DNA from: Chiloscyllium plagiosum
Taxonomy: Eukaryota
Length of the DNA: 64,000 nt
Direction of reading: 5' to 3'
NCBI RefSeq assembly: GCF_004010195.1
Contig: NC_057718.1
Span: 79,826,944 to 79,890,943 of the forward strand
Shown piece after piece: positions 1 to 64,000 of this stretch. The first letter of the stretch is position 1; the number at the start of each line of letters is the position of its first letter. The notes under the pieces are model-generated. The model was given only the letters and a program-made list of their open reading frames with translations. It did not search any database and was not told the origin of the DNA. The position numbers were made by a program, and so were the translations under genes.

Positions 1-128
1 TCCTGATGAAGGGCTTTTGCCCGAAACGTCGATTTCGCTGCTTCTTGGATGCTGCCTGAACTGCTGTGCTCTTCCAGCACCACTAATCCAGAATCTGGTT
101 TCCAGCATCTGCAATCATTGTTTTTAAC
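1..128 (+). mobile_element. Short Penelope-derived terminal fragment with hammerhead motif (cut by window edge)
   Basis: CTGATGA-A-GGGC-TTTT-GCCC-GAAACGTC at 3-30, then the tail ...CCAGCATCTGCAATCATTGTTTTTA, which recurs inverted at 7033-7156. Confidence 0.8.
3..30 (+). ncRNA. Minimal type-I hammerhead ribozyme motif (family A)
   Basis: CTGATGA at 3-9, an extra A, stem II GGGC/TTTT/GCCC, GAAA at 23-26, then CGTC with GUC as the cleavage triplet. Confidence 0.7.
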
Positions 129-334
129 CTTGATATTTTTACAGGTACAGGTTTTCCAATAACTGCCTATACTGCTGTTTTTCTGTCAGACCACTCTGAA
201 TCTGGAACAAAATGCCGAACGGATGACAGGTCTATGGTAATGATGATTGATGATACAATCTGGCTATTAACATAATGGCTATTAATCCCATATAACACAA
301 TCAATATCATTATCACCAAACTTCATTTAAAAAT

Positions 335-560
335 GGTAACTGTCGCAGCATTCTTGCCACTGAGTCAAGAGATTGTAGGTTTCCATCTCATTCCAGAGAC
401 TTGAACTCATAATCTTTTGGATGAGACTGAAATCATGTTTGGGCTCTTGGATAAACATAAAGGATTCCTTTCAGAGCTCAATGTGTAAAGACTACCAAGA
501 ATTTTTGGTAGACATTGAAATTGTTTCTATTTCAGTCAGTATCAACATCAAATATTCTCA
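335..560 (+). mobile_element. Highly decayed tRNA-derived SINE remnant (DeuSINE/SacSINE-like)
   Basis: CTTGCCACTGAGTCAAGAGATTGTAGGTT...CCAGAGACTTGAACTCATAATC...GGATGAGAC resembles the head and core of old chondrichthyan SINEs (recognised from memory). Confidence 0.4.
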
Positions 561-650
561 AGTCAGATGTAGTACAGATATAGACAGTTTGCTACAAAGT
601 CAACCCAGAAAAGTCCCATTTGCTGCATCACCATTCCATTTTGTCTGGTC

Positions 651-748
651 TCTGATGAAGAGGCTTATGCCCGAAACGTCGATTCTCCTACTCCTCATAT
701 GCTGCCTGACCTGCTGTGCTTTTCCAGTGACACGCTTTTAAACTCTGA
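651..748 (+). mobile_element. Short Penelope-derived terminal fragment beginning at the hammerhead motif
   Basis: CTGATGAAGAGGCTTATGCCCGAAACGTC at 652-680, followed by the family tail GATTCTCC...GCTGCCTGACCTGCTGTGCTTTTCCAG. Confidence 0.8.
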
Positions 749-1382
749 GTAAAATAACCAATTAATGCCACATTCTGTTGTGTAGGTCTATGCCACTAGG
801 TACCAGAATGATGCCAAACTAATTTCACAAGTGAACTCTAAGTTTGACATGTCTCCAATTCCCTCACTGTGCGTGCAGTCAGGGTAAGACGGAGGGGAGA
901 GTTAATGCCTTATTTCAAATCTCTATTTCAAATTACCCGGCTTCAGGCACAGCATGGCTGCCTGCCTCAAAGGCATATGTTAAATTCAACTATGGCCTCC
1001 AGTCCACCAGAAAAGATCCAACTCCTGATTAAAAAAAAATCCAGGGAAGAACCAGAGGATGCCTTTGACGTCCTTTCACCTGAATCTCACCAGGGCCTCC
1101 CACCCTCCAGCAAACTGATCTTGCTTTGCTAAGGGCTGTTTCAGTGTGTTCCTCGCCGCACCCTATCCTCCAATCAATTTTGCTCTTTGCCTGATGCAGG
1201 TAGCATGATCTTGCATTCATCAATTTATAGATATTGCCTCAGGCAGTTTATAGGTACCTCTATTTTATGAAGTTCTTATAAAGAACCAAACGTGTTAGAT
1301 AATTTTAATGAGTTTATAATTTCCTGGTCTTGGAACCTGAGTCAATTGTTAAATCATTCATATCTGGTTAAAAATCACATAA

Positions 1383-1499
1383 GCTGAAAATGTGTTGCTG
1401 GAAAAGCGCAGCAGGTCAGGCAGCATCCAAGGAACAGGAGAATCGACGTTTCGGGCATAAGCCCTTCTTCAGGAAGCATCTGCAGCCCTCGCTTTCTCC
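1383..1499 (-). mobile_element. Short Penelope-derived insertion with a 15-bp TSD, nested in a second Penelope terminus (about 1368-1620)
   Basis: TTAAAAATCACATAA is duplicated at 1368-1382 and 1500-1514. An intact minus-strand motif CTGAAGAAGGGCTTATGCCCGAAACGTC lies at 1445-1472, and a short inverted piece ends the insertion. Confidence 0.85.
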
Positions 1500-4071
1500 T
1501 TAAAAATCACATAACACCAGGTTATAGTCCAACAGGTTTATTTGGAAGCACTAGCTTTCGGAGCACGACTTCTTCACCAGTTGGTTGTGGAGTATAAGAT
1601 TGTAAGACACAGAATTCATATCTGGAATGTTACACAGTCACACTTTGTCAAACTCAGTGAACATTTTGCAAGCTAAATTGCTGTTAGTTCTGATTCAGAA
1701 CAGGAAGAACTATCCTGGAAAGATTCTAATGAATGTCATAGAAATACATTGCAAAACCTAACAAGAGGATTAGAGAAAACTATCTTGTTTACCTTCTACT
1801 ATCTTGGTAGCGACCACTTCAACCAGTAGTGGAATTGTAGAACAACCATGCAATTAGTCAATTAATGTAAACCAGATGCAAAAGGGACTCTTATGGCTCA
1901 TTCATATTGTCCCCTGGACCAAGAGATTTAGGTTCAAGTTCTACCTGCGCCAGAGATGTATAATACCATCTCTGAACAGGTTGATTAGAAATATAGATTT
2001 TAGAAAAAAGATCCAGATGCTACAACAGGAAAACACTCAATATTGGAAAATCACTTGCTTCTCCCAAGCATGTTACACTTACCTGCCACACCTCAAATTT
2101 CTTCTATGCTGTATCCTAAAATATTACTTTCTGAAAATTTAAATTTCAATCATCAAATACTAACTGCATTTGACATTTATGAGAGAAGCTTTTTCAAGAG
2201 ATTGAACACTTACAGAAATAGCTGGTAAAGGTTCCCAGCTGCTAAAAGAAGTGGGTCATGGTGATATATTTGGGAAAACCAGGTGAAACACCTAACAAGG
2301 ACATTCTCAACGTTGAGAAGTAAATATCTCATTTTCCAACCAAGTGTTAGATGGCCCGAGTCAAGATTCTTTCTAGTGTGTGCCAAAAGGCCTCTTTGCA
2401 AGGTTGATTACTGCTTCTTAGTCACCTTCGGTAATATGCTGTTTCCCATTCTTCCACTGACTGGATAGAAACTGGATGATGACAAATCCCAAAATAAAAG
2501 TCAGGGTGGTTACCTAGCAACTCCAATTCACCTCTGCATCTCCATCTTGGATGCTTAGCCCCAACATCTCACGACACAATCCGCGTGCAATGAGCATACA
2601 AATTCCATGACCACAGACATTGGTATCTGACACATACCAGCCTCGCTGCCTCATCATGGCACATCATTGATCTATTTACCATATGTTTTTGCACTTCTGT
2701 GCTGTACTTTGGAGCACAACAACAGGTTTCATTAGAATGCTGCTGTCAGGACACTATGTGCAGGACAGGTATCTATCTCATGGATTTGTCACTCTCTTAG
2801 CACTCACTCACTTTGTGCCTACTTCAATGCTCACAACATTGCTGCTTTCTGATGAGATTGGAGGCAAAATGCTGAGATGTAGAGGGGATTACAATTGTGA
2901 AGGGGTGCAACTAAGTAGATAAGTGGTCGAGACAATCATTCAATTAAATAACAAGCGCACAATGGAGATGAACATAGTTGTGCCACAGTCAGAGTGGGTA
3001 GGTTAAGTCTTTCATTCCATGAGGGAGGGGGTTTCAGTTACAATTGTAGTGAGGCCCTTAAAAGGCAACAGTGTTACACAGACTTCCATTCACTAAAACT
3101 AAAATACTGCTATGGGCACGTTATTTTATGTGAACCCATGGCATTAACCTACAATTCAGAGTCCAAATCCTTGTCCCTAGCACTCTTGATGGCCATATTA
3201 TGCAACTTTATGAAAGAATCCCATTAATGGCTGTGCTGCACTCACAGTATTTAGGTGCCTGGAAAGAATGACCCTAATTGCCAAAGTAGATATCATCCTC
3301 CAGTTCTCATATTCTGCACATGGTGCAGGAGCTGCTTATTTCATACCTTGGACCATAAAACATTGTGCAGAGCTAGGAACAGCTATGCTCTGACCCTCCA
3401 ACGTTGTAATTGCAGTGAGATAGACATTTACACTGATGAAGAAAAGTGAACATATATTTATAAATGTTATAACATATTTATACTGACGTGTTTTCGGAAA
3501 TCTTGTTTCCCTCTTCACAGTGGGATCTTGGTTTCCATAGCTGAGGTGGTGGGAGCCTCCCTCACAGTGGTTTTCTTGTTTTGGTCAGGCAACTCCAGGA
3601 GCATTTGTGTCTAGAGGGCCCAGACATGTTGTGTGTGTACTGCCTTGAGACAGGTGCATTCCCCTCCACACAGGGCTGAGGGTGGAAGTATTGGCCACCT
3701 CTGGAGTATTCTGAGAATAGAGTTCATGGGGCCTGTTTAAGGGTTGTCCTTCAGTATGGTTCCTATTGGCACTGCCATGTCTCCTAGTGAGGAAGGACCT
3801 GCAGTGAGGTCAAGGTCCCTGTTCCTCTGTCGCCTTGCTCCAATGGTTAGACCTATGGAGTGTGGCACTGTGCACATATCCAAATTTCAAATGAAGATTT
3901 GATACTTTCCACAAGCAAAGAAGGAAAACAGAAGTGACAGAAGCTTGAAACACTTGTGCAGCTCATATTAGGCAGTTCAGGGGTATCAGTTGCTAGTCTG
4001 ATTTTAGTTCAAGAAATATAAAACATACAAGAATTACATCAAGAGGAAGCTAACTTGCCATTTGTAGCAAT

Positions 4072-4296
4072 TGCAATGAGGTCAACCAGGTGGATCTCAT
4101 AGAATAAGAGTTCCCTGACTGGGCTGTTAATCTGGCCCAGTCAGGGAGCCCTCACTGACAGATAAGAACAGGGGTGTCAGACATTCTGTTCATCTGAATT
4201 CTGGCCCTGAGGGAGCTGGATCAGTGTCAAGGACTCTCCACGTGTTAATAAAGGGTGACTTGTTGACGGAAGACCACCCTCTGTGGACTTATTTCA
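4072..4296 (+). mobile_element. Solo LTR (Gypsy-type)
   Basis: TG...CA termini, a TATA-like GATAAGAA, AATAAA near the 3' end and an internal hairpin TTCCCTGACTGGGC...GCCCAGTCAGGGAG. No convincing TSD. Confidence 0.6.
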
Positions 4297-4737
4297 TCAT
4301 TGAACTGAAATGAATCTTCCAGTTGCTCACACTTTATCTTAAATATGGAGGGTAGCAATCATTTCTCAAATCAACCTCCCAACCTACAAATGTGCAAATG
4401 CCCTATGTCTTATTTATTACAGCCTGTCCTTCTTTTCAAGTCAAGGACATGTATCACCATTTTAAATTACATTAGATGATAACAAAGTTTGAAAAGGATT
4501 TTTAAAAAATGGCATATTCTCCTGGTACCTTGCCAGTCAACCATCATGAAGATGTGTAAAACCATTCTTCAGTCATTTTGCTACCCTTATTGTTCATAAA
4601 AACTGAAGATGTAAATTCATTTTTATTTCTTACTAACCTCAAGGATGAAAGGAAAGAGTTTGGCCCTTAAAATTTGGAAAGAATTTCCTTGGATTTTTAT
4701 TTTACCCTGGAATTTAAACATGACACTCAATATTTTA

Positions 4738-4862
4738 GGAGAAAGTGAGGTCTGCAGATGCTGGAGATCAGAGCTGAAAATGTGTTGCTGGAAAAGCGCA
4801 GCAGGTCAGGCAGCATCCAGGGAACAGGAGAATCGACTTTTCGGGCATAAGCCCTTCTTCAG
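4738..4862 (-). mobile_element. Short Penelope-derived insertion with a 7-bp TSD
   Basis: TATTTTA at 4731-4737 and 4863-4869. On the minus strand the insertion starts exactly at the CTGAAGA of the hammerhead motif. Confidence 0.85.
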
Positions 4863-4973
4863 TATTTTACCAGATCAAGCAGAATGTTTGGAAGAAAGCA
4901 ATATAAGTTCTGGAGAATGTGTTAGGAAAATAGCCTGAAGTTTTCAGCAGTCCTTCTTAGTTTTGCTGAATTA

Positions 4974-5277
4974 ATTAGATTCCCTACAGTGTGGAAACAG
5001 GCCCTTCAGCCCAACAAGTCCACACCAACCCTCTGAAGAGTAACTCACCCAGACCCATTTCCCTCTGACTAATGCACCAAACACTATGGGCAATTTTAAC
5101 ATCAGCAATTCACCTGACCTGCACATCTTTGGACTGTGGGAGGAAACCGGAGCAAACCCACGCAGACACAGGGAGAATGTGCAAACTCCACACAGACAGT
5201 CGCCCGAGGCTGGAATCGAACCTGGGACCCTGGTGCTGTGAGGCATTAGTGCAAACCACTGAGTCACCGTGCCGCCC
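4974..5277 (-). mobile_element. HE1-type tRNA-derived SINE (V-SINE group)
   Basis: Minus strand has GGGCGGCACGGTGACTCAGTGG (A box), GGTTCGATTCC (B box), the core GTGGAGTTTGCACATTCTCCCTGTGTCTGCGTGGGTTT and a CR1-like tail ending AATCTAAT. Confidence 0.9.
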
Positions 5278-5622
5278 AGAAGGGTCCATGTTTACCCCCT
5301 GCATCTTTCAGGTAGACAACCTTATTTCTCCAATGAGGAGTGTTCCAATGTTGCAGTGTAGTCACTAAGGCACTCAAGGGAATAAGACAATGAGACATCA
5401 GCAGGATGTACAAGGATTATGAAGTTTAATGATGTGATGATGGTATCAGTGACACAATAATGTAGAGAGAACTGGAAGGGAGCAAACGCTGTACCAGAAC
5501 CTTTGGAGAATATGTGTATCTACTAAACTGTTTAAAAAGGAATCTAACACAAAATGCCTTGGACTCAAGAAGCAGCATTTGAGAGACTAATTTGAGTAAA
5601 ATTCCTTACATACAACATAACA

Positions 5623-5634
5623 TGGTAGCAGTGG
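5623..5634 (+). promoter_or_regulatory. Primer-binding site complementary to initiator tRNA-Met
   Basis: TGGTAGCAGTGG versus the expected TGGTAGCAGAGG (11/12), immediately after the LTR end AACA. Confidence 0.7.
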
Positions 5635-7032
5635 AAAAGTAGGCAAAAAAATGAAAATCAGGCAGCAACCAAAAGTAGCCTCATGAGGATCATTTCTCAA
5701 GACTCATCAGAACATCAGGGGTACATTGCCGAGGACTAAAATCGGATGTGAATACCAGACAGTAGTGAGCACTAAGTGAAAGCAGCAATCAGAAGGACAA
5801 CCATTGTTACAGTCGAGGGAGTAGCTCCAGAGCTCAAGTGAGCTGTGGTGCCTAATTTGTCACTCTCAGAAACACTCCACTGACAGACCACATCAGACTC
5901 AGAAAGTGGGGGTTGCAAGAAAATATTTATGAGGTAGCGAACTGTACCAGGCTTAGATGAAAAAATGGGTAAAAAGAATTGTTCTGAACCTTACTATAAT
6001 GCAGTGGGGACCATCAGAAACAATGTAGTTGCAGCACTGGATATTGATGAAAATACAGCATTGTATGAAGTAGTATTGAGGGCATTTGATGCAAACATCA
6101 CTATGAGAAAATATTAATAATAGAGCATGCAAAACCTAATCAAAAAATACAAAGGCTTGAGGACAGCATTAAAATTATTTAAAAATGATCTTTACTGGCT
6201 AGCAGACATTTGCACTCCGGGCTTGGAGCAGAATTATTTTGTGACTGGGGGATCATGGCTGGAATTTCATATGAGGCCTTGTCACACATTTTACAGGCTG
6301 GAAACAATTTGACAGTTTAAAAAAAAAGCAGTTCTGTTCCTTGGTAGGCCAGCTTCAGAGACATTACAATATATTTATTCAAGGGGAGCATGAAATGTGA
6401 TGGAAGAACTTGAGTTCAATGGTTCAGTACACTGGCCACATAGAAGAATGGGTGTGAAATATGCAGCATGCCAAGTTTGAGAAAAGCATGTTATTTGTCA
6501 TTTTGAAACAGAGACATGGAGGGAACAAAGCACAAGAACGAGATGACTGCCTAGAAAGACAGAACACTTTGCCAGACTGTGGAAAGGTTGGACATTTTAA
6601 CAAAGCATTCAGGCTATCAGTGCAGAATACAATGAAGCAAAGTGTACAATATCAAAGCCAAATAAAGAGCTGGACACACCATAGAGGCAAAAAACATATT
6701 TTTCAAAGAAATTAACAACTCTAGAAATAAATATTGGACTGTCAAAGTACAAGTGAATGGGCACATTTTGGAGTTTAAACTTATATTGGAACCAGTGTTT
6801 TTGTATTATTAGATCACCCTGAATAGCTTAAATTACAGTCATTCTCAATTAAATTACAGAGACCAGAAAATAAAAAGTGAATGAAGCAAAGCTCAGGTGC
6901 AAGAGAAGATAAATCATGAAATTCTTTATCTTGTTCAGAATCAAATCTGTTCTCTTTATAATGTATGCCTAATGCTAAAACTAATTCAAAATTTGAACAG
7001 ATTGTGGGTGTAGACTAAGGTAGTAAAGTTGG

Positions 7033-7231
7033 TAAAAACAATGACTGCAGATGCTGGAAATCAGATTCTGGATTATTGGTGCTGGGAGAGCACAGCAGTT
7101 CAGGCAGCATCCAAGGAACTTCGAAATCGACGTTTCAGGCAAAAGCCCTTCATCAGCTGAGCTGGAAGTTTAGAACTAGGGTGAGGTGGGGAAAGGGGAA
7201 ATGAGGAAACTGTTGAAGTTTACATCCACAT
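7033..7231 (-). mobile_element. Short Penelope-derived insertion into the Gypsy pol with a 17-bp TSD
   Basis: TAAGGTAGT(A/G)AAGTTGG at 7016-7032 and 7232-7248. Minus-strand hammerhead motif CTGATGAAGGGCTTTTGCCTGAAACGTC at 7129-7156. Confidence 0.85.
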
Positions 7232-9544
7232 TAAGGTAGTGAAGTTGGCAATTTGCAAAGTTGCTTACCGGGTTTGGATAAAATGAAGACAATGTGCACC
7301 CTGGAGACAGTACAAACCCAATATACTTGTACACACCAAAGAATATGACACACCCATTCTTGGATTCAAATTAAAGAAAAAAATAAATGCTATGCTCAGA
7401 CAAGGAACAACTGGTTAAAGTGTGAATGAAATGGTGATCAGGAATATTTATAGTAAAAAACCGTATGGTTCAATAAGAATCTGCTTGCATCTCACTCATT
7501 CGAATAAAGTAGTGCAATGAGAGATTCATCCAATGGCTTTAGGAAATAAAGTGTTGAAAAACTAACAGTACTCTATTCACCAAACTGAATGTGAACAATG
7601 GATTCCATTAATTATCTTTGAATGAAGACTTCGAAAAACTTTATTACACCTTCTGGGCATTGTTATTTTAACAGGTTACCATTTAGAAGAGCACACACAC
7701 CAAAAAAGTTTCAAAAAACATTGTTAATTACATTGGAAGACAATCATGTTGTAATATATCATACTGACAACATACTAATACATGAAGCGACAAAAGATTA
7801 ACACGACCAATGAATTAGATCAGTCATGAATGTATTTCAGAATGCAGGTCTAATGCTGAATAAGAAGTGTAAATTTGGAAAATCAAGAATAAAAATTCTT
7901 GAGCATAATCCAAGCTACTGTAATCATAATTAACCTCATCAAAAATCAAGGTCATTAGTGATTTTCTGCCATCACTTAATATTACAGACCTTTACAGATT
8001 ACTTGGATCGTGAGCCAGTTGAAAATGATCTGGCCAAATCTAGCAGTAGGAAATTAGCCTCTGAGTTAGCTACTACCCTAGGATCACAATATTGTCTGAA
8101 TGGCAATGAGGAAAAGCACATGACAAAGTCAAGTAAAATCCTAATCTCATCAAAACCTGAGTGTACTATGATCCTCACCTACCAGTCATAAAAAATGCTG
8201 TTTAGCTTCTTCAGCAGATTTTGGGGGGTGAGGGGCAGATGCGGCAGCACACTTTCAGGTGCAGTAAAATGGAAAGCAATGACGAGGAGACAGTACTTCT
8301 AGATCACTTATTGAGATAGATCTGCCATGATTCGAAAAGAGACTTTGCTGGCAATGTGGGAATATGAAAGGATTTCCAATAATGCAGTGGTCTTATAGTT
8401 CAAATAAACACAGACCAAATAATTAAGATGCTGCCAATAATTCAACGGTTTAGGTTGAGGCTAATGAGGCATTACTCAACAATTGAATATGTGCAGGGGA
8501 AGTCCAAAATAAAAACAAACACCGTCAAAGATTTCAGTAAGTTCAGCAGAGAAAGCAGACAGACTTTATTGAAGAGTTTTAAATGTACACATCAGCGGTT
8601 ATAAAATATTTACTGATTACAAGAACAAAAGTGCAAGAAATTCGAGTAGCACAAGAACATTCTGAAGAATGCATTCAAATATGGAAATACTGTCAAGAGG
8701 CTGGCTCGTTGATACACCTAATAATTTCGTATTGGGCCAGGTCCTTGAGCAGTGTTGCTATCAATTGTAATTGACAACTTGCTAAGTTTGTGTAAAACAA
8801 GAAGTAATTATATTAGTAATAAGAATTTAAATTCTTCAGAGGATTCATCAAGATCATTTGGGCATTACAAAGAGCAATTGTGAATGTGGTGACTACACAC
8901 TCTATCCAAGAAATGATCAATTTTGTTTGTGATGAACAGCCAAGGGAGGAAGAATCACTATTACCATAATCTTTTCATCAAGGCCATGTGAGTGTTTGGG
9001 AATAGAGTTAGTCAGGTTCAAAGGCAAGATCTTAATTATTGTCATTGAGTACTACACAAGGTAGATTAAAATACACTGTGCACACAAAAAATCATGGAAG
9101 AAGCATTGATAGAGTTTCTCAAGAAAATCTTTCCAATCCATGACAATCTAGGCTTTGTAGTCTCATACAATGGGCTACAGTTAGCAAATGAGCAGCTTAA
9201 GAGTTTTACATGTGAATACGATTTTTATCCTGGTCATGAGTTCACCTCATTATCCATGATTGAATGGAGAAACTCAGAGAAGAGTTCTGTACAATGAATG
9301 CATTATTGTAGAAGAACAAAAATTTAAATCTTACACTATTAAAGTACAGATTATCACCACCACAGAACTGATTATCACTGCCACGTTAGTGAAAGATAGG
9401 AGATTAAGAACACAATTCTCATCTCTGTGTTAGAACCACAGTTAAACAACACTGAATGAACATAACAGAGTGAAATGACATGAAGAAGAGCAATGACACA
9501 ACTAGGCTAAAAATTTTCAGAAAGTTACAGAATACAGCAGATTG

Positions 9545-9855
9545 GGAAGTTCTGTTCCTACTCATAAAAGGTTTAAGAATGAGTAGGCACAGATTTAAAA
9601 TGACTTGCAAAAGTAGCAAACGTGATATGAAAAAGAATCTTTTTCACACAGTGATTTGAGTTTGAAATGCATTGTCTTGAAGCTGGTGATAGTAATTTGA
9701 ACTGAAGCATTCAAAAGGGCATTAGATGATGATGTTATTAGAAACAATGTGTAGGGAGAAAGCAAAAGAATGACGGATGTCCCATTGCTCCTTTGGAGAA
9801 CTGGTGAGAGTACAACGAGGCCACATAGTCTCCTTTAATGCCATAACAATTCTTT
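9545..9855 (+). mobile_element. Old CR1-type LINE 3' end
   Basis: GGCACAGATTTAAAATG...TTTTTCACACAGTG...GCATTCAAAAGGGCATTAGATG matches the end of CR1 ORF2 seen in other copies in this window. Confidence 0.65.
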
Positions 9856-9959
9856 CAGCAAAAGGTTAACAGAGTTACAATCTAGGAAAAGATTGTGAAT
9901 AAGGGAGTTACAGAAAGAAGGGATGATTATAAAGAAAACACAGCAACTAACATTATATT

Positions 9960-11295
9960 GGGCTGAATCCTTTTTTGTTTGGCTCAGTTGTATCAAGTTT
10001 CACAAAGAGTTTCTTTCTGTGAGCCAAGGGAGTTCTCCCGCTGCATCTTATCAAATTTACCTCATTTAGATTCTACCCCATCCCTAAGACACCCCTCTCA
10101 TCCTGTCCTACTCTCATGCTACCACTCACTGTGGCCAGGCCAACACACCACTGCCAGTAATAGACCAGAATGCACAGGCACCATCTTTAAAAGGTCGTTT
10201 GTACCTGGCAAGCACAGTTAGTCTGGAGCTGCATTGCATGGTTCCTGACATTTTTACCCCGCTTTGTGAGCCAGGTCCTCATGATTCAGAAGTGGGGTGT
10301 CCTCTTCCTCGATGACCAGCAGAGAATACCATTATACCAGACAAGATGCCAGCCTAGTCTTGGGTTGGGTCTGTTCAATCTCAACCATTTGGAGGAATTC
10401 CCAGAACTTGAAAAGACATTGATCTTCTCCACTCCACAACTATCATCTGTTTGACGCCTCTCTCTCACTCGAACCCTGCTACCGTGCACACCTCTCACCA
10501 AGAGTCATGCTCTACCACCTTCACTATTGCCTTATTTGCTGTCACCAACCACAACCTCTGACACCACTAACACTACATGCCCTTTCACACTGCCTGCTCA
10601 ATACATCTTCCCACCTGTACCAAACGTAACAACGATGCTATCCACTTCCATCTCTCTTAATACCTATTCCTTCTCTCTTATTCTAGAACAAAAGCAATCC
10701 AAAATGGGCAAAAAGTGTCAGGGCAGGTAGTGAGCTGGCAATATGGTAGTACTTTCAGTCTGTTTTCTCTGGCTGAGGGGCAAGGCAAAGCAAGTAAACA
10801 CTAAGACAGCTACCCAAAAGCCTGGAGATGCAGCTTGGAGTCCATGACCTGGGTGCATGGCTCTGAGCTCAAAGTGTCATTACAAAGATAGTTTTTATTG
10901 TGTCCTGTGCTGCAACACTGAATTACAGGAGCATATTGTAAGTGGATCAGCCATGAGGATTCTTAGAGATGTTGGGTGCCAATATTTGTGAATGTGGGGT
11001 GCATGCAGCTGGTCCCCTTTGAACATATCATGAGATGCTGTTGCTTAGTGACCAACATGGAGCCTGCTTTCAGCCAGCAGGAGTTGAAGTTGCCAGGTAT
11101 CCGTCCTGACTTCCATGTTGAGAATTCTTGGCATCTAGTTTGTTTGCAATGGATGGTAAGATAGTAAACTTCATATTAATGAGAGAAGATTTGCAGTTGA
11201 TAAGTTCGTTTACCAGCAAAAACCCCATCAGTAGGCAAATCTCTGCTCCGCAGTGAGAATCTCACCTCGACACCCAGAACTTAGTTAAAAGCTGC
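9960..11295 (+). mobile_element. Possible PIF/Harbinger remnant with a decayed Myb/SANT-like ORF fragment
   Basis: GGGCTGAAT at 9961 resembles a Harbinger terminal inverted repeat. 10290-10440 reads GVLFLDDQQRIPLYQT..., resembling the Myb-like ORF of fish Harbingers. Heavily decayed, with uncertain boundaries. Confidence 0.4.
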
Positions 11296-11399
11296 AATGG
11301 ATTATTTCTGATATAGAGATAGACATTGCTGAATTCTCGCAGGACTTTGTCACAGTTTTCATCATTGGCCCTGTAATATTCTCCCATATCATCAAAATA

Positions 11400-12135
11400 A
11401 TCAAGGGATAGAAAGGTAAAATGTTAGACATTATAACATCATTGAGCTAGAAACCAATAGAACTTGGAAACTATTTCTCAGAAGAAGAAGAGAGCACTCA
11501 AATCAATACATCAAAAAGTTGAACCCTGTGAAGTGTGAGACTTTCGGGGGAAAAGTGTCATAAAGGAGATAATGGCTTGGGGGTAATGTGGATCATTGAG
11601 AAATCAAAAGAATGAATAATCATGGTGCTAGTGTCTCATGATTATCTAGTAAAATAGGAAGCGAGCAGTAGCTCAGACAGGATCTTGACAAAATGTGTGT
11701 ATTTACTGAGCTGTAAATAACGATTTCATGCAAAAAGCACTTAGGACTTAAAAGGCAATACTTGGGAAACTAGCTAGTTTCAACAACAAAACAGCGAAAA
11801 ATTGTGTCAGAGTTTGTTTCGTGAGAATTTACATGCAAAGTCCAAGTTTATTATCAAGCCAGTAACTACAGATATTGATATGGTTCCAAATTTGCCCTTG
11901 CAAGAAGTGGACCTTTCTCTGGGGAATGATTTGGTTGGATTGAGGGTAATATTCCACAAAATGTTAATAACAGCCCAGAGACACTGGTAAAGCTGTAAGA
12001 AACCAGATTGGTTCTGCAGAGGTGCTAGAAACTGACAAAGGCCGAGATACCGACAGGAGCTGAATGCAAGAATGATGGGATGGCTCAGGAGAAATCATTT
12101 GACTTAAAAATGGCAAAGCCAGGTCAGCTGAGATC
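11400..12135 (+). mobile_element. Very old Gypsy (Gmr1-like) gag/protease remnant
   Basis: MVPNLPLQEVDLSLGNDLVG (ORF 11802-11990) resembles the protease C-terminus GVIDRVSVPRIQCVLWNDLVG of the element at ~34550. Confidence 0.5.
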
Positions 12136-12142
12136 AAATAGA

Positions 12143-13890
12143 TCATAGAACCATACAGCATGAAAGCAGCTACTTCAGTCCAACTCATCAATGCTGACCA
12201 GACCTCTCACAGTAATTTAGTCCCACTTGCCACCACGTCTTTTAAATGTCGTAATTGTACCAGCCTCCACCACTTTCTCTCGTAGCTTTATTCCATACAT
12301 ACACCATCCTCTGCATGAAAATGTTGCCCCTTAGATCCCGTTTAAATATTTCCCCTCTTACCATAAACCTATGCCCTCTAGTTTGGACTCCACTACCCTT
12401 GGGAAAATACCTTGGCTATTCACTCTATCCGTGCCCCTCATGACTTGACAAACCTCTGTAAAGGTCATCCCTCAGCCTCTAACACTTGAGGGAAAATAGC
12501 CACAGCTTATTCAGCCTTGCCTTATAGCGCAAACCCTCCAAACCTGGCAACATCCTTGTAAATCTTTTTTGTATCATTTCAAGTTCCACGACATCTTTCC
12601 TATAGCAAGGAGACCAGAACTGAATGCAGTATTCCAAAAGTGGCCGAACCAATGTTCTATACAACCGCAACATGACCTCCCAACTCCAATACTCAATGTA
12701 CTGACCAGTAAAGCAGTAAAGGAAAGCATACCAAACAGATCCTTCACTATCCTGTCTCCCTGGGACTCCATTTTTAAGGAACTGTAAACCTGCACTCCCC
12801 AGGACCACAATACTCCCCAGGACCTTACCATTGAGTGTACATGTCCTGCCCTGATTTGCCTTTCTAACATGCAGCACCTTGCATTTATCTAAATTAAACT
12901 CTATCTGCCACTCCTTACCCCATTGGCTCATCTGATCAAGATCCCATTGTACTCTGAAGTAATCTTCTTCAAATCCAAACACCACCAATTTTGGTGTCAT
13001 CTGCAAACTTATTAACCATACCTCCTATGTTCACATCCAAATCATTTATATAAAAAACAAAAGCAGTGGACCCAGCACTGATCCTTGTGGCATGATGCTG
13101 GTTACAGGACTCCAGTCTGAAAAGTAGCCTTCCATCCTCACCCTCTGTCTCCTACCTCCAAGCCAGTTCTGCATTCAAAGGATTATTCTCCTTTTATTCC
13201 ATGTGATCTAACCTTGCTTAGCAGTCTATCATGCAGAACTTTGTTGAATGCCTTACTGAAGCCCATATAGATCACATCCACTGCTCTGCCTTCATCAATC
13301 CTATTTGTTACTTCTTCAAAAAACTCAATCAAGTCAGTGAGACATGATTTCCCACGCACAAAACCATGCTGACTGCCCCACTCAGTCCTTGCCTTCCAAA
13401 CAAAGTCTGTTCTGATATAATGTGATAGTTCCGTCCTCGTGCAATCCCATTTACACAAAAATCATATAATAGCAGCACCATTTAAACCAATAGGACCGGA
13501 ACCGCATTATTGCCATTATAGGTAAGGAAAATTTGTGTTCTACAAATAATGGTCTAAATTCTTCAATTGCACTATAGCCAATTCACATTGAAGAAACACA
13601 CGTTATAGCAGAACCAACTGAACATGTAAATCTGGTCCCTCTGGATCCCCTCCAACAACTTGCCAACCACTGATGTCAGGCTCATCAGTCTATAGTTTCC
13701 TGGCTTTTCCCTACCACCTTTCTTAAATAGTTAGCCCACCTCCAGCCTTCTGGCACCTCACCTGTGGCTATTGATGATATAAATATCTCAGCAAGGGACT
13801 CAGCAGTCTCTTCCTGAGTTTTCCACAGAGTTCTAGCGTACACCCAATCGAGTCCCATGGATTTATCCACTTTTATGCATTTGAAGACCA
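12143..13890 (-). mobile_element. HER1/CR1-type LINE, 5'-truncated RT and 3' end
   Basis: ORF fragments SQHGFVRGKSCLTDLIEFFEEVT...DVIYMGFSKAF and LYRTLVRPLLEYCIQFWSP, plus a 3' tail near 12143. Confidence 0.92.
13403..13620. mobile_element. Tc1/mariner (pogo/Tigger-like) MITE inserted in the CR1
   Basis: Terminal inverted repeats AAGTCTGTTCTGATATAATG ... CGTTATAGCAGAACCAACTG. The CR1 sequence CCTTCCAAA|CATGTAAAT resumes on both sides. Confidence 0.7.
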
Positions 13891-13924
13891 GTAAAAATAA
13901 GGAAGAGTATAAATCAGAAATTAG

Positions 13925-14185
13925 GTCAGTAGACACCTTCTCAGTTTTGGTTGTTCTTTTAAGACAGAGATTGAGAGGATTTTTTTTCTTGCACAGGGTT
14001 TTACAAATTTGAAACTCTGCCTCAGAAGTGATGGAGGCAGAGTCATTGAATATTTTTAAAGTGGAGGTTTATAGATTCTTGATCAGCAGGGGAATAAAAC
14101 ATTATAGGGAAACAACGTGAATGTAGAATTTGGAACACAAATAGATCATCCAGGAACCGACTGAATGATGAAGCAGGCTGGAACC
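13925..14185 (+). mobile_element. Old CR1-type LINE 3' end
   Basis: TTTAAGACAGAGATTGAGAGGATTTTTTTTCTTGCACAGGGTT...GAGGCAGAGTCATTGAATATTTTTAAAG. Confidence 0.6.
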
Positions 14186-14671
14186 AAGACAGGACCAAGA
14201 AACTGATTGGAAGCTAACAGGGAAAATTCAGTGACTGAAATGATCATTTAAACATATAAATGCCTGCAGCAAATTTCCTTAAGCTGACAGTGGAGCAATA
14301 ATAAACTTATGCACAAAACTGTGTTGAGACTACAGATAAAGATATCAGTGAGATAGAGAGACCTGACTTATTCAAGACATTGCTCAAGCTGATAGGCCTC
14401 AGTCCGTTGCATAGGAATGTAGAACAGTCAGATCCAAAATTGGTTGGGATACTGAGAATGATTATCATAGCCAAAAAAAGCTGAGTTTCAGGAAAGAGGA
14501 GAGCATGAACAAAAGACATTGGAGATGAAGTTGAAAACTAACATGACAGCAAAATGTCACTGAGGGAATTAACTACACTACTGGCAAATATTTGGTTATG
14601 TCCTAGGTACTCTGCACAGAAGGTCAAAGCAGTTTAAGCAGACTGGAAAACAGGAAAGAACCAGATGTCTC

Positions 14672-15350
14672 ATTCAGCCACCTCCAAACAGACCCCACCA
14701 TTGAGAATATATTTCCCTCCCTTCCCCTATCAGCGTTCCGGAAAGACCACTCCCTCCGCGACTCCCTCGTCAGGTCCACACCCCCCACCAACCCAACCTC
14801 CATTCCTGGCACCTTCCCCTGCAACCGCAAGAAATGCAAAACTTGCGGCCACACCTCCCCACTCACTTCCCTCCAAGGCCCCAAGGGATCTTTCCATATC
14901 CGTNNNNNNNNNNNNNNNNNNNNNNNNNNNNNNNNNNNNNNNNNNNNNNNNNNNNNNNNNNNNNNNNNNNNNNNNNNNNNNNNNNNNNNNNNNNNNNNNN
15001 NNNNNNNNNNNNNNNNNNNNNNNNNNNNNNNNNNNNNNNNNNNNNNNNNNNNNNNNNNNNNNNNNNACCTGCAATCTTCTTCCCGACCTCTCCGCGTCCA
15101 CCCCCTCTCCGGCCTATCACCCTCACCTTAACCTCCTTCCACCTATCGCATTCCCAATGCCCCTCCCCCAAGTTCCTCCTCCCTACCTTTTATTTTAGCC
15201 TGCTTGGCACACCCTCTTCATTCCTGAAGAAGGGCTTATGCCTGAAACGTCGATTCTCCTGCTCCTTGGATGCTATCTGACCTGCTGCGCTTTTCCAGCA
15301 ACACATTTTTCAGCTCTGATCTCCAGTATCTGCAGTCCTCACTTTCTCCC
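14672..15350 (+). mobile_element. Penelope-like element 3' part (GIY-YIG region and terminal hammerhead), spanning an assembly gap
   Basis: HLQTDPTIENIFPSLPLSAFRKDHSLRDSLVRS...GTFPCNRKKCKTC. Hammerhead motif CTGAAGAAGGGCTTATGCCTGAAACGTC at 15224-15251. Confidence 0.88.
14904..15066. other. Assembly gap
   Basis: Run of N. Confidence 1.
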
Positions 15351-15749
15351 TCTTTTCATAGGTATCCCATTTGAGTTTCTCCCTGTAACGTGCTAAGTGG
15401 ACCTTTACTGTTCTTGATGCATTTTGAAGGTTTGTTTCTCCTATTACTGGCTATAAGAGGCTTTTTGAGACAGTGTTTGATGGATTCTCTGAATGAGTTT
15501 TCTGTTCAGAGATGTTTCTTTCGCAGTAGCAGCTGTTCACTTCTAATTTCCAGGTTCACTCTGAGCGGCCACAGCCAAGCGCTCGTTATGATGGGAGGGC
15601 ATTGGTGAGTGAGTGTGAGGGATCTATCCACTGGGCTTAACCGTGCTTTGCTTTTGTTGTTCTTGTTTTTTTGTTGCTTCTGCTCCTGGAGCAGGGAGGG
15701 ACATTTAAACTCAGTTTGTATAGAGGCTTCTGCAGTTGCGGCCTGAGCA

Positions 15750-16950
15750 GGCAGACAGAGATGGAGAGAGATACCGACAGAGAGCAAAAAGAGTGGGAAG
15801 AACAGAGACAGAGAGAGAAATATAGAGATAGACAGACACATACACACACACCCTGGTCACATTCTTACACAGGCCCTGAGAGAGGGAGAACAGGACCCCC
15901 TGACCTCTCACTCCAAGAGAAATGCATTGTCACTGTCCCTGCTCTCATACAGATAGGCACACAATCAACACATAGACTCACTCCTGTCGAGAGAGGAGCC
16001 CCTGATCTCTCTCATACCAGCCTGGAAATGGACAGACAGAGAGAAGTAGGGTCTGCACTGCTCCTGGTCTCTTTCAGACACACAGGCTCACTGAAGTCCA
16101 GGGAAAGAAGGGACCCCTGCCTGGTCAAACTCACTGGCCCAGAGAGAGAAGTGGAATTCACACAGTATCTGCACTTATTCAAACTCATGCATTCTGTCTC
16201 TCCTAGGCATGCTTGCTTTCAGACGCTCTGTTTCAGACAGACATAAATATAAATACTTAGAATTGGGCCTGAGCAGCCTCTAGTCTCATACATAAACTCT
16301 CACACAAACTCTTACTCAGGCCCTGAGAGAGAGAGAAGCCCTTGGTGTCTCTCACACATATGCAGGCCTTGAGAGAGAGAGAGAGAGAGAGAGAAGGTTC
16401 TGCATTGTACCTGGTCTCTCACTCACAATTAGTCTCTCATAGACTCACTCAGTGGCCTAGAGAGGGACTGAGAGAAAAGCAGGATTCAAGGTTTGTGTAA
16501 AGATTTGTAGCTTGGGTGCGAGTTGTTGTGGATGTGGGTATGTTCGTCGTCCTGAGACCATTTTCTCTGATTGTTTCACTGGCTTGTGGGTTGTTGGTAG
16601 GTGGTCTGTATCTGACACATGGTAGTAGTATTTGATTCCTTCAGCATCCATGTATGAATCTGAGTTGCTCATAGGTCGTGCTTAGGCAGTTGGCACAGGA
16701 TTCCCATTTCTTTGCTTGATTTAGCATCTCTCACCTGTAGGTGTTCAAGGTTTGTGTAAAGATTTGGAGCTCGGATGCTGGTTATCATGGTTATGGGTAA
16801 GTTCTCATATCCACACTATGCCTGCATTAAGTCTGACTACCTAAACTCTCCTGATGTCTCTCTCACACACACAGGCCCAGAGAGAGACAGAAGTGAGTCT
16901 GTACTATCTCTGATTTCTTACACTCACACAGGTTTGTTGAGGTCCAGAGG
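15750..16950 (+). repeat. Degenerate CA/GA-rich tandem repeat region
   Basis: A unit resembling (CA)n-CAGGCCCTGAGAGAGAG...GGTCTGCACTG...CCTGGTCTCTCAC recurs at about 15865, 16015, 16130, 16312, 16360, 16445 and 16860. Confidence 0.65.
16485..16800 (-). mobile_element. Small Penelope-related insertion with a directly repeated terminus
   Basis: TTCAAGGTTTGTGTAAAGATTTG(T/G)AGCT at 16485 and 16744 resembles the reverse complement of the Penelope terminus at 53290-53330. Confidence 0.65.
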
Positions 16951-17049
16951 GAGAGAAGAAACACGCAAAAGCGGAAATTGTTGGAGAAACTCAGCAGATC
17001 TAGCAGCATCTGTAGAATTAAAACAAGAGTTAGTTTTGAGAGCAGTGGG

Positions 17050-18400
17050 TAACATAGTATGAGCATGGATTTATTACCAGTAGCTAGTTGCCCTTGGTGG
17101 TGAGCTTTCTTTTTGAATCATTGATATTTGTTGTAGGTTTATTCATGGAGATGTTAGGGAGGGAGTACCAGAAATTTGACCAGGTGACAGGTGATTATAT
17201 TTTCAACACAGGATCGTAGTGGATTGGAGGGGAATTTGCAGATGATGATATCCCTTTGTTTCTGCTGCCCTTGTTCTCCTCGATGGTACTTGTTGTGGTT
17301 TTGGAAAATGCAGTCTAAGGATCTTTGTTGAATTCCTGCAGTGCATCTAGTAGATAGTACACTGCTGCTACTGAGTGTCAAGGGGGAGAGACGACCATTT
17401 TGTGGATATGGTGTTTAGTCCTGGACAACGTCCAGCTTCCTAAGTGTTGCTGGAGCTGAACCCACCCAGGCAAATGGGAAGTATTCCATCACATCATGAC
17501 TTGTGTCTTGTAGATGGTGGATAGGCTATGGGAAGTTCGGAGGTAAGTTAACCACTGAAGGATTCATAGCCTCTGAAATGATCTTTTAGCCATTCTATTT
17601 ATGTATGTCCAGTTCAGTTTCTGGTCAATCATAATCCCCAGGAGGTTTATAGTGGGGAATTCAATAATGGTAATGCCATTGAATGTCATAGGGTGATGGT
17701 TAGATTCTCTGTTAATCAAGATGATTATTTCCTGGCACTGATGTGGCACAAGTGTTATTTGACACCTCTCAATCCGCACTTCGATATTAACCACCGGTAG
17801 GTCTGCTGCATTTGAACACGGAGTACTTCAGTACAGGAAGAGTCGTAAGGGGGCTGAACATTGATGATTGCATAATGAATATTCCAGCTTCTGAGCTCAT
17901 GACGGAGGGAAGATCATCAGTGAAGTAGCTGAAGATGGTTGGGCTTAGGACACCACCCTGAGGAATTCCTGCAGAAATTCCTGGAGCTGAGGTGACTGAA
18001 CTCCAACAACCACAATCATCCTCTGCTGTGCCAGGATTGACTTTAATCAGCAGAATGTCTCTCCCATCTCCCCCACACCTCCACCTCACCCCGCCATTGA
18101 CTTTGGTTAAGGCTCCTTAATGCCAACATTTGGTCAAATATGACCTTGATGTCAAGGGCAGTCACTGTCACCTCACTTCTGGAATTCAGCTCTTTAATCC
18201 ATGTTTGTACTAAGTCTGTAATGAGGTCAAGAACTGACTGAGTCCAGCAGAATCCAAACTGGGCAGGTTATTGCTAAGCAAGTGCTTCTTGATAGCACTG
18301 TTAGTGACACCCATCACTTTATTGATGAGAGTAAACTGATGGGATAATAATTTGTCAGCTGGATTTGTCCTGCATGTTATAAACAGGGCAATTTTCTACA
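17050..18400 (-). mobile_element. Decayed L2/CR1-group LINE (RT C-terminal half and 3' end)
   Basis: GIPQGGVLSPTIFSYFTDDLP and INLLGIMIDQKLNW. Same family as 62720-64000. Confidence 0.8.
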
Positions 18401-18412
18401 CTGTTGCAATGT

Positions 18413-18560
18413 TGTATGGTGGCTCAGAGGTTAGCAGTGCTGCCTTACAGTATCAGGCACTTTGGTTTGGTTCCATCTTTGGGTAACTGTCTATGTGGAA
18501 TTTGAATTTTCTCTCTGTGTCTGTGTGGGTTTCCACTGCCATGTTCTGGTTTCCTCTCAT
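18413..18560 (+). mobile_element. Truncated HE1-type SINE
   Basis: ATGGTGGCTCAGAGGTTAGCAGTGCTGCC...GTGGAATTTGAATTTTCTCTCTGTGTCTGTGTGGGTTTCC. Confidence 0.75.
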
Positions 18561-18987
18561 AAATCTTCTTATTTACTACTACCACTTATACAGATGTTAC
18601 TACCAGTTGCTACTTATTGCAACTACCACTTTGGGAGTAGCCCAAATATTCTAGTCAACTTCTGTGAAGAAAACAATATTATTGCTAAATGTTGTCAGGG
18701 TCCATAGCTTTAGCAGTATCTAATACAATTTCTTAATATCACATGGAACTAACCCAGCACTTCTGGCTGACGATTGTTGCGAACACTTTAGTTTTAACTT
18801 TTGCACTGATGTGCCTGGCTCTCCTATTGTTGAGGATGGGGATGTTTGTGGATCTTCCGCCTCTAGTGTGTTGATTATTGCAGGAAGACACTTGTCAGCT
18901 CTATTTTTCAAAGTAATGGGACGTCCTGACAATTTAGTGAGCAAATCTTTGACATTTGCAAATTATTGGTAGGATTATATTCTAGAG

Positions 18988-21900
18988 TAGATTTATTTGT
19001 CATTTCTACCTAATACAACGGATACAGTAAAAAACGAGACAGCGTTCCTCCAGGACCAAGGTGCTACATGGACAGCACAAACTACACAATCGTACAAAGG
19101 GTGGCATAAAATGCATAAAAATACAAAAACATGCAAATTAGTGTAATAAAAGAAGGATAATTAATAGACATTTTTCTAGCAGCATTTTGAAGTCGTGCAA
19201 AGAATTTCAGATGGAAAAGAGTCTGATCATACAGTGTTAAGGAGCCTGATGGCTTGGGGGAAGAAACTGTTGCACAGTCTGGCCGTGAGAGACGGAATGC
19301 TATCTTCTGCCAGAGAGCAGGTGGGAGAAGAGTTTGAGTGAGGGGTGTGTGGGATCTTTCACAATGTTCTTAGCCTTTCGGATGCAGCAAGTGATGTAAA
19401 TGTCTGTAATGGAGGGGAGAGAGACCCCGATGATCTTCTCAGCTGTCCTCACTATGCATTGTAGGGTCTTACGATCCAAAACGGTGCAATTCCTGAACTA
19501 GGCAGTGATGCAGCAGCTCAGAGTACTCTCAATGAACCCTCTGTAGAATGTGGTGAAGATGGGGGTTGGGAGGTGGGCTTTTCTCAGCCTGCGCAGAAAG
19601 TAGAGACGCTGCTAGGCTTTCTTGGCTGTGGAGCTGGCGTTGAGGGTCCAAGTGAGGTTCTCCACCAGGTGGACGCCAAGAAATTTGGTGCTGTTCACCA
19701 TTTCCAAAGGGGAGCCATCAATATCCAGCAGAGAGTGGTCGCTCCATGCCCTCCATGCTCTCCGGAAATCAACATCCATCTTTTTCATTTTGTTCACGTT
19801 CAGAGACAAGTTGTTGGCTGTGCACCAGTCCGTTAGCCGCTGCACCTCCTCTATGTATGCAGACTTGTCATTCCTGCTGATGAGACCCAATACAGTGAAC
19901 TTGATGATGTAATTTGACCTGGGCATCACTGCACAGTTGTGTATCAGTGGGGTGAACAGCAGTGGACTGAGCACATAGCCCTGGTGGATCCCATGCTCAG
20001 TGTGATAGTGTTGGAGATGCTGTTCCCAATCTCCAATCTGGACTGCCTGAAGATTCCTAGTCAGGAGGTCCATGATCCAGTTACAAAGGGAGATATTTAA
20101 GCCCAGCAGATTCAGCTTTCCCTCAGGTGTTGAGGAATGATGGTGTTAAATGCCGAACTGAAGTCTATGACGTAGATGTCTTTGTTCTCTAGGTGGGTGA
20201 GGGTCAGATGGAGGGTGTCCAGTGAGGAGGGCAGCTGGGTCTTAATATGCCCCATCATGAGCCTCTTGATGCACTTCATGATGATGGGAGTTAACGTAAC
20301 GGGGCGGTAGTCGTTGAGACAGGATGCTGAAGACTTCTTTGGTACCGGAACGATGGTAGTGGCCTTAAAGCATGTTGGAACTATGGCAAATTCAGTGAGA
20401 TGTTGAAGATGTCCATGAGAACATCCATCAGTACATCAGAGCATGCTTTGAGCACTCTGCCAGGGATGTTATCTGGTCCAGCGACCTTATATAGATTGGC
20501 TCTGCACAGGGTTTTCCTCACTTCGGCACTGGTAAAACACAGCACCCGGTCATTATGGGGTGGGGGTGGATTTCCTTGCTGCCACTTCATTTTGTGCCTC
20601 AAATCGTGCATAGAAGTTTCTCAACTCATCCAGGAGCAAGGCATCACTTACAAGCAAAACTGTTCTGTGGTTGGTGATGGCCTGGATTCCCTTCCACATG
20701 CTCAGTGTATCGCCGCTGTCCTGAAAGTGGCTGTGTATTCTCTGTGCATGTACACGCTTTGCCTCTTTGATGGCCCGGGTCAGGTTGGCCCTCACTGTTG
20801 TTAGGGCCACCTTGTCATCTGCTTTGAAGGCGGAATCACAGATCCTCAGCAGTGCACACACCTTTTTGGTCATCCATGGCTTCTGGTTGGGGCAAGAAGT
20901 GATGGTCTTGGATGCAGCGATGTCATCAATACACTTTCTAATGTAACAAATCACCAACACTGTGTACTCCTCTAAGCTGATGGAATCGCCAACGGTTTCC
21001 GCATCCCTGAACGTGCGTCAGTCACTGCACTCAAACTGTCTTGAAGAGAAGAAATGGCTTGTCGCAGCCAGGGTTTCCCCTGCTTCATAACCTGTTTGAC
21101 ACATCAGATGAGCGGTCTGTATGTTTGGATTAGCATAACAGAGATCTGGTCTGGTGAACCGAGGTGGGGGTGGGGCTCTGCCCTGTTTGCATTGGATGTT
21201 GTATAAACCAGATCTAGTGTTTTCTACCCTCTCGTTGCAAAGTCCATGTGCTGATGGAATTTAGGGAGCACAGTCTTGAGATTCGCATGGTTGAAATCTC
21301 CAGCAACAATAAACAGACCATCAGGATGTGCGTTCTGCAGTCCACTAATAGCCCCATACAGTTCACAGAGTGCCTCCTTAGCATTAGCACTGGGAAGAAT
21401 CTACACCCTGACTATAAGGTCAGTGGTGAATTCCCATGGCAAATAAAATGGACTGCATCTAAAAGTCACAAACTCCACCAGTGATGAGCAGTAACTGGAG
21501 ACTAGCATGAAGTCTTTGCACCATTTTGTGTTGATGTAGACACCCAGACCCCACCCTGAGTCTTACCGCACAGAGCTGCATTTCTGTCAGCGTGAAACTA
21601 GGCGAGCCCATCTTTCTGGATGGTGGTTCTGGAACTCTGCCGCTAAGCCATGTTTCCATGAAAACAATGACGCAGCAGTATCTGAACTCACACTGAGATG
21701 CCTGACACAGTCATATGCAGAACAGTTTATTGTCCACGGAGCAGACATCTGGAGAGCAGAATGGAAGGTGGAGCTGGCCGGCTAGGGTTTGTTTTTAGCC
21801 TGGTACGAACACCTGCACACTTACCCTGCTTCTGCCTCTTTGCACACTGCTTCTGATGTCTCAACACCTGGTCACCGACATCAGGTGAGGCCGTGGACTG

Positions 21901-22215
21901 GACGCCTGGTCTCCGCAGCAAGCTGAGAACTCCTCCATGCTTACCACACTTCCGCCTCCTCGCACACCACTTCCGATGTTTCAACACCTGGCCACCGATA
22001 TCAGGTGAGGTCGAAGACTGGAGGCCTGGTCTCCGCAGCAAGCCCAGATCGCATAACTGCCTCAGCAGCTCTCCATTCAGGTACATTTCCTCTGCTGTAG
22101 CAGTGTTCACTGTAACACTGTCTGCAAACACCGAGTTTTCTGTTCCTCCTAGAACTAAGTAGTTCTCGGTCCGGAGAGGCCGCTGTGACCAGTTGTTGTG
22201 CCGCCATCTTGGATG
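18988..22215 (-). mobile_element. Near-full-length decayed Rex1/Babar-type LINE (AP endonuclease and RT)
   Basis: PNQKPWM, AGPDNIPGRVLKAC, QGYVLSPLLF and KFLGVHLVENLTW. The 5' end has CCAAGATGGCGG at ~22200-22212. Confidence 0.88.
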
Positions 22216-23169
22216 TCCAATACCTAATTTTCAGTTACTCTATAATTTCTGCATAATCCTACACTGCCATTTGCTTTTGGTACTAGCTCAGTTACTCTAG
22301 TCAACTCCTGTGATGACATTCTCTGTCTCCAGACTTCTGAGCTCTTGCTCCTCCTCAGATTACAGAGAATTGAACACAGTGTGCAGTAAACTGCATCTTT
22401 TTAACCCATATTTCGGCCTTATATCCTTAAATAAAATGTCCAATTTTATTAAATACTAGTAAACAAAAGTAAATCAGTAAACAAAATTTGGTAATCAGGT
22501 TGCTTTATTTGTGAGTTTCCTTTTAGAGGAAAATATCTCATTCTAATTAACTTCTGTGATTTTGACCAGTTGCTGCCAGTCTGGTTTCTAACCCTTCACT
22601 ATGATAATGAGTAATTTTGCCCATTGCTCCGTGTATGTGACTGGAACCATCACTCTTTCCATTATGGAAATTTTCTTTCCTTTATAATTTCTTAATTCCA
22701 TGTGTGATTTGTCTAACTGATTTTTACTTAATTTTTGATGGTAGTTACTTAAGAATCACATTAACTGCAACCCTCATGCCAACCACGATGTCCGTCAATT
22801 GTTACTTGTACTATAATGCTCTGTGAATTTTTATTGGAATATTCTTTTTGTACAGATCTCAAATGACTCCTCATCAATTTGCTGTTCTTTCACATTCATT
22901 TGTAGTGATTGCTGTTTCCTTCCATGTATCTTTGTCTGATGTGCCTTGGTAAATTAAAACTTCTTGCAGCTGTAGCACTCTGCATTCACTAAGCATTGCT
23001 ATCAGGATTTTATAACTACTTTACTTGGGGTTTTCAGCTTACTCATCTGCAGTTTATTTACATCAGCAAACAATTATTATTAACTTTAACTCCTCGCAGG
23101 TGTTGTAAACATGGACAATAATGCTTGGCAAGCTATGACAAAGGTTAACTTTGGTAATCTGTCCCATAA

Positions 23170-23450
23170 AGGCAAGCCCGCTATCTGGATGGTGGTGTCT
23201 GGAACTCTGTCGCTAAGCCATGTTTCCCTGAACTCACACTGAGATGCTTGTCACAGTCATATGCAGAACAGTTTATTGTTCAGGGAGCAGATATTTGGAG
23301 AGCAGAATGGAAGGTTGAACCGGCTGGCTAGGGTTTGTTTTTAGCCTGGTATGAACTCCTGCACACTTACCCTGCTTCTGCCTCTTCACACACTGCTTCT
23401 GATGACTCAACACCCAGCTACTGGCATCATACGAGGCCGAGGACTGGGCA
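23170..23450 (-). mobile_element. Second copy of the 5' region of the same Rex1-type LINE
   Basis: [28 protein letters not shown] here versus [28 protein letters not shown] at 21727-21860. Confidence 0.85.
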
Positions 23451-23460
23451 TAATGGGACA

Positions 23461-23745
23461 GATGGCATGGTGGCTCAGTGGTTAGCACTGCTACCTGACA
23501 GCGCTAGGTACGTGGGTTCAATTCCTACCTCCGGCGATTGTATGTGTGGAGTTTGCATGTTCTCCCTGTGTCTGTGTGGGTTTCCTCCCACAATCCAAAG
23601 ATGTGCTGGTCAGGTGAATTGGCCATGCTAAATTGCCCATGGTGTTAGGGGCATTAGTCAGGTGTAAATGTCGGGTAGGGGAATGGGTCAGTGTGGATGT
23701 GTTGGGCCAAATAGCCTGTTTCCACACTGTAGGGAATCTAATCTA
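23461..23745 (+). mobile_element. HE1-type SINE
   Basis: A box TGGCTCAGTGG, B box GGTTCAATTCC, conserved core and AATCT tail. Confidence 0.9.
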
Positions 23746-26052
23746 AAAAATAATGCTTTCTCCTAACGTTGTGATGGACGGACAGCTTTTTCAGAATCAT
23801 AATAACCACTCTAATACCCATACTTTGTAACTGATCCCTTGTTCTAAACTGATACCTTTTCATAATCTCCAATTATTTAAAACAGTGGTGTTACACAAAA
23901 TGTTTCACAGTGCCTTCACCTTTAGTTTTGTGTAAGTTAAAGAAACTTCTTCAGTTGATTTATCTACTTCTGTACATGGTTCAGTCAGAAATGTCATCCT
24001 TTTCTTTTCCCCTACTCCCTAATGAACAGACAGATTATCAGGAACATCCAGGATATTATTAACAGAGAAAAATACTTTAAGCTGCTCCACATACACAGAC
24101 TGTCAATCACATCTACACTCTCTCAATAATATCTGTTGGAGGAGCCATCTTTGAAGGTTAGGAAGCCAAGTGTACAAACAATGTTTCTATGAAGAATGGA
24201 TTTTTAAAGTTATTTCTCAACAAAAGAAAACCTCTCAATTCCACGACTGACTTACTAAAAGGTGGAAGCTTATCCCATCTAAATTTGTTTGGCCAAGGAC
24301 ATATACAACCCCATTCATGTCACCAAATACAATATCCTTTCAAAGTAGACTGAATAGTGTGCAGTACATGAAAATCAACATCAAACTAAACTGGTTTATT
24401 CTGATATGTACATGTTTGCAAATTGTCACAAAGTGTGATTACACTGACTCTGGAATTCAATTGTTTTGTTCATATTTGGACAAATCTGTAATGAGATTTG
24501 GAGCATAGTGACTCTGTCAGAACTCAAATTTGCATGAAATGTGCTTCTCACTTTATCCTAACTATTCTACATGCAACTGACATCTCATCGTACAATGTGT
24601 ATCTGTGCTCCTATGATGATGTTTCCTCACAGTTGTTCACAACCTGAGGCTTGCACAGTCTCATCTGCCATCTCCTGCTCTTCTTCTGGCATTGGCCCAA
24701 CAGAAAGAGCAAGTTGGAGAATGTACAATTGGTCAGATTGGAGGGCTAATAGCTCATTAGACTGTTACAACAGTGTCAGCTACATTTGCATACTAAGGTA
24801 TCTATATGTTTTCACCTTTACATTATTTAGATTATCTTATACTTCTGTAGGACAAATGTTTCCTTTATCCAAGATTTGATTTTAACTGATCATATGATTA
24901 TGATACTTAAAATGATATCAAAAGGTTATGTTTTGAATATAGAAGATTTCTGATTTAAAATTTGCTATAAACTAAATCATCACATACTTAATGCGCAGGT
25001 TGGATAATCCAGTTGGCTTGATGGATATAAAATAGTGCAAAATCACTAATATTTCAATTCTTGCAATGGCTTGTGATATTTAATGGCAGTTGCCTCCTTT
25101 CCTTATGCCATGCTTAATGTGGAGCCATGCCCCAAAGACCATATAACTACTTGAACTCTCTAACAGCCAGAGATTTGAGGCATATGGCTAATTATTTTTC
25201 CTTATATTTTGAATACCTTTGAATTAAATTTCTGTCTATTTCAGAATTTTGTGAAGAGTTCAATTAAAGCCTTTCAAAAAGCTTATAACCTTGTTTATTA
25301 GGCAGAAATCATTTTTGGAGGAGGTATGGAGCAATAGGTAAAATTAAATGAATAATCGTGGAGATAGGCAACCTACTCAAAAATCAAAAACAATACTTAG
25401 CTCTCTTTGTATCATTAGTGCAGCAGCTTATTTTGTTGCAAACTATAATACAGAAGTTATTTGTTTCTGTTAATCAGCATGTTGAGACAGATTGGTTTTG
25501 GTATAAATCCAGCTTAAATTACTGCAATACTTCAGAGTGGACAGATTCCTCTGGAATTAAAACACTACTTTAGCTTCTCTCAAATACTGCAAGGTGAAGA
25601 GATTGATGTAATGTCATGTTCTGACTCATCATTTCTCATTCCAATGTCTAGAACCACATCTGTATCATCAGGAGTACAATTCAATCAGTACATAATAGTC
25701 ATTGCAATGGAATACTTTCTGTTCTCTTCCCTGGCAAGGATAAAAACTTCAGTCTAAAATGATTTTCACCACATGAAAAATGTGTGAAATTTGTTCTGAA
25801 ATGAAATTGCTTTTTGTAGTCACCATGCAGTACATCACTCCAGTTTTCCTTCTATAGTGTGATAATTTTCATCGCCAGTCAGGAATTCCATTATCAGCAA
25901 AATTGAATATAATTGTAGAAAAAAAGTGTAATTGTCGAATTGAATATCAAGGCATCTTATAAATATCAAAGCATTTATTCTGTCAATTAGTGAAAGAGGG
26001 GTACTGTCCTACAATCATAATCATTATGGAAAAGAAGGGGGTCATTCCTGTG

Positions 26053-26243
26053 TATAGTCAGAAGTCACACGACACCAGGTTATTGTCGAACAGGTTTATT
26101 TGAAATCACAAGCTTTCGGAGGCCACCTGACGAGGGAGCTACGCTCTGAAAGCTTGTGATTTCAAAGAAACCTGTTGGACAATCACCTGGTGTCGTGTGA
26201 CTTCTGACTTTGTCCACCCCAGTCCAACACCGGTATCTCCACA
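26053..26243 (+). mobile_element. Fold-back Penelope-derived mini element with hammerhead motif (family B)
   Basis: Inverted arms about 26056-26118 and 26147-26209. CAC-CTGACGA-GGGAGC-TAC-GCTCT-GAAA-GCTT-GTG at 26124-26158. TSD TCA(T/G)TCCTGTG at 26042-26052 and 26244-26254. Confidence 0.85.
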
Positions 26244-27561
26244 TCAGTCCTGTGCTTGCCCAATTTTAACTGCTCCACCATCAGTTGTTGCACTTCAGTT
26301 GCTTAGACCCTAAGCTCTGGGATACTATCTTTCTGCATTTCTACCTCACTTTCCTCCTTCAAAATACTCCTTAAGATTTACTTCCTTGAGGAAGCTTTTT
26401 GGTCATCATTTTATCAGGGGTCATGACCCTGACCTCAGGATAGAAAGTAAGTCATAATCATTTGCTCGCATTGTGACCTGCTCAGTTATTTTTTACCAAA
26501 GATGGTCTCCTAAGTGGCCTTCTGTTGGCATCCTTCCAACGAGGGATGCTGCTGATGCTCCTGGGGTTGCCAGCCAAATCACAGGACCAGCAGCTCTGAT
26601 GCCTCAGCAACATTACAGGGTTAGCTCATCATTGTTGAGAAATGCAGGAGGCCTCAGGAGCTTTGCCAATATTTTTTAAACTTAAAAGCCCTTGTGCCAA
26701 CTGATGGAGGGCAAACTATTCTGTGGAGGTAATCGGGGCTATGGATGCTCTTTTCATTGTTTACAGCCTGCTCTTTGGCCTGTGAGACCTTCCCTCTTGG
26801 GTTGATGCCAACAAGCTGCATCTTACTGCAACAGCCCCAATACATTGCGGGTGGTTACCTGACCTTCAGCATGAAGTGGCTCCAAGTTTGACCTTTACAA
26901 TTTAAATGAGCTGCCCAGTTCCTTGTGATAGGCAACCTCTCTGCATCTTGTCCCACCCGGGGGTACAATTTCGATGGCCACAAAGTGTCAGGTGTTCAAT
27001 CCAAATTTGCTCTCAGCAGCTTTACTGAAACCGCAGCTCCCAGGAATGGTAAAATTCTGGCTAGCATCTCCTTATGTGGCTCAGTATCATACTTTGCTTA
27101 TTAATGATCTCATGAAGCACCTTGGAACATTGCATTCCATTTTACATTTATCATAATAGAAATTGATCTAGGTTAAGTAATTGTAGCTATTTTGGGAACC
27201 ATTGTTTAGTCTTATTATTTAAAATATTATTTCAAGCAGTTGAAAGAAAATTACTGCAATGCATCAAGGTCAACAATAGGAACTTGAGGAATGGAGGAAC
27301 ATGCTGAATTGACTCAGGTAGAAGCACCTAAAAAGATTTTGAAAGGCGATTGCTATTCTTTTGTTGTTGCTACAAATCCACGCGCAACATATTTTCTTCA
27401 AGGCAAACAAAAATATTATAAGATCAACAGAGGGAATCTTTCTTTGAAAGTAAAGAAAATAAAGAATAGTTTTTCCCTAGATATAGTTCAGTCATTTACT
27501 TTACTCACATCATGAAAATCCTTCATCATCAAGAATACAGTTAAATAAGTGTTATACTTAC

Positions 27562-27677
27562 ACAGTTTCAGTACAGGTTATACATGGGATGTTTTGTCTG
27601 TTTGGAGTAATTAAGTTCAAAATCACAGATGTGTCACTCTCAGAGGTTGGATGTTTTCCACATTTGAAGTAAAACTC
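27562..27677 (-). CDS. PRKN: Parkin RBR E3 ubiquitin ligase, internal exon equivalent to human exon 6 (end of RING0, start of RING1)
   Basis: Minus strand reads ttacag|GAG TTT TAC TTC AAA TGT GGA AAA CAT CCA ... TGT ATA ACC TGT ACT GAA ACT GT|gtaagt, giving [38 protein letters not shown]. Human Parkin as recalled is [38 protein letters not shown] (about 24/38 identical). Splice sites are canonical AG/GT and the length is 116 nt (phase 0 to phase 2), as I recall for human exon 6. Not present in the ORF track. Confidence 0.96.
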
Positions 27678-28549
27678 CTGTAAAATGTAAACATGAGTTA
27701 GTGGCATATTGTAACTGATAGAACACATTTTACTTTGATCACTTAAGGCTAAATATTTGGACTCTATCGATCATTTAAAATTTTCCTTCTGTTCTATGTG
27801 AGGAACATTTTCTGACACAGCGTGTAGTCAGAAGCTCTGGGTTCAAGTCCTACTCAGGCTTTAATGGCCGACAAAGGCTCATAACACAGCTAACCAAGTT
27901 AGGTGTTAAGTTATAAATCCTGATGGCAGGTAGTAAGAGTGGGAGAAATAAGACTGGATGTTGATACAGTTGGTATAGTTGGATAGGTGCTGGTGGTATT
28001 CAGGTTGATCACAACAGAACAGGATTTCATCCCTGTTCCAATGGAGGTGGATTCATGACCTTCCACCTTGCCTCCCAATAGGTGGTGAGGATGATGATGA
28101 GATCCTGATGGAACTATCAATGTAGTCAGCTTGATGATTGGTTCCCACAAGAGGTACATACACCAATACTCACATAGATGGAAGTTAGCACTTCCCACAC
28201 TCTCATAGCTCATTTCTATTCAGTTTTCAACAACAAGCACAGTGTTTAAGCAATTGTGAATCACTTTCTGACGTTCTGTCAGAGAGCAGCTCCAATTGCA
28301 TTTCCTGATACACCTGTTGTGACATACGTCTCCACACGACCACAGATGGAAATGCTATCTTCCCCTTTAATGTAATAAATACGGCTTGCTGTGCCATTGT
28401 CCACTCACATTGTGCATCTTTGCGCATTATTATTCGAAGAGGTTCTCACAAACTCTTCCCACAATGAGCTTCCAATTATCTAACACTTCAACACACCATC
28501 GAGTTCCCATGCCAACATTTCTGTCCCAAGCGTGTTGCAATGCTCCAGC

Positions 28550-28660
28550 AAGGCTCAACCTGTTCAGAAATGTTATTACACTCCTCTGGAGCAGGTGGGA
28601 CTTGAACATGGGTCTCTTAACTCAGAGGTATGGACATTATTACTGCACCACTAGAGCCAA
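28550..28660 (-). mobile_element. Short tRNA-derived SINE (related copies at ~1890-1995 and ~27820-27900)
   Basis: Minus strand GGCTCTAGTGGTGCAG...GTTCAAGTCCCACCTGCTCCAGAGG...TAATAACATTTCTGAACAGGTTGA is shared with the copy at 1890-1995. Confidence 0.6.
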
Positions 28661-28999
28661 AACAGCATTTTATTTTCCACTAAGGGAACCTGCAGTCTTC
28701 AGGACTTAATATTGAATTCAATAATTTTAAAGCCCAAGCACCTATTTACAAATTCTTTACCCATCCCCGCCATGCCCCAGGCCCTGTCAGGACCAGACCT
28801 GTTATTTGCTCAGCCAACCCATTTTTGTCGACTTATGGACGCCATTACCAGCTTTTCTTCCTCCCTGGCTCGCTATCAGCCATGCCTTTTTGTCTATCTA
28901 ACTTCCAAACGCATTCCCACCCCTATCTCTCTGGGCTCTGTCTCCATCAATCCATGATATTAAGGTGCTGGACTTGGACTAGGGTGGACAAAGTTAGAA

Positions 29000-30510
29000 G
29001 ACAGTGAGGACTGCAGATGCTGGAGATCAGAGTGGAAAGTGTGTTACTGGAAAAGCACAGCAGGTCAGGCAGCATCTGAGGAGCAAGAAAATCAATGTTT
29101 CAGGCCAGAATCCTTCATCAAGAATGAGGCTGGAAGCCTCGGGGGTGGAGAGATAAATGGGAGGGGGTTGGGGCTGCGGAGAAGGTAGCTGAGATGGTGA
29201 TAGGTGGATGGAGGTGGGGGTAAAGGTGATAGGTCGGAGAGGAGTGTGGAGCGGGTAGGTGGGAAGGAAGATTGACAGGTGGGACAGGTCATGAGGATGG
29301 TGGAGCTAGAAGGTTGGAACTGGAATAAGATGGGGGAGGGAAAATGAGGAAACTGGTCAAGTTCACATTGATGCCCTGGGGTGGGAGTGTTCCGAGGCAG
29401 AAGATAAGGTGTCCTTCCTCCAGGTGTCTGGTGGTGAGGGAGTGGCGGTGGAGGAGGTCCAGGTCCTTCATGTTCTTGGCAGAATGGGAGGGGGAGTTGA
29501 AATGTTTGGCCATAGGGTAATGGGGTTGATTGGTGCGGGTGTCCCAGAGATGTTCTGTAAAGTGCTCTGCGAGAAGGCATCCAGTCTCCCCAATGTAAAG
29601 GAGTCTGTATCGGGAGCAAAGGATAAAATAAATGACATATGTGGAAGCGCAGATGAAACTTTGATGGATGTGGAAAGCTCCTTTGGGGCCTTGGACGGAA
29701 GTGAGGGGGGGAGGTGTGTGCGCAGGTTTTGCAGGAGAGGAGGGATGTGGACGAGATGCTTTGGAGGGCATCTTCAACCACTTGGGAGGGGTAATTTCAG
29801 TCTTTAAAGAAGGAGGCCATCTGTTGCGTTCTGTGGTGGTCCTCCACAGAACTGGTCCTCCTGGGAGCAGACGCGGCAGAGGGGAAGGAATTGGGACTAT
29901 GGGATAGAGTTTTTGCAGGAGATAGGGTGGGAGGAGGTGTAATCCAGGCAGCTATGGGAGTTGGTGGGTTTATAAAAAATGTCAGTGTTGAATTGGTCCT
30001 CGTGGATGGAGATGGAGGTCTAGGAAGGGAAGAGAGGTGTCAGAGATGGTCCAGGTGAATTTAAGGTTGGGGTGGAATGTGTTGGTGAAGCTGATGAACT
30101 GTTCAACATCCTCGTGGGAGCATGAGATGGCATCAATGCAATCATCAATGTAGTAGAGGAAAAGGTGGTGAGTGGTGCCAGTGTAACTCCGGAAGGTGGA
30201 CTGTTTTACGTAGCCAACAAAGAAACAGGCATAGCTGGGGCCCATGTGAGTGCCAACGGTTATTCCTTTCGTCTTGAGGAAGTGGGAGGATTGGAAGGAG
30301 AAATTGTTGAGGGTGAGGGCCATTTCAGTCAAATGAATAAAAGTTTCAGTGGAAGGGTACTTGGGAGAGGAAGAAATGGAGGGCTTGGAGGCCTTGGTCA
30401 TGGCGGATGGAGGTGCAGATGGACTGAATATCCATAGTGAAGTTGAGGCGTTGGGGGCCAGGGAAACGGAAGTCTCGGAGGAGGTGGAGGGCATGGGTGG
30501 TGTCCTGAGT
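29000..30510 (-). mobile_element. Penelope-like element (RT and GIY-YIG endonuclease), decayed
   Basis: RT motifs LNNFSF, GITVGTHMGPSYA, YIDD and LKFT. GIY-YIG region VIYFILC...YIGETG. Terminal hammerhead is mutated at ~29095-29122. Confidence 0.93.
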
Positions 30511-32107
30511 GTGTGTCAACAAAGTTAGAAATCACACAACACCAGGTTATAGTCCAACAGCTTGGTGATTGATTTCTACAAAAGATACATGCACCAATAT
30601 TCACAGAGATGAAAGCTAGCACTTCCCACTCTCCAGTAGACCATTTGCATTCAGTTTTCAACATCTGGCACAACATTTAAGCTGCCCCTTCATCAGGTAG
30701 CTTTGGAACAGGATCATAAGACACAAAATTTATAGCAAAAGATTACAGTGTCATGCAACTGAAATGATATATTCAACAAACCTAGATTGTTGTTCGGTCT
30801 TTCATCTTTTTATGGGTTGCAGGTTTCGGTTAATTAATGTGTAAATCTCAGAACTCTTTTAAGTCACATCCTCGAGATAACTGAAGGTTTTATTAAAAAA
30901 AGGTGACAGCTCAGCTTAGACAATGCTTTATAGGTGTGAGGTCAGAGGCTTTCTGTACCCCAATCTTGAGTCTGACGGGTTCTACTTCCAAAGTAATAAT
31001 TTATAAAATATTACATGGATTGATTGCCTGCATTGACTGCCTGCAGATTGGCCTCTTTTTGAGCAAAATAGAATGCATCTGCAAATATAATTCTGCAAAT
31101 GCAAATTCACCCCATAGACTCACGTGTGTGTACGCATGAGAGACAGAGTGTGAGAGTCTGCATGTGAGTGAGTGAGTGCACTTGAGAGTGTGTGTGCATG
31201 CTTGGTAAAGTTTGTGTGTGAGTGTAATGGAGTATAAGCCTGTGAGAGGGTGTGTGCGTGGGTGTGAGTGTGGGGGGCATGTTTATGTATGAGAGAGAGT
31301 GTATGTATGAGAGAAGGTCTGTGTGAGTGTGTGAGTATATAAGTGTGTGTGTGAGAGAGTGTATAGTGTAGTGGGGTCACCTGTAATGTGACATGAACCC
31401 AAGGGCACGGTTGAGGCTATCCTCATGGGTTCCGAACGCGGCTATCAGTCTCTACTCGGCCACTCTGCGTTGTTGTGTATCCCAAAGTCTGCCTTAGAGG
31501 ACGGTTGCCCGAAGATCTGAGGCCAAATTCCCTGACCACAGACATGATCCTTGACTGGGAGGGAACACCCCTGCCTGGCGATTGTTGCACGGTGTCCATT
31601 CATCCGTTGTCGTAGCTTCTGCTTGGTCTCGCCAATGTACCATTCCTCAGGGCATCCTTGCCTGCAGCGTATGAGATAGACAACGTTGGCCAAGTCACAT
31701 GAGTACCTGCCGTGTACATGGTGAGTGGTGTTCCCACAGGTAATGGTAGTATCCATGTCGACACTCTGACATGTCTTGCAGTGGTGGCCCATGAAAGGAT
31801 TCACGTGTTATGGTTCACATCCTGAAGGCTGGGCAGTTTGCTGCAAACAATGGTCTGTTTAAGTTTTGGCGATTGCTTAAAGGTGAGAAATGGAGGCATA
31901 GGGAAGATCTGGATGAGGTGCTTATCAACATTGATAATGTGTTGCAGGCTGCGAAGAACATGGTGTAGTTTCTTTGCTCCCAGAAAGTACTGAACAACGA
32001 AGGGTACCCTATCGGTTGCATCCTGTGTCTGTCTCCGGAAAAGGTCATTTTGGTTTCTCACTGTGGCATGTCAGAATTGGTGATCAATGAGCTGAGCATC
32101 GTATCTG
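30511..32107 (-). mobile_element. Penelope-like element of a second family (GIY-YIG and long CA-rich 3' region)
   Basis: ANVVYLIRCRQGCPEEWYIGETKQKLRQRMNGHR and DRVPFVVQY. Colinear with the copy at 49520-51000. Confidence 0.92.
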
Positions 32108-32897
32108 TGTTATGAATTTGAAGGCGTGTACTGTATCTTTAAGAGTGAGTGAAGGCTATTTTGCAGTGAGAATTTGCGGGCAACTGTCATGTGACTGACT
32201 AGCAGTCTTAGAGTGTGCTGGAAATTGGCTAGACACCTCAGTTGCTTTGACCGCTATTTGAATTTGACCAATCAGTTTAAATTATGCCCCAGGATACTAA
32301 AACCCAACTGAATTTGAATTTTACAGTTTTGCCAACATCGAACCAATGAGACAATTCGATGTTTGGGGCATAAATATGCTGGCAGTTTGAGAGTTAGCCA
32401 GAGAGTGACAACCTGCCATCTAGAGGGAGATACTGCTATTCAACATGCACTCTATCTAAGGTAACTTTTTTATATGAAATATCTTTCCAGCAAAAAACTG
32501 AAGATGACTCAGACAGCTTGACAGACAGTGGAAGACAGATGCTGATGATGACAGCTGCTGTCTGGTTTTGAAAATTAGGTTGATGCAATTTTAATAGGCC
32601 TCACCTTCTGTGCTTTTCCAGCACCACACTCTCGACTTTTATTGGATTAGTATATTGTTATAGATTAGAAGGTAGATAACAGACCTTTAAAAGAAAGGAG
32701 GCTTCAAGTTTTAAAAAGTTGTTGCTTAATGTTCACTTTTAGAGTTAAAAAATAAAATTGATATTTTTCTTTAAATAGTGGAATTTGGGAAGTTCTCTGT
32801 TTCTCATACGTTAACAGATTACAAGGCGAGGTGAGCTTTTCTGTATGTTTGGTTTAATTAGCAGAAGGGTCCACTGCCGAGACGTAACAGTTTGGGT

Positions 32898-33076
32898 TGA
32901 GAGAGAAAGAGAAAAAGAAAGAGAAGAAAGAGAGAGAGAGGAAAAAGGAAAAGAGAAGGTTCTCAGCTGATCAGAGAGAGAAGAGAAAGAAAGAGAGAGA
33001 CAAAGAGATAGAGAAGAAAGAGAAAGAGAGATGAAAGGGAAACAGAAAAAGAAAAGAAAGAGAAAAGGAGAGAGAA
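32898..33076 (+). repeat. Purine-rich (GA/AG) low-complexity tract in the Gypsy gag region
   Basis: Almost pure A/G run. Confidence 0.9.
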
Positions 33077-34156
33077 TTTAAACTTCAGAAGTTGTGAATT
33101 AGTCAGGAAAGTCAAGTTAACAGGATAGAGATGAAGAGAGAAGGTAGTGTTATATACAAACTGTTAAAACACTGCCACATTTTGATGAGAATGTTGCCGA
33201 AGCTTTCTTTATTTTATTTGAAAAATTAGCTTGACAGTTGTGAGTAATGCTAGTTCAAACTAGGCTGGTAGGTAGAGCTAGTGAGGTATTTGCAGTGCTG
33301 TTAGATGAGGGGTTAAGGGATTATGAAGCTGTCAAACAGGCTGTATTAAGTGCTTATGAAGTGCATTGACAGCGGTCCAGAAACAAAGAAGGAACCAAGT
33401 CAGACATGTTGAGTTCGAAAGAATTAAACATAGTTATTTTGATAGATGGGTGCGGGCCTTAAAAATAAATAAGACCTCTGCGGTTCTAAGAGAGATTATT
33501 CAGCTGGAAGTGTTTAAAAACTCACTTCCAGAGATGATAAGAGTTCATGTGGATGAACAGAAAGTTCAAGAAGTGAGAAGAGCAGCAGATATGGCGGATG
33601 AATATACCCTGGTGCATAAGGCAAAGTTTAATTTCCGGCAAGAATTTCATCCTGTGAGGGATAGAAATTGAGAGAAGCGGAGATCCTGCACTACAAAACA
33701 AAGAGTAGAGGACACTAGTAATTGTTTACCACAGGTTAAAAAAGAAGCCCAAGAGGATGGAAAGGAGGTTAAAGGCCTCAGGTGTTTCCACTGTGGTAAA
33801 GTGGGACAAGTAAAATCACAGTGCTGGTCATTAAAGAAAGGCACTGTGGGAAAGAATGTAGTAAAAGAAGCTAAGCCAGTGGCATTAGTGAAAGTAATAA
33901 AGGACACCCCAAGAAAAGTTGAGGAGCTGCAGGAGAGTGCAGGCAAGGGCTGGGTATGGAGTTAGTTCCTGATCTCTATGAAGAATTTGCCTCTGTTGGT
34001 AAAGTTTACTCAGAAAGAACAGGGGAGAATGGAAAGAAGTCATAATTTTGAGAGATACAGGATTGAATAGAAAGAGATGAATGTATTTGCACTCTTTCTG
34101 ACCTGTTACCCAAGAGAGTGGTAATTTCTGGGATAGATGGACAGAAGTTTAGCATT

Positions 34157-34481
34157 GAGAGTGTGGTGCTGGAAAAGCACAGCAGGTCGGGCAGCATCCG
34201 AGAAACAGAAAATCCACATTTCAGGCAAAAACCCTTCATCACGAATGAGGCTGGGTGCTTTGGGGATGGAGAGATAAATGGGGGGCGAGTGGGCCTTCCC
34301 CCAGGCCCACCCCCTCCCATTTATCTCTCCACCCACGAGGCTCCCAGCCTCATTCCTGATGAATGGCTTTTGCCTGAAACGTCGATTTTCCTGCTCCTCG
34401 GATGCTGCCTGACCTGCTGTGCCTTTCCAGCACCGCACTCTCGACTCTAATCTCTAGTGTCTGCAGTCCTCACTTTCGCCT
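34157..34481 (+). mobile_element. Fold-back Penelope-derived insertion in the Gypsy protease
   Basis: Inverted arms about 34157-34290 and 34300-34442. Hammerhead motif CTGATGAATGGCTTTTGCCTGAAACGTC at 34356-34383. Confidence 0.88.
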
Positions 34482-35510
34482 TGAAATCTAGTGTTCCCCT
34501 ATGTAACATTAGGTTGGGGTGCCAAATCAAGACTGGGGTAGTAACTGTGGGAGTGATTGACAGAGTGTCAGTTCCAAGAATACAGTGTGTTCTTTGGAAC
34601 GATTTAGTAGGATCCAAGGTAAGAGTGACACCTCGAGTTGTGGAGAAGCCAAAGGAAGAGCAGGGACCTGAGAAGTTAAAAGAAAAACACCCTGAAATTT
34701 TCCCAGACTGTGTAGTAACAAGATCCCACTATCATAGGTCATAGCACAAAGCAAAAACTAAAGAGAAAGATGAAGGATTTGTGGTTCAGTTTGACATAAT
34801 GATGTAGGAAAAACTTGAACATGCAGAGGGTCAGGCAGAAGTGTTTAGTCCTGAAAGGCTAACAGAAAGACGAGACAAGAAAAAATATATATGTTGATGC
34901 ATGCTCAGAAAAGGAGGCAGAGAATATTCCTGAGGGGTTATTCCTTAAAGATAGAATCACAAAATGAAAATGGAGACCACAGCAAGTTAGTGCAGAGGAG
35001 AAATGGGCAGAGGTGCACCAAATTGTGTTGCCAGCAGCATACAAACAGGAAGTGTTACAGGTACCACATGAACTACCAGTGGGAGGTCACCTAGGGATTG
35101 GAAGACTCAGGCTAAGGTACAAAAGCATTTCTATTGGCCTGGACTGCACAAAAATGTGGTTAACTTTTGCCAAACGTGTCATATATGCCAAATTGTAGGT
35201 AAGCCACAAGCAGTAATAGAACCAGCACCTTTGTTGCCAATTCCCATATTGAAGAACCTTTCATGCGGTTAATAATTGATTGTGTAGGTCCTCTCCCTAA
35301 AACTAAAAGTGGCAACCATTACTTGATGACCATAATGAATGTGTCAACAGATTTCTGGAAGCAATTCCATTACGAAGTATTAAGGCTAAAAAGATGGAGG
35401 AGGAATTAGTAGCTTTCTTCACATGGTATGGGTTACCCAGAGAGATCGCTCAGACCAAGGTTATAATTTTACTATTAGGCTGTTTAAGGAAGTCATGGAT
35501 AGCTTAGGTA

Positions 35511-36262
35511 TAACAAAGAACAAAGAACAAAGAAAATTTACAGCTCAGGAACAGGCCCTGCGGTCCTCCAAACCTGAGTCAATGCAAATCTACTGTCTAA
35601 ACCTGTCGCCCAATTCCTAAGCATCTGCATCCCTCTGCTCCCCACCTACTCATGCATCTGTTCAGATGCATCTTAAATGAATCTACTGTGCTTGCCTTTA
35701 CCACCAGACACCCACCACCCTCTGTGTGAAGTACTTGCTGCGTGTACCCCCTTAAACTTTTCACCTCTCGCCTTGAAAGTGTGACCTCTCGTTATTGAAT
35801 CCTTCACCCTGGGAAAAAGCTTGACTCTATCCATCCTGTCTATACCCTTCATGATTTTGTAAAGCTCAATCAGGTCCCCCCTCAATCTCCTTTTTTCTAA
35901 TGAAAATAAACCTAACCGACTTGTCTTCATAGCTAGCACCTTCCATACCAGGCAACATCCTCGTAAACCTTCTCTGTACCCACTCCAAAGTGTCCACATC
36001 CTTTTGGTAATTTGGCAACCAGAACTGTACACAGTGTTCTAAATGTGGCCAAATCAATGTCTTGTACAATTTTAACATGACTTGCCAGCTCTTACACTCA
36101 ATACCCTATCCAATGAAGACAAGCATACTATATGCCTTCTTGACCACTCTATCCACCTGTGCAGCTACCTTCAGGGTACAATGGACCTGCACTTCCAGAC
36201 CTCTCTGCCAATCAACTTTTCCCAAGGCTCTTCCATTCATTATATAATTTGCTCTAGAAAAG
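35511..36262 (-). mobile_element. HER1/CR1-type LINE 3' fragment inserted in the Gypsy integrase
   Basis: LYKTLIWPHLEHCVQFW and LFSLEKRRLRGDLIELYKIMKG, with a (CAAAGAA)n tail at 35511-35535. Confidence 0.92.
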
Positions 36263-37740
36263 ACTAAAAATGATACACACTTTAAATCAAGTATACATCA
36301 TCCTGAATCCCAGGGGACTTTCGAAAGGTGAAGTCGGAGATCTCACATTTGGATTATGTATCGGGGGTGAGGGAGAGATTAAATCGAGTAGGTGAGTTAG
36401 CTAATCGGCACCTGAAGAGGGCACAGCATAGAATGAAGTCGGTGGCAGATAGAAACTCTGAAATTCAAACATTTTCCTATAAGTATGATGTATTAGCATT
36501 GTTACCAGTGGTAGAAGATCCCTTCAAAGTCAGGTTTAGTGGTCCTTATCAAATTGAGGAAAACTTAAGTCAAGTAAACTATCTGGTAAAGATGCCAAAT
36601 AGAAAAAAATCTGCATTGGGAATGTCATGTGAATACGCTGAAACCTGACTATAACAGAGAGAAGGAACTGGAGAATCAGGTGTTAGTTACTACCCTGCAG
36701 AGTGAGGAATCAAACCCAGATGTTGTGGAGTCTGATATGCCTCAAAATACTTTAAACAATGAGGAAGCCCCGAAGGATTGGGATAAGTTCGTAAACTATC
36801 TGCCTCAGGAGCAAAGAATGCAGTTGAAAGGTTTGTTGCAGCAGTATCAGGACATATGCAGGAATAAATTGGGGAGGACAAACGCTATTGTGTATGAGGT
36901 AAAAGTAGGGAATGCTGTTCTGATAAAAGAAAAGTGGATGCGATGCTCAATGAAGCTGTCATTGAACTGAGTCAGAGAGAATAGGGTTCACCGATTGTGT
37001 TAGTTCCCAAACCTGATTCAACAATTTTGTGTGGACTATCGGAAGGTCAATGCCATTACAAAATCGGACTCTTACCCAAAACCAAGATTGGAGGACTATA
37101 TAGAGAAAGTTGGACAAGCCACTTATATCACAAAGTTGGACTGAGTGGGTGGTTATTGGCAGGTACCTTTATCAGAGAAAGCGAAAGAAATTTCTGTGTA
37201 ACCCCAAATGGGCTTTATCAATTCAAAGTGATGCCCTTTGGAATTAAGAACACACAAGCCACATTCCAAAGACTCATGAACAAAGTTGTGGCTGGGTTAA
37301 CAAACTGTGCAGTTAATCTGGATGATGTAGTGGTCTTTAGTGTGTCATGGAAAGATCACATGGTACAGTTGGCAGAACTCTTTGGACGATTAAGTAAAGC
37401 AAAACTGGTAATAAATTTAAAGAAAACAGAATTTGTGAAAGCAGAGGTAATGTTCTTGGAACATAACATCAGTCATGGAAGGTTGACCCCAAGGAACGCA
37501 AAGATGAAGGCCATCGAGGAACTTCCATGAGCAAACTCGAAGAAAGAGGTGCTTCGATTTTTGGGACTAAGCGAATTCTTCTGGATGTTTGTTCCAAACT
37601 TCAGCAGTGCAGTGGCACTGTTAACAGATTTGCTGAAGAAGAACACAAACTTTCAGTGGACAGAACAATGCCAGGAGGCATTTGACAATTTAAAAACAGT
37701 ACTAATGACCGCACCAGTTTTAGTTACACCAAACCTTTTT

Positions 37741-38325
37741 TTTAAAATAAAACCTTAAGTTAACTCGAGAATGTGACTTAAAAGAAGTTCTGAGATTAAC
37801 ATATTAATGAACTGAAACTTGCAACCCATTCTAAAAGATGAAGGACCTAACAGCAATTTAGGTTTGTTCAAAATACCATTTCAGTTGCATGACACTGTAA
37901 TCTTTTGCTATAAAAAACTAGAGGGCACAGGTTTCGGTTGAGAGGGGAAAGATCTAAAAGGCATCTAAGGGGCAACCTTTTCATGTTGAGGGTTGTGCAT
38001 GTGTGGAATGAGCTGCCAGAGGAAGTGGTGGAGGTTGGTACAATTACAGCATTTAAAAGGCATCTGGATGGGTATATGAATAGCAAAGGATTAGAGGGAT
38101 ATGGGCCAAGTGCGGGCAAATGGGACTAGATTAAGTTAGGATATCTGGTCGGCATGGACGAATTGGACCTAAGGGTTTGTTTCCGTGCTGTGCAATCTCT
38201 ATGGCTTTATCCCTATTGTGATCCTGTTCCACAGCTACCTGATGAAGAAGCAGAGCTCTGAAAGCTAGTGCTTCCAAATAAATCTGTTGGACTACAACCT
38301 GGTATTGTGAATTTTAACTTTGCCC
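37741..38325 (+). mobile_element. Penelope 3' terminus (family B hammerhead at 38239-38267) interrupted by a CR1 3' end (~37915-38210)
   Basis: Reverse complement of 30690-30900. CTGATGAAGAAGCAGAGCTCTGAAAGCTAGTG. The CR1 piece encodes WNELPEEVVEVGTITAFKRHLD. Confidence 0.85.
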
Positions 38326-39046
38326 ATCAATCCATTCAATCTTCCTTCCCACCCATCCACTGTCATCACTATCAATACTACCTTTTCCTCAAAGCTCTCA
38401 CTCCTGAAGAAAGTCACTGGGTTCAAAACATGAACTCTGTCTTTATCCAACAATGCTGCCAGACCTGCTCAGTTGCTCCAGTAAGATCTGTTTTTGTCCC
38501 ACAAGTTCTGCTTATTTGGGAATTAATTTGTGATTAAGGTTGGTGATAGTAAAGTAAAATGTCAATCAGAAACATATGAATGACTTTGATGTTGCGTGCA
38601 GACTTTGATCTAACAGCTTCATTCTATACCATAGAAAGTAAATCTTGGAAACCGCGAATGTGCATTTCACCCTGTTGAGCATCTTCAGCACCATTGCTAA
38701 CCATGATCATGTTTATATTATCCTTTTACACAAACAATGACATTGTTGAGTTGGCTGACTCTTCTCTCAATGTCTGACAAGATTGAAAATAGAACCTTCT
38801 GGAATGTGTCAGATGCTGAACTTGGTAACATTTTGAAAGCATTCTATGGTTTGAACATATTCCATTGTGAGCAACAAAAGCTGCAAAATATCAGGTTTTC
38901 TCTGCTAGTAGTGCCTGAAGATACCGCCATTGCATGCTGAGCTTTGAAGATTATGGAGTCAAAAATGTTCCTGATAGTTCTTGGAGTGTAGGAATTGGAT
39001 ATATATCTGGAATAACTGCTTTGTTAACCACCTTATGTTGACTAGG

Positions 39047-39235
39047 CGAAAGTGAGATGCAGATGCTGGAGATTAGAGTCGAGAGTGTGGTGTCGGAAAA
39101 GCACAGCAGGTTAGGCAACATCCAAGGAGCAGGAGAGTCGTTGTTTCGGGTAAAAGCTTCCTGATGAAGGGCTTTTGCCAGAAATGTCGACTCTCCTGCT
39201 CCTTGATTGCTGCCTGACCTGTTGTGCTTTTCCAT
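39047..39235. mobile_element. Fold-back Penelope-derived mini element
   Basis: Inverted arms flank the hammerhead motif CTGATGAAGGGCTTTTGCCAGAAATGTC at 39161-39188. Confidence 0.85.
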
Positions 39236-39795
39236 CTTACATTGACACATAGTCTCAGTTTGCCACTTTTGAGTCATGCAATCATTTGGTTCAGTGTGCA
39301 TGGGATTAAGTTAATTCACTTAGTCAAATGTCTCCTTCAAGTCACTTCAACTCATAACACTTTAACAAGGATTGCCAATGGCAACCATCCAAAATTTTGC
39401 TAAACTGGTTAAAATAAATTGTCGACCAATAGAGCATAGCAGGACACCTTAATCTCTTCAAATCCAGAAATAAGGAAAGATGCAGTTGTACATTGTCAGT
39501 GTCATCCATCATGTTAATTTGTACTCTGGTGGGATCTTCAATTTTGAAGCCAAGCTCTTTGAGAAGTTTTATTCCCCACAAGGTTTCTGCCTCTGGCTAC
39601 ATAGAACATGAATCTTGCACACTAGAATTACAATCATTCTCAAAACCGACATAACCAAGCCATTGTAAACTGGAAGTGTGTCTGTCACAGGAGTAAGAGA
39701 AAGTTATAAAAAAAATGATAGCAGTATTGAATGTTCAATTTAGTTTTGTACCAATATCATTGAGGAGGAACATTTAGATGTTTGTGATCTTGAAT

Positions 39796-40812
39796 CCTAA
39801 CAGCTACCTGGACTACACCTCCTCCCATCCTGCCCCCTGTAAAAACACCATCCCATTCTCCCAATTCCTTCGACTCCGCCGCATCTGCTCCCAGGAGGAC
39901 CAGTTCCAAAAACGCACATCCCAGATGGCCTCCTTCTTCAAGGACCGCAATTTCCCCCCCGACGTGGTCGACGATGCCCTCCACCGCATCTCTTCCACTT
40001 CCCGATCCTCCCCCCTTGAATCCCGCTCCTCCAACCGCCACCAGGACAGAACCCCACTAGTCCTCACCTACCACCCCACNNNNNNNNNNNNNNNNNNNNN
40101 NNNNNNNNNNNNNNNNNNNNNNNNNNNNNNNNNNNNNNNNNNNNNNNNNNNNNNNNNNNNNNNNNNNNNNNNNNNNNNNNNNNNNNNNNNNNNNNNNNNN
40201 NNNNNNNNNNNNNNNNNNNNNNNNNNNNNNNNNNNNNNNNNNNNNNNNNNNNNNNNNNNNNNNNNNNNNNNNNNNNNNNNNNNNNNNNNNNNNNNNNNNN
40301 NNNNNNNNNNNNNNNNNNNNNNNNNNNNNNNNNNNNNNNNNNNNNNNNNNNNNNNNNNNNNNNNNNNNNNNNNNNNNNNNNNNNNNNNNNNNNNNNNNNN
40401 NNNNNNNNNNNNNNNNNNNNNNNNNNNNNNNNNNNCCACAAGGGATGGACTCGGATTTCACCAGTTTCCTCATTTCCCCTCCCCCCACCTTGTCTCCGTC
40501 AAATCCATCAAATTCAGCACCGCCTTCCTAACCTGCAATCTTCTTCCCGACCTCTCCGCCCCCACCCCAGTCTGACCTATCACCCTCACCTTGACCTCTT
40601 TCCACCTATCACATTTCCGACGCCCCTCCCCCAAGTCCCTCCTCCCTATCTTTTATCTTACCCTGCTGGACCAACTTTCCTCATTCCTGAAGAAGGGCTA
40701 ATGCCCGAAACGTCGATTCTCCTGTTCCCTAGATGCTGCCTGACCTGCTGCGCTTTTCCAGCAACACATTTCCATCTCTGATCTCCAGCATCTGCAGACC
40801 TCACTTTCTCCC
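39796..40812 (+). mobile_element. Young Penelope-like element 3' part spanning an assembly gap
   Basis: SYLDYTSSHPAPCKNTIPFSQFLRLRRICS...DRTPLVLTYHP. Intact hammerhead motif CTGAAGAAGGGCTAATGCCCGAAACGTC at 40687-40714. Confidence 0.92.
40080..40435. other. Assembly gap
   Basis: Run of N. Confidence 1.
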
Positions 40813-41324
40813 TAAAAATGATTAAGCACAATCTATGATGCTATACTCACCTCAGATTTCACTCTGTCAACTGATTCCTCCGCTTACCAAATTTATGAAG
40901 TCTTCTTAGTCAATTTTCTCAATTTTGCAGAGTAACTTATTTCTAAGTATAAGTTCCATGTTTTTCTCTAGGATTGTACATGGCATTGTGAGTTGATGGA
41001 TATCTCCACAATTTGGAGCATTTCTGAGGGAATCTGAGTATGATAAATATGTGTTGTTGAGACTACTGAGGGCTCTTTGTCCATATCCTCGCATGTGAGC
41101 TGATTGTCCAAGGCATGTCTGCAACCCTGAGTCTGAGGTGCATTTCTGTGTAACGTCTTCAATTCAAACATTGAGAATTCAGTTTGTATTGCCAAGGTCA
41201 TGGCCTTTTCTAATGTTATATCATTGTCTTCACCAAGGAGGTGTTCTCTAATTTATAAAATTGAGGATTTTCTATAAGTTGGTCCTGAATTAGGTCATTT
41301 ATTAATTAGTGTGCCAAATGTATA

Positions 41325-42135
41325 TAGAGTAATAGAGATATACAGCACAGAAACAGACCCTTCAGTCCAACTCATGCATGCCAAATTTATGCCCTCAATA
41401 AATCTAGTCCTATTTGCCAGAATGTGGCCCATATCCATCTAAACCTTTCCTGTTTATATACCCAAGCAGATGCCTTTTAAATGTTGTAATTGTACCAGAC
41501 TCCACCACTTCCTCTGGCAGCTCAATCCATACACGCACCACCCTCTGCGTGAAAAAGTTGCCCCTTAGATTCATCTTAAATCTTTCCCTTCTCACCCTAA
41601 TCTATGCCCTCTAGTTTTGGATTCACCCACCCCTGGGAAAAGACCTTGTCTATTTACCCTATCCATGCCCCTCTTGATTTTATAAGCCTCTATAAAGTCA
41701 CCCCTCAGCCTTTGATGTTCCAGAGGAAAATAGCCCCAATATATTCAGCCTCTCCCTATAGCTCAAACCCTCCAATCCTGGCAACATCCTTGTGAATCCT
41801 TTCTGAAACCTTTCAAGTTTCATAATGTTGTTCCTATAGGAGGGAGGCCAGAAGCACTCGCAACATTCCAGTAGTGGCCTAACCAATGTCCTGTACAGCC
41901 ACCACATGACCTCCAAACTCCTTTACTCAATGCAATGACCAATAAAGGCAAGCATACCAATGCCTTCTTCACTATCCTATCGACCTGTGACTCCACTTTC
42001 AAAGAACTATGTACCTGTACTCCATGGTCTCTTTGTTCAGCAATGCTCCCTCAGATATTACCATTAAGTGTATAAGTCCTGCCCTAATTTGCCTTTCCAA
42101 AATGCAGCACCTCACATTGATCTAAATTAAACTGG
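41325..42135 (-). mobile_element. HER1/CR1-type LINE 3' fragment
   Basis: LYRTLVRPLLEC and GNFFTQRVVRVWIELPEEVV. Confidence 0.92.
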
Positions 42136-42544
42136 AAGCCAACCAAATCTAGAAACCATCTGTTGCAATGCTGTCATATATTCATTGGTAGACTCATCTA
42201 TTTCCCTGACATCTGTGGTGGAATATGAATCATTCAATTAACGTAATTTTCAAGAGCACTCACTGTCAGATCAAATATAGATATCTGTGAGCGGCTTGGC
42301 CTTCTTCCCTGAGGAAATGGAGAAACTTTGCTTTCTTGTGGGTCACTGCTATCTAGACAATGTCCATATGCTTCGCAACCAAGTATAGATTGAACCTTGA
42401 ACTCTGTTGATTTGATGACAAAGTTGGATCTACCAGTGAAGAAAAGAGGTGCTAGAACAAGTGAACTTAAATGATTCTTCATCTTCATTGACAGTTGTTA
42501 AGATTAATGGAATAATTGGTCATGTGGTTGTGAGATACCCCTTG

Positions 42545-44875
42545 GAGATGTGTGTGCATAATATGATGAAATTCTTCATCATGATGGAAAATGAGGTAGT
42601 TGATTCTGAGACTAGACTCCTGAATATTAATAAGGGAAACTATGATGTTATGACGTTTGAGTATGCTGTGATGGATTGGGAAATGTTTCTGAAAGGAATG
42701 ACAGTGGATAAGCTCCGGCAAACATTCAAAGAGCAAACAAGTGAATTACAAAAATTGTTTATTGCTATCTCGTGCAAGAGTGCAAAGAGGCCAAATAATA
42801 GCTTACAATTGAAGTTAGAGATAGTATTAGAAGCAAACAAAAAGGCATACAAATTGGCAAAAAAAAAGACCTGCAGACTGGGAATATTTTAAAGTCAATA
42901 AAGGAAAACAAAGAGATTTATTAAGAAGTGAAAAAAATGAGTGTACGAAAGTGAGAAATAAGAGTAAGCTTGTGGGGAACATAAGATCTGACTAAACGTT
43001 CCTACAGATATGTACAGAGAAAAAGACTGGTGAAAACTAATGTAGGTCCCTTACAGTCAGAAATGGGGAAATTTATAATGGGGGACAGAAAAATGGCCGA
43101 TGAACTTGATTCATCACTTTGGTCTTCACAAAGGAGGATATGAATAACATCAGAAATGGTGGGGAACACAGTGATTAGTGAAAAGGAAGAACTGGAGCAA
43201 ATCTATACATGTAGAAAATTGGTGTTGAAGAGATCAATGAAATTGAAGGCTAATAAATCTCCAAGGCCTGATTAAAAATACACCTCACAGTACTTAAGGA
43301 AATGGCTAGAAATATTGAATGCATTGGTAGTCATCTTCCAAGATTCTTTAGCCTCTGGAATAGTTCCTATAGATTGGAAGGTATCTAATGCAATGTATTA
43401 TATTTAAAAAGGGAGGTAGACAGAAAACAGGGAATTAAAAACAGTGGTAGTCAGGAAAACCCTAAAATCCATTATCAAGGATTCATCATTAGAGCACTTA
43501 AAAATAGTGGTAAAATCAGACACAGTCAGCATGGAATAACAAAAAGAAAATAATTCTTGACAAACCTACTAGAATTCTTTGAGGGTATACATAATAGGGA
43601 GATCCGTGGATGTGGTTTTATTTGGATTTTCTGAAGGCTTTTGATAAAGTCTCACCTAAGTGACTAATGTGTAAAATTAAAGCACATAGGATAGTGCATT
43701 TGGTTAGCATACAGGAGACAAAGTGTGGGAATGAAAAAGGCCTTTTTCTGAATGGCGCTGACTGGTGAGGTACCATAGGGATCGGTACTAGGACCCTAAC
43801 CATTCACAGTATATGTTCATTTAGAAGAAGGAGCTAAATGTAATATCCTAAAATTTGCAGATGACCTAAAGCTGAGTGGAAAGGTGAGGTCTGAGATTGC
43901 AGTGATCTTGCACTGTGATTTGGACAATCTGAGTGAGTGGGAAAATGCATGGCTGTTGCAGTATAATGTGGATACATGTGAGATTATTCAATTTGGTAAT
44001 AACAATAGGAAGGCAGATTGTTATGTGAAAGGTTGTAAATTGAGAGAGGAGGATGTTCAATGAGATTTGAGAGTCCTCATACACTAGACACTGAAAGTAA
44101 GCATGCAGGTACAACAGGCAGTAAAGAAGGCAAATTGCAGTTTCACCCTCCTAGATGCCATTATATTCAGCACTGGTGAGGTCACACCTGGAAAAGTGTG
44201 CACAATTTTGGTCTCTTTATCTGAGGTAGGATCTTTTTAATGTAGACGGAGATCAGTAAAGGTTTACCCCAAATTGATTCCTGGGATGGCAGACCTGATA
44301 TACGAGGAGAGATTAAGTTGTATCCACTGTATACACTGTTTGTATACACTGGAGCTTAGAGAATGAGGGAGGAATCTCTTCAAAAACTATGATTTTGGAA
44401 ATGATTTGTGAACAATCACCTGAAGGAGCTGCACTCCGAAAGCTAATGTTTCCAATTAAACTTGTTGCACTATAACCTGGTGTTATGTGATTTTTAATTT
44501 CAAAAACTATAGCATTCTAATAGAAATAGACAGGTCACTTGCAGAAAAGATGTCCTTGATGGTGAGCGAGTCCAGATCCAGGAGTCATAGGCTAAGGATT
44601 AGACGCAAATCTTTTAGGACTGAGATGAGAAATTCCTTCATCCAGAGAGTGGTAAGCCTCTGGAATCCACAACAGTAGAAAGTGGTTGAGGCTAAAACAT
44701 TGTGTTTTCAGGAAAGAGGTAGACATCACTATTATTGCAAAAGAGATCAAGGGATATGGGGCGAAGGTGGGATTAGGGTATTGAGGTTGATGATTGATTA
44801 GCCATGATCATACTGAATGGCACAGCAGGGCCCAGAGGTCAAATGGCATACACCTACTTCTTCTCTGTTTCTATT
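42545..44875 (+). mobile_element. Older CR1-type LINE (RT and 3' end) with a Penelope terminus inserted at ~44400-44500
   Basis: DFLKAFDKV-like and KFADD-like segments (43620-43870), and RTEMRNSFIQRVVSLWN. Confidence 0.88.
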
Positions 44876-47108
44876 TGTGTCTCAGACTTGTGCAGATTTG
44901 ACACATCAGGTTTATTGGTTGAGCAGAAGTTTTGTTCAATGCTTCAAAATGTCGACTCCTTCCACCTTACTTTTAGTTTCTCAGCAACTGCATTTTCAGG
45001 CTTGATTAATGGCAGATAGCAAAGAAAACAGGCTATGGATAACTACAGTTTAACATTGAACAAATAAACTCAACTGCATTCCAGAATAGTATTTAAATAG
45101 CTGTCAAATGCTTTGGAATATTTTGAGCTTAAATTGTGGAAATAAATTGTCAATTTATAAACAAGGACCTCTTAAAAAAAACATTTATTTTCCTGTTGTA
45201 GTGGCAAAGTCATTGCTATTTCGGAGAAATGTGTATATTCTCATTGAAATAGAACTAATGATCAATCATAATGAGGCTGGAATAAAAGATTGCACAAGCC
45301 AGAGGATACATGCCCATTCTTAACAAATTCTGTCATCACCAATGGCTTGTTTTCAATGTGATCCAAACTACTTCTAACAGTCATCTTTGGCAACATGTGT
45401 GGAGAGAAACAGACTTAACATTTAAGGTTAATTACCTTTCACTAGAACATTCATTAGACCCTGAAATGTTGGCCACGGAAGATAGCTAACATGCTGAATG
45501 TTCCCAGCACTTTTTTGTTTTTATTTCAGATTTTTAGCCTCAAATATTTTTCTTTTCTGTTCATAAAAGATCAATGTTTTGAAATTTTGTAATTACTGGT
45601 CTTAACTGACATGTAAAAATAGTTATCAAACTGATAGAAAGTAGAGAATGTGATAACTTGTTTATGTTCAGCATTTGAAGTCAGAATATCCAAAGAAAAA
45701 AAGATTTTAAAGGTTTACATATTTGACTAACTAATAGGAGCACTCCAGAGTAAGGCCTTATTCTAAGTTTTATCACTGAGCATGGGTGCAGACTGTATTC
45801 ATTGACGGAGAAGCTGGACTGAGATGCTGCTTAAATTTAACAGTTCAGATAACCTTTCACCAGAGCAAAACTAAAATGATTTTTTTTTGATAAACAGGAG
45901 TATGGAAATGTCACTAGTTACTTAATCTAATTCAAAATATCAGCCTAGTAAAAGACTTACAATATCATAGCAACACCCCATCCCTGGTTGTCTTCTGATG
46001 AAACTGATTGAATAAATACACCAGCAGTACTAGGGTAGTTTAATTTAAACATATCTTGAAAACTCTAGTCAGTTAAGTTTATCCAAGCGTGAGTGTCCTT
46101 GTTTATTCCAATTGTTCAACTACTAATCTATAATTACTGTAAATAAAGTCACTGGAAAAAGCATAGAACTAAACAGCATACATGTAATCAACCAACAAGA
46201 ATATCAAGGATCCAAACAGTTTGCACAATATTTTGTTTGTATAAATATTTTACCTACTCTTATATCATTCCTCTTTTTACAATTTAATGGAAATGCTAAT
46301 CTATTTGAAGCAACCCATAAAGAAGCTGTCCTAAGAATAGACTTTTCAAAACTGTCAACATAGCCGGTTGAGAAATAAACTTTAAAAATCTGCAAGAAGA
46401 AATAATCCTGCCCTCTTATGGAAGTCCGACATGGCAAATTCATACCTTGCTTTATTAATGTCTCCATAGTCCTGATGCGTGATCTGCAAGGGATACTTTC
46501 TATGGCTTTCCACTGAGAGCAAGAGGGCAAGGCAGGGAATTGCTCAGAAGGTGACCAGAAGAAGCATGCTATCACACCCTTGAATACAGTGCCAGAATCA
46601 AGTGCTTCAATGATTTAAACAAAGCAGAAATATTGAGAACAATGACATCCTCAACTATACCTCTCCACTCTGCCTTCCCAAGCTCACTCCCCATACCAAC
46701 TGACCAAGCAAATACTTACTTATCTATCGATGCACTTCTTCACATCTCCATCTGTACATCCATCACAGATACAATTACACCTTAACACAAAATGATAATC
46801 TCGATCACAGTTATCCTCAAATACAGTCTATTCATCCATCTATTCACCATATTCCATTATTCTCCTTCATAGGTTTCAAGGTCCAAGTTAATTTAACATA
46901 AGCAGTACCCATGCTGATCTGATATATCATAGACATAAATTGGAGGTCAGACAGACATATCAAAATAGTGAAGGTCATCACAAATGTCATTAAAGTGATC
47001 TACAATGTATGTAGAATAGTTGAAGTAAACTCTCAGACCAATTTTTATGAGCAAAGCTTTGTACACGATTAGGCATGGAAGCAGCTGTGTGGTTTATTTT
47101 ACAGGTTC

Positions 47109-47417
47109 AGATTAAATTAGATTACAGTGTGGAAACAGGCCCTTCGGCCCAACAAGTCCACACTGACCCGCCGAAGCGAAACCCACCCATACCCCTACAT
47201 TTACCCCTTACCTAACACTACGAGCAATTTAGTATGGCCAATTCATCTGACCATGCACATCTTTGGACTGTGGGAGGAAACCGGAGCACCCGGAGGAAAC
47301 CCACGCAGACACGGGGAGAACGTGCAAACTCCACACAGTCAGTCGCCTGAGGCGGGAATTGAACCCGGGTCTCTGGCGCTGTGAGGCAGCAGTGCTAACC
47401 ACTGTGCCACCATGCCG
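47109..47417 (-). mobile_element. HE1-type SINE (young copy)
   Basis: Intact A and B boxes and core. Nearly identical to 60349-60625. Confidence 0.92.
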
Positions 47418-48369
47418 TTTAAGTAGTTATGGTGGATGTGCCGGTCATTTCTTCTCATCTTTTTTTCACAAGTGATATCCAGGAACTCCAAGAAACGTGT
47501 ACACCCTCAGTTAAATTTGAAAATTCTGATTAATAAAGCTTGTCCTCACTTGTTAACAGATTTGAATTGACAGTTTCCTTGAGGGTTCTTCTTACCCACA
47601 GAATTATCTACTGTAATTAAAAGAAATAGTCGATGGGTTGGACGCAACTTCCCAAATGCTTTGTAAATAATCAATATTGAATTGTACCTCCCCAAACCCT
47701 AGGACTCCTTTTATAGTGTTAGAAGAGTTGGTCTTCCAGGGTGGTCAAGGTAAGCCACTTACTCTTCACTTCCTGACAATTCTTTGCAGTTTCTTTATAT
47801 GTCTGATCCTTCTGTTACCCTTGCTATGCTTTGCAATGTTATGATGCACCACTGATCCATTCTCCCTCTTTCTGTCACTTGCTACCTCCAAATATACCCT
47901 CCATGTGCTACACATGAGAAGTTCCCCAAAATCATAAAAAGCATTATTTTATATTTTGAGTCATTTTTAACCTAATGCATCTAACTGTTAGCCTTCAAAA
48001 TTGCTCGGCAATATAAAAGACCATGGGTCCATCTAGTTAATCTCCTATCAAACTAATAGTTGCATGATATGATAATGATAGCACCACTGGCAATACTACG
48101 GCAATCTCAAGCAGTCCATGACAGATTTAGAGCTGAAGTGAGAAAATGCTGTTGGAAAGTTTTTGACTCCATAGACTGTAACAACTCTTCCCAACCTCTG
48201 CAGCATTAATCTATACCACCTTGTATCTCAGAGTTCAGACTACAGATGGTGGTCCAGCTGGGTATTAGCTGTTTGAAACCTCAGGTCTAGGGGAGACATG
48301 CTGACAAGCGTATGGGGAAAAACATTTCGGAGACCAACAGAATTGCATGTTTAAATACAGGGAGGTTAT

Positions 48370-49375
48370 GCTACAGCAGTATAACGTGCAGGTAAGGCCA
48401 CACCTGGAATACTGTATACAGTTTTGGTTTCTTCACTTGTGAATGGATATACTGGCTCTGGAGGGGGAGCAGAGGAGGGGGCTGTGTGGAAACAGGCCCT
48501 TCAGCCCAACAAGTCCACACCGACCTTCCGAAGAGTGACCCACCCAGATCCATTTCCCTACCCTATATTTACTACTGACTAATGCACCTAACTTGCACAT
48601 CCCTGAACACTATGGACAATTTACCTACTCAGATCCATTTCCCGACCCTATATTTACTGCTGACTAATGCACTTAACCTACACCTCTCTGAACACAATAG
48701 ACAACTTACCTAATCTGCACATCTTTGGACTGTGGGAGGAAACCGGAGCACCCAGAGGAAACCCGCACAGACTCAGGGAGAATGTGCAAACCCCACCCAT
48801 ACAGTTGCACAAGGCTGGAATTGAACCCGGGCCTCTGGTGCTATAAGCCAGCAGTGCTAACCACTGAGCCACCATTCCTAGGTTCACTAGGTTGATTCCA
48901 GAGTTGAGAGAATTGTCTTATGAGGAAAGATTGAGTAGCCTGGGACTATCCTCAATCGAATTTAGAAAAATGAGGGGGAATCTTAAAGAAACATATAAAA
49001 TTATGAAGGGAATAGTTAATACAGAATCAGGGAGGTTGTTTCCACTGGCAGGTGAAATTAGAAGCTTGAGCTAGGGGGCTTAGCCTCAAAATAAGAGGGA
49101 GCAGATTTAGGACTGAGCTGAGGAGGAACTTCTTCTCTCAAACGCTTCTGAATCTGTGGAATGAAGCAGTTGAGGCTATCTCACTGAATATTTTTAAGGC
49201 AAAGGTAGATTTTTGAATAGTAAAGGAATTAACGGTTATGATGAACGGATGGGGGGGAGGGAGTGTAAATGGAGCTGAGTACACGAAACAGACCAGCCAT
49301 GACCTTATTGAATGGCAGAGCAGGCTCAAGGGGCCAGATGTCCTACTCCTGCTCCTAGTTCTTTATGTTATGTTG
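48370..49375 (+). mobile_element. CR1-type LINE 3' fragment interrupted by an HE1-type SINE
   Basis: VRPHLEYCIQFW (~48390) continues after the SINE as LSYEERLSSLGLSSIEFRKMRGNL. Confidence 0.88.
48481..48878 (-). mobile_element. HE1-type SINE with an internal ~84-bp tandem duplication
   Basis: CAGATCCATTTCCC...ACAA(T/C)TTACCTA occurs twice (48546-48627 and 48630-48712). Confidence 0.88.
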
Positions 49376-49519
49376 TCTGAACTGTCTGCAGTCTAACTGT
49401 ATAATGGATTGAGAGCACAAAAGTCACAGCAAGAAACATGAGTGGGCACCTCCAAAAGTTGCACAGGAACTTCCAAGATGGCCCAAATTCAGGATTTCGT
49501 ATTATTTTAATGTTGATTC

Positions 49520-51003
49520 TATACGACCGATAGGGTACCCTTCATTGTCCAGTACCTCCCAGGAGCAGAAAAACTTCGCCATGTTCTTCGTGCATGCAAC
49601 ACATTGTTGCTGAAGAAAAGCACCTCGCCAAGACCTTCCCAATGCCTCCACTTCGCAACAAACCTTAAATAGACCATTGTTTGCAGCACACTGCCCAGCC
49701 TTTAGGACAACATTAACCACAACACAGTACAACCTTGTCATGGCAACCGCTGCAAAATGTGTCAGAGTGTCGACACAGATACCAGCATTACATATCGGGA
49801 CACCACCCACTGTGTACATGGCAGATACTCATGTGACTCGGCCAATGTTGTCAATCTCATACGCTGCAGGCAAGGATGCCCTGAGGCATGGTACATTGGC
49901 GAGACCAAGCAGAAGCTACGATAACAGGTGAATGGACACTGCACAACAATCACCAGATGGAGTGTTCCCTCCCAGTGGGCAAACACTTCAGCAGTCTGGG
50001 ACATTCAGCCACACATCTTCAGGTGACCATCCTACAAGATGGACTTTGGGACAGGCAACAATGCAAAGTGGGCGAGCAGAGGCTGATGGCCAAGTTTGGT
50101 ACCCATGAGGATGGCCTCAACCAGGACCTTGGGTTCATGTCACACTACAGGTGACCCCATTACACTCTACACGCTCTCACAGGCACACGCAAGCACACAT
50201 ACACATACACTCTTATATTCTCACACACTCACGCAGACCCTCTCTAATTCACATGCTCTCTCTCATATACACACATATACACCCCCCACACTCACACTCA
50301 CATTCACGCACACACCCTCTCCAGGCTTATACCTCATCACACTCACACATATACTTTACCAAGCTTGCACACACGCAAACACACAGTCTCTCACATGCAC
50401 TCACATTCACACGCACACACTCACATGGTCTCTCTCTCTCACTCTCTATCCACACATGTAAGTCTATGGGGTGAATTTGTATTGCAAAATCATACTTGCA
50501 GATACATTCTATTTTGCTCAAAAATGCACAACCTGTAGGCAGTCAGTGCAGGCAATCAATCCATGGAACATTTTGTAAATTCCACTTTCGAAATAGAAGC
50601 AATCTGACTCAAGATTGAGACATAGACAGACTCTGACCTCACACCTTTAAAGTATTGTCTGAGCTGAGATGTCACCTTTTTTTTTTATAAAACCTTAAGC
50701 TATCTTGAGAATATGACTTAAAAGTTCTGGGATTTACATATTAATAAACCAAAGCCTGTAACCTATTCTAAAAGATGAAAGACTTAACAGCAATCTAGAT
50801 TCATTCAATTAATCATTTTACTTGCATGACACTGTAATCTTTTGCTATAAATTCTGTGTCTTACCGTCCTGCTCCACAGCTACTCGATGAAGGAGCAGTG
50901 CTTCGATAGCTAGTGCTTCCAAATAAACCTGTTGAACGAAAACCTGGTGTTGTGTGATTTTTAACTTTGTCCACCCCAATCCAACACTGGCCCCTCCATA
51001 TCT
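49520..51003 (+). mobile_element. Penelope-like element, second family (GIY-YIG and CA-rich 3' region)
   Basis: DRVPFIVQY and CPEAWYIGETKQKL. Mutated hammerhead at ~50884-50912. Opposite orientation to 30511-32107. Confidence 0.92.
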
Positions 51004-51593
51004 TGTCTAAATTGCTCATTACATCAGCAAAGAATTCTAACAGATTTGTCAGATGTGATCTCCTCTAGATGAAGTCATGCTGACTCAGCTGTTTTACCAT
51101 GCACTTCGAAGTGTTCCACAATCTCATAATCAATAATGGTTACTCTAGAATCTTACTAATGACTAAGATCAGACTAACCGGCCTACAACTTCCTGTCTTC
51201 TGCCTCCCTCCCTTTTGTAACAGGGGTGTTACATCAGCCATTCTTCAGACCTCTGGGACGCTCCCTGACTCCAGTGATTCCTGAAAAATCACCACCAATG
51301 CCTCAACAATCTCCTTCAGAAGTCTGGGGTGTAGTCCATCTGGTCTGTGTGATGTATCCACCTTCAGACTTTTCACCTTCTCAGCATCTTCTCTTTAATG
51401 GTGGCCATTACATTTACTTCTGTCCCCTGACTCTCTTTAAATTCTGGTATGTTAGTGGTGTTTTTCACTGTGAAATTAAATGCAAAGTACTTATTCACTT
51501 CCTACGTCTTTTCTTTGTTCCTCATTATGTCTTTCTAGCCTCATTTTCCAGCTTTCCAATGTCCACTCTTGCCTTTTAGATATCTAAAAAAAA

Positions 51594-51630
51594 GACGTTT
51601 CATCCCTTGTCTAGGTGACATCCTCAGTGC
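51594..51630 (-). ncRNA. Hammerhead ribozyme motif (family C), truncated at its cleavage site
   Basis: Minus strand GCA-CTGAGGA-TGTCACCTAGACAAGGGAT-GAAACGTC. The sister copy at 53215-53255 has a GCA/TGC stem I but a mutated CTAAGGA core. Confidence 0.7.
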
Positions 51631-53330
51631 TTGGGAGCCTCCTGTGAAGCGCTTCTGTGATCTTTCCTCCGGCATTTGTAGTGGTTTGAATCTGCCGTTT
51701 CCGGTTGTCAGTTCCAGCTGTCCGCTGCAGTGGTCGGTATATTGGGTCCAGGTCGATGTGCTTGTTGATTGAATCTGTGGATGAGTGCCATGCCTCTAGG
51801 AATTCCCTGGCTGTTCTCTGTTTGGCTTGTCCTATAATGTAGTGTTGTCCCAGTCAAATTCATGTTGCTTGTCATCTGCATGTGTGGCTACTAAGGATAG
51901 CTGGTCGTGTCGTTTTGTGGCTAGTTGGTGTTCATGGATGCGGATCGTTAGCTGTCTTCCTGTTTGTCCTATGTAGTGTTTTGTGCAGTTCTTGCATGGG
52001 ATTTTGTACACTACATTGGTTTTGCTCATGCTGGATATCGGGTCCTTGGTTCTGGTGAGTTGTTGTCTGAGAGTGGCTGTTGGTTTGTGTGCTGTTATGA
52101 GTCCTAGTGGTCGCAGTAGTCTGGCTGTCAGTTTGGAAATGCTCTTGATGTATGGTAGTGTGGCTAGTCCTTTGGGTTGTGGCATGTCCTCGTTCCATTG
52201 TCTTTCCCTTAGGCATCTGTTGATGAAATTGCGGGTATCAGTTTTTGGCGAATACATTGTATAGGTGTTCTTCTTCCTCTTTTTGCAGTTCTGGTGTACT
52301 GCAGTGTGTTGTGGCCCTTTTGAATAGTGTCTTGATGCAACTTCTTTTGTGTGTGTTGGGATGGTTGCTTTTGTAGTTCAGGATGTGGCCTGTGTGAGTG
52401 GCTTTCCTGTGGAGAATTCACCACAAAGGTATACAGGAAAACCACTCACACAGACCAAGTCCTGAACTACGAAAGCAACCACCCCAACACACACAAAAGA
52501 AGTTGCATCAAGACACTATTCAAAAGAGCCACAACACACTGCAGTGCACCAGAACTGCAAAAAGAGGAAGAAGAACACCTATACAATGTATTCGCCAAAA
52601 ACGGATACCCCCGCAATTTCATCATCAGGTGTCTAAGGGAAAGACAATGGAACGAGGACATGCCACAATCCAAAGGACTAGCCACACTACCGTACATCAA
52701 GAGCATTTCCAAACTGACAGCCAGACTACTGCGACCACTAGGACTCATAACAGCACACAAACCAACAGCCACTCTCAGACAACAACTCACCAGAACGAAG
52801 GACCCGATACCTATCATGAGCAAAACCAATGTAGTGTACAAAATCCCATGCAAGAACTGCACAAAACACTACATAGGACAAACAGGAAGACAGCTAACGA
52901 TCCGCATCCATGAACACCAACTAGCCATGAAACGACACGACCAGCTATCCTTAGTAGCCACACACGCAGATGACAAGCAACATGAATTCGACTGGGACAA
53001 CACTACATTATAGGACAAGCCAAACAGAGAATAGCCAGGGAATTCCTAGAGGCATGGCACTCATCCACAGATTCAATCAACAAGCACATCAATCTGGACC
53101 CAATATACCGGTCACTGCAACGGACAGCTGGAACTGACAACCGGAAGCGGCAGATTCAAACCACTACAAATGCCAGAGGAAAGATCACAGAAGCGCTTCA
53201 CAGGAGGCTCCCAAGCACTAAGGATTGTCACCTAGACAGGGGACGAAACGTCTGCAACACAAATTCCCAACTCGGCGAACAGAACCACAACAACGAGCAC
53301 CCGAGCTACGAATCTTCTCCCAAACTTTGA
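51594..53330 (+). mobile_element. Young Penelope-like insertion with an ~820-bp inverted duplication and a 12-bp TSD
   Basis: ORF VYRKTTHTDQVLNYESNHP...NVVYKIPCKNCTKHYIGQTGRQL (RT thumb and GIY-YIG). Arms 51594-52410 and 52433-53252. TSD ATCTAAAAAAAA at 51582-51593 and 53331-53342. Confidence 0.95.
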
Positions 53331-53784
53331 ATCTAAAAAAAACCTTTGCTATTTTCTTTTGGTGTTATTAGCTGCTTTACCCTCATTTTTGATTTCTCCT
53401 ACCTTATTGCTTTTTTTTTAAGTTGTCCTCTGCTGGTTTTTAAAGGCTTCCCAATCATCTGGCTTCCCACTAATCTTCACCACGTTGTATGCTTTTTCTT
53501 TTGCTTTTATGTTGTCCCTGACTTCCCTTGTCAGCTATGGTTACCTCATCCTCTCCTTAGTATTTTTTTCTTCTTCTTCTTCTTTCGGGTGAATTTCTTT
53601 TGTTCCTCTGATTTACCCCCAGAAACTCCTGCCATTGCTGCTCCACCGTCTTCCCTGGTCGGGTCCCCTTCCGGACAAGTTTGGCCAGCTCCTTCCCCGT
53701 GTTTTTGCTGTTAGCTTTACTCAATTATAATGCCATTACATCTGATTCCAGCTTCTCTTTCTCAAACTGCAGGGCAAATTCTAT

Positions 53785-53842
53785 CATATTATGTCACTCA
53801 CTCACTCATATTATGTCACTCACTCACTCATATTATGTCACT
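53785..53842 (+). repeat. 22-bp tandem repeat, about 2.6 copies
   Basis: CATATTATGTCACTCACTCACT twice, then CATATTATGTCACT. Confidence 0.95.
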
Positions 53843-54119
53843 AATCAAGTCAGTCTCATTACACAACACCAAATCTAGAATTGCCTGTGCCGTTGTGGAC
53901 ACTACCTCAAGCTGCTCCAAAGAAAATCTTGGAGACATTCCACAAACTCCTCTTCTTGCTTTACTCCCAACCTGATTTTCCCGGTCATTCTGCATATTGA
54001 AGTCCTCCATGATTTCATTTAATACTGCCTTTCTTACAGGCGTTTTCTATCTCCTGATTTATTTTCTGCCCACATCCTGACTACCACCAGAAAGCCTGTA
54101 CATAACTTCCATCAGCACT

Positions 54120-54335
54120 ATTTTTCCATTTTTTTCATTTGCTGCATAGAAGTTTTTCCTCATGTTGGACCTGATTTTGTAATCAATCATCTTAAACTTA
54201 TGTTCTCTGGTTATAGTTCCTTTAGCCATCAGAAACGGTTTTACATTATTTACTCTATCTAAACCATACATAATTTTAAACATTTCTTCTTAGCCTTCTC
54301 TGCTTTAAGGATCATAAGCCCAGTTTCTCCATTCT
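54120..54335 (-). mobile_element. Old CR1 3' fragment
   Basis: FKIMYGLDRVN...TREHKFK...MRKNF. Confidence 0.7.
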
Positions 54336-55764
54336 TCATTCTATCCATGTATGCCAAATAATTATCATACATTATGCAAGAGATTCTAGATCATATGGTA
54401 TATAATTTATGTAAAATTTTAGTTGTATATTAAATTTTTCATCTAACAAGTTATTTATAATTGTTATAATTTAAAGTTGACTTAAGTTTAAAAAATCTAG
54501 GAGACTCGAGGAAATATACACCTTAACTGTAGATTATTTATCTTGGGGGCACAGATCCATCTGTCTGAGCTTGGAAGTATAGCCTACATGATCTTTGCCA
54601 CAACTGCCACTTAAACCATGTACTGCAGAAAACCTACAGCACAAATGACTTCGACAGCTAAAATTAGTGGACTAATAAAGGCTTTTATCAATTTAACGAG
54701 TATTAGCTCTTTATCATTAGGCTGCATTCCTTTTACAGGATGGCCTTGTGGGACAACTAATATAACGACATTGCCATAACACAAAATGGTCTTTGAAGGT
54801 CTGCATGACATTTTAATTTAAAACCTAACAGTCTCTCTATCATAAAAACGCATTTATATAAAAAAGCTTATTACTGATTAGAATTTTATTTACACTCTAT
54901 CTCCAAATTTCAGTTCTTACATCATAATTGTTGCAAAGTAAGGATCTCTATGTACCCGAGTTTCCCTTATTATTGCATTTGTTAATCTTCAACAGGAAAT
55001 TGCAAGCCTTCGCAAACAAATTTCAATGAACCTCACAGATGACTGCGAAAAGCTTTGTAACTTAAGCCCGAGACTTTTAAACCTATGAAAACAAATCAAA
55101 CCTATGAGGTTATATTTTTATCTCATTTTCATACTGCTCAAGGCATTTTTGTGATTGGAAAGATGGATTTGCCATCATCTTGCTTCCATGTAGCAGTTTG
55201 AGAACTCATCAATCCTACAGACAGTACAACATGTTTCACAGGTTATGGAGTTAATCTGATGGTTCATTTGAGAGATAAGGAGAACTATACGTTTTTTTTG
55301 TTCTGCAGAAGCAGTTTATCTTGGTTCCACTTTTATAACCAAAAACATTAAAAGCATTAAAACAGGAATGAAACTTCATGGAATTTGCAGAGTTGTTTGG
55401 ACAGCTGGATAAATTGGGCATGGTGGAGGGGTGAGGTACAAGGTGGGGGGTGGGGTAGAGGGGGGAGGGTGGTGTAGAGAGTAGGGTTAGATGTGGAATG
55501 GGTGGAGGCATTTACTTTCTAGTACATTTCAAGGCCTTTCCAATGTAGATTCTGTTGTTAATCACTTTCAACCTGGGTCCTAAGCATGTGATTGAGAATT
55601 CTAGTGTTCGTTTCTGGGTAAGTACAGGGCTTCTGTCGCATGTACAATGATAGGGTCAGTGTCAGAGGCAGCCATGGTGGGGTTCTTTACAGCACATCTC
55701 TGTTTAACACACTCCAAATTTCTCTCACAAATGTGGTGCATATGTGCTCTCCTTTATTTAGTTT

Positions 55765-56470
55765 TTTTTATTTATTACTGTCACATGTACCTAAGTACAG
55801 TGAAAAGTTTTGTTTTATGAGTCATAACAAACAAGGGCATACATACAGATCATAGGGCTCTTAGATTGAACAAGGCATTCATGGTTATGACTGAAAAGGA
55901 GGTGCACAAAAGCAAGGTCAACATTCGATTGAAATTAGAGAGGTCCATTCAGCAGCCTAATAACAGCAGGGAAGAGGTGTTCTTGAACCTGTTGGTGCAT
56001 GTATTCAAACTTCTATACCTTCTGCCTGACAGAAGAGGTTGGAAGAGAGCATTACTGAGGTGAAAAGGGTCTTTGATTATGTTTGCAGCCTTTCCGTGGC
56101 AACGCAAAGTGTAGATGGAAACCATGGATGGGAGGTTAGCTTCCGAGATAATCTGGGCTGTGCACATAATGTTTTGTAGTTTCTTAATGTCCTGGGTAGT
56201 GCATTTGCCATATCAAGCCGTCATGCACCCAGATAGAATGCTTTCTATGGTGCATCAGTAAAAGTTGGTGAGGGTCCTTATGGCAAAGCCTCCCGAAGAA
56301 GAAAAGACATTATTTGCATTTATTGTGCTTGTTGATTATCGTCACTTCTCAGAACTTGATGCTTTCGACCCTCTCCACCTCAGTTCCATTGATGTAGATA
56401 GGGGAGTATCCTCCTCCTCTCTTCCTGAAGTCAATGATCAGTTCTTTTGTTTTGCTGACTTTGAGGGATT
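55765..56470 (-). mobile_element. Rex1-type LINE 3' fragment
   Basis: IYTLRCHGKAANIIKDPFHLSNALFQPLLSGRRYRSL...NRFKN. Confidence 0.85.
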
Positions 56471-56865
56471 ATTATGGGTCCTCTCGTGTAACAATGGCGA
56501 CTATCAAAGTTCAGCACTAATTTAATTGGAAGATCATTGGCTATTGTTTTCCCACTCTGCATGGGTGGATGGGTGAAATGTGTTAGTTCATCAGTGAGTG
56601 TGCTTGGATGGGTGGATAAATGAGTATTGAAATGAGTGAGTGAGTGGGTGGTTGGGCTGTTGATTGAATTAGTGGATGGGTGAATGTGGGGGTTCTTGGA
56701 CGTATGGGTAGCTCTGGTGGACTCAGTAGAAAATAGGAAGTTGATTCATTGGGATAGGTAGTCAGGTCAGGGGGTTTTGATTGGTTGGACAGTTATGAAA
56801 TGGGGCACAGGGTCTGCAGTTGGATTGGGATGAGTTGAGGTATATAGTCAGGTTGGGGGGTTTCA

Positions 56866-56982
56866 GGCTCATGCCCGAAACGTCGATTCTCCTGCTCCTT
56901 GAATGCTGCCTGACCTGCTGCACTTTTCCAGCAACACATTTTCAGCTCTGATCTCCAGCATCTGCAGTCCTCACTTTTTCCC
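56866..56982 (+). mobile_element. Short Penelope-derived terminus starting inside hammerhead stem II
   Basis: GGCTCATGCCCGAAACGTC followed by the family tail. GGTTTCAGG flanks both sides as a probable TSD. Confidence 0.8.
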
Positions 56983-57259
56983 CGGTTTCAGGGAGTGAAC
57001 AGTTGGGTCAGGGAGCGTGAGTGAAGGAGTATATAATTGTGTTCATGAGTAATTGGGGGGCAGACAATTGGGTGGGAGTTCACTTATTGGGGGGGGGGGG
57101 GGAATCAGTTGGCTATTTGGAGGGTGTGTAATTGAGTCAGGGTGGGGAGGAGTTGGGAATGTTGGAGGCAGGATATGTAAGGAATACGATTGCTTAAGTT
57201 ATGCTGTTAATCACCAGATATTAAACAGTGTAAAAATTCTAGACTAAATATTTGGGTAA

Positions 57260-57752
57260 CTAGCCTCCATTGCCACAGTGAATCAGACCATAAGTTGGAG
57301 GACAATACCTCATCTTCCACGTCAGCAGCCTACAGCTCAGAGGACTCAACACTGAGTTCCCCAATTTCAAATAACTTTCTCATCCATCCCCCGACTCTCT
57401 TTCTAGCCCCGCATCCCTCCTTCTATCCCTCCGACCGACACCTCCTTCCAGCTACCAACTGGATTCATTCCTCCCATTGGCCTGTCTCTGTGCAGTAGGA
57501 CTCTATGACTCTGACCAACCAGGTCATACCCACCCTGTATTCACTTATCACTACCTTACCACTCTGCCCCTCTCCCCAACCATAACCCTTCCTTCCCCTT
57601 TCTCTTTATCTGCAACTCTCCCTACCTCCACCTCCATTCCTGAAAAAGGGTTATACCTGAAACATTAACTCCTCCACCTCCTGATGCTGCCAAGCTTGCT
57701 GTATTCTTCCAGCTTCCTGCTTGTCCACTCTGGATTCCAGCATCTGCAGTTT
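57260..57752 (+). mobile_element. Older Penelope 3' end with decayed hammerhead
   Basis: KLEDNTSSS region, a C-rich tract and CCTGAAAAAGGGTTATACCTGAAAC...CCAGCATCTGCAG. Confidence 0.75.
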
Positions 57753-58605
57753 TGAATTGAATTGAATTCAATTCAACCTGCAGGGTTTTTTTTGCCTCTG
57801 CATATCTAGCCTAATGCTCCGATCAAATCTGTGTAAGTGACATTCACAGAAGGTTTAGGACTGTGCAAATCAGCCCAGTGGAACTAACCTTCCCAGGCAA
57901 TTACAGTGCATGTGTGTATATCAGGATATCAAATGTATTATGACTCAACATTCACTGCTGCATTTGGCCCAATATTTCACTGGAGAATCCTGAATTCTTT
58001 GAAGAATTCTTGTCAAAAGTGAAATTTACAAATTCTCCAATAGTTGTCAAATAAGCCAGTCAGAGAGTGAAAGAAAGATTCATTCTCTTTTATGCGGCAA
58101 GAAACACAAACTATGCAGGAATGACAAGCTTAAAAGGAATAAAAACAGCAGATGTTCATCCATCAATCCAGCAGGAGGTGGTTGCAATTGAAATCCTGGC
58201 GTTTCAGGCAACTGAGATGATCTGAGAAGACGACTTGGGAGGCCGTGAAGGAGCTGCTGGTTTATGCAGAACAAATGCTAATGCTCAGAGATCAAAGAAG
58301 GCATCCAAAAACAAATGCTGACCAAAGATCTTTGCAGTCAAATAGAGCAGCAATCCAAATTTCAAATCCTCGGGTGACACTTAAACCAGTTTTGAATAGG
58401 ATTAAGTGAAAATAGAAAAATCACAAAAGACCCAGTGTGAAGTTTGAGTCCTTATGATTGTTGCTTTCAGAAATGATGTACCAATGTCCATGAAAATGGT
58501 ACACTGAAACCAAAATGGATGCTAATAGATTAGGGATCCTCAAATCACTTCTGTTTACAGACAAATTTAATGTTGCAAATTACTGTACATGAAACTCTGA
58601 AAAAG

Positions 58606-58710
58606 GTTTCTGAAGACAGGTCACTGGACCTGAAAGGTTAACTCTGCTTTTTCTCCACAGATGTTGTCAGACCTGCTGAGTTTTTGATAGTAATTTCTGT
58701 TTTTGTATTT
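58606..58710 (+). mobile_element. Short terminal element with hammerhead-like motif (family D)
   Basis: CTGAAGACAGGTCACTGGACCTGAAAGGTTA at 58610-58640. Related copies at 62190-62290 and 38403-38500. Confidence 0.7.
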
Positions 58711-59027
58711 GTCTCTCAGTTGTCTGTGATTTTGCTATACTCTCCTTATGTCCTGTCTTGGTCAGCTCTGACTCAGTCTCTTCCTCAAGAATCTTAATTT
58801 CTGAGTCTTTTTGAAATTGTGGAGGAGACCATGCCAGCACAATTCACCACTGATTCTTCTAAATGCTATTAATAGCTACAATGGTGTTGCTCATGCCTTG
58901 AAGAAACCAGGTAGGATCTTATCTTGATTTTGATAGAAAACTGAAGAGTGCTGCCTGAGATTAAATGTATCATAACAGCTCTTTGTATATGATGCATTAA
59001 TGTGCAAAAGCCAATGCTAGTCACACT

Positions 59028-59230
59028 AGTCGCCATAGTCTAACTAGACTATAGGGCTGCTCTCTTCTTAGAGAGAAACAACTGGTGATGATTTAACCTG
59101 AGGGCTACCACACTTCAGAGAAGGGGAGATGTTCTTCATGGTAACCTCAGCTGGTGTGGAAATTGAACCCATGCTGTTGGCATCATATTGTTTCACAAAC
59201 TGACCATCCAGCCAAAATAACTAAACCGAA
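59028..59230 (-). mobile_element. Old tRNA-derived SINE
   Basis: The minus-strand head has B box GGGTTCAATTTC, followed by a non-tRNA core. A distantly related copy lies at ~27960-28090. Confidence 0.55.
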
Positions 59231-59236
59231 GGACTT

Positions 59237-59325
59237 CACCTGATGAAGGTGCAATGCTTCAAAAGCTTGTGATTTCAAATGAACCTCTTGGACTATAACC
59301 TGGTGTTGTGTGACTTCTGACTTTA
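59237..59325 (+). mobile_element. Penelope terminus, family B, beginning at the hammerhead
   Basis: CACCTGATGAAGGTGCAATGCTTCAAAAGCTTGTG (GAAA mutated), followed by the tail shared with 26150-26210. Confidence 0.8.
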
Positions 59326-59929
59326 TGTCAACACGAGAACAGATATAACCATGAAAGTGAGCATTGTAATTTATGATTCTCCCTATACTTAGCCATTGTT
59401 GAGATGACAGAAAGGGAGAAGCAGACACAAATTGATAAGGAAATACATTGGGCTTAAGTTTATTGTGCAGAAATGTTGAGTTTGGGAGCAGGTGGGTGGG
59501 AGCAGCTTAAAACTTTATAAATTGGCAACACAGTGCGAAGATGTTTCAAGCAGCTGACTACCATATTTAACTGCAATAGTTTAGACTACATGTGAACAAC
59601 TCTTCAGAAGGGGCCATTGGCCAATTTTCAATATATTAATCCCTCAAGTACAGTGACAATAATATGATTTTTACAATGTAACAGTGCATCAATGTTTTTC
59701 TGCACCTTCTTGGACCACTGAGAGCAAAGCTACAATACATCAATAATTGAGAAAGGTGCAGACAGACAGCTATGCCATTTGCTACTACTTTCTTGTGCTG
59801 AGATATCACTTGTGTCACTGATCTTCATTCTCAAACTCGAATCTGTCAGCTGAGAACTGATGTGGTTTACGTGATTTTCGTTTGAACCTCCTACAAGGAC
59901 TAAGATGATTAGTAGTTGTAACAAAACCA

Positions 59930-60700
59930 GCAGGAGCAGAAACAGCAAGAAGAATACCCACTTTGAGAACACTGGAATCAGTAGCACCACCAGCAGAAGC
60001 AGCAATGTCTGCTCGTCACAGACCTGCAACTCCTAGGAGAGGGGATTATCAAAAATGCAACTTAGAGGAGGCTACATCCTGTATGTAAATTCTACAAAAC
60101 AGAATATAGAATCTTTGCTATGTTGGAACACCAGTGTTTCAGGACCTCAAGCAAGATCATACCAAATGTTTGCAATCTGCTTGAATAAGATGTGCTTCAA
60201 GTGGAACCAGTGACCATGCTTTACCAGTAGGCTGGCAAAGTCAATAGTACATCAATGCCTTTGCCTTTGGATCCTTCCAGCATTCAGCAGGAAGCATTAG
60301 TAGGATCTTGCAGTTGGCAACCAATAAATGTGCAAGACATTTATGTGAGGTTAGCACTGCTGCCTCACAGCACCAGAGACCTGGGTTCAATTCCCGCCTC
60401 AGGCGACTGACTATGTGGAGTTTGCACGTTCTCCCCGTGTCTGCGTGGGTTTCCTCTGGGTGCTCCGGTTCCTCCCACAGTCCAAAGATGTGCAGGTCAG
60501 GTGAATTGGCCATACTAAATTGCCCATTGTGTTAGGTAAGGGGTAAATGTAGGGGTATGGGTGGGTTGCGCTTCGGCGGGGCCGAAGGGCCTGCTTCCAC
60601 ACTGTAAGTAATCTAATCTAATCTAAAAAAAAGTGATTGACTGCTCATTTGCCTGAGTCAGCATCTATGTTCACCTTGGCTGTGATGGCACCACTCAGAA
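59930..60700 (+). mobile_element. PIF/Harbinger transposase (HARBI1-like) N-terminal remnant, interrupted by a SINE
   Basis: 60200-60347 translates with frameshifts as HALPV/AGKV...NAFAFGSFQHSAGSISRILQLATNKC, matching the GSFQ...ISQ...C motif of Harbinger transposases. Confidence 0.6.
60349..60625 (+). mobile_element. HE1-type SINE (5'-clipped)
   Basis: B box GGTTCAATTCC, conserved core and (AATCT)3 tail. Confidence 0.92.
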
Positions 60701-60952
60701 TTAGTAAGCACCCAATCCAGCTCAGGCTGAATTCCTACACATACAAGATATTATTAACTGTACAGATGTGGCAATCAAGACATGCTCAGATTAACCTTTA
60801 AACATTTCACTTTATCCATGTGCAGCTTGTGCACAATTACAAAAGTATTTAGGTAGGCTACAATTCCTCGACAGAGGTCATGATATTTTTGACTTATGGC
60901 AGTGCACCCTCTCTAATTTCTTTGGTTCAAAGCAGATGTGTTCTTTGGAAGT

Positions 60953-61996
60953 TGTTATGATCAGACTTTGGGTGAAGTTCCCCTATTTGTTATGGTTCCA
61001 GATGGAATACCCAAACTGTTAATCTCCTGAGTGAGAAGTGTTGAATTGACCCGCTTTTTCTATTCACCAGCTCCCTCAATTGTTCACCAGATTAATTTTA
61101 AAATAATCCCTTCCCTTCTGGATACCTCTTCTCCCAGATACAAATGAACTTATATTTAAAAAGGAACCAATTCAACCAGACTTTCTTAACAAAAAGTGAA
61201 TTTATGAATTCCTAAAAACAACAAGAATTAACAATGCAACACACATGCATACATAAGAAATGAGTTGATTCAAAAGGATATAAGTTTTTTTTTAAGAAAT
61301 GGATCAGTCACTGAATTATTCAGAAAAAATGTACAGTTGAATGATGCAGCCATTGATGTTCGTGGTCGATTTCATGATCCCTGGTTTTGCAAATTGGCTG
61401 AGATTTTGTACTTTTGAATCCTTTTGATCAAAACCGAATTCCAGCATTCAGAATGAAACAGAATCCTTTTTTGCCCCTTTCCAACTTGTTTGGCTGCTAG
61501 GTAGGTGACTTCTGTCATCAGGGTGAGAGGTTCTTGACCTGCAATACAGGATGTAAGTGGGGGATACTTCTTCAACTGTGACCTTTCCTGCACACCTATA
61601 CTCACAGTCAGATGATAACACAAGCACATTCAATCTCACTAGCACACTCAAGTAGAATTAAAATTTACTTTTTAATCCCTGTACTTGATTATTCTTCAAA
61701 TGGAAAAAAATCACAAAAGTGTTGGCAGTTTAGGACATAATTTGCATCAGGCGGCTTGCTGTTGAGGAAGGAGTTTCTCAGACCTTTATTATTTTTGCAG
61801 TAACAAAAGATTACAGTCCCAACTGTTTGAAGCTTTTTTGACAACTATAGGTTTTATATCCCATTGGATTCAGACAGGTTTTTTTTTAACCACTAGCCAT
61901 CTTGAATTATTTTGTCTTTATAGCAATCCTATTTTAAAAGACAAATTTTGGAACTAAGGGCTAAGAACACCTCTAGAAGTCTGCAGGATCACAGCA
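60953..61996. mobile_element. Possible solo LTR
   Basis: TGTTATGATC...GATCACAGCA form imperfect inverted termini (8/10). No TSD. Confidence 0.3.
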
Positions 61997-62177
61997 CTCA
62001 TGTGTGAAATGAACTCATCAGTCTTTGTACGTGCACACAATGAGCTGGAACACCTGGCAGTATATCATATTGCTTCCTGCTGCAGCACAAATATTCCCTT
62101 TGTTGATGATTCCTAAGGTTCCTTACCAGGTGAGCAGAGCTTAGAGCATTCTATGGCCTCTGATACTGACTCTCCAT

Positions 62178-62515
62178 TCTGAAGAAGTTCTGAAGAAGGG
62201 TTGCTAGACCTGAAACATTAACTCCACTTTCTCTCCATAGAAGCTGGCAGGCCTGCTCAGTTTTTCCAGCATTTTCTGGTTTTGTCTCTCGATTGTTGTC
62301 TCTCCACCATTTCTGATGACGGGTTTTTGCCTGAAACATCGATTTTCCTGCTCCTCGGATGCTGCCTGACCTGCTGTGTTTTTCCAGCACCACTTTAACC
62401 TTGACACCAAACCCCTCAGCCTGCCTTCTGAAGCGTACTCCAGCACAACGACACGCTTGGTCGTGACTCTAATCTTGACTCTAATCCCTAGCATCTGCAG
62501 TATCCACTTATGCCC
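62178..62515 (+). mobile_element. Two adjacent short Penelope-derived termini, each starting at a hammerhead motif
   Basis: CTGAAGAAGGGTTGCTAGACCTGAAACATTA at 62190-62220 and CTGATGACGGGTTTTTGCCTGAAACATC at 62313-62340. Confidence 0.8.
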
Positions 62516-62719
62516 TGAGGGATTTGGTGTGTTACAAACATCAGAATTTATGTGAATGCACCACTGTGCTCATCTTTACTGCTTTGTTTGGGCCTTTAAA
62601 CTACATGGCTGCAACTCCAGCCATTGCCTTATTTGCTTCACTGGCAAACATATTCCTCAGTCAGAAACAGTAGATCTATGTAGGTTCTTAGAGTTTCAAA
62701 CATCACCCTCAGGGAGATG

Positions 62720-64000
62720 TCACTCGAACAAGGTGCAGCCTAGTTGCTCTTGAGAAGATGGCAAGGGACTTTCCTTTTGAACTACTGCAGTCCATGTTTT
62801 TTAGGTTAATCCATAATGTCCTTAGGGAGGGAATTCCTGGATTTTGACCCAGCAACACTGAAGAAATGGTGATATATTTCCAGGTCTGGTTTGTGAGTGG
62901 CTTGGAGGGAAACTGGTATTCCCATGTATCTAATGCTCTTGTGGAAGTGGTCATGGGTTTGGAACATGCTGTCTAAGGACCTTTGGTGAATTTCTGCTGT
63001 GCATGGTGTACATGATACATACGACTTCTGCTGAGCATCGATGGTAGATGTGATGCCAGTCAAGTGGGCTGCTTTGCCTTGATACTGCAAAGCTCCTTGA
63101 GTGTTGTTGGAGCTGCTACAACCCAGGAAGGTGGGGTGTATTCCATCACACTCCTGCCTTGTGCCTTGTAGATGACAGAGAGGCTCTGGAGAGTCAGGAA
63201 GTGAGTTACTCATCGTTGTATTCCTAGTTTCTGACCTGCTGTTGCTGCCACTGTGTTTATGTAGTGAGTCCAGTTGAGTTTCAGATCAATGGTAACCACA
63301 AGGATGTTGATGGTGGAGGATTCAATGATGGTGACACTATTCACTGTCAAGGACCATTGGTTAGATTGTGTCTGTTTCTTATTGGAGATGGTCATAGCCT
63401 AGAAATTATGTAGCAAGAATGTTACTTGTCACTTGTCAGTCTGTCTGGATATTGCCCAGATTTTGCTGCATTTGACAATGGACTTCTCGGTATCCGAGGA
63501 GTCGTAAGTGTGGCAGAACATTGTGTAATCATCGATGAACATCCCCACTTCTGACCTTATGGTGGAAGGAAGGTCATTGATGAAGCAATTCATGATGGGT
63601 GGGCCGAGGACACTACCCAGAGGAACTCCTGCAGGGATCTTACAGTCATAGAGTTGTACAGCACGAAAACAGATCCTTCAGTCCAGCTTGCCCATGTCGA
63701 GCAGGTTTCCCAAAATAAACTAGTCCTATCTGCCTGCATTTGGCCCATATTCCTTTAAACCATTGGAGGAGGTTGAGATGGATCATCCACTTGGCACTTC
63801 TGGTTTGTCTGTAGGATCATTTAACTCTGTCACTGGCTTCTATACTGTTTGGCATGCAAGTAGTCCTGTTCGATAGCTTCATCAGATTGATAATTCATTT
63901 TTAGGTATGCCTGGTGCTGCTTCTGCTATGCCCTCCTGCACTGTACATTGAACCAGGGTTAATCCCCTGGTTTGATGGTAATGGTTGAGTGGGGGACATG
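62720..64000 (-). mobile_element. Decayed L2/CR1-group LINE, with a short CR1 tail inserted at ~63640-63760
   Basis: INILVVTIDLKLNWTHYINTVA and GAGTTCCTCTGGGTAGTGTCCTCGGCCCA (GVPxGSVLGP). Same family as 17050-18400. Confidence 0.8.

Follow-up and report, generated by a model that had tools for sequence, protein, structure and literature searches.

What are the hammerhead-like motifs that recur throughout this part of the shark genome, and what kind of element carries them? A preliminary description of the window (the whole 64,000-nt stretch of Chiloscyllium plagiosum DNA analysed here) had counted about 25 such motifs in at least four families. The observation is real. A search of both strands for CTGANGA-N6-30-GAAA gives 25 matches, compared with 6.88 ± 2.64 (largest 14) in shuffled sequences, and 0 of 100 shuffles had 25 or more. 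Seventeen of these rows, corresponding to 16 distinct sites, belong to families A to D; the remaining eight (5693 [minus strand], 8662, 17958, 25632 [minus], 28674 [minus], 32542, 38665 [minus] and 42309) are at approximately chance level. With a stricter descriptor (core, up to one extra nt, a stem II of ≥4 bp, and GAAA), 14 matches are found, three of them outside any family (8662, 28702 [minus] and 38688 [minus]), against a mean of 0.25 in 200 shuffles (sd 0.49, maximum 2). Adding a palindromic 15.2/16.2 dinucleotide, U16.1 and H17 leaves seven matches (shuffle mean 0.01, maximum 1), and ACGUC-type matches number eight where 0.01 is expected.

When decayed copies were added by homology and by a model search of the window, the total of family-derived sites became 27 (A, 15; B, 7; C, 2; D, 3), of which six are fully intact: those of family A at 3, 1445-1472 (minus), 7129-7156 (minus), 15224 and 40687, and that of family B at 26127. 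The original figure is thus sound as a count of family-derived sites but not of intact motifs. All 18 positions listed in the preliminary description are members of families A to D; its minus-strand positions (1445, 4835, 7129 and 51594) are the low ends of the motifs. The family A sites are as follows:

3..30, plus strand: A2 motif, intact; 5' side cut by the window edge
652..680, plus: A motif with an intact pair of core boxes; the 5' strand of stem II bulges by a 1-nt insertion; not among the stricter-descriptor matches
1445..1472, minus: A1 motif, intact
4835..4862, minus: A1 motif with unaltered core and stem; a mutation at 15.2 (AG for CG) removes the helix III palindrome
7129..7156, minus: A2 motif, intact; G-U at 10.1/11.1
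15224..15251, plus: A1 motif, intact; part of long copy 15101-15351, which has a PLE ORF remnant upstream
29097..29120, minus: A motif, degenerate; first box TTGATGA, stem 3/4, CA at 15.2/16.2; within long copy 29242-28999, which has a PLE ORF directly upstream
34216..34241, minus: A motif, degenerate; inverted partner of the 34356 copy, the two forming a head-to-head pair and a long hairpin
34356..34383, plus: A2 motif, core intact; stem II 3/4
39143..39157, minus: partial inverted A copy, 5'-truncated inside the motif; abuts the 39161 copy
39161..39188, plus: A2 motif, core intact; stem 3/4; TG at 15.2/16.2 (CpG decay)
40687..40714, plus: A1 motif, intact; part of long copy 40561-40813, which has a PLE ORF remnant upstream
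56866..56884, plus: A copy whose 5' truncation falls within the motif and leaves out the first core box; unit extends to ~56990
57640..57663, plus: A-like motif, degenerate; CTGAAAA, deletion
62313..62340, plus: A2 motif with unaltered core and stem; 15.2/16.2 reads CA (CpG decay)

The sites of families B, C and D include two B motifs (1552 and 44421) that were absent from the previous list:

1552..1580, minus: B motif, first box mutated (CTGGTGA)
26127..26155, plus: B motif, intact; stem II of 5 bp, helix I CAC/GUG, 15.2/16.2 dinucleotide GC; lies in the loop of palindromic copy 26056-26209
30681..30696, minus: B remnant limited to the motif's 5' half; a PLE endonuclease remnant lies ~700-800 nt upstream
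38239..38267, plus: B motif with an intact core; stem II 4/5, with a single mismatch
44421..44445, plus: B motif, deletion in the first core box
50886..50912, plus (previously listed as 50884): B motif with mutations in both core boxes (CTCGATGA; GATA); a PLE ORF remnant lies ~750 nt upstream
59240..59268, plus: B motif, second box mutated (AAAA); stem 4/5
51594..51627, minus: C motif, core boxes intact; stem II 4/6 (family reference 5/6)
53218..53252, plus: C motif, first box mutated to CTAAGGA (G-to-A), and a 1-nt insertion
58610..58639, plus: D motif with unaltered core and 5-bp stem II; 15.2/16.2 reads GG
62190..62219, plus: D motif with unaltered core and stem; 15.2/16.2 reads CA (CpG decay)
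38404..38420, plus: D-like remnant, degenerate

Each motif combines two core boxes, CUGANGA and GAAA, with a stem II of 4–6 bp closed by G10.1-C11.1; A9 is followed by a single unpaired nucleotide. A real helix III is absent: in its place is a palindromic dinucleotide (CG or GC), by which A-CG-U or A-GC-U could pair with a second copy. This palindrome holds in families A, B and C. Neither complete family D motif in the window (58610, 62190) has CG at 15.2/16.2; among genomic copies of this family CG is kept in 2/12, with GG the commonest variant. GUC, CUA or GUU serves as the cleavage triplet. Helix I has only 2–3 bp, with an internal U-U mismatch in family A. An extra nucleotide after A9, G10.1-C11.1 and a palindromic 15.2/16.2 are the criteria for minimal hammerheads (min-HHRs) in the available text of Cervera & De la Pena 2014 (PMC4209133), and the window motifs agree with this description of PLE min-HHRs, including covarying helices I and II.

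It had been claimed that stem II varies in sequence among families yet remains paired, with a lack of covariation named beforehand as part of a refutation. Covariation is present: cognate strands are paired at 15/16 outer stem II positions and at 10/12 positions of helix I, which was not part of any search pattern, whereas the corresponding figures for non-cognate strands are 2.08 of 4 and 1.00 of 3 positions. The true strand assignment ranks first of 24 permutations (25 pairs versus a mean of 15.5), with 1/24 being the floor of this test. Because A and D are related, the independent lineages number approximately three. The 28-nt motifs of A1 and A2 are identical at 26/28 positions, differing at N7 and one loop II base only, compared with 61% identity in the 90 nt upstream and 79% in the 58 nt downstream. 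The preliminary description had proposed a hammerhead model search, and here Rfam hammerhead models gave no match in the window, whether the gathering score was applied or E values as high as 10 were allowed; this is expected of motifs without helix III, and it means that no curated model endorses them. Folded as monomers, the motifs show no excess stability over shuffles (z -0.25 to -1.14).

The identity of the carrier element is indicated by coding remnants. Seven ORF remnants of Penelope-like elements (PLEs), encoding RT and GIY-YIG domains, are found in the window, and all seven are followed by a same-strand A, B or C motif:

14643..14903, plus: PLE ORF remnant, aligning to residues 713-791 of an 893-aa PLE protein; enters N stretch 14904-15066; then the A motif at 15224
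29343..30525, minus: PLE ORF, 5'-truncated, with RT motifs and GIY-YIG endonuclease/C-terminus; then a degenerate A unit
31392..32103, minus: PLE endonuclease remnant of a second PLE type; then a family B remnant
39718..40080, plus: PLE ORF remnant, residues 643-735 of a 930-aa protein; enters N stretch 40080-40435; then the A motif at 40687
49523..50136, plus: PLE ORF remnant, residues 710-858 of a 921-aa protein; then the B motif at 50884
51841..52173, minus: PLE ORF remnant, head-to-head with 52402..53004; then the C motif at 51627 (minus)
52402..53004, plus: PLE ORF remnant; then the C motif at 53218

These remnants align to the RT and GIY-YIG/C-terminal parts of ~890-aa RT + GIY-YIG proteins, such as P0002 (residues 470-583, 54% identity, E 7e-42; residues 771-883, 44%, E 4e-25); the second endonuclease type aligns to residues 738-826 of P0020. 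Both RVT_1 and GIY-YIG are above the Pfam cut-off in P0020, while in P0002 RVT_1 is accompanied by a GIY-YIG domain just below it. The A, B and C motifs lie ~70-800 nt downstream of the RT + GIY-YIG ORF. Elsewhere in the genome, a PLE ORF immediately precedes the A unit in 10/10 A-type loci, 5/12 loci picked by protein alone have an intact B core 550-750 nt past the endonuclease, and a C motif lies 226 nt after the ORF remnant in L025. For family D, a PLE ORF was found upstream in 0/4 loci, and this family is linked to PLEs only through its family A-like tail.

As the units are short and very abundant, they could also be read as SINEs or as 3' tails of CR1/L2-type LINEs, with the hammerhead-like pattern residing in a LINE 3' UTR stem-loop. 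A peptide encoded at 37950-38150, just upstream of the B copy at 38239, has what we take to be a resemblance to a LINE ORF2 C-terminus. This piece belongs to a different repeat: the 40 scored genomic copies (the window's own excluded) all cover only query positions 14-322 (most 17-311), stopping short of family B. The ORFs upstream of A, B or C motifs are all RT + GIY-YIG, none RT + AP-endonuclease, and Rfam detects no tRNA, 5S or 7SL head anywhere in the window. A SINE or LINE origin is contradicted by these results, and we regard it as highly improbable.

We conclude, with a probability of roughly 0.9, that the motifs are predicted min-HHRs of type I in the 3'-terminal pseudo-LTR-like (pLTR-like) region of endonuclease-positive PLEs, from at least three unrelated lineages (A/D, B and C). 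Motif-bearing Penelope ends are an already known kind of element, and most copies in the window are mutated. The proposal that these are Penelope-borne minimal type-I hammerheads with a palindromic helix III is borne out for A, B and C by ORF order, tail, inverted partners and target-site duplications (TSDs), but not for D, which has no ORF link at the four loci.

Most copies are short units of ~120-160 bp with a 5' border 2-5 nt upstream of the motif. The units have two alternative 3' ends ~40 nt apart (the PLE 'tail'), are flanked by TSDs of 10-11 bp (L051 and L062 among 20 A copies), and often abut a 5'-truncated inverted partner head-to-head (five of the 20). The tail, inverted partners and TSDs are described as PLE insertion hallmarks in the available portions of Arkhipova 2013 (PMC3846280), Craig 2021 (PMC8557442) and Frangieh 2024 (PMC11167929). 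Borders of RNA and contig reads coincide with the same three places as the borders of the A copies.

The short copies could, with a less than even probability, belong to a distinct non-autonomous lineage, a solo-pLTR or monomeric element resembling a 'non-LTR retrozyme' and mobilised in trans by PLE proteins, rather than stem from random 5' truncation of autonomous elements. The unit RNA would then start 2-5 nt upstream of the motif and end at the PLE RT start sites; this proposal bears on how the short copies arose and leaves the identity of the motifs untouched. A discrete 5' border is indeed present, ~0-28 nt from the motif 5' edge in 10/20 A copies (five simple starts and five abutting an inverted partner), but another eight reach at least 60 nt further into the PLE 3' UTR and two are intermediate, which fits truncation. 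These 20 copies were an unbiased sample chosen by intact motif, so copies truncated inside the motif were excluded. Most family D matches begin at query position 49, 2 nt before the motif; read depth drops by ~84% across the 5' border, where loose ends accumulate; and the upstream pLTR of the longer copies L003 and L004 begins at the same place. The accessible part of PMC3846280 describes rotifer solo pLTRs and indicates that pLTRs alone can mobilise foreign DNA in trans, and retrozymes are proposed as pLTR derivatives in what is available of bioRxiv 10.64898/2026.07.22.740005. However, there are no tandem arrays of units in the window, and the sequences of the units are identical to those of the ends of ORF-bearing copies, which gives no indication of a separate master lineage.

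Cleavage was assessed with RNA reads from run X19, in which 1,861 out of 12,955,460 records read (~2% of the run) were placed on the unit. Reads cross the predicted cleavage site smoothly, without a pile-up of ends, and no place where molecules start or end is reported there in this run; there is thus no sign of in vivo cleavage in this single-cell poly-A library, a type ill suited to the question. No genomic copy among those examined begins at the cleavage site, and unit ends are therefore not defined by cleavage: the 5' borders are at the motif 5' edge instead. Such a pattern would also fit retention of the motif for a non-cleavage role, as a structured RNA signal for the RT or endonuclease or a marker of the template 5' end, with the hammerhead likeness being a relic or parasitic. 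In the available sections of the Anolis study (PMC11167929), catalytic mutations left in vitro insertion unaffected, and RNA-seq gave no ends at the cut site; PMC8557442, as far as its available text goes, states that hammerhead-less PLE clades proliferate well and that hammerheads 'may simply parasitize PLEs', and in vitro min-HHR activity is given as very low in that of PMC4209133. We nevertheless consider a non-cleavage role unlikely: catalysis-critical nucleotides are conserved across lineages with unalignable flanks while N7, loop II and stem sequences vary, the palindromic 15.2/16.2 is sensible for dimer pairing only, and the Anolis PLE hammerhead cleaves, with cleavage abolished by C3G or G8C (PMC11167929, available part).

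If the motifs are min-HHRs of PLEs, their behaviour may be predicted by analogy with other PLEs, for which pLTR hammerheads, a dimer model and low activity are described in the accessible text of PMC4209133 and PMC6765202. In transcripts with two sense copies (pLTR-ORF-pLTR tandems), the motifs would pair via the palindrome to give an extended helix III, and slow cleavage would follow the NUH triplet. Reverse transcription would begin internally at the two tail sites and insertion would not require cleavage; the available part of PMC11167929 describes the tail as two internal RT start sites and cleavage as dispensable for insertion. The isolated, mostly decayed copies in the window are probably inert insertion leftovers, transcribed as host-RNA passengers only.

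The number of motif-bearing Penelope end-pieces in the shark genome is unusually large. Exact intact motifs number 71,809 (A, 52,878; B, 14,834; C, 3,987; D, 110), with 0 in all reversed-pattern controls, and a family-agnostic, core-intact ACGUC-type pattern has 137,084 matches versus 264 in the control. The very large genome-wide load that had been predicted is thus upheld as a motif count only. The suggested density of one motif per 2.5 kb is not to be extrapolated, as the window is ~3.2 times richer than the genome average (eight ACGUC-type matches per 64 kb versus one per 25.9 kb). As to the idea that most SINE-like insertions here would be such Penelope termini, at least one other abundant short repeat is present in the window, at 37916-38210.

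The hammerhead-like pattern recurs in the window far more often than expected by chance, and this observation is confirmed. The loose pattern CTGANGA-N6-30-GAAA has 25 matches on the two strands, compared to 6.88 ± 2.64 in dinucleotide-preserving shuffles, none of which (0/100) reaches 25. Seventeen of these rows (16 distinct sites) belong to four motif families, A to D, and the other eight are at approximately the chance level. A stricter descriptor, in which both core boxes are required along with zero or one extra nucleotide, a loop of 3-9 nt and no fewer than 4 bp in stem II, finds 14 sites, versus 0.25 ± 0.49 in 200 shuffles; seven of the 14 also have a palindromic 15.2/16.2 dinucleotide followed by U and H (0.01 expected). 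The family-agnostic pattern CTGANGA-N12-19-GAAACGTC has eight matches, again versus 0.01 expected.

Rfam hammerhead families comprise types I, II, III, HH9 and HH10. The motifs share core boxes and type-I helix order with these families, but the Rfam models expect a helix III that the shark motifs do not have. With Rfam, no match in the window reached gathering score, and none of the 23 matches at E <=10 was a hammerhead.

When the 18 positions listed in the preliminary description were read in context, the motifs were found to be embedded in longer repeats with downstream sequence in common, and context, homology and descriptor together place all 18 in the families. Decayed copies were added by homology and with a covariance model built from family B alone, which finds seven B copies (E <=0.0067) and is too family-specific to align A, C or D. 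Two B copies, 1552-1580(-) and 44421-44445(+), were missing from the original list. The total is 27 family-derived sites (A 15, B 7, C 2, D 3), with both core boxes intact in 16. Only six are fully intact, five of family A (3, 1445-1472(-), 7129-7156(-), 15224 and 40687) and one of family B (26127). Stem II of the copy at 652 contains a 1-nt insertion, and many of the copies that have lost the 15.2/16.2 dinucleotide show TG or CA in place of CG, the pattern of CpG decay. Most window copies are damaged, the best reading being that they are inert remains of insertions.

Reference elements of the four families, in the order helix I 5' strand; core 1; extra nucleotide; stem II 5' strand; loop; stem II 3' strand; core 2; 15.2/16.2; U-H; helix I 3' strand. 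The family D line is one reference copy; elsewhere in the genome, D copies carry CG, TG or CA as the 15.2/16.2 dinucleotide, and ACUG is the loop seen most often.
Family A: UUC; CUGAAGA; A; GGGC; UUAU; GCCC; GAAA; CG; UC; GAU
Family B: CAC; CUGAUGA; A; GGAGC; AGC; GCUCC; GAAA; GC; UA; GUG
Family C: GCA; CUGAGGA; U; GUCACC; UAGACA; GGGGAC; GAAA; CG; UC; UGC
Family D: (G/C)UU; CUGAAGA; A; GGGUC; ACUU; GACCC; GAAA; GG; UU; AAC

All four family references have an extra nucleotide (an A, except in family C, which has U), which is needed by 13 of the 14 descriptor sites. The G10.1-C11.1 pair is G-C in all four references, with G-U in some copies and A-U in two D copies. The 15.2/16.2 palindrome is CG in A and C and GC in B; in family D it is kept in only two of 12 genomic copies, the rest having TG or CA (CpG decay) and GG. 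The predicted cleavage triplet is GUC in A and C and GUU in D; in B it is CUU for the copy at 26127 and CUA for other copies.

Stem II had been described as differing between families yet remaining paired, and covariation bears this out. As stem lengths differ, cross-family MAFFT alignments were structurally wrong, so covariation was scored with a structure-aware script on the four family references. Between cognate strands, 15 of 16 outer positions of stem II are paired, versus 2.08 of 4 between non-cognate strands, and for helix I the figures are 10 of 12 versus 1.00 of 3; the true strand assignment ranks first of 24 permutations (25 pairs versus a mean of 15.5). Because helix I is absent from every search pattern, its complementarity (CAC/GUG, GCA/UGC, GUU/AAC, UC/GA) is an independent check. 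The tails of A and D are homologous, and the number of independent lineages is thus only about three. In the genome listing, a family related to C was recognized by eye in which the stem GUUACC/GGUAAU replaces GUCACC/GGGGAC, including a two-sided C-G to U-A change. This family (for example at C1:1228685-1228718, on one contig of the same shark genome) also has wobble variants and, like the family A subfamilies in the C1 listing that differ in loop II, does not occur in the window.

Two subfamilies, A1 and A2, can be distinguished within family A. Their 28-nt motifs differ at two positions only, N7 and one loop II base, both of which are left free in a hammerhead, while their flanks are 61% identical over 90 nt upstream and 79% identical over 58 nt downstream. 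In minimum-free-energy folds of monomers, stem II is recovered for every family and helix I for C and D only, with no extra stability relative to shuffles (z -0.25 to -1.14). This modelled result fits a motif that is unable to work alone and gives no positive evidence.

Minimal type-I hammerheads (min-HHRs) of metazoan Penelope-like elements (PLEs) were defined by Cervera and De la Pena in 2014 (PMC4209133). The shark motifs share with them, as described there, the type-I topology, the core boxes, G10.1-C11.1, a short helix I, the extra nucleotide, a helix III consisting of the palindromic 15.2/16.2 only, several covarying consensus families per genome, location at PLE ends (for families A, B and C), and a majority of copies that are dispersed single motifs of truncated elements. 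Four of these features (covariation-rich families, the extra nucleotide after A9, conserved G10.1-C11.1 and palindromic 15.2-16.2) were not imposed by the search as that paper describes it. Cleavage of min-HHRs as dimers is also credited to Lunse, Weinberg and Breaker (via PMC6765202). Stem II is 4-6 bp in the shark families, compared to 7-8 bp in the Schistosoma families described in PMC4209133. The evidence supports the view that the motifs are PLE minimal hammerheads of the kind described in 2014, present at very high copy number in a cartilaginous fish, a host for which our search turned up no such description.

The sequence adjoining the motifs is PLE-like. On the minus strand, 29-32 kb translates to a reverse transcriptase (RT)-like frame and, after it, one that resembles GIY-YIG. 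With a 491-aa frame of genomic copy L006 as query, 34 proteins among 383 candidates match at E <=0.001, the best being 889-930 aa in length. Pfam identifies RVT_1 together with a GIY-YIG domain at the C-terminus in two retrieved proteins, P0020 and P0002, with scores of 26.1 bits (above the 22.6 cut-off) and 20.8 bits (below it), respectively. Window fragments match RT and endonuclease/C-terminal parts of 871-889 aa proteins: P0002 residues 470-583 (54% identity, E 7e-42), P0002 residues 771-883 (44% identity, E 4e-25) and, for a second endonuclease type, P0020 residues 738-826 (32% identity, E 4e-12). As Pfam finds no RT or GIY-YIG match at E <=0.1 in the window's own PLE ORF fragments, their identity is taken from these pairwise alignments to full-length homologues. 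The Pfam GIY-YIG profile run on the whole 3.56 Gb genome gave one weak match, which is uninformative because scoring covered just 150 of 14,403 candidates. RT with a C-terminal GIY-YIG domain is the architecture by which endonuclease-positive PLEs are defined in PMC8557442.

A tblastn comparison of 33 PLE proteins to the window identifies seven ORF remnants, each of which is followed by a motif on the same strand.

PLE ORF remnants in the window and the motif that follows each.
14643-14903, plus strand: then A at 15224
29343-30525, minus strand: then a degenerate A
31392-32103, minus strand: then a B remnant
39718-40080, plus strand: then A at 40687
49523-50136, plus strand: then B at 50884
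51841-52173, minus strand: then C at 51627; head-to-head with 52402-53004
52402-53004, plus strand: then C at 53218; head-to-head with 51841-52173

The same arrangement is seen elsewhere in the genome. In all ten loci fetched via the A-type element, the ORF runs up to the A unit. Among 12 loci picked by the second endonuclease type alone, five have, on the same strand and 550-750 nt downstream, a B core that is intact, and three of the other seven have large stretches lacking readable sequence. At C locus L025, an ORF remnant lies 226 nt upstream of the motif. The interpretation of these hammerheads as Penelope termini is thus supported by the seven window remnants and by genomic loci for A, B and C, and these three families are located at the end of an RT + GIY-YIG element. 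No PLE ORF was found upstream of family D in four loci; this family may have a PLE origin, as a tail homologous to that of family A would suggest. The two N stretches in the window, 14904-15066 and 40080-40435, both interrupt PLE ORF remnants towards their 3' side, a short way upstream of long A copies, and large N stretches are also present in several of the fetched PLE loci.

Two other origins were considered. The SINE-like or LINE-tail identity that the short insertions might suggest was rejected: Rfam detects no tRNA, 5S or 7SL head in the window, and the upstream ORFs encode RT + GIY-YIG. A LINE-like peptide just upstream of the B copy at 38239 would be compatible with a LINE-tail origin of family B, but it belongs to a repeat of its own: the 40 genomic copies scored (besides the window's own) all end before B starts. 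This repeat of approximately 295 bp (37916-38210, plus strand; 11,814 first-look candidates) is inserted just 5' of B, and the 40 scored copies, the window's own aside, are 85-89% identical; we take its frame to resemble the C-terminus of a CR1/L2-type LINE ORF2.

The insertion units were characterized using the first 20 exact family A motif matches on contig C1 with their flanks, a sample that is unbiased with respect to flanks and conditioned on an intact motif. Each A subfamily has two alternative 3' ends approximately 40 nt apart, in keeping with the optional tail of 30-40 bp found specifically in PLEs. On the 5' side, eight of the 20 copies reach into the PLE 3' UTR by 60 nt or more, two end at -37 and -17, five start 0-5 nt from the motif, and five have an inverted, 5'-truncated partner adjoining within 0-28 nt. 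Target-site duplications (TSDs) of 10-11 bp flank the simple units L062 and L051. The genome listings repeatedly show two head-to-head copies whose motifs are both intact and lie 5-28 nt from each other; window pairs in this arrangement are found at 34216-34241(-)/34356(+) and 39143-39157(-)/39161(+), in the palindromic B copy at 26056-26209 and in the two C-bearing remnants. A long near-perfect hairpin at 34237-34361 has weak Rfam microRNA-precursor matches (best 40.3 bits versus a gathering score of 100); it is the head-to-head A pair with 3' UTR sequence, and no known miRNA.

In families A and D, short units have 5' borders that cluster 0-5 nt before the first core box (genomic loci L044-L063 and L032-L043; 652, 4862(-), 7156(-) and 62313 in the window). 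Most family D copies start 2 nt before the motif, and in two longer copies, L003 and L004, the upstream unit starts at the motif 5' edge, behind an inverted partial copy. The same border is a step in both RNA and contig read depth. In no copy examined does the unit begin at the predicted cleavage site.

This anatomy is the one published for PLE insertions. According to Arkhipova (2013), pseudo-LTRs (pLTRs) occur in direct and inverted orientation and also solo, with a tail of 31 bp and TSDs of 8-10 bp (PMC3846280), and in an Anolis PLE the tail is reported to correspond to two adjacent internal reverse-transcription start sites (PMC11167929; also PMC8557442, PMC3846280). As these three papers describe canonical endonuclease-positive units, the shark units share with them RT with a C-terminal GIY-YIG domain, two 3' ends approximately 40 nt apart, head-to-head inverted partners, TSDs (10-11 bp here), solo short units and a hammerhead near the 3' end. 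There are two differences: the shark motif lies 70-800 nt past the ORF stop, whereas that of the Anolis element overlaps the ORF start (PMC11167929), and a clustering of unit 5' borders 2-5 nt upstream of the motif is not met in the available portions of PMC3846280, PMC8557442 and PMC11167929.

Animal non-LTR retrozymes, as presented in PMC7229834 and a 2026 preprint (10.64898/2026.07.22.740005), are likewise small non-coding type-I hammerhead units, kin to PLE pLTRs, that also occur as dispersed monomers. They are, however, defined there by tandem arrays and circular RNAs, and the window contains no tandem unit array: none of the four rows reported by Tandem Repeats Finder consists of motif units. 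The shark hammerheads are also minimal, without helix III or loop-loop contacts, unlike those of retrozymes. One tandem repeat at 48538-48712 (85-bp unit, 2.1 copies, 86% match) is unrelated to the motif families.

Public reads were mapped to L052, a consensus-like A1 copy in which the motif is on the minus strand and cleavage is predicted between plus-strand positions 131 and 130. A single-cell poly-A run with the same species label (X19) has 1,861 matching reads among 12,955,460 records (approximately 2% of the run), in both orientations; its sister run X20, with no matching reads, is uninformative. Loose read ends pile up at 33/34 (the long 3' end), at 73/78 (the short 3' end) and at 162, 4 nt upstream of the motif, where read depth drops by approximately 84%; an inverted joint, 151/162, is covered by 13 reads, and no position is called as a frequent start or end of molecules. 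No pile-up of read ends is seen at the predicted cleavage site of L052, a weak result given that a single-cell poly-A library is ill-suited to this purpose and only approximately 2% was sampled. Depth changes smoothly across this site, from 579/387 in the preceding bin to 504/365 in the following one, which, taken with the pile-ups at the borders, suggests that the RNA is mostly uncleaved passenger RNA of many short copies. The result agrees with a report on Anolis in which no read ends were found at the cut site and catalytic mutants inserted normally in vitro, although the Anolis PLE hammerhead does cleave and C3G or G8C abolishes cleavage (PMC11167929). Words of the A1 unit (L052, G000:C1:350716-351073) are also present in runs X1-X14, which carry four different organism labels. 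As contigs of one other label also cover the unit at depth, the family is common to several species labels.

Motifs were counted in the whole 3.56 Gb genome on both strands, with reversed patterns as controls.

Genome-wide matches to each pattern, with reversed-pattern control.
Family A 28-mer: 52,878; control 0
Family B 32-mer (3 free loop bases): 14,834; control 0
Family C 34-mer: 3,987; control 0
Family D 30-mer (CG form): 110; control 0
Sum of the four exact patterns: 71,809; control 0
CTGANGA-N12-19-GAAACGTC (core-intact ACGUC-type): 137,084; control 264

The very large genome-wide load predicted in the preliminary description is borne out as a motif count (137,084 versus 264). Its figure of one motif per 2.5 kb fits the window (27 sites over 64 kb) but should not be extended to the genome: the family-agnostic pattern occurs once per 25.9 kb genome-wide and eight times in the 64 kb window, which is approximately 3.2-fold richer than average. 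Scaling by 3.2 would put the number of remnants genome-wide, as a rough figure, at a few to several hundred thousand. The 137,084 core-intact ACGUC-type copies are far above the counts in PMC4209133, where approximately 9,000 min-HHRs are given for Xenopus and approximately 4,000 for coelacanth using a different descriptor. The 2026 preprint gives at most 14,255 putatively active retrozyme copies, the maximum being in axolotl, with one chondrichthyan sampled (10.64898/2026.07.22.740005). Our search found no published description of shark PLE hammerheads; the supplements of PMC4209133 may list cartilaginous fish.

For annotation, these results mean that the tens of thousands of "intact ribozyme" matches in this genome are to be interpreted as retroelement ends and not as host regulatory devices, and that standard Rfam scans miss all of its min-HHRs. 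With several lineages, young and old families and approximately 72,000 exact intact copies, the genome is also a very large natural data set in which one can ask about selection on min-HHR catalytic positions in active PLE lineages. The unit borders at the motif 5' edge bear on the purpose of PLE hammerheads: in the shark, as in Anolis according to PMC11167929, unit borders and RNA read ends are absent from the cleavage site. One joint reading would be that this is the largest vertebrate hammerhead-motif load yet counted (>137,000 core-intact), that its bulk consists of discrete solo-pLTR-type units of approximately 120-160 nt with RNA starting 2-5 nt upstream of the hammerhead, and that the motif is kept for template-end recognition or template switching in two-sided head-to-head insertion rather than for self-cleavage; taken as a whole, we consider this combination unlikely, at roughly one chance in seven.

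Other retroelement sequences are present in the window. An LTR-type remnant at 36307-37530 (plus strand) has an RVT_1 match at 36985-37530 (E 6.4e-15), with an RT motif pattern that we take to be Ty3/Gypsy-like, and an integrase p58 C-terminal match at 36307-36648. Three adjacent frames at 17787-20435 (minus strand) with weak to moderate RVT_1 matches (best E 2e-07) represent an RT remnant with no PLE-protein tblastn match. An open frame at 33360-33671 (plus strand) has a SCAN-domain match (E 9.1e-07; 29 bits, slightly above the cut-off of 27) and may be part of a retroelement gag-like region.

Follow-up and report, generated by a model that had tools for sequence, protein, structure and literature searches.

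Short Penelope-like insertions in Chiloscyllium plagiosum often end at a hammerhead core and are probably copies of an RNA 5′ end

Described relatives and the copies in the window

In the available parts of PMC8557442 and PMC3846280, EN+ Penelope-like elements (Neptune-type) have RT followed by GIY-YIG, frequent 5′ truncation, an inverted partner, a one-sided 30–40-nt tail, TSDs and a hammerhead in the terminal repeat, and the copies studied here are alike in these respects. Truncation is variable in those accounts, whereas most copies of subfamily F1a here stop at one cliff, at −4 (offsets are counted from the first C of CTGANGA, which is 0; minus is upstream). Poseidon PAc of Anolis carolinensis (Frangieh et al. 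2024, PMC11167929) is, in the sections available, alike in its two 3′ ends one tail apart, its AT-rich targets, its hammerhead just upstream of the priming sites and the absence of ends at the ribozyme cut site. Those sections contain neither genomic 5′ ends nor a transcription start, and they place the PAc ORF start in stem II. Such an ORF start is unsupported in the window copies: protein searches with the translated hammerhead-plus-tail unit gave no match, so a candidate start in loop II was rejected, and its ATG is also absent from F1b and F1c.

The solo minimal hammerheads of metazoan PLEs (Cervera and De la Pena 2014, PMC4209133, in the part available) share the core, a palindromic helix III, a short helix I and one unpaired base before helix II; they are mostly single and are ascribed to truncated PLEs. 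That part proposes cleavage and circularisation and contains no breakpoint map, whereas the window copies imply an uncut template. Non-LTR retrozymes (PMC7229834; bioRxiv 10.64898/2026.07.22.740005) are likewise non-coding, hammerhead-bearing and related to PLE terminal repeats, but they form tandem arrays with canonical hammerheads and circular RNAs. The window holds dispersed single or head-to-head inserts with TSDs; a few tandem joints of the unit occur in contigs outside it. Earlier descriptions cover the element class, its tail, inverted pairs and solo hammerheads.

Two further systems offer parallels. Minus-strand strong-stop DNA of LTR elements is a short run-off cDNA primed near the RNA 5′ end, and in L1 twin priming one RNA is primed twice, which yields neighbouring pieces in inverted orientation. 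Such pieces resemble those at 1382–1499 (as a mechanistic analogy only). Both differ from the present case, which has no tRNA primer, LTR or poly(A) and in which the short product is integrated.

The window is one stretch of 64,000 nucleotides (64 kb) of Chiloscyllium plagiosum, NC_057718.1. It contains three end-families, F1 (subfamilies F1a–F1d), F2 (F2a, F2b) and F3, with these copies:

652..748 (+), F1 short copy; 5′ edge 0, putative, no TSD found
1382..1475 (−), F1a short copy inside an F2 3′ end; edge −3, first 3′ end (~+90), 15-nt TSD
1475..1499 (+), inverted tail-only arm (+102..+126, 25 nt) of the same insertion
1500..1613 (−), F2a copy, a counter-example; edge −33 (1580), 12-nt TSD
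4738..4862 (−), F1a short copy, core to tail end; edge 0, 7-nt TSD
7032..7231 (−), F1b copy; 75 nt of ORF end fused directly to the core, 16-nt TSD
14637..15351 (+), long F1a copy; N gap 14904–15066, core at 15224
26054..26245 (both), F2b head-to-head pair; arms end at +16 (26139, minus) and −3 (26124, plus), tail on one arm
28998..30515 (−), long F1c copy in an F2 3′ end; broken RT and GIY-YIG frames, 12-nt TSD
30516..32013 (−), long F2a copy with a GIY-YIG fragment; core at 30696, sequence behind it interrupted
34146..34482 (both), F1c head-to-head pair, a counter-example; breaks −55/−62 (34294/34296), tail on one arm
38219..38325 (+), F2a copy, a counter-example; edge about −20 (38239)
38327..38500 (+), F3-like copy abutting an F2 3′ end; ~80 nt upstream of the core (38404)
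39045..39236 (both), F1 head-to-head pair; arms joined at +5..+7 and −3 via a common TTC, one tail
39799..40811 (+), long F1a copy, the read-mapping reference; N gap 40080–40435, core at 40687
44391..44499 (+), F2 copy; 12-nt TSD, edge −29 by TSD (44420), upstream homology from −8 only
50600..51005 (+), long F2a end; core 50884, TATAAA at −38
56866..56983 (+), F1a short copy beginning in stem II (+9); 9-nt TSD
57330..57755 (+), long F1d end; core 57640
58608..58706 (+), F3 short copy; edge −2, putative, with a short core-start duplicate just before it
59236..59325 (+), F2b short copy; putative edge in the range −2 to −10, no TSD found
62186..62288 (+), F3 short copy; edge −4/−2 after a short core-start duplicate, candidate 10-nt TSD with one mismatch
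62308..62518 (+), F1c short copy behind the preceding F3 copy; edge −5/−2, internal insertion

The hammerhead appears to be of the minimal type I, at 40683..40718 (+) in the reference copy, with a predicted cut after 40714 (+27). By script, the CUGANGA and GAAA core, a helix II of at least 4 pairs and the UH site are intact in 9 of the 20 copies examined. Helix III is a palindromic 4-mer in 10/20 (six others are one CpG-type change away), and helix I has 3–5 pairs in copies retaining upstream sequence and is weak in F1. Fold prediction gives 62186–62226 the expected hammerhead shape. At E≤1 Rfam assigns the window no hammerhead family, and its miRNA matches at 34237–34363 were rejected as an inverted pair of Penelope arms. 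A 32-letter tail pattern had 0 matches in metagenome, genome and viral contigs.

The long copies appear to derive from endonuclease-bearing elements. Pfam matched 0/6 window fragments, and the frame at 29985–30515 is 73–75% identical to shark proteins with RVT_1, which map back to 29849–30522 and 39799–40080. Protein P0004 contains GIY-YIG at residues 355–432 (E 8.6e-5), and its residues 332–461 map to 29316–29705, upstream of the F1c end. A Zn-finger-like Cys motif between RT and EN, a feature of Neptune and also of Nematis (PMC8557442, in the part available), is visible by eye in P0002, P0004 and the window frames 14607–15131 and 29289–29951. No full-length element, a partial tandem in which a full ORF is flanked by pLTRs, occurs within the window. 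The 3′ ends of copies lie at two fixed sites, ~90 and ~127 nt behind the core, and all three read runs with data have 3′ loose ends at 40771 and 40811. Inverted 5′-truncated partners are found in the pairs at 26054, 34146, 39045 and 1382–1499, with TSDs of 7–16 nt, and the tail is confined to one arm in 3/3 head-to-head pairs examined.

The pile-up of 5′ edges

The first-pass annotation had listed ten 5′ edges, nine of them at the core start and one (56866) inside stem II. All are present, with 39159 more exactly 39158 (−3, an inversion junction) and the minus-strand edge at 4862 backed by its 7-nt TSD. It had described them as the points where similarity to the longer copies begins. The edges stand, but the list mixes three end-families: 26124 and 59237 belong to F2, 58608 and 62188 to F3, and none of the four is a copy of the long elements it cited. 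Set against another F1 subfamily, the long copies of one F1 subfamily also seem to begin at −5 to −8. Comparison across subfamilies thus mimics the peak, and the start of similarity is insufficient evidence of an edge. For three arms (652, 58608, 59237) there is neither a TSD nor an inversion junction nor a long copy of the same subfamily as reference.

Several arms that break elsewhere were absent from that list: 34294/34296 (−62/−55), 1580 minus (−33), 44420, 38239 (−20), 38404 (about −80), 26139 minus (+16), 32598 (+52) and six long copies. Once these are counted, 12 of 26 readable 5′ edges lie within −6..+10 (P 1.8e-5 against one fitted exponential). The excess persists without the three unverified arms (9/23, P 6e-4), in a strict set with one arm per insertion (7/19, P 0.0027) and in F1 alone (8/15, P 1.3e-4). 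P is from a simulation of the best 17-nt window against the fitted exponential; the zone was chosen after seeing the data, and of that choice the simulation accounts for the position but not the width. The edges are our own assignments. Excluded before counting were the one copy at the window edge (position 3), the tail-only arm 1475–1499 and three decayed arms, one near 17040 and the pair 45388–45510. The break rate per nt is 0.0016 at +60..+11, 0.035 at +10..−6 and 0.0074 at −7..−100. The stretch from −6 to −54 contains no end of an F1 short arm, and several F2 copies end at −20 to −33. A smooth exponential truncation profile, named earlier as the opposing case, fails to describe these edges, and we confirm that the 5′-edge pile-up at the hammerhead core is real.

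We mapped reads of a public RNA run (X21) on the long copy 39799..40811, counting both strands. Depth is 169 and 175 at −41..−14 and then 388, 950 and 1366, a 7.8-fold rise across the core against the 1.3-fold expected from the upstream slope; read depth on a long copy does not equal copy number. About a third of the reads at 40764 (499/1535) are not F1a, and F1a reads alone number 1036 at 40764 versus 160 at 40672 (15% kept). DNA contigs from two studies have a step of 4.1- and 9.2-fold (medians), or 1.9- and 4.5-fold by the most cautious ratio. The sole non-element-like 5′ loose end among those listed is at 40683 (−4), with 161 reads and an agreement of 0.41, that is, mixed flanks; in runs X1 and X5 none of the six 5′ loose ends listed per run is near the core. 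Skip joints ending at 40679–40686, which may be long copies of other subfamilies, were left out. An extra G, such as a copied cap might leave, precedes −4/−3 in three of the joints listed and is absent from 62186. A further run, X22, gave 0 reads on the copy and carries no weight. The X21 reads lie on both strands with no pile of molecule starts, and 94% continue into unlike sequence (embedded copies). There is also no read pile at the cut site in the RNA run, whose library cannot show one reliably.

A candidate transcription start and competing readings

We consider it probable that the short inserts are run-off copies of the RNA 5′ end of endonuclease-bearing Penelope-like elements. The piled 5′ ends (−5..+9), the TSDs and the occurrence of short and long copies in the same subfamilies all back this reading. 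The short copies probably stop before the hammerhead as the copied RNA begins there. Transcription would start at an initiator A at −4, and the hammerhead would thus stand at the very front of the RNA. Reverse transcription would prime internally, 90–127 nt from the RNA 5′ end, and run off that end; such 5′-proximal priming would give a 95–130-nt cDNA ending at the cap, from which microhomology joining may trim up to about a dozen bases. Priming at a repeat of the same site near the RNA 3′ end would give the ordinary, variably truncated long copies. According to the available sections of PMC11167929, the anole Poseidon enzyme has two internal priming sites on its own RNA, depends on RNA downstream of these sites, extends to the template 5′ end and uses uncut RNA. 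The window copies retain the core upstream of the cut site, which argues for an uncut template here as well. A more specific version is tentative: priming might occur mainly near the capped 5′ end of RNA with an uncut hammerhead, with the short, strong-stop-like product integrated several times more often than longer copies.

The proposed start coincides with an initiator match (YYANWYY) at 40681..40687 (+), whose A at 40683 (−4) is the first base of helix I. A match with its A at −4 occurs in 5/6 F1 arms retaining upstream sequence and in the F3-like copy, against a background rate of 6 per 548 positions. In four diverged F1 subfamilies TTTAT lies 31–32 nt upstream of the initiator A (40652..40656, −35), a spacing that matches that of TATA box to initiator (PMC4581360). 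TTTAT and CATTC are the only 5-mers at a fixed distance common to the four subfamilies in 150 nt; other upstream 5-mers are common within ±12 nt, and the spacer between the two is 7–10/22 identical in five of six pairs. Helix I is also formed by CATTC, and this role alone could account for the conservation of that word. TTTAT in F1 is a weak fit to TATAWAAR (4/8 positions), and F2 fits well (6/8). The TATAAA at −38 in F2a predicts a start near −8; its copies end at −20, −33 and −29 (or −8). By eye, DPE and MTE were not seen at the expected places. Penelope promoters sit in the pLTR (PMC2377424, PMC3846280, PMC8557442), and the tested Drosophila Penelope promoter is TATA-less, with a start further upstream and an intron before the hammerhead. 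The upstream AT box is lost in the short copies, which are probably dead ends.

An unlikely alternative is that the junction sets the spot, longer cDNAs being resolved by microhomology between inverted words at the core start and stem II. The words exist (TTC at −3..−1, GAA at +2..+7), the 39045–39236 arms meet exactly through TTC/GAA, the 26054–26245 arms end at −3 and +16, and PMC3846280 suggests self-priming of Penelope palindromes. The same end point is nevertheless seen in plain copies that are bounded by TSDs and lack an inverted arm (4862, 56866), 3-nt matches are not rare along the element, and the 34146 pair joins at −55/−62.

The first-pass annotation had offered reverse transcriptase stalling or template switching at the folded ribozyme, which we now regard as improbable, even for a dimeric or protein-bound hammerhead. 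In its favour, the peak sits on the motif in each of the three families, stem II holds the ends of three arms (+7, +9, +16), and the anole ribozyme folds only with protein, so energy models may understate the fold. Yet the polymerase meets the 3′ edge of the motif (+27..+31) first, while most ends lie beyond its far, 5′ edge and the near side has the lowest break rate. Depth shifts by only ~10% across the cut site (1366 to 1508). Fold z-scores are near those of shuffles (motif alone −0.49 and +0.52; whole F1 unit −0.21 and −0.77; all seven pieces between −1.35 and +1.15); the monomer folds no better than shuffles, so stalling is poorly supported. Of template switching at the core one case survives, the joint at 7156 in the 7032..7231 copy, where ~180 nt are missing relative to 29121; it fits a physical RNA end equally well.

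It had also suggested that a discrete ~125-nt hammerhead-plus-tail unit spreads as a mini-retroelement in its own right, which would be non-autonomous. Unit-like copies that carry TSDs are present and outnumber long ones, non-autonomous derivatives of Penelope ends are known (retrozymes, MRC1), and Penelope can carry an internal promoter. A single short-copy clade is rejected, however (p-AU 4.7e-6; 15 rows, 7 of them short, 127 columns): short and long copies interleave, with 6 changes against a shuffled mean of 4.6, 4862 pairs with the long 40687, and 62313 is nearest to 34356. The 5′ ends of short copies vary from −5 to +9, and 0/13 tandem-repeat rows in the window are arrays of the unit. 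An independent family is thus very unlikely; small short-only subfamilies may exist below the tree's resolution.

Just as remote is an artefact of searches anchored on the motif, with subfamilies conserved from the core on and diverging upstream: cross-subfamily comparisons, non-F1a reads and the three unverified arms speak for it, but edges defined by TSD, inversion or same-subfamily reference still cluster, F1a-only depth still falls and the loose letters at −4 are heterogeneous, so for F1a it is largely refuted. We rejected three other origins of the ends: ribozyme cleavage, since the core is retained in the copies and +28 is the end of no arm in the window; a type III fold with its cut immediately 5′ of the core, since by eye the long copies have no hairpin ahead of it; and splicing, since by eye they have no AG there.

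Implications for Penelope-like elements and solitary hammerheads

If the more specific, tentative version is true, each short insert marks the start site to the base, and copies like that at 7156 record a jump of the enzyme from the RNA 5′ end to its 3′ part. Pseudo-LTRs and tandems, for which PMC2377424 sees no obvious mechanism, could be regenerated by such a jump. The run-off reading itself gives a base-level prediction, a capped start at −4. It also links the in vitro finding of 2024 with a signature in the genome and argues for an uncut RNA template. Solitary minimal hammerheads would then be abundant in animal genomes as a by-product of internal priming, an origin that would need neither ribozyme activity nor a separate mobile family.

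Penelope ends and other repeats in the window

The window is vertebrate DNA, rich in repeats, with two N gaps. The proteins nearest to its Penelope reverse transcriptase (RT) fragment come from sharks and rays, the best three at 73-75% identity. The element belongs to the endonuclease-positive Penelope-like elements, is Neptune-type and carries a minimal hammerhead. The hammerhead motif is present in three end-families: F1 (subfamilies F1a to F1d), F2 and F3. Several ends lie behind broken frames or are joined to other Penelope copies, some with a target-site duplication (TSD):

14.6-15.4, 29.0-30.5 and 39.8-40.8 kb: F1 ends behind broken RT and GIY-YIG frames
30.5-32.0 kb: F2 end behind a broken frame
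1368-1613: F1a copy in an F2 3′ end, 15-nt TSD
28960-30545: F1c copy in an F2 3′ end, 12-nt TSD
38219-38500: F3-like copy abutting the first F2 3′ end
62186-62518: F1c behind F3

Three of the eight F2 ends found carry insertions in one common T-rich stretch, which suggests that element ends share targeting. Two Poseidon-type GIY-YIG ORF pieces, neither assigned a hammerhead end, lie head to head (51832-53013), and there are local tandem duplications at 48538-48712 (85 nt, 2.1 copies) and 53784-53842 (22 nt, 2.7 identical copies). Broken frames at 36590-37630 resemble a Gypsy-type LTR retrotransposon pol. Other retroelement fragments (12479-14068, 19612-21017, 35673-36038, 51178-51579) are presumably LINE-type.

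Breakpoints at the hammerhead 5′ edge

Offsets are relative to the first C of the core (CTGANGA), negative upstream; an arm is one readable element piece with a 5′ edge. The first-pass annotation had listed ten short copies truncated at the core, and all ten edges were found, between -5 and +9. Edges are fixed by TSDs at 4862 (where the reported TSD is borne out), 56866 and 1472, by inversion junctions at 39158 and 26124, and by a long copy of its own subfamily at 62308. Those at 652, 58608 and 59237 have none of these supports, which matters because F1 long copies from different subfamilies also cease matching one another at -5 to -8. The list was incomplete, citing two of six long copies and omitting arms that break at -20, -29, -33, -55, -62, about -80, +16 and +52.

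The 5′ end falls within -6 to +10 in 12 of 26 arms (P = 1.8e-5), in 9 of the 23 strict arms (P = 6e-4) and, with one arm per insertion, in 7 of 19 (P = 0.0027), P being the chance of any 17-nt window reaching that count under a fitted exponential. Five arms were excluded before counting: a window-edge copy, a tail-only arm and three decayed arms (ends at about -3, +9 and +11, by eye). The break rate per nucleotide is low, high and low in three successive zones along the element (0.0016, 0.035, 0.0074), so smooth decay cannot produce the profile. The annotation had named a smooth exponential without a core peak as contrary evidence; the peak stands in fitted-exponential simulation.

Some copies have unusual borders. 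About 21 nt (44391-44411) separate the TSD of an F2 copy from its first element-like base. A decayed head-to-head pair (45388-45540) has arms resembling different subfamilies, both ending in the hammerhead region. A separate short repeat (59145-59229), probably a minus-strand tRNA-type SINE, sets the 5′ edge of the F2b copy, stopping about 10 nt ahead of its core. A 10-13-nt duplicate of the core start precedes both short F3 copies (58597-58609, 62179-62189).

Beyond the window, four of 24 listed public runs were aligned to 40436-40850 at 85% likeness, the reference being a long F1a copy (core 40687); the data come from X21, a raw RNA read run, and X1 and X5, DNA contig sets of two studies, while no reads of the fourth run, X22, aligned. 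In X21, 3166 reads aligned on both strands, 94% continuing into unlike sequence; they sample embedded copies and show no RNA start. Depth was 169 and 175 in two bins before -13 and then 388, 950 and 1366, a 7.8-fold rise across 42 nt versus 1.34-fold expected from the upstream slope. About one third of the reads at 40764 are from other subfamilies; F1a-only reads fall from 1036 to 160. Median steps in X1 and X5 were 4.1- and 9.2-fold (1.9- and 4.5-fold most cautiously), with an upstream dip that reflects divergence from the reference. Position 40683 (-4) is the sole non-element-like 5′ loose end among those listed (161 reads, agreement 0.41), and is absent among the best six listed for X1 and for X5. 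The 3′ loose ends accumulate at 40771 and 40811, the two tail ends, where the flanks are mixed and AT-rich. Contigs also contain tandem cores, with joints that return from +30 to -4/-3.

The compared portions of the literature already describe 5′ truncation, tails and inverted partners (PMC8557442, PMC3846280), solo hammerheads (PMC4209133), promoters in Penelope terminal repeats (pLTRs; PMC2377424, PMC3846280, PMC8557442), internal priming (PMC11167929) and non-LTR retrozymes (PMC7229834, bioRxiv 10.64898/2026.07.22.740005). Neither a breakpoint peak at the hammerhead 5′ edge nor a run-off explanation was found in the open-access literature searched; genome-coverage plots in Fig. S2 of PMC11167929 may show the peak.

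Origin of the short copies

The short copies are best read as run-off cDNAs of the RNA 5′ end, with a putative start at -4. Shark RNA would start there, and priming at the 5′-proximal tail site would give exactly a hammerhead-plus-tail cDNA; a second site, near the RNA 3′ end, would give the long copies. Trimming at the joining step would account for ends at -3, 0, +7 and +9 and for the lack of F1 ends immediately upstream of -5. For anole Poseidon, PMC11167929 describes reverse transcription that begins inside the RNA at two sites, requires RNA downstream of them, yields shorter products from a shorter template 5′ end and is independent of ribozyme cleavage. Against this reading, continuation of the tail into the ORF is only putative: a protein search with the translated hammerhead-plus-tail unit gave no match.

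The annotation's own mechanisms fit the peak poorly. RT stalling at the folded hammerhead would place ends at the near edge (+27 to +31) or in stem II. Most ends sit on the far edge, breaks are scarcest on the near side, and the motif has no folding advantage over shuffled sequences. An independent mini-retroelement would give one clade of short copies, which is rejected (p-AU 4.7e-6); short and long states change six times on the tree, against a shuffled mean of 4.6 (both 15 rows, 127 columns), and the 64-kb window has no tandem arrays of the unit. Ends from ribozyme cleavage would start at +28, where no window arm begins and depth shifts by about 10%.

A start at -4 draws on upstream motifs. 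In five of six F1 arms that retain sequence upstream, and likewise in 38404 (the F3-like copy), position -4 holds the A of a match to the initiator consensus YYANWYY (PMC4581360). TTTAT (-35/-36) and CATTC (-5) are the sole words kept at one constant distance in the four F1 subfamilies over the 150 nt ahead of the core, the spacer between them being mostly 7-10/22 identical. The AT island 31-32 nt ahead of the initiator A has TATA-box spacing, and F2a has TATAAA at -38. Against this start, no RNA start shows in the X21 reads, the F1 island matches the TATA consensus weakly, and the only Penelope promoter tested in flies is described as TATA-less with an intron ahead of the hammerhead (PMC4209133, PMC2377424). 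CATTC conservation may stem from helix I instead, and the -8 predicted for F2a is not cleanly matched, its copies having their edges at -20, -33, and -29 or -8. A rotifer pLTR has TATA- and initiator-like words (PMC3846280, in part).

Two copies bear on how run-off products might be joined:

1382-1499: tail-only arm head to head with a body ending at the first 3′ site
7032-7231: ORF-end sequence joined directly to the core's first base, about 180 nt of terminal repeat missing, 16-nt TSD

The first would fit a single RNA primed twice, as in L1 twin priming. The second, a single case, may record a jump from the RNA 5′ end. A run-off product combined with such a jump is a conceivable, though rather unlikely, route to pseudo-LTRs.
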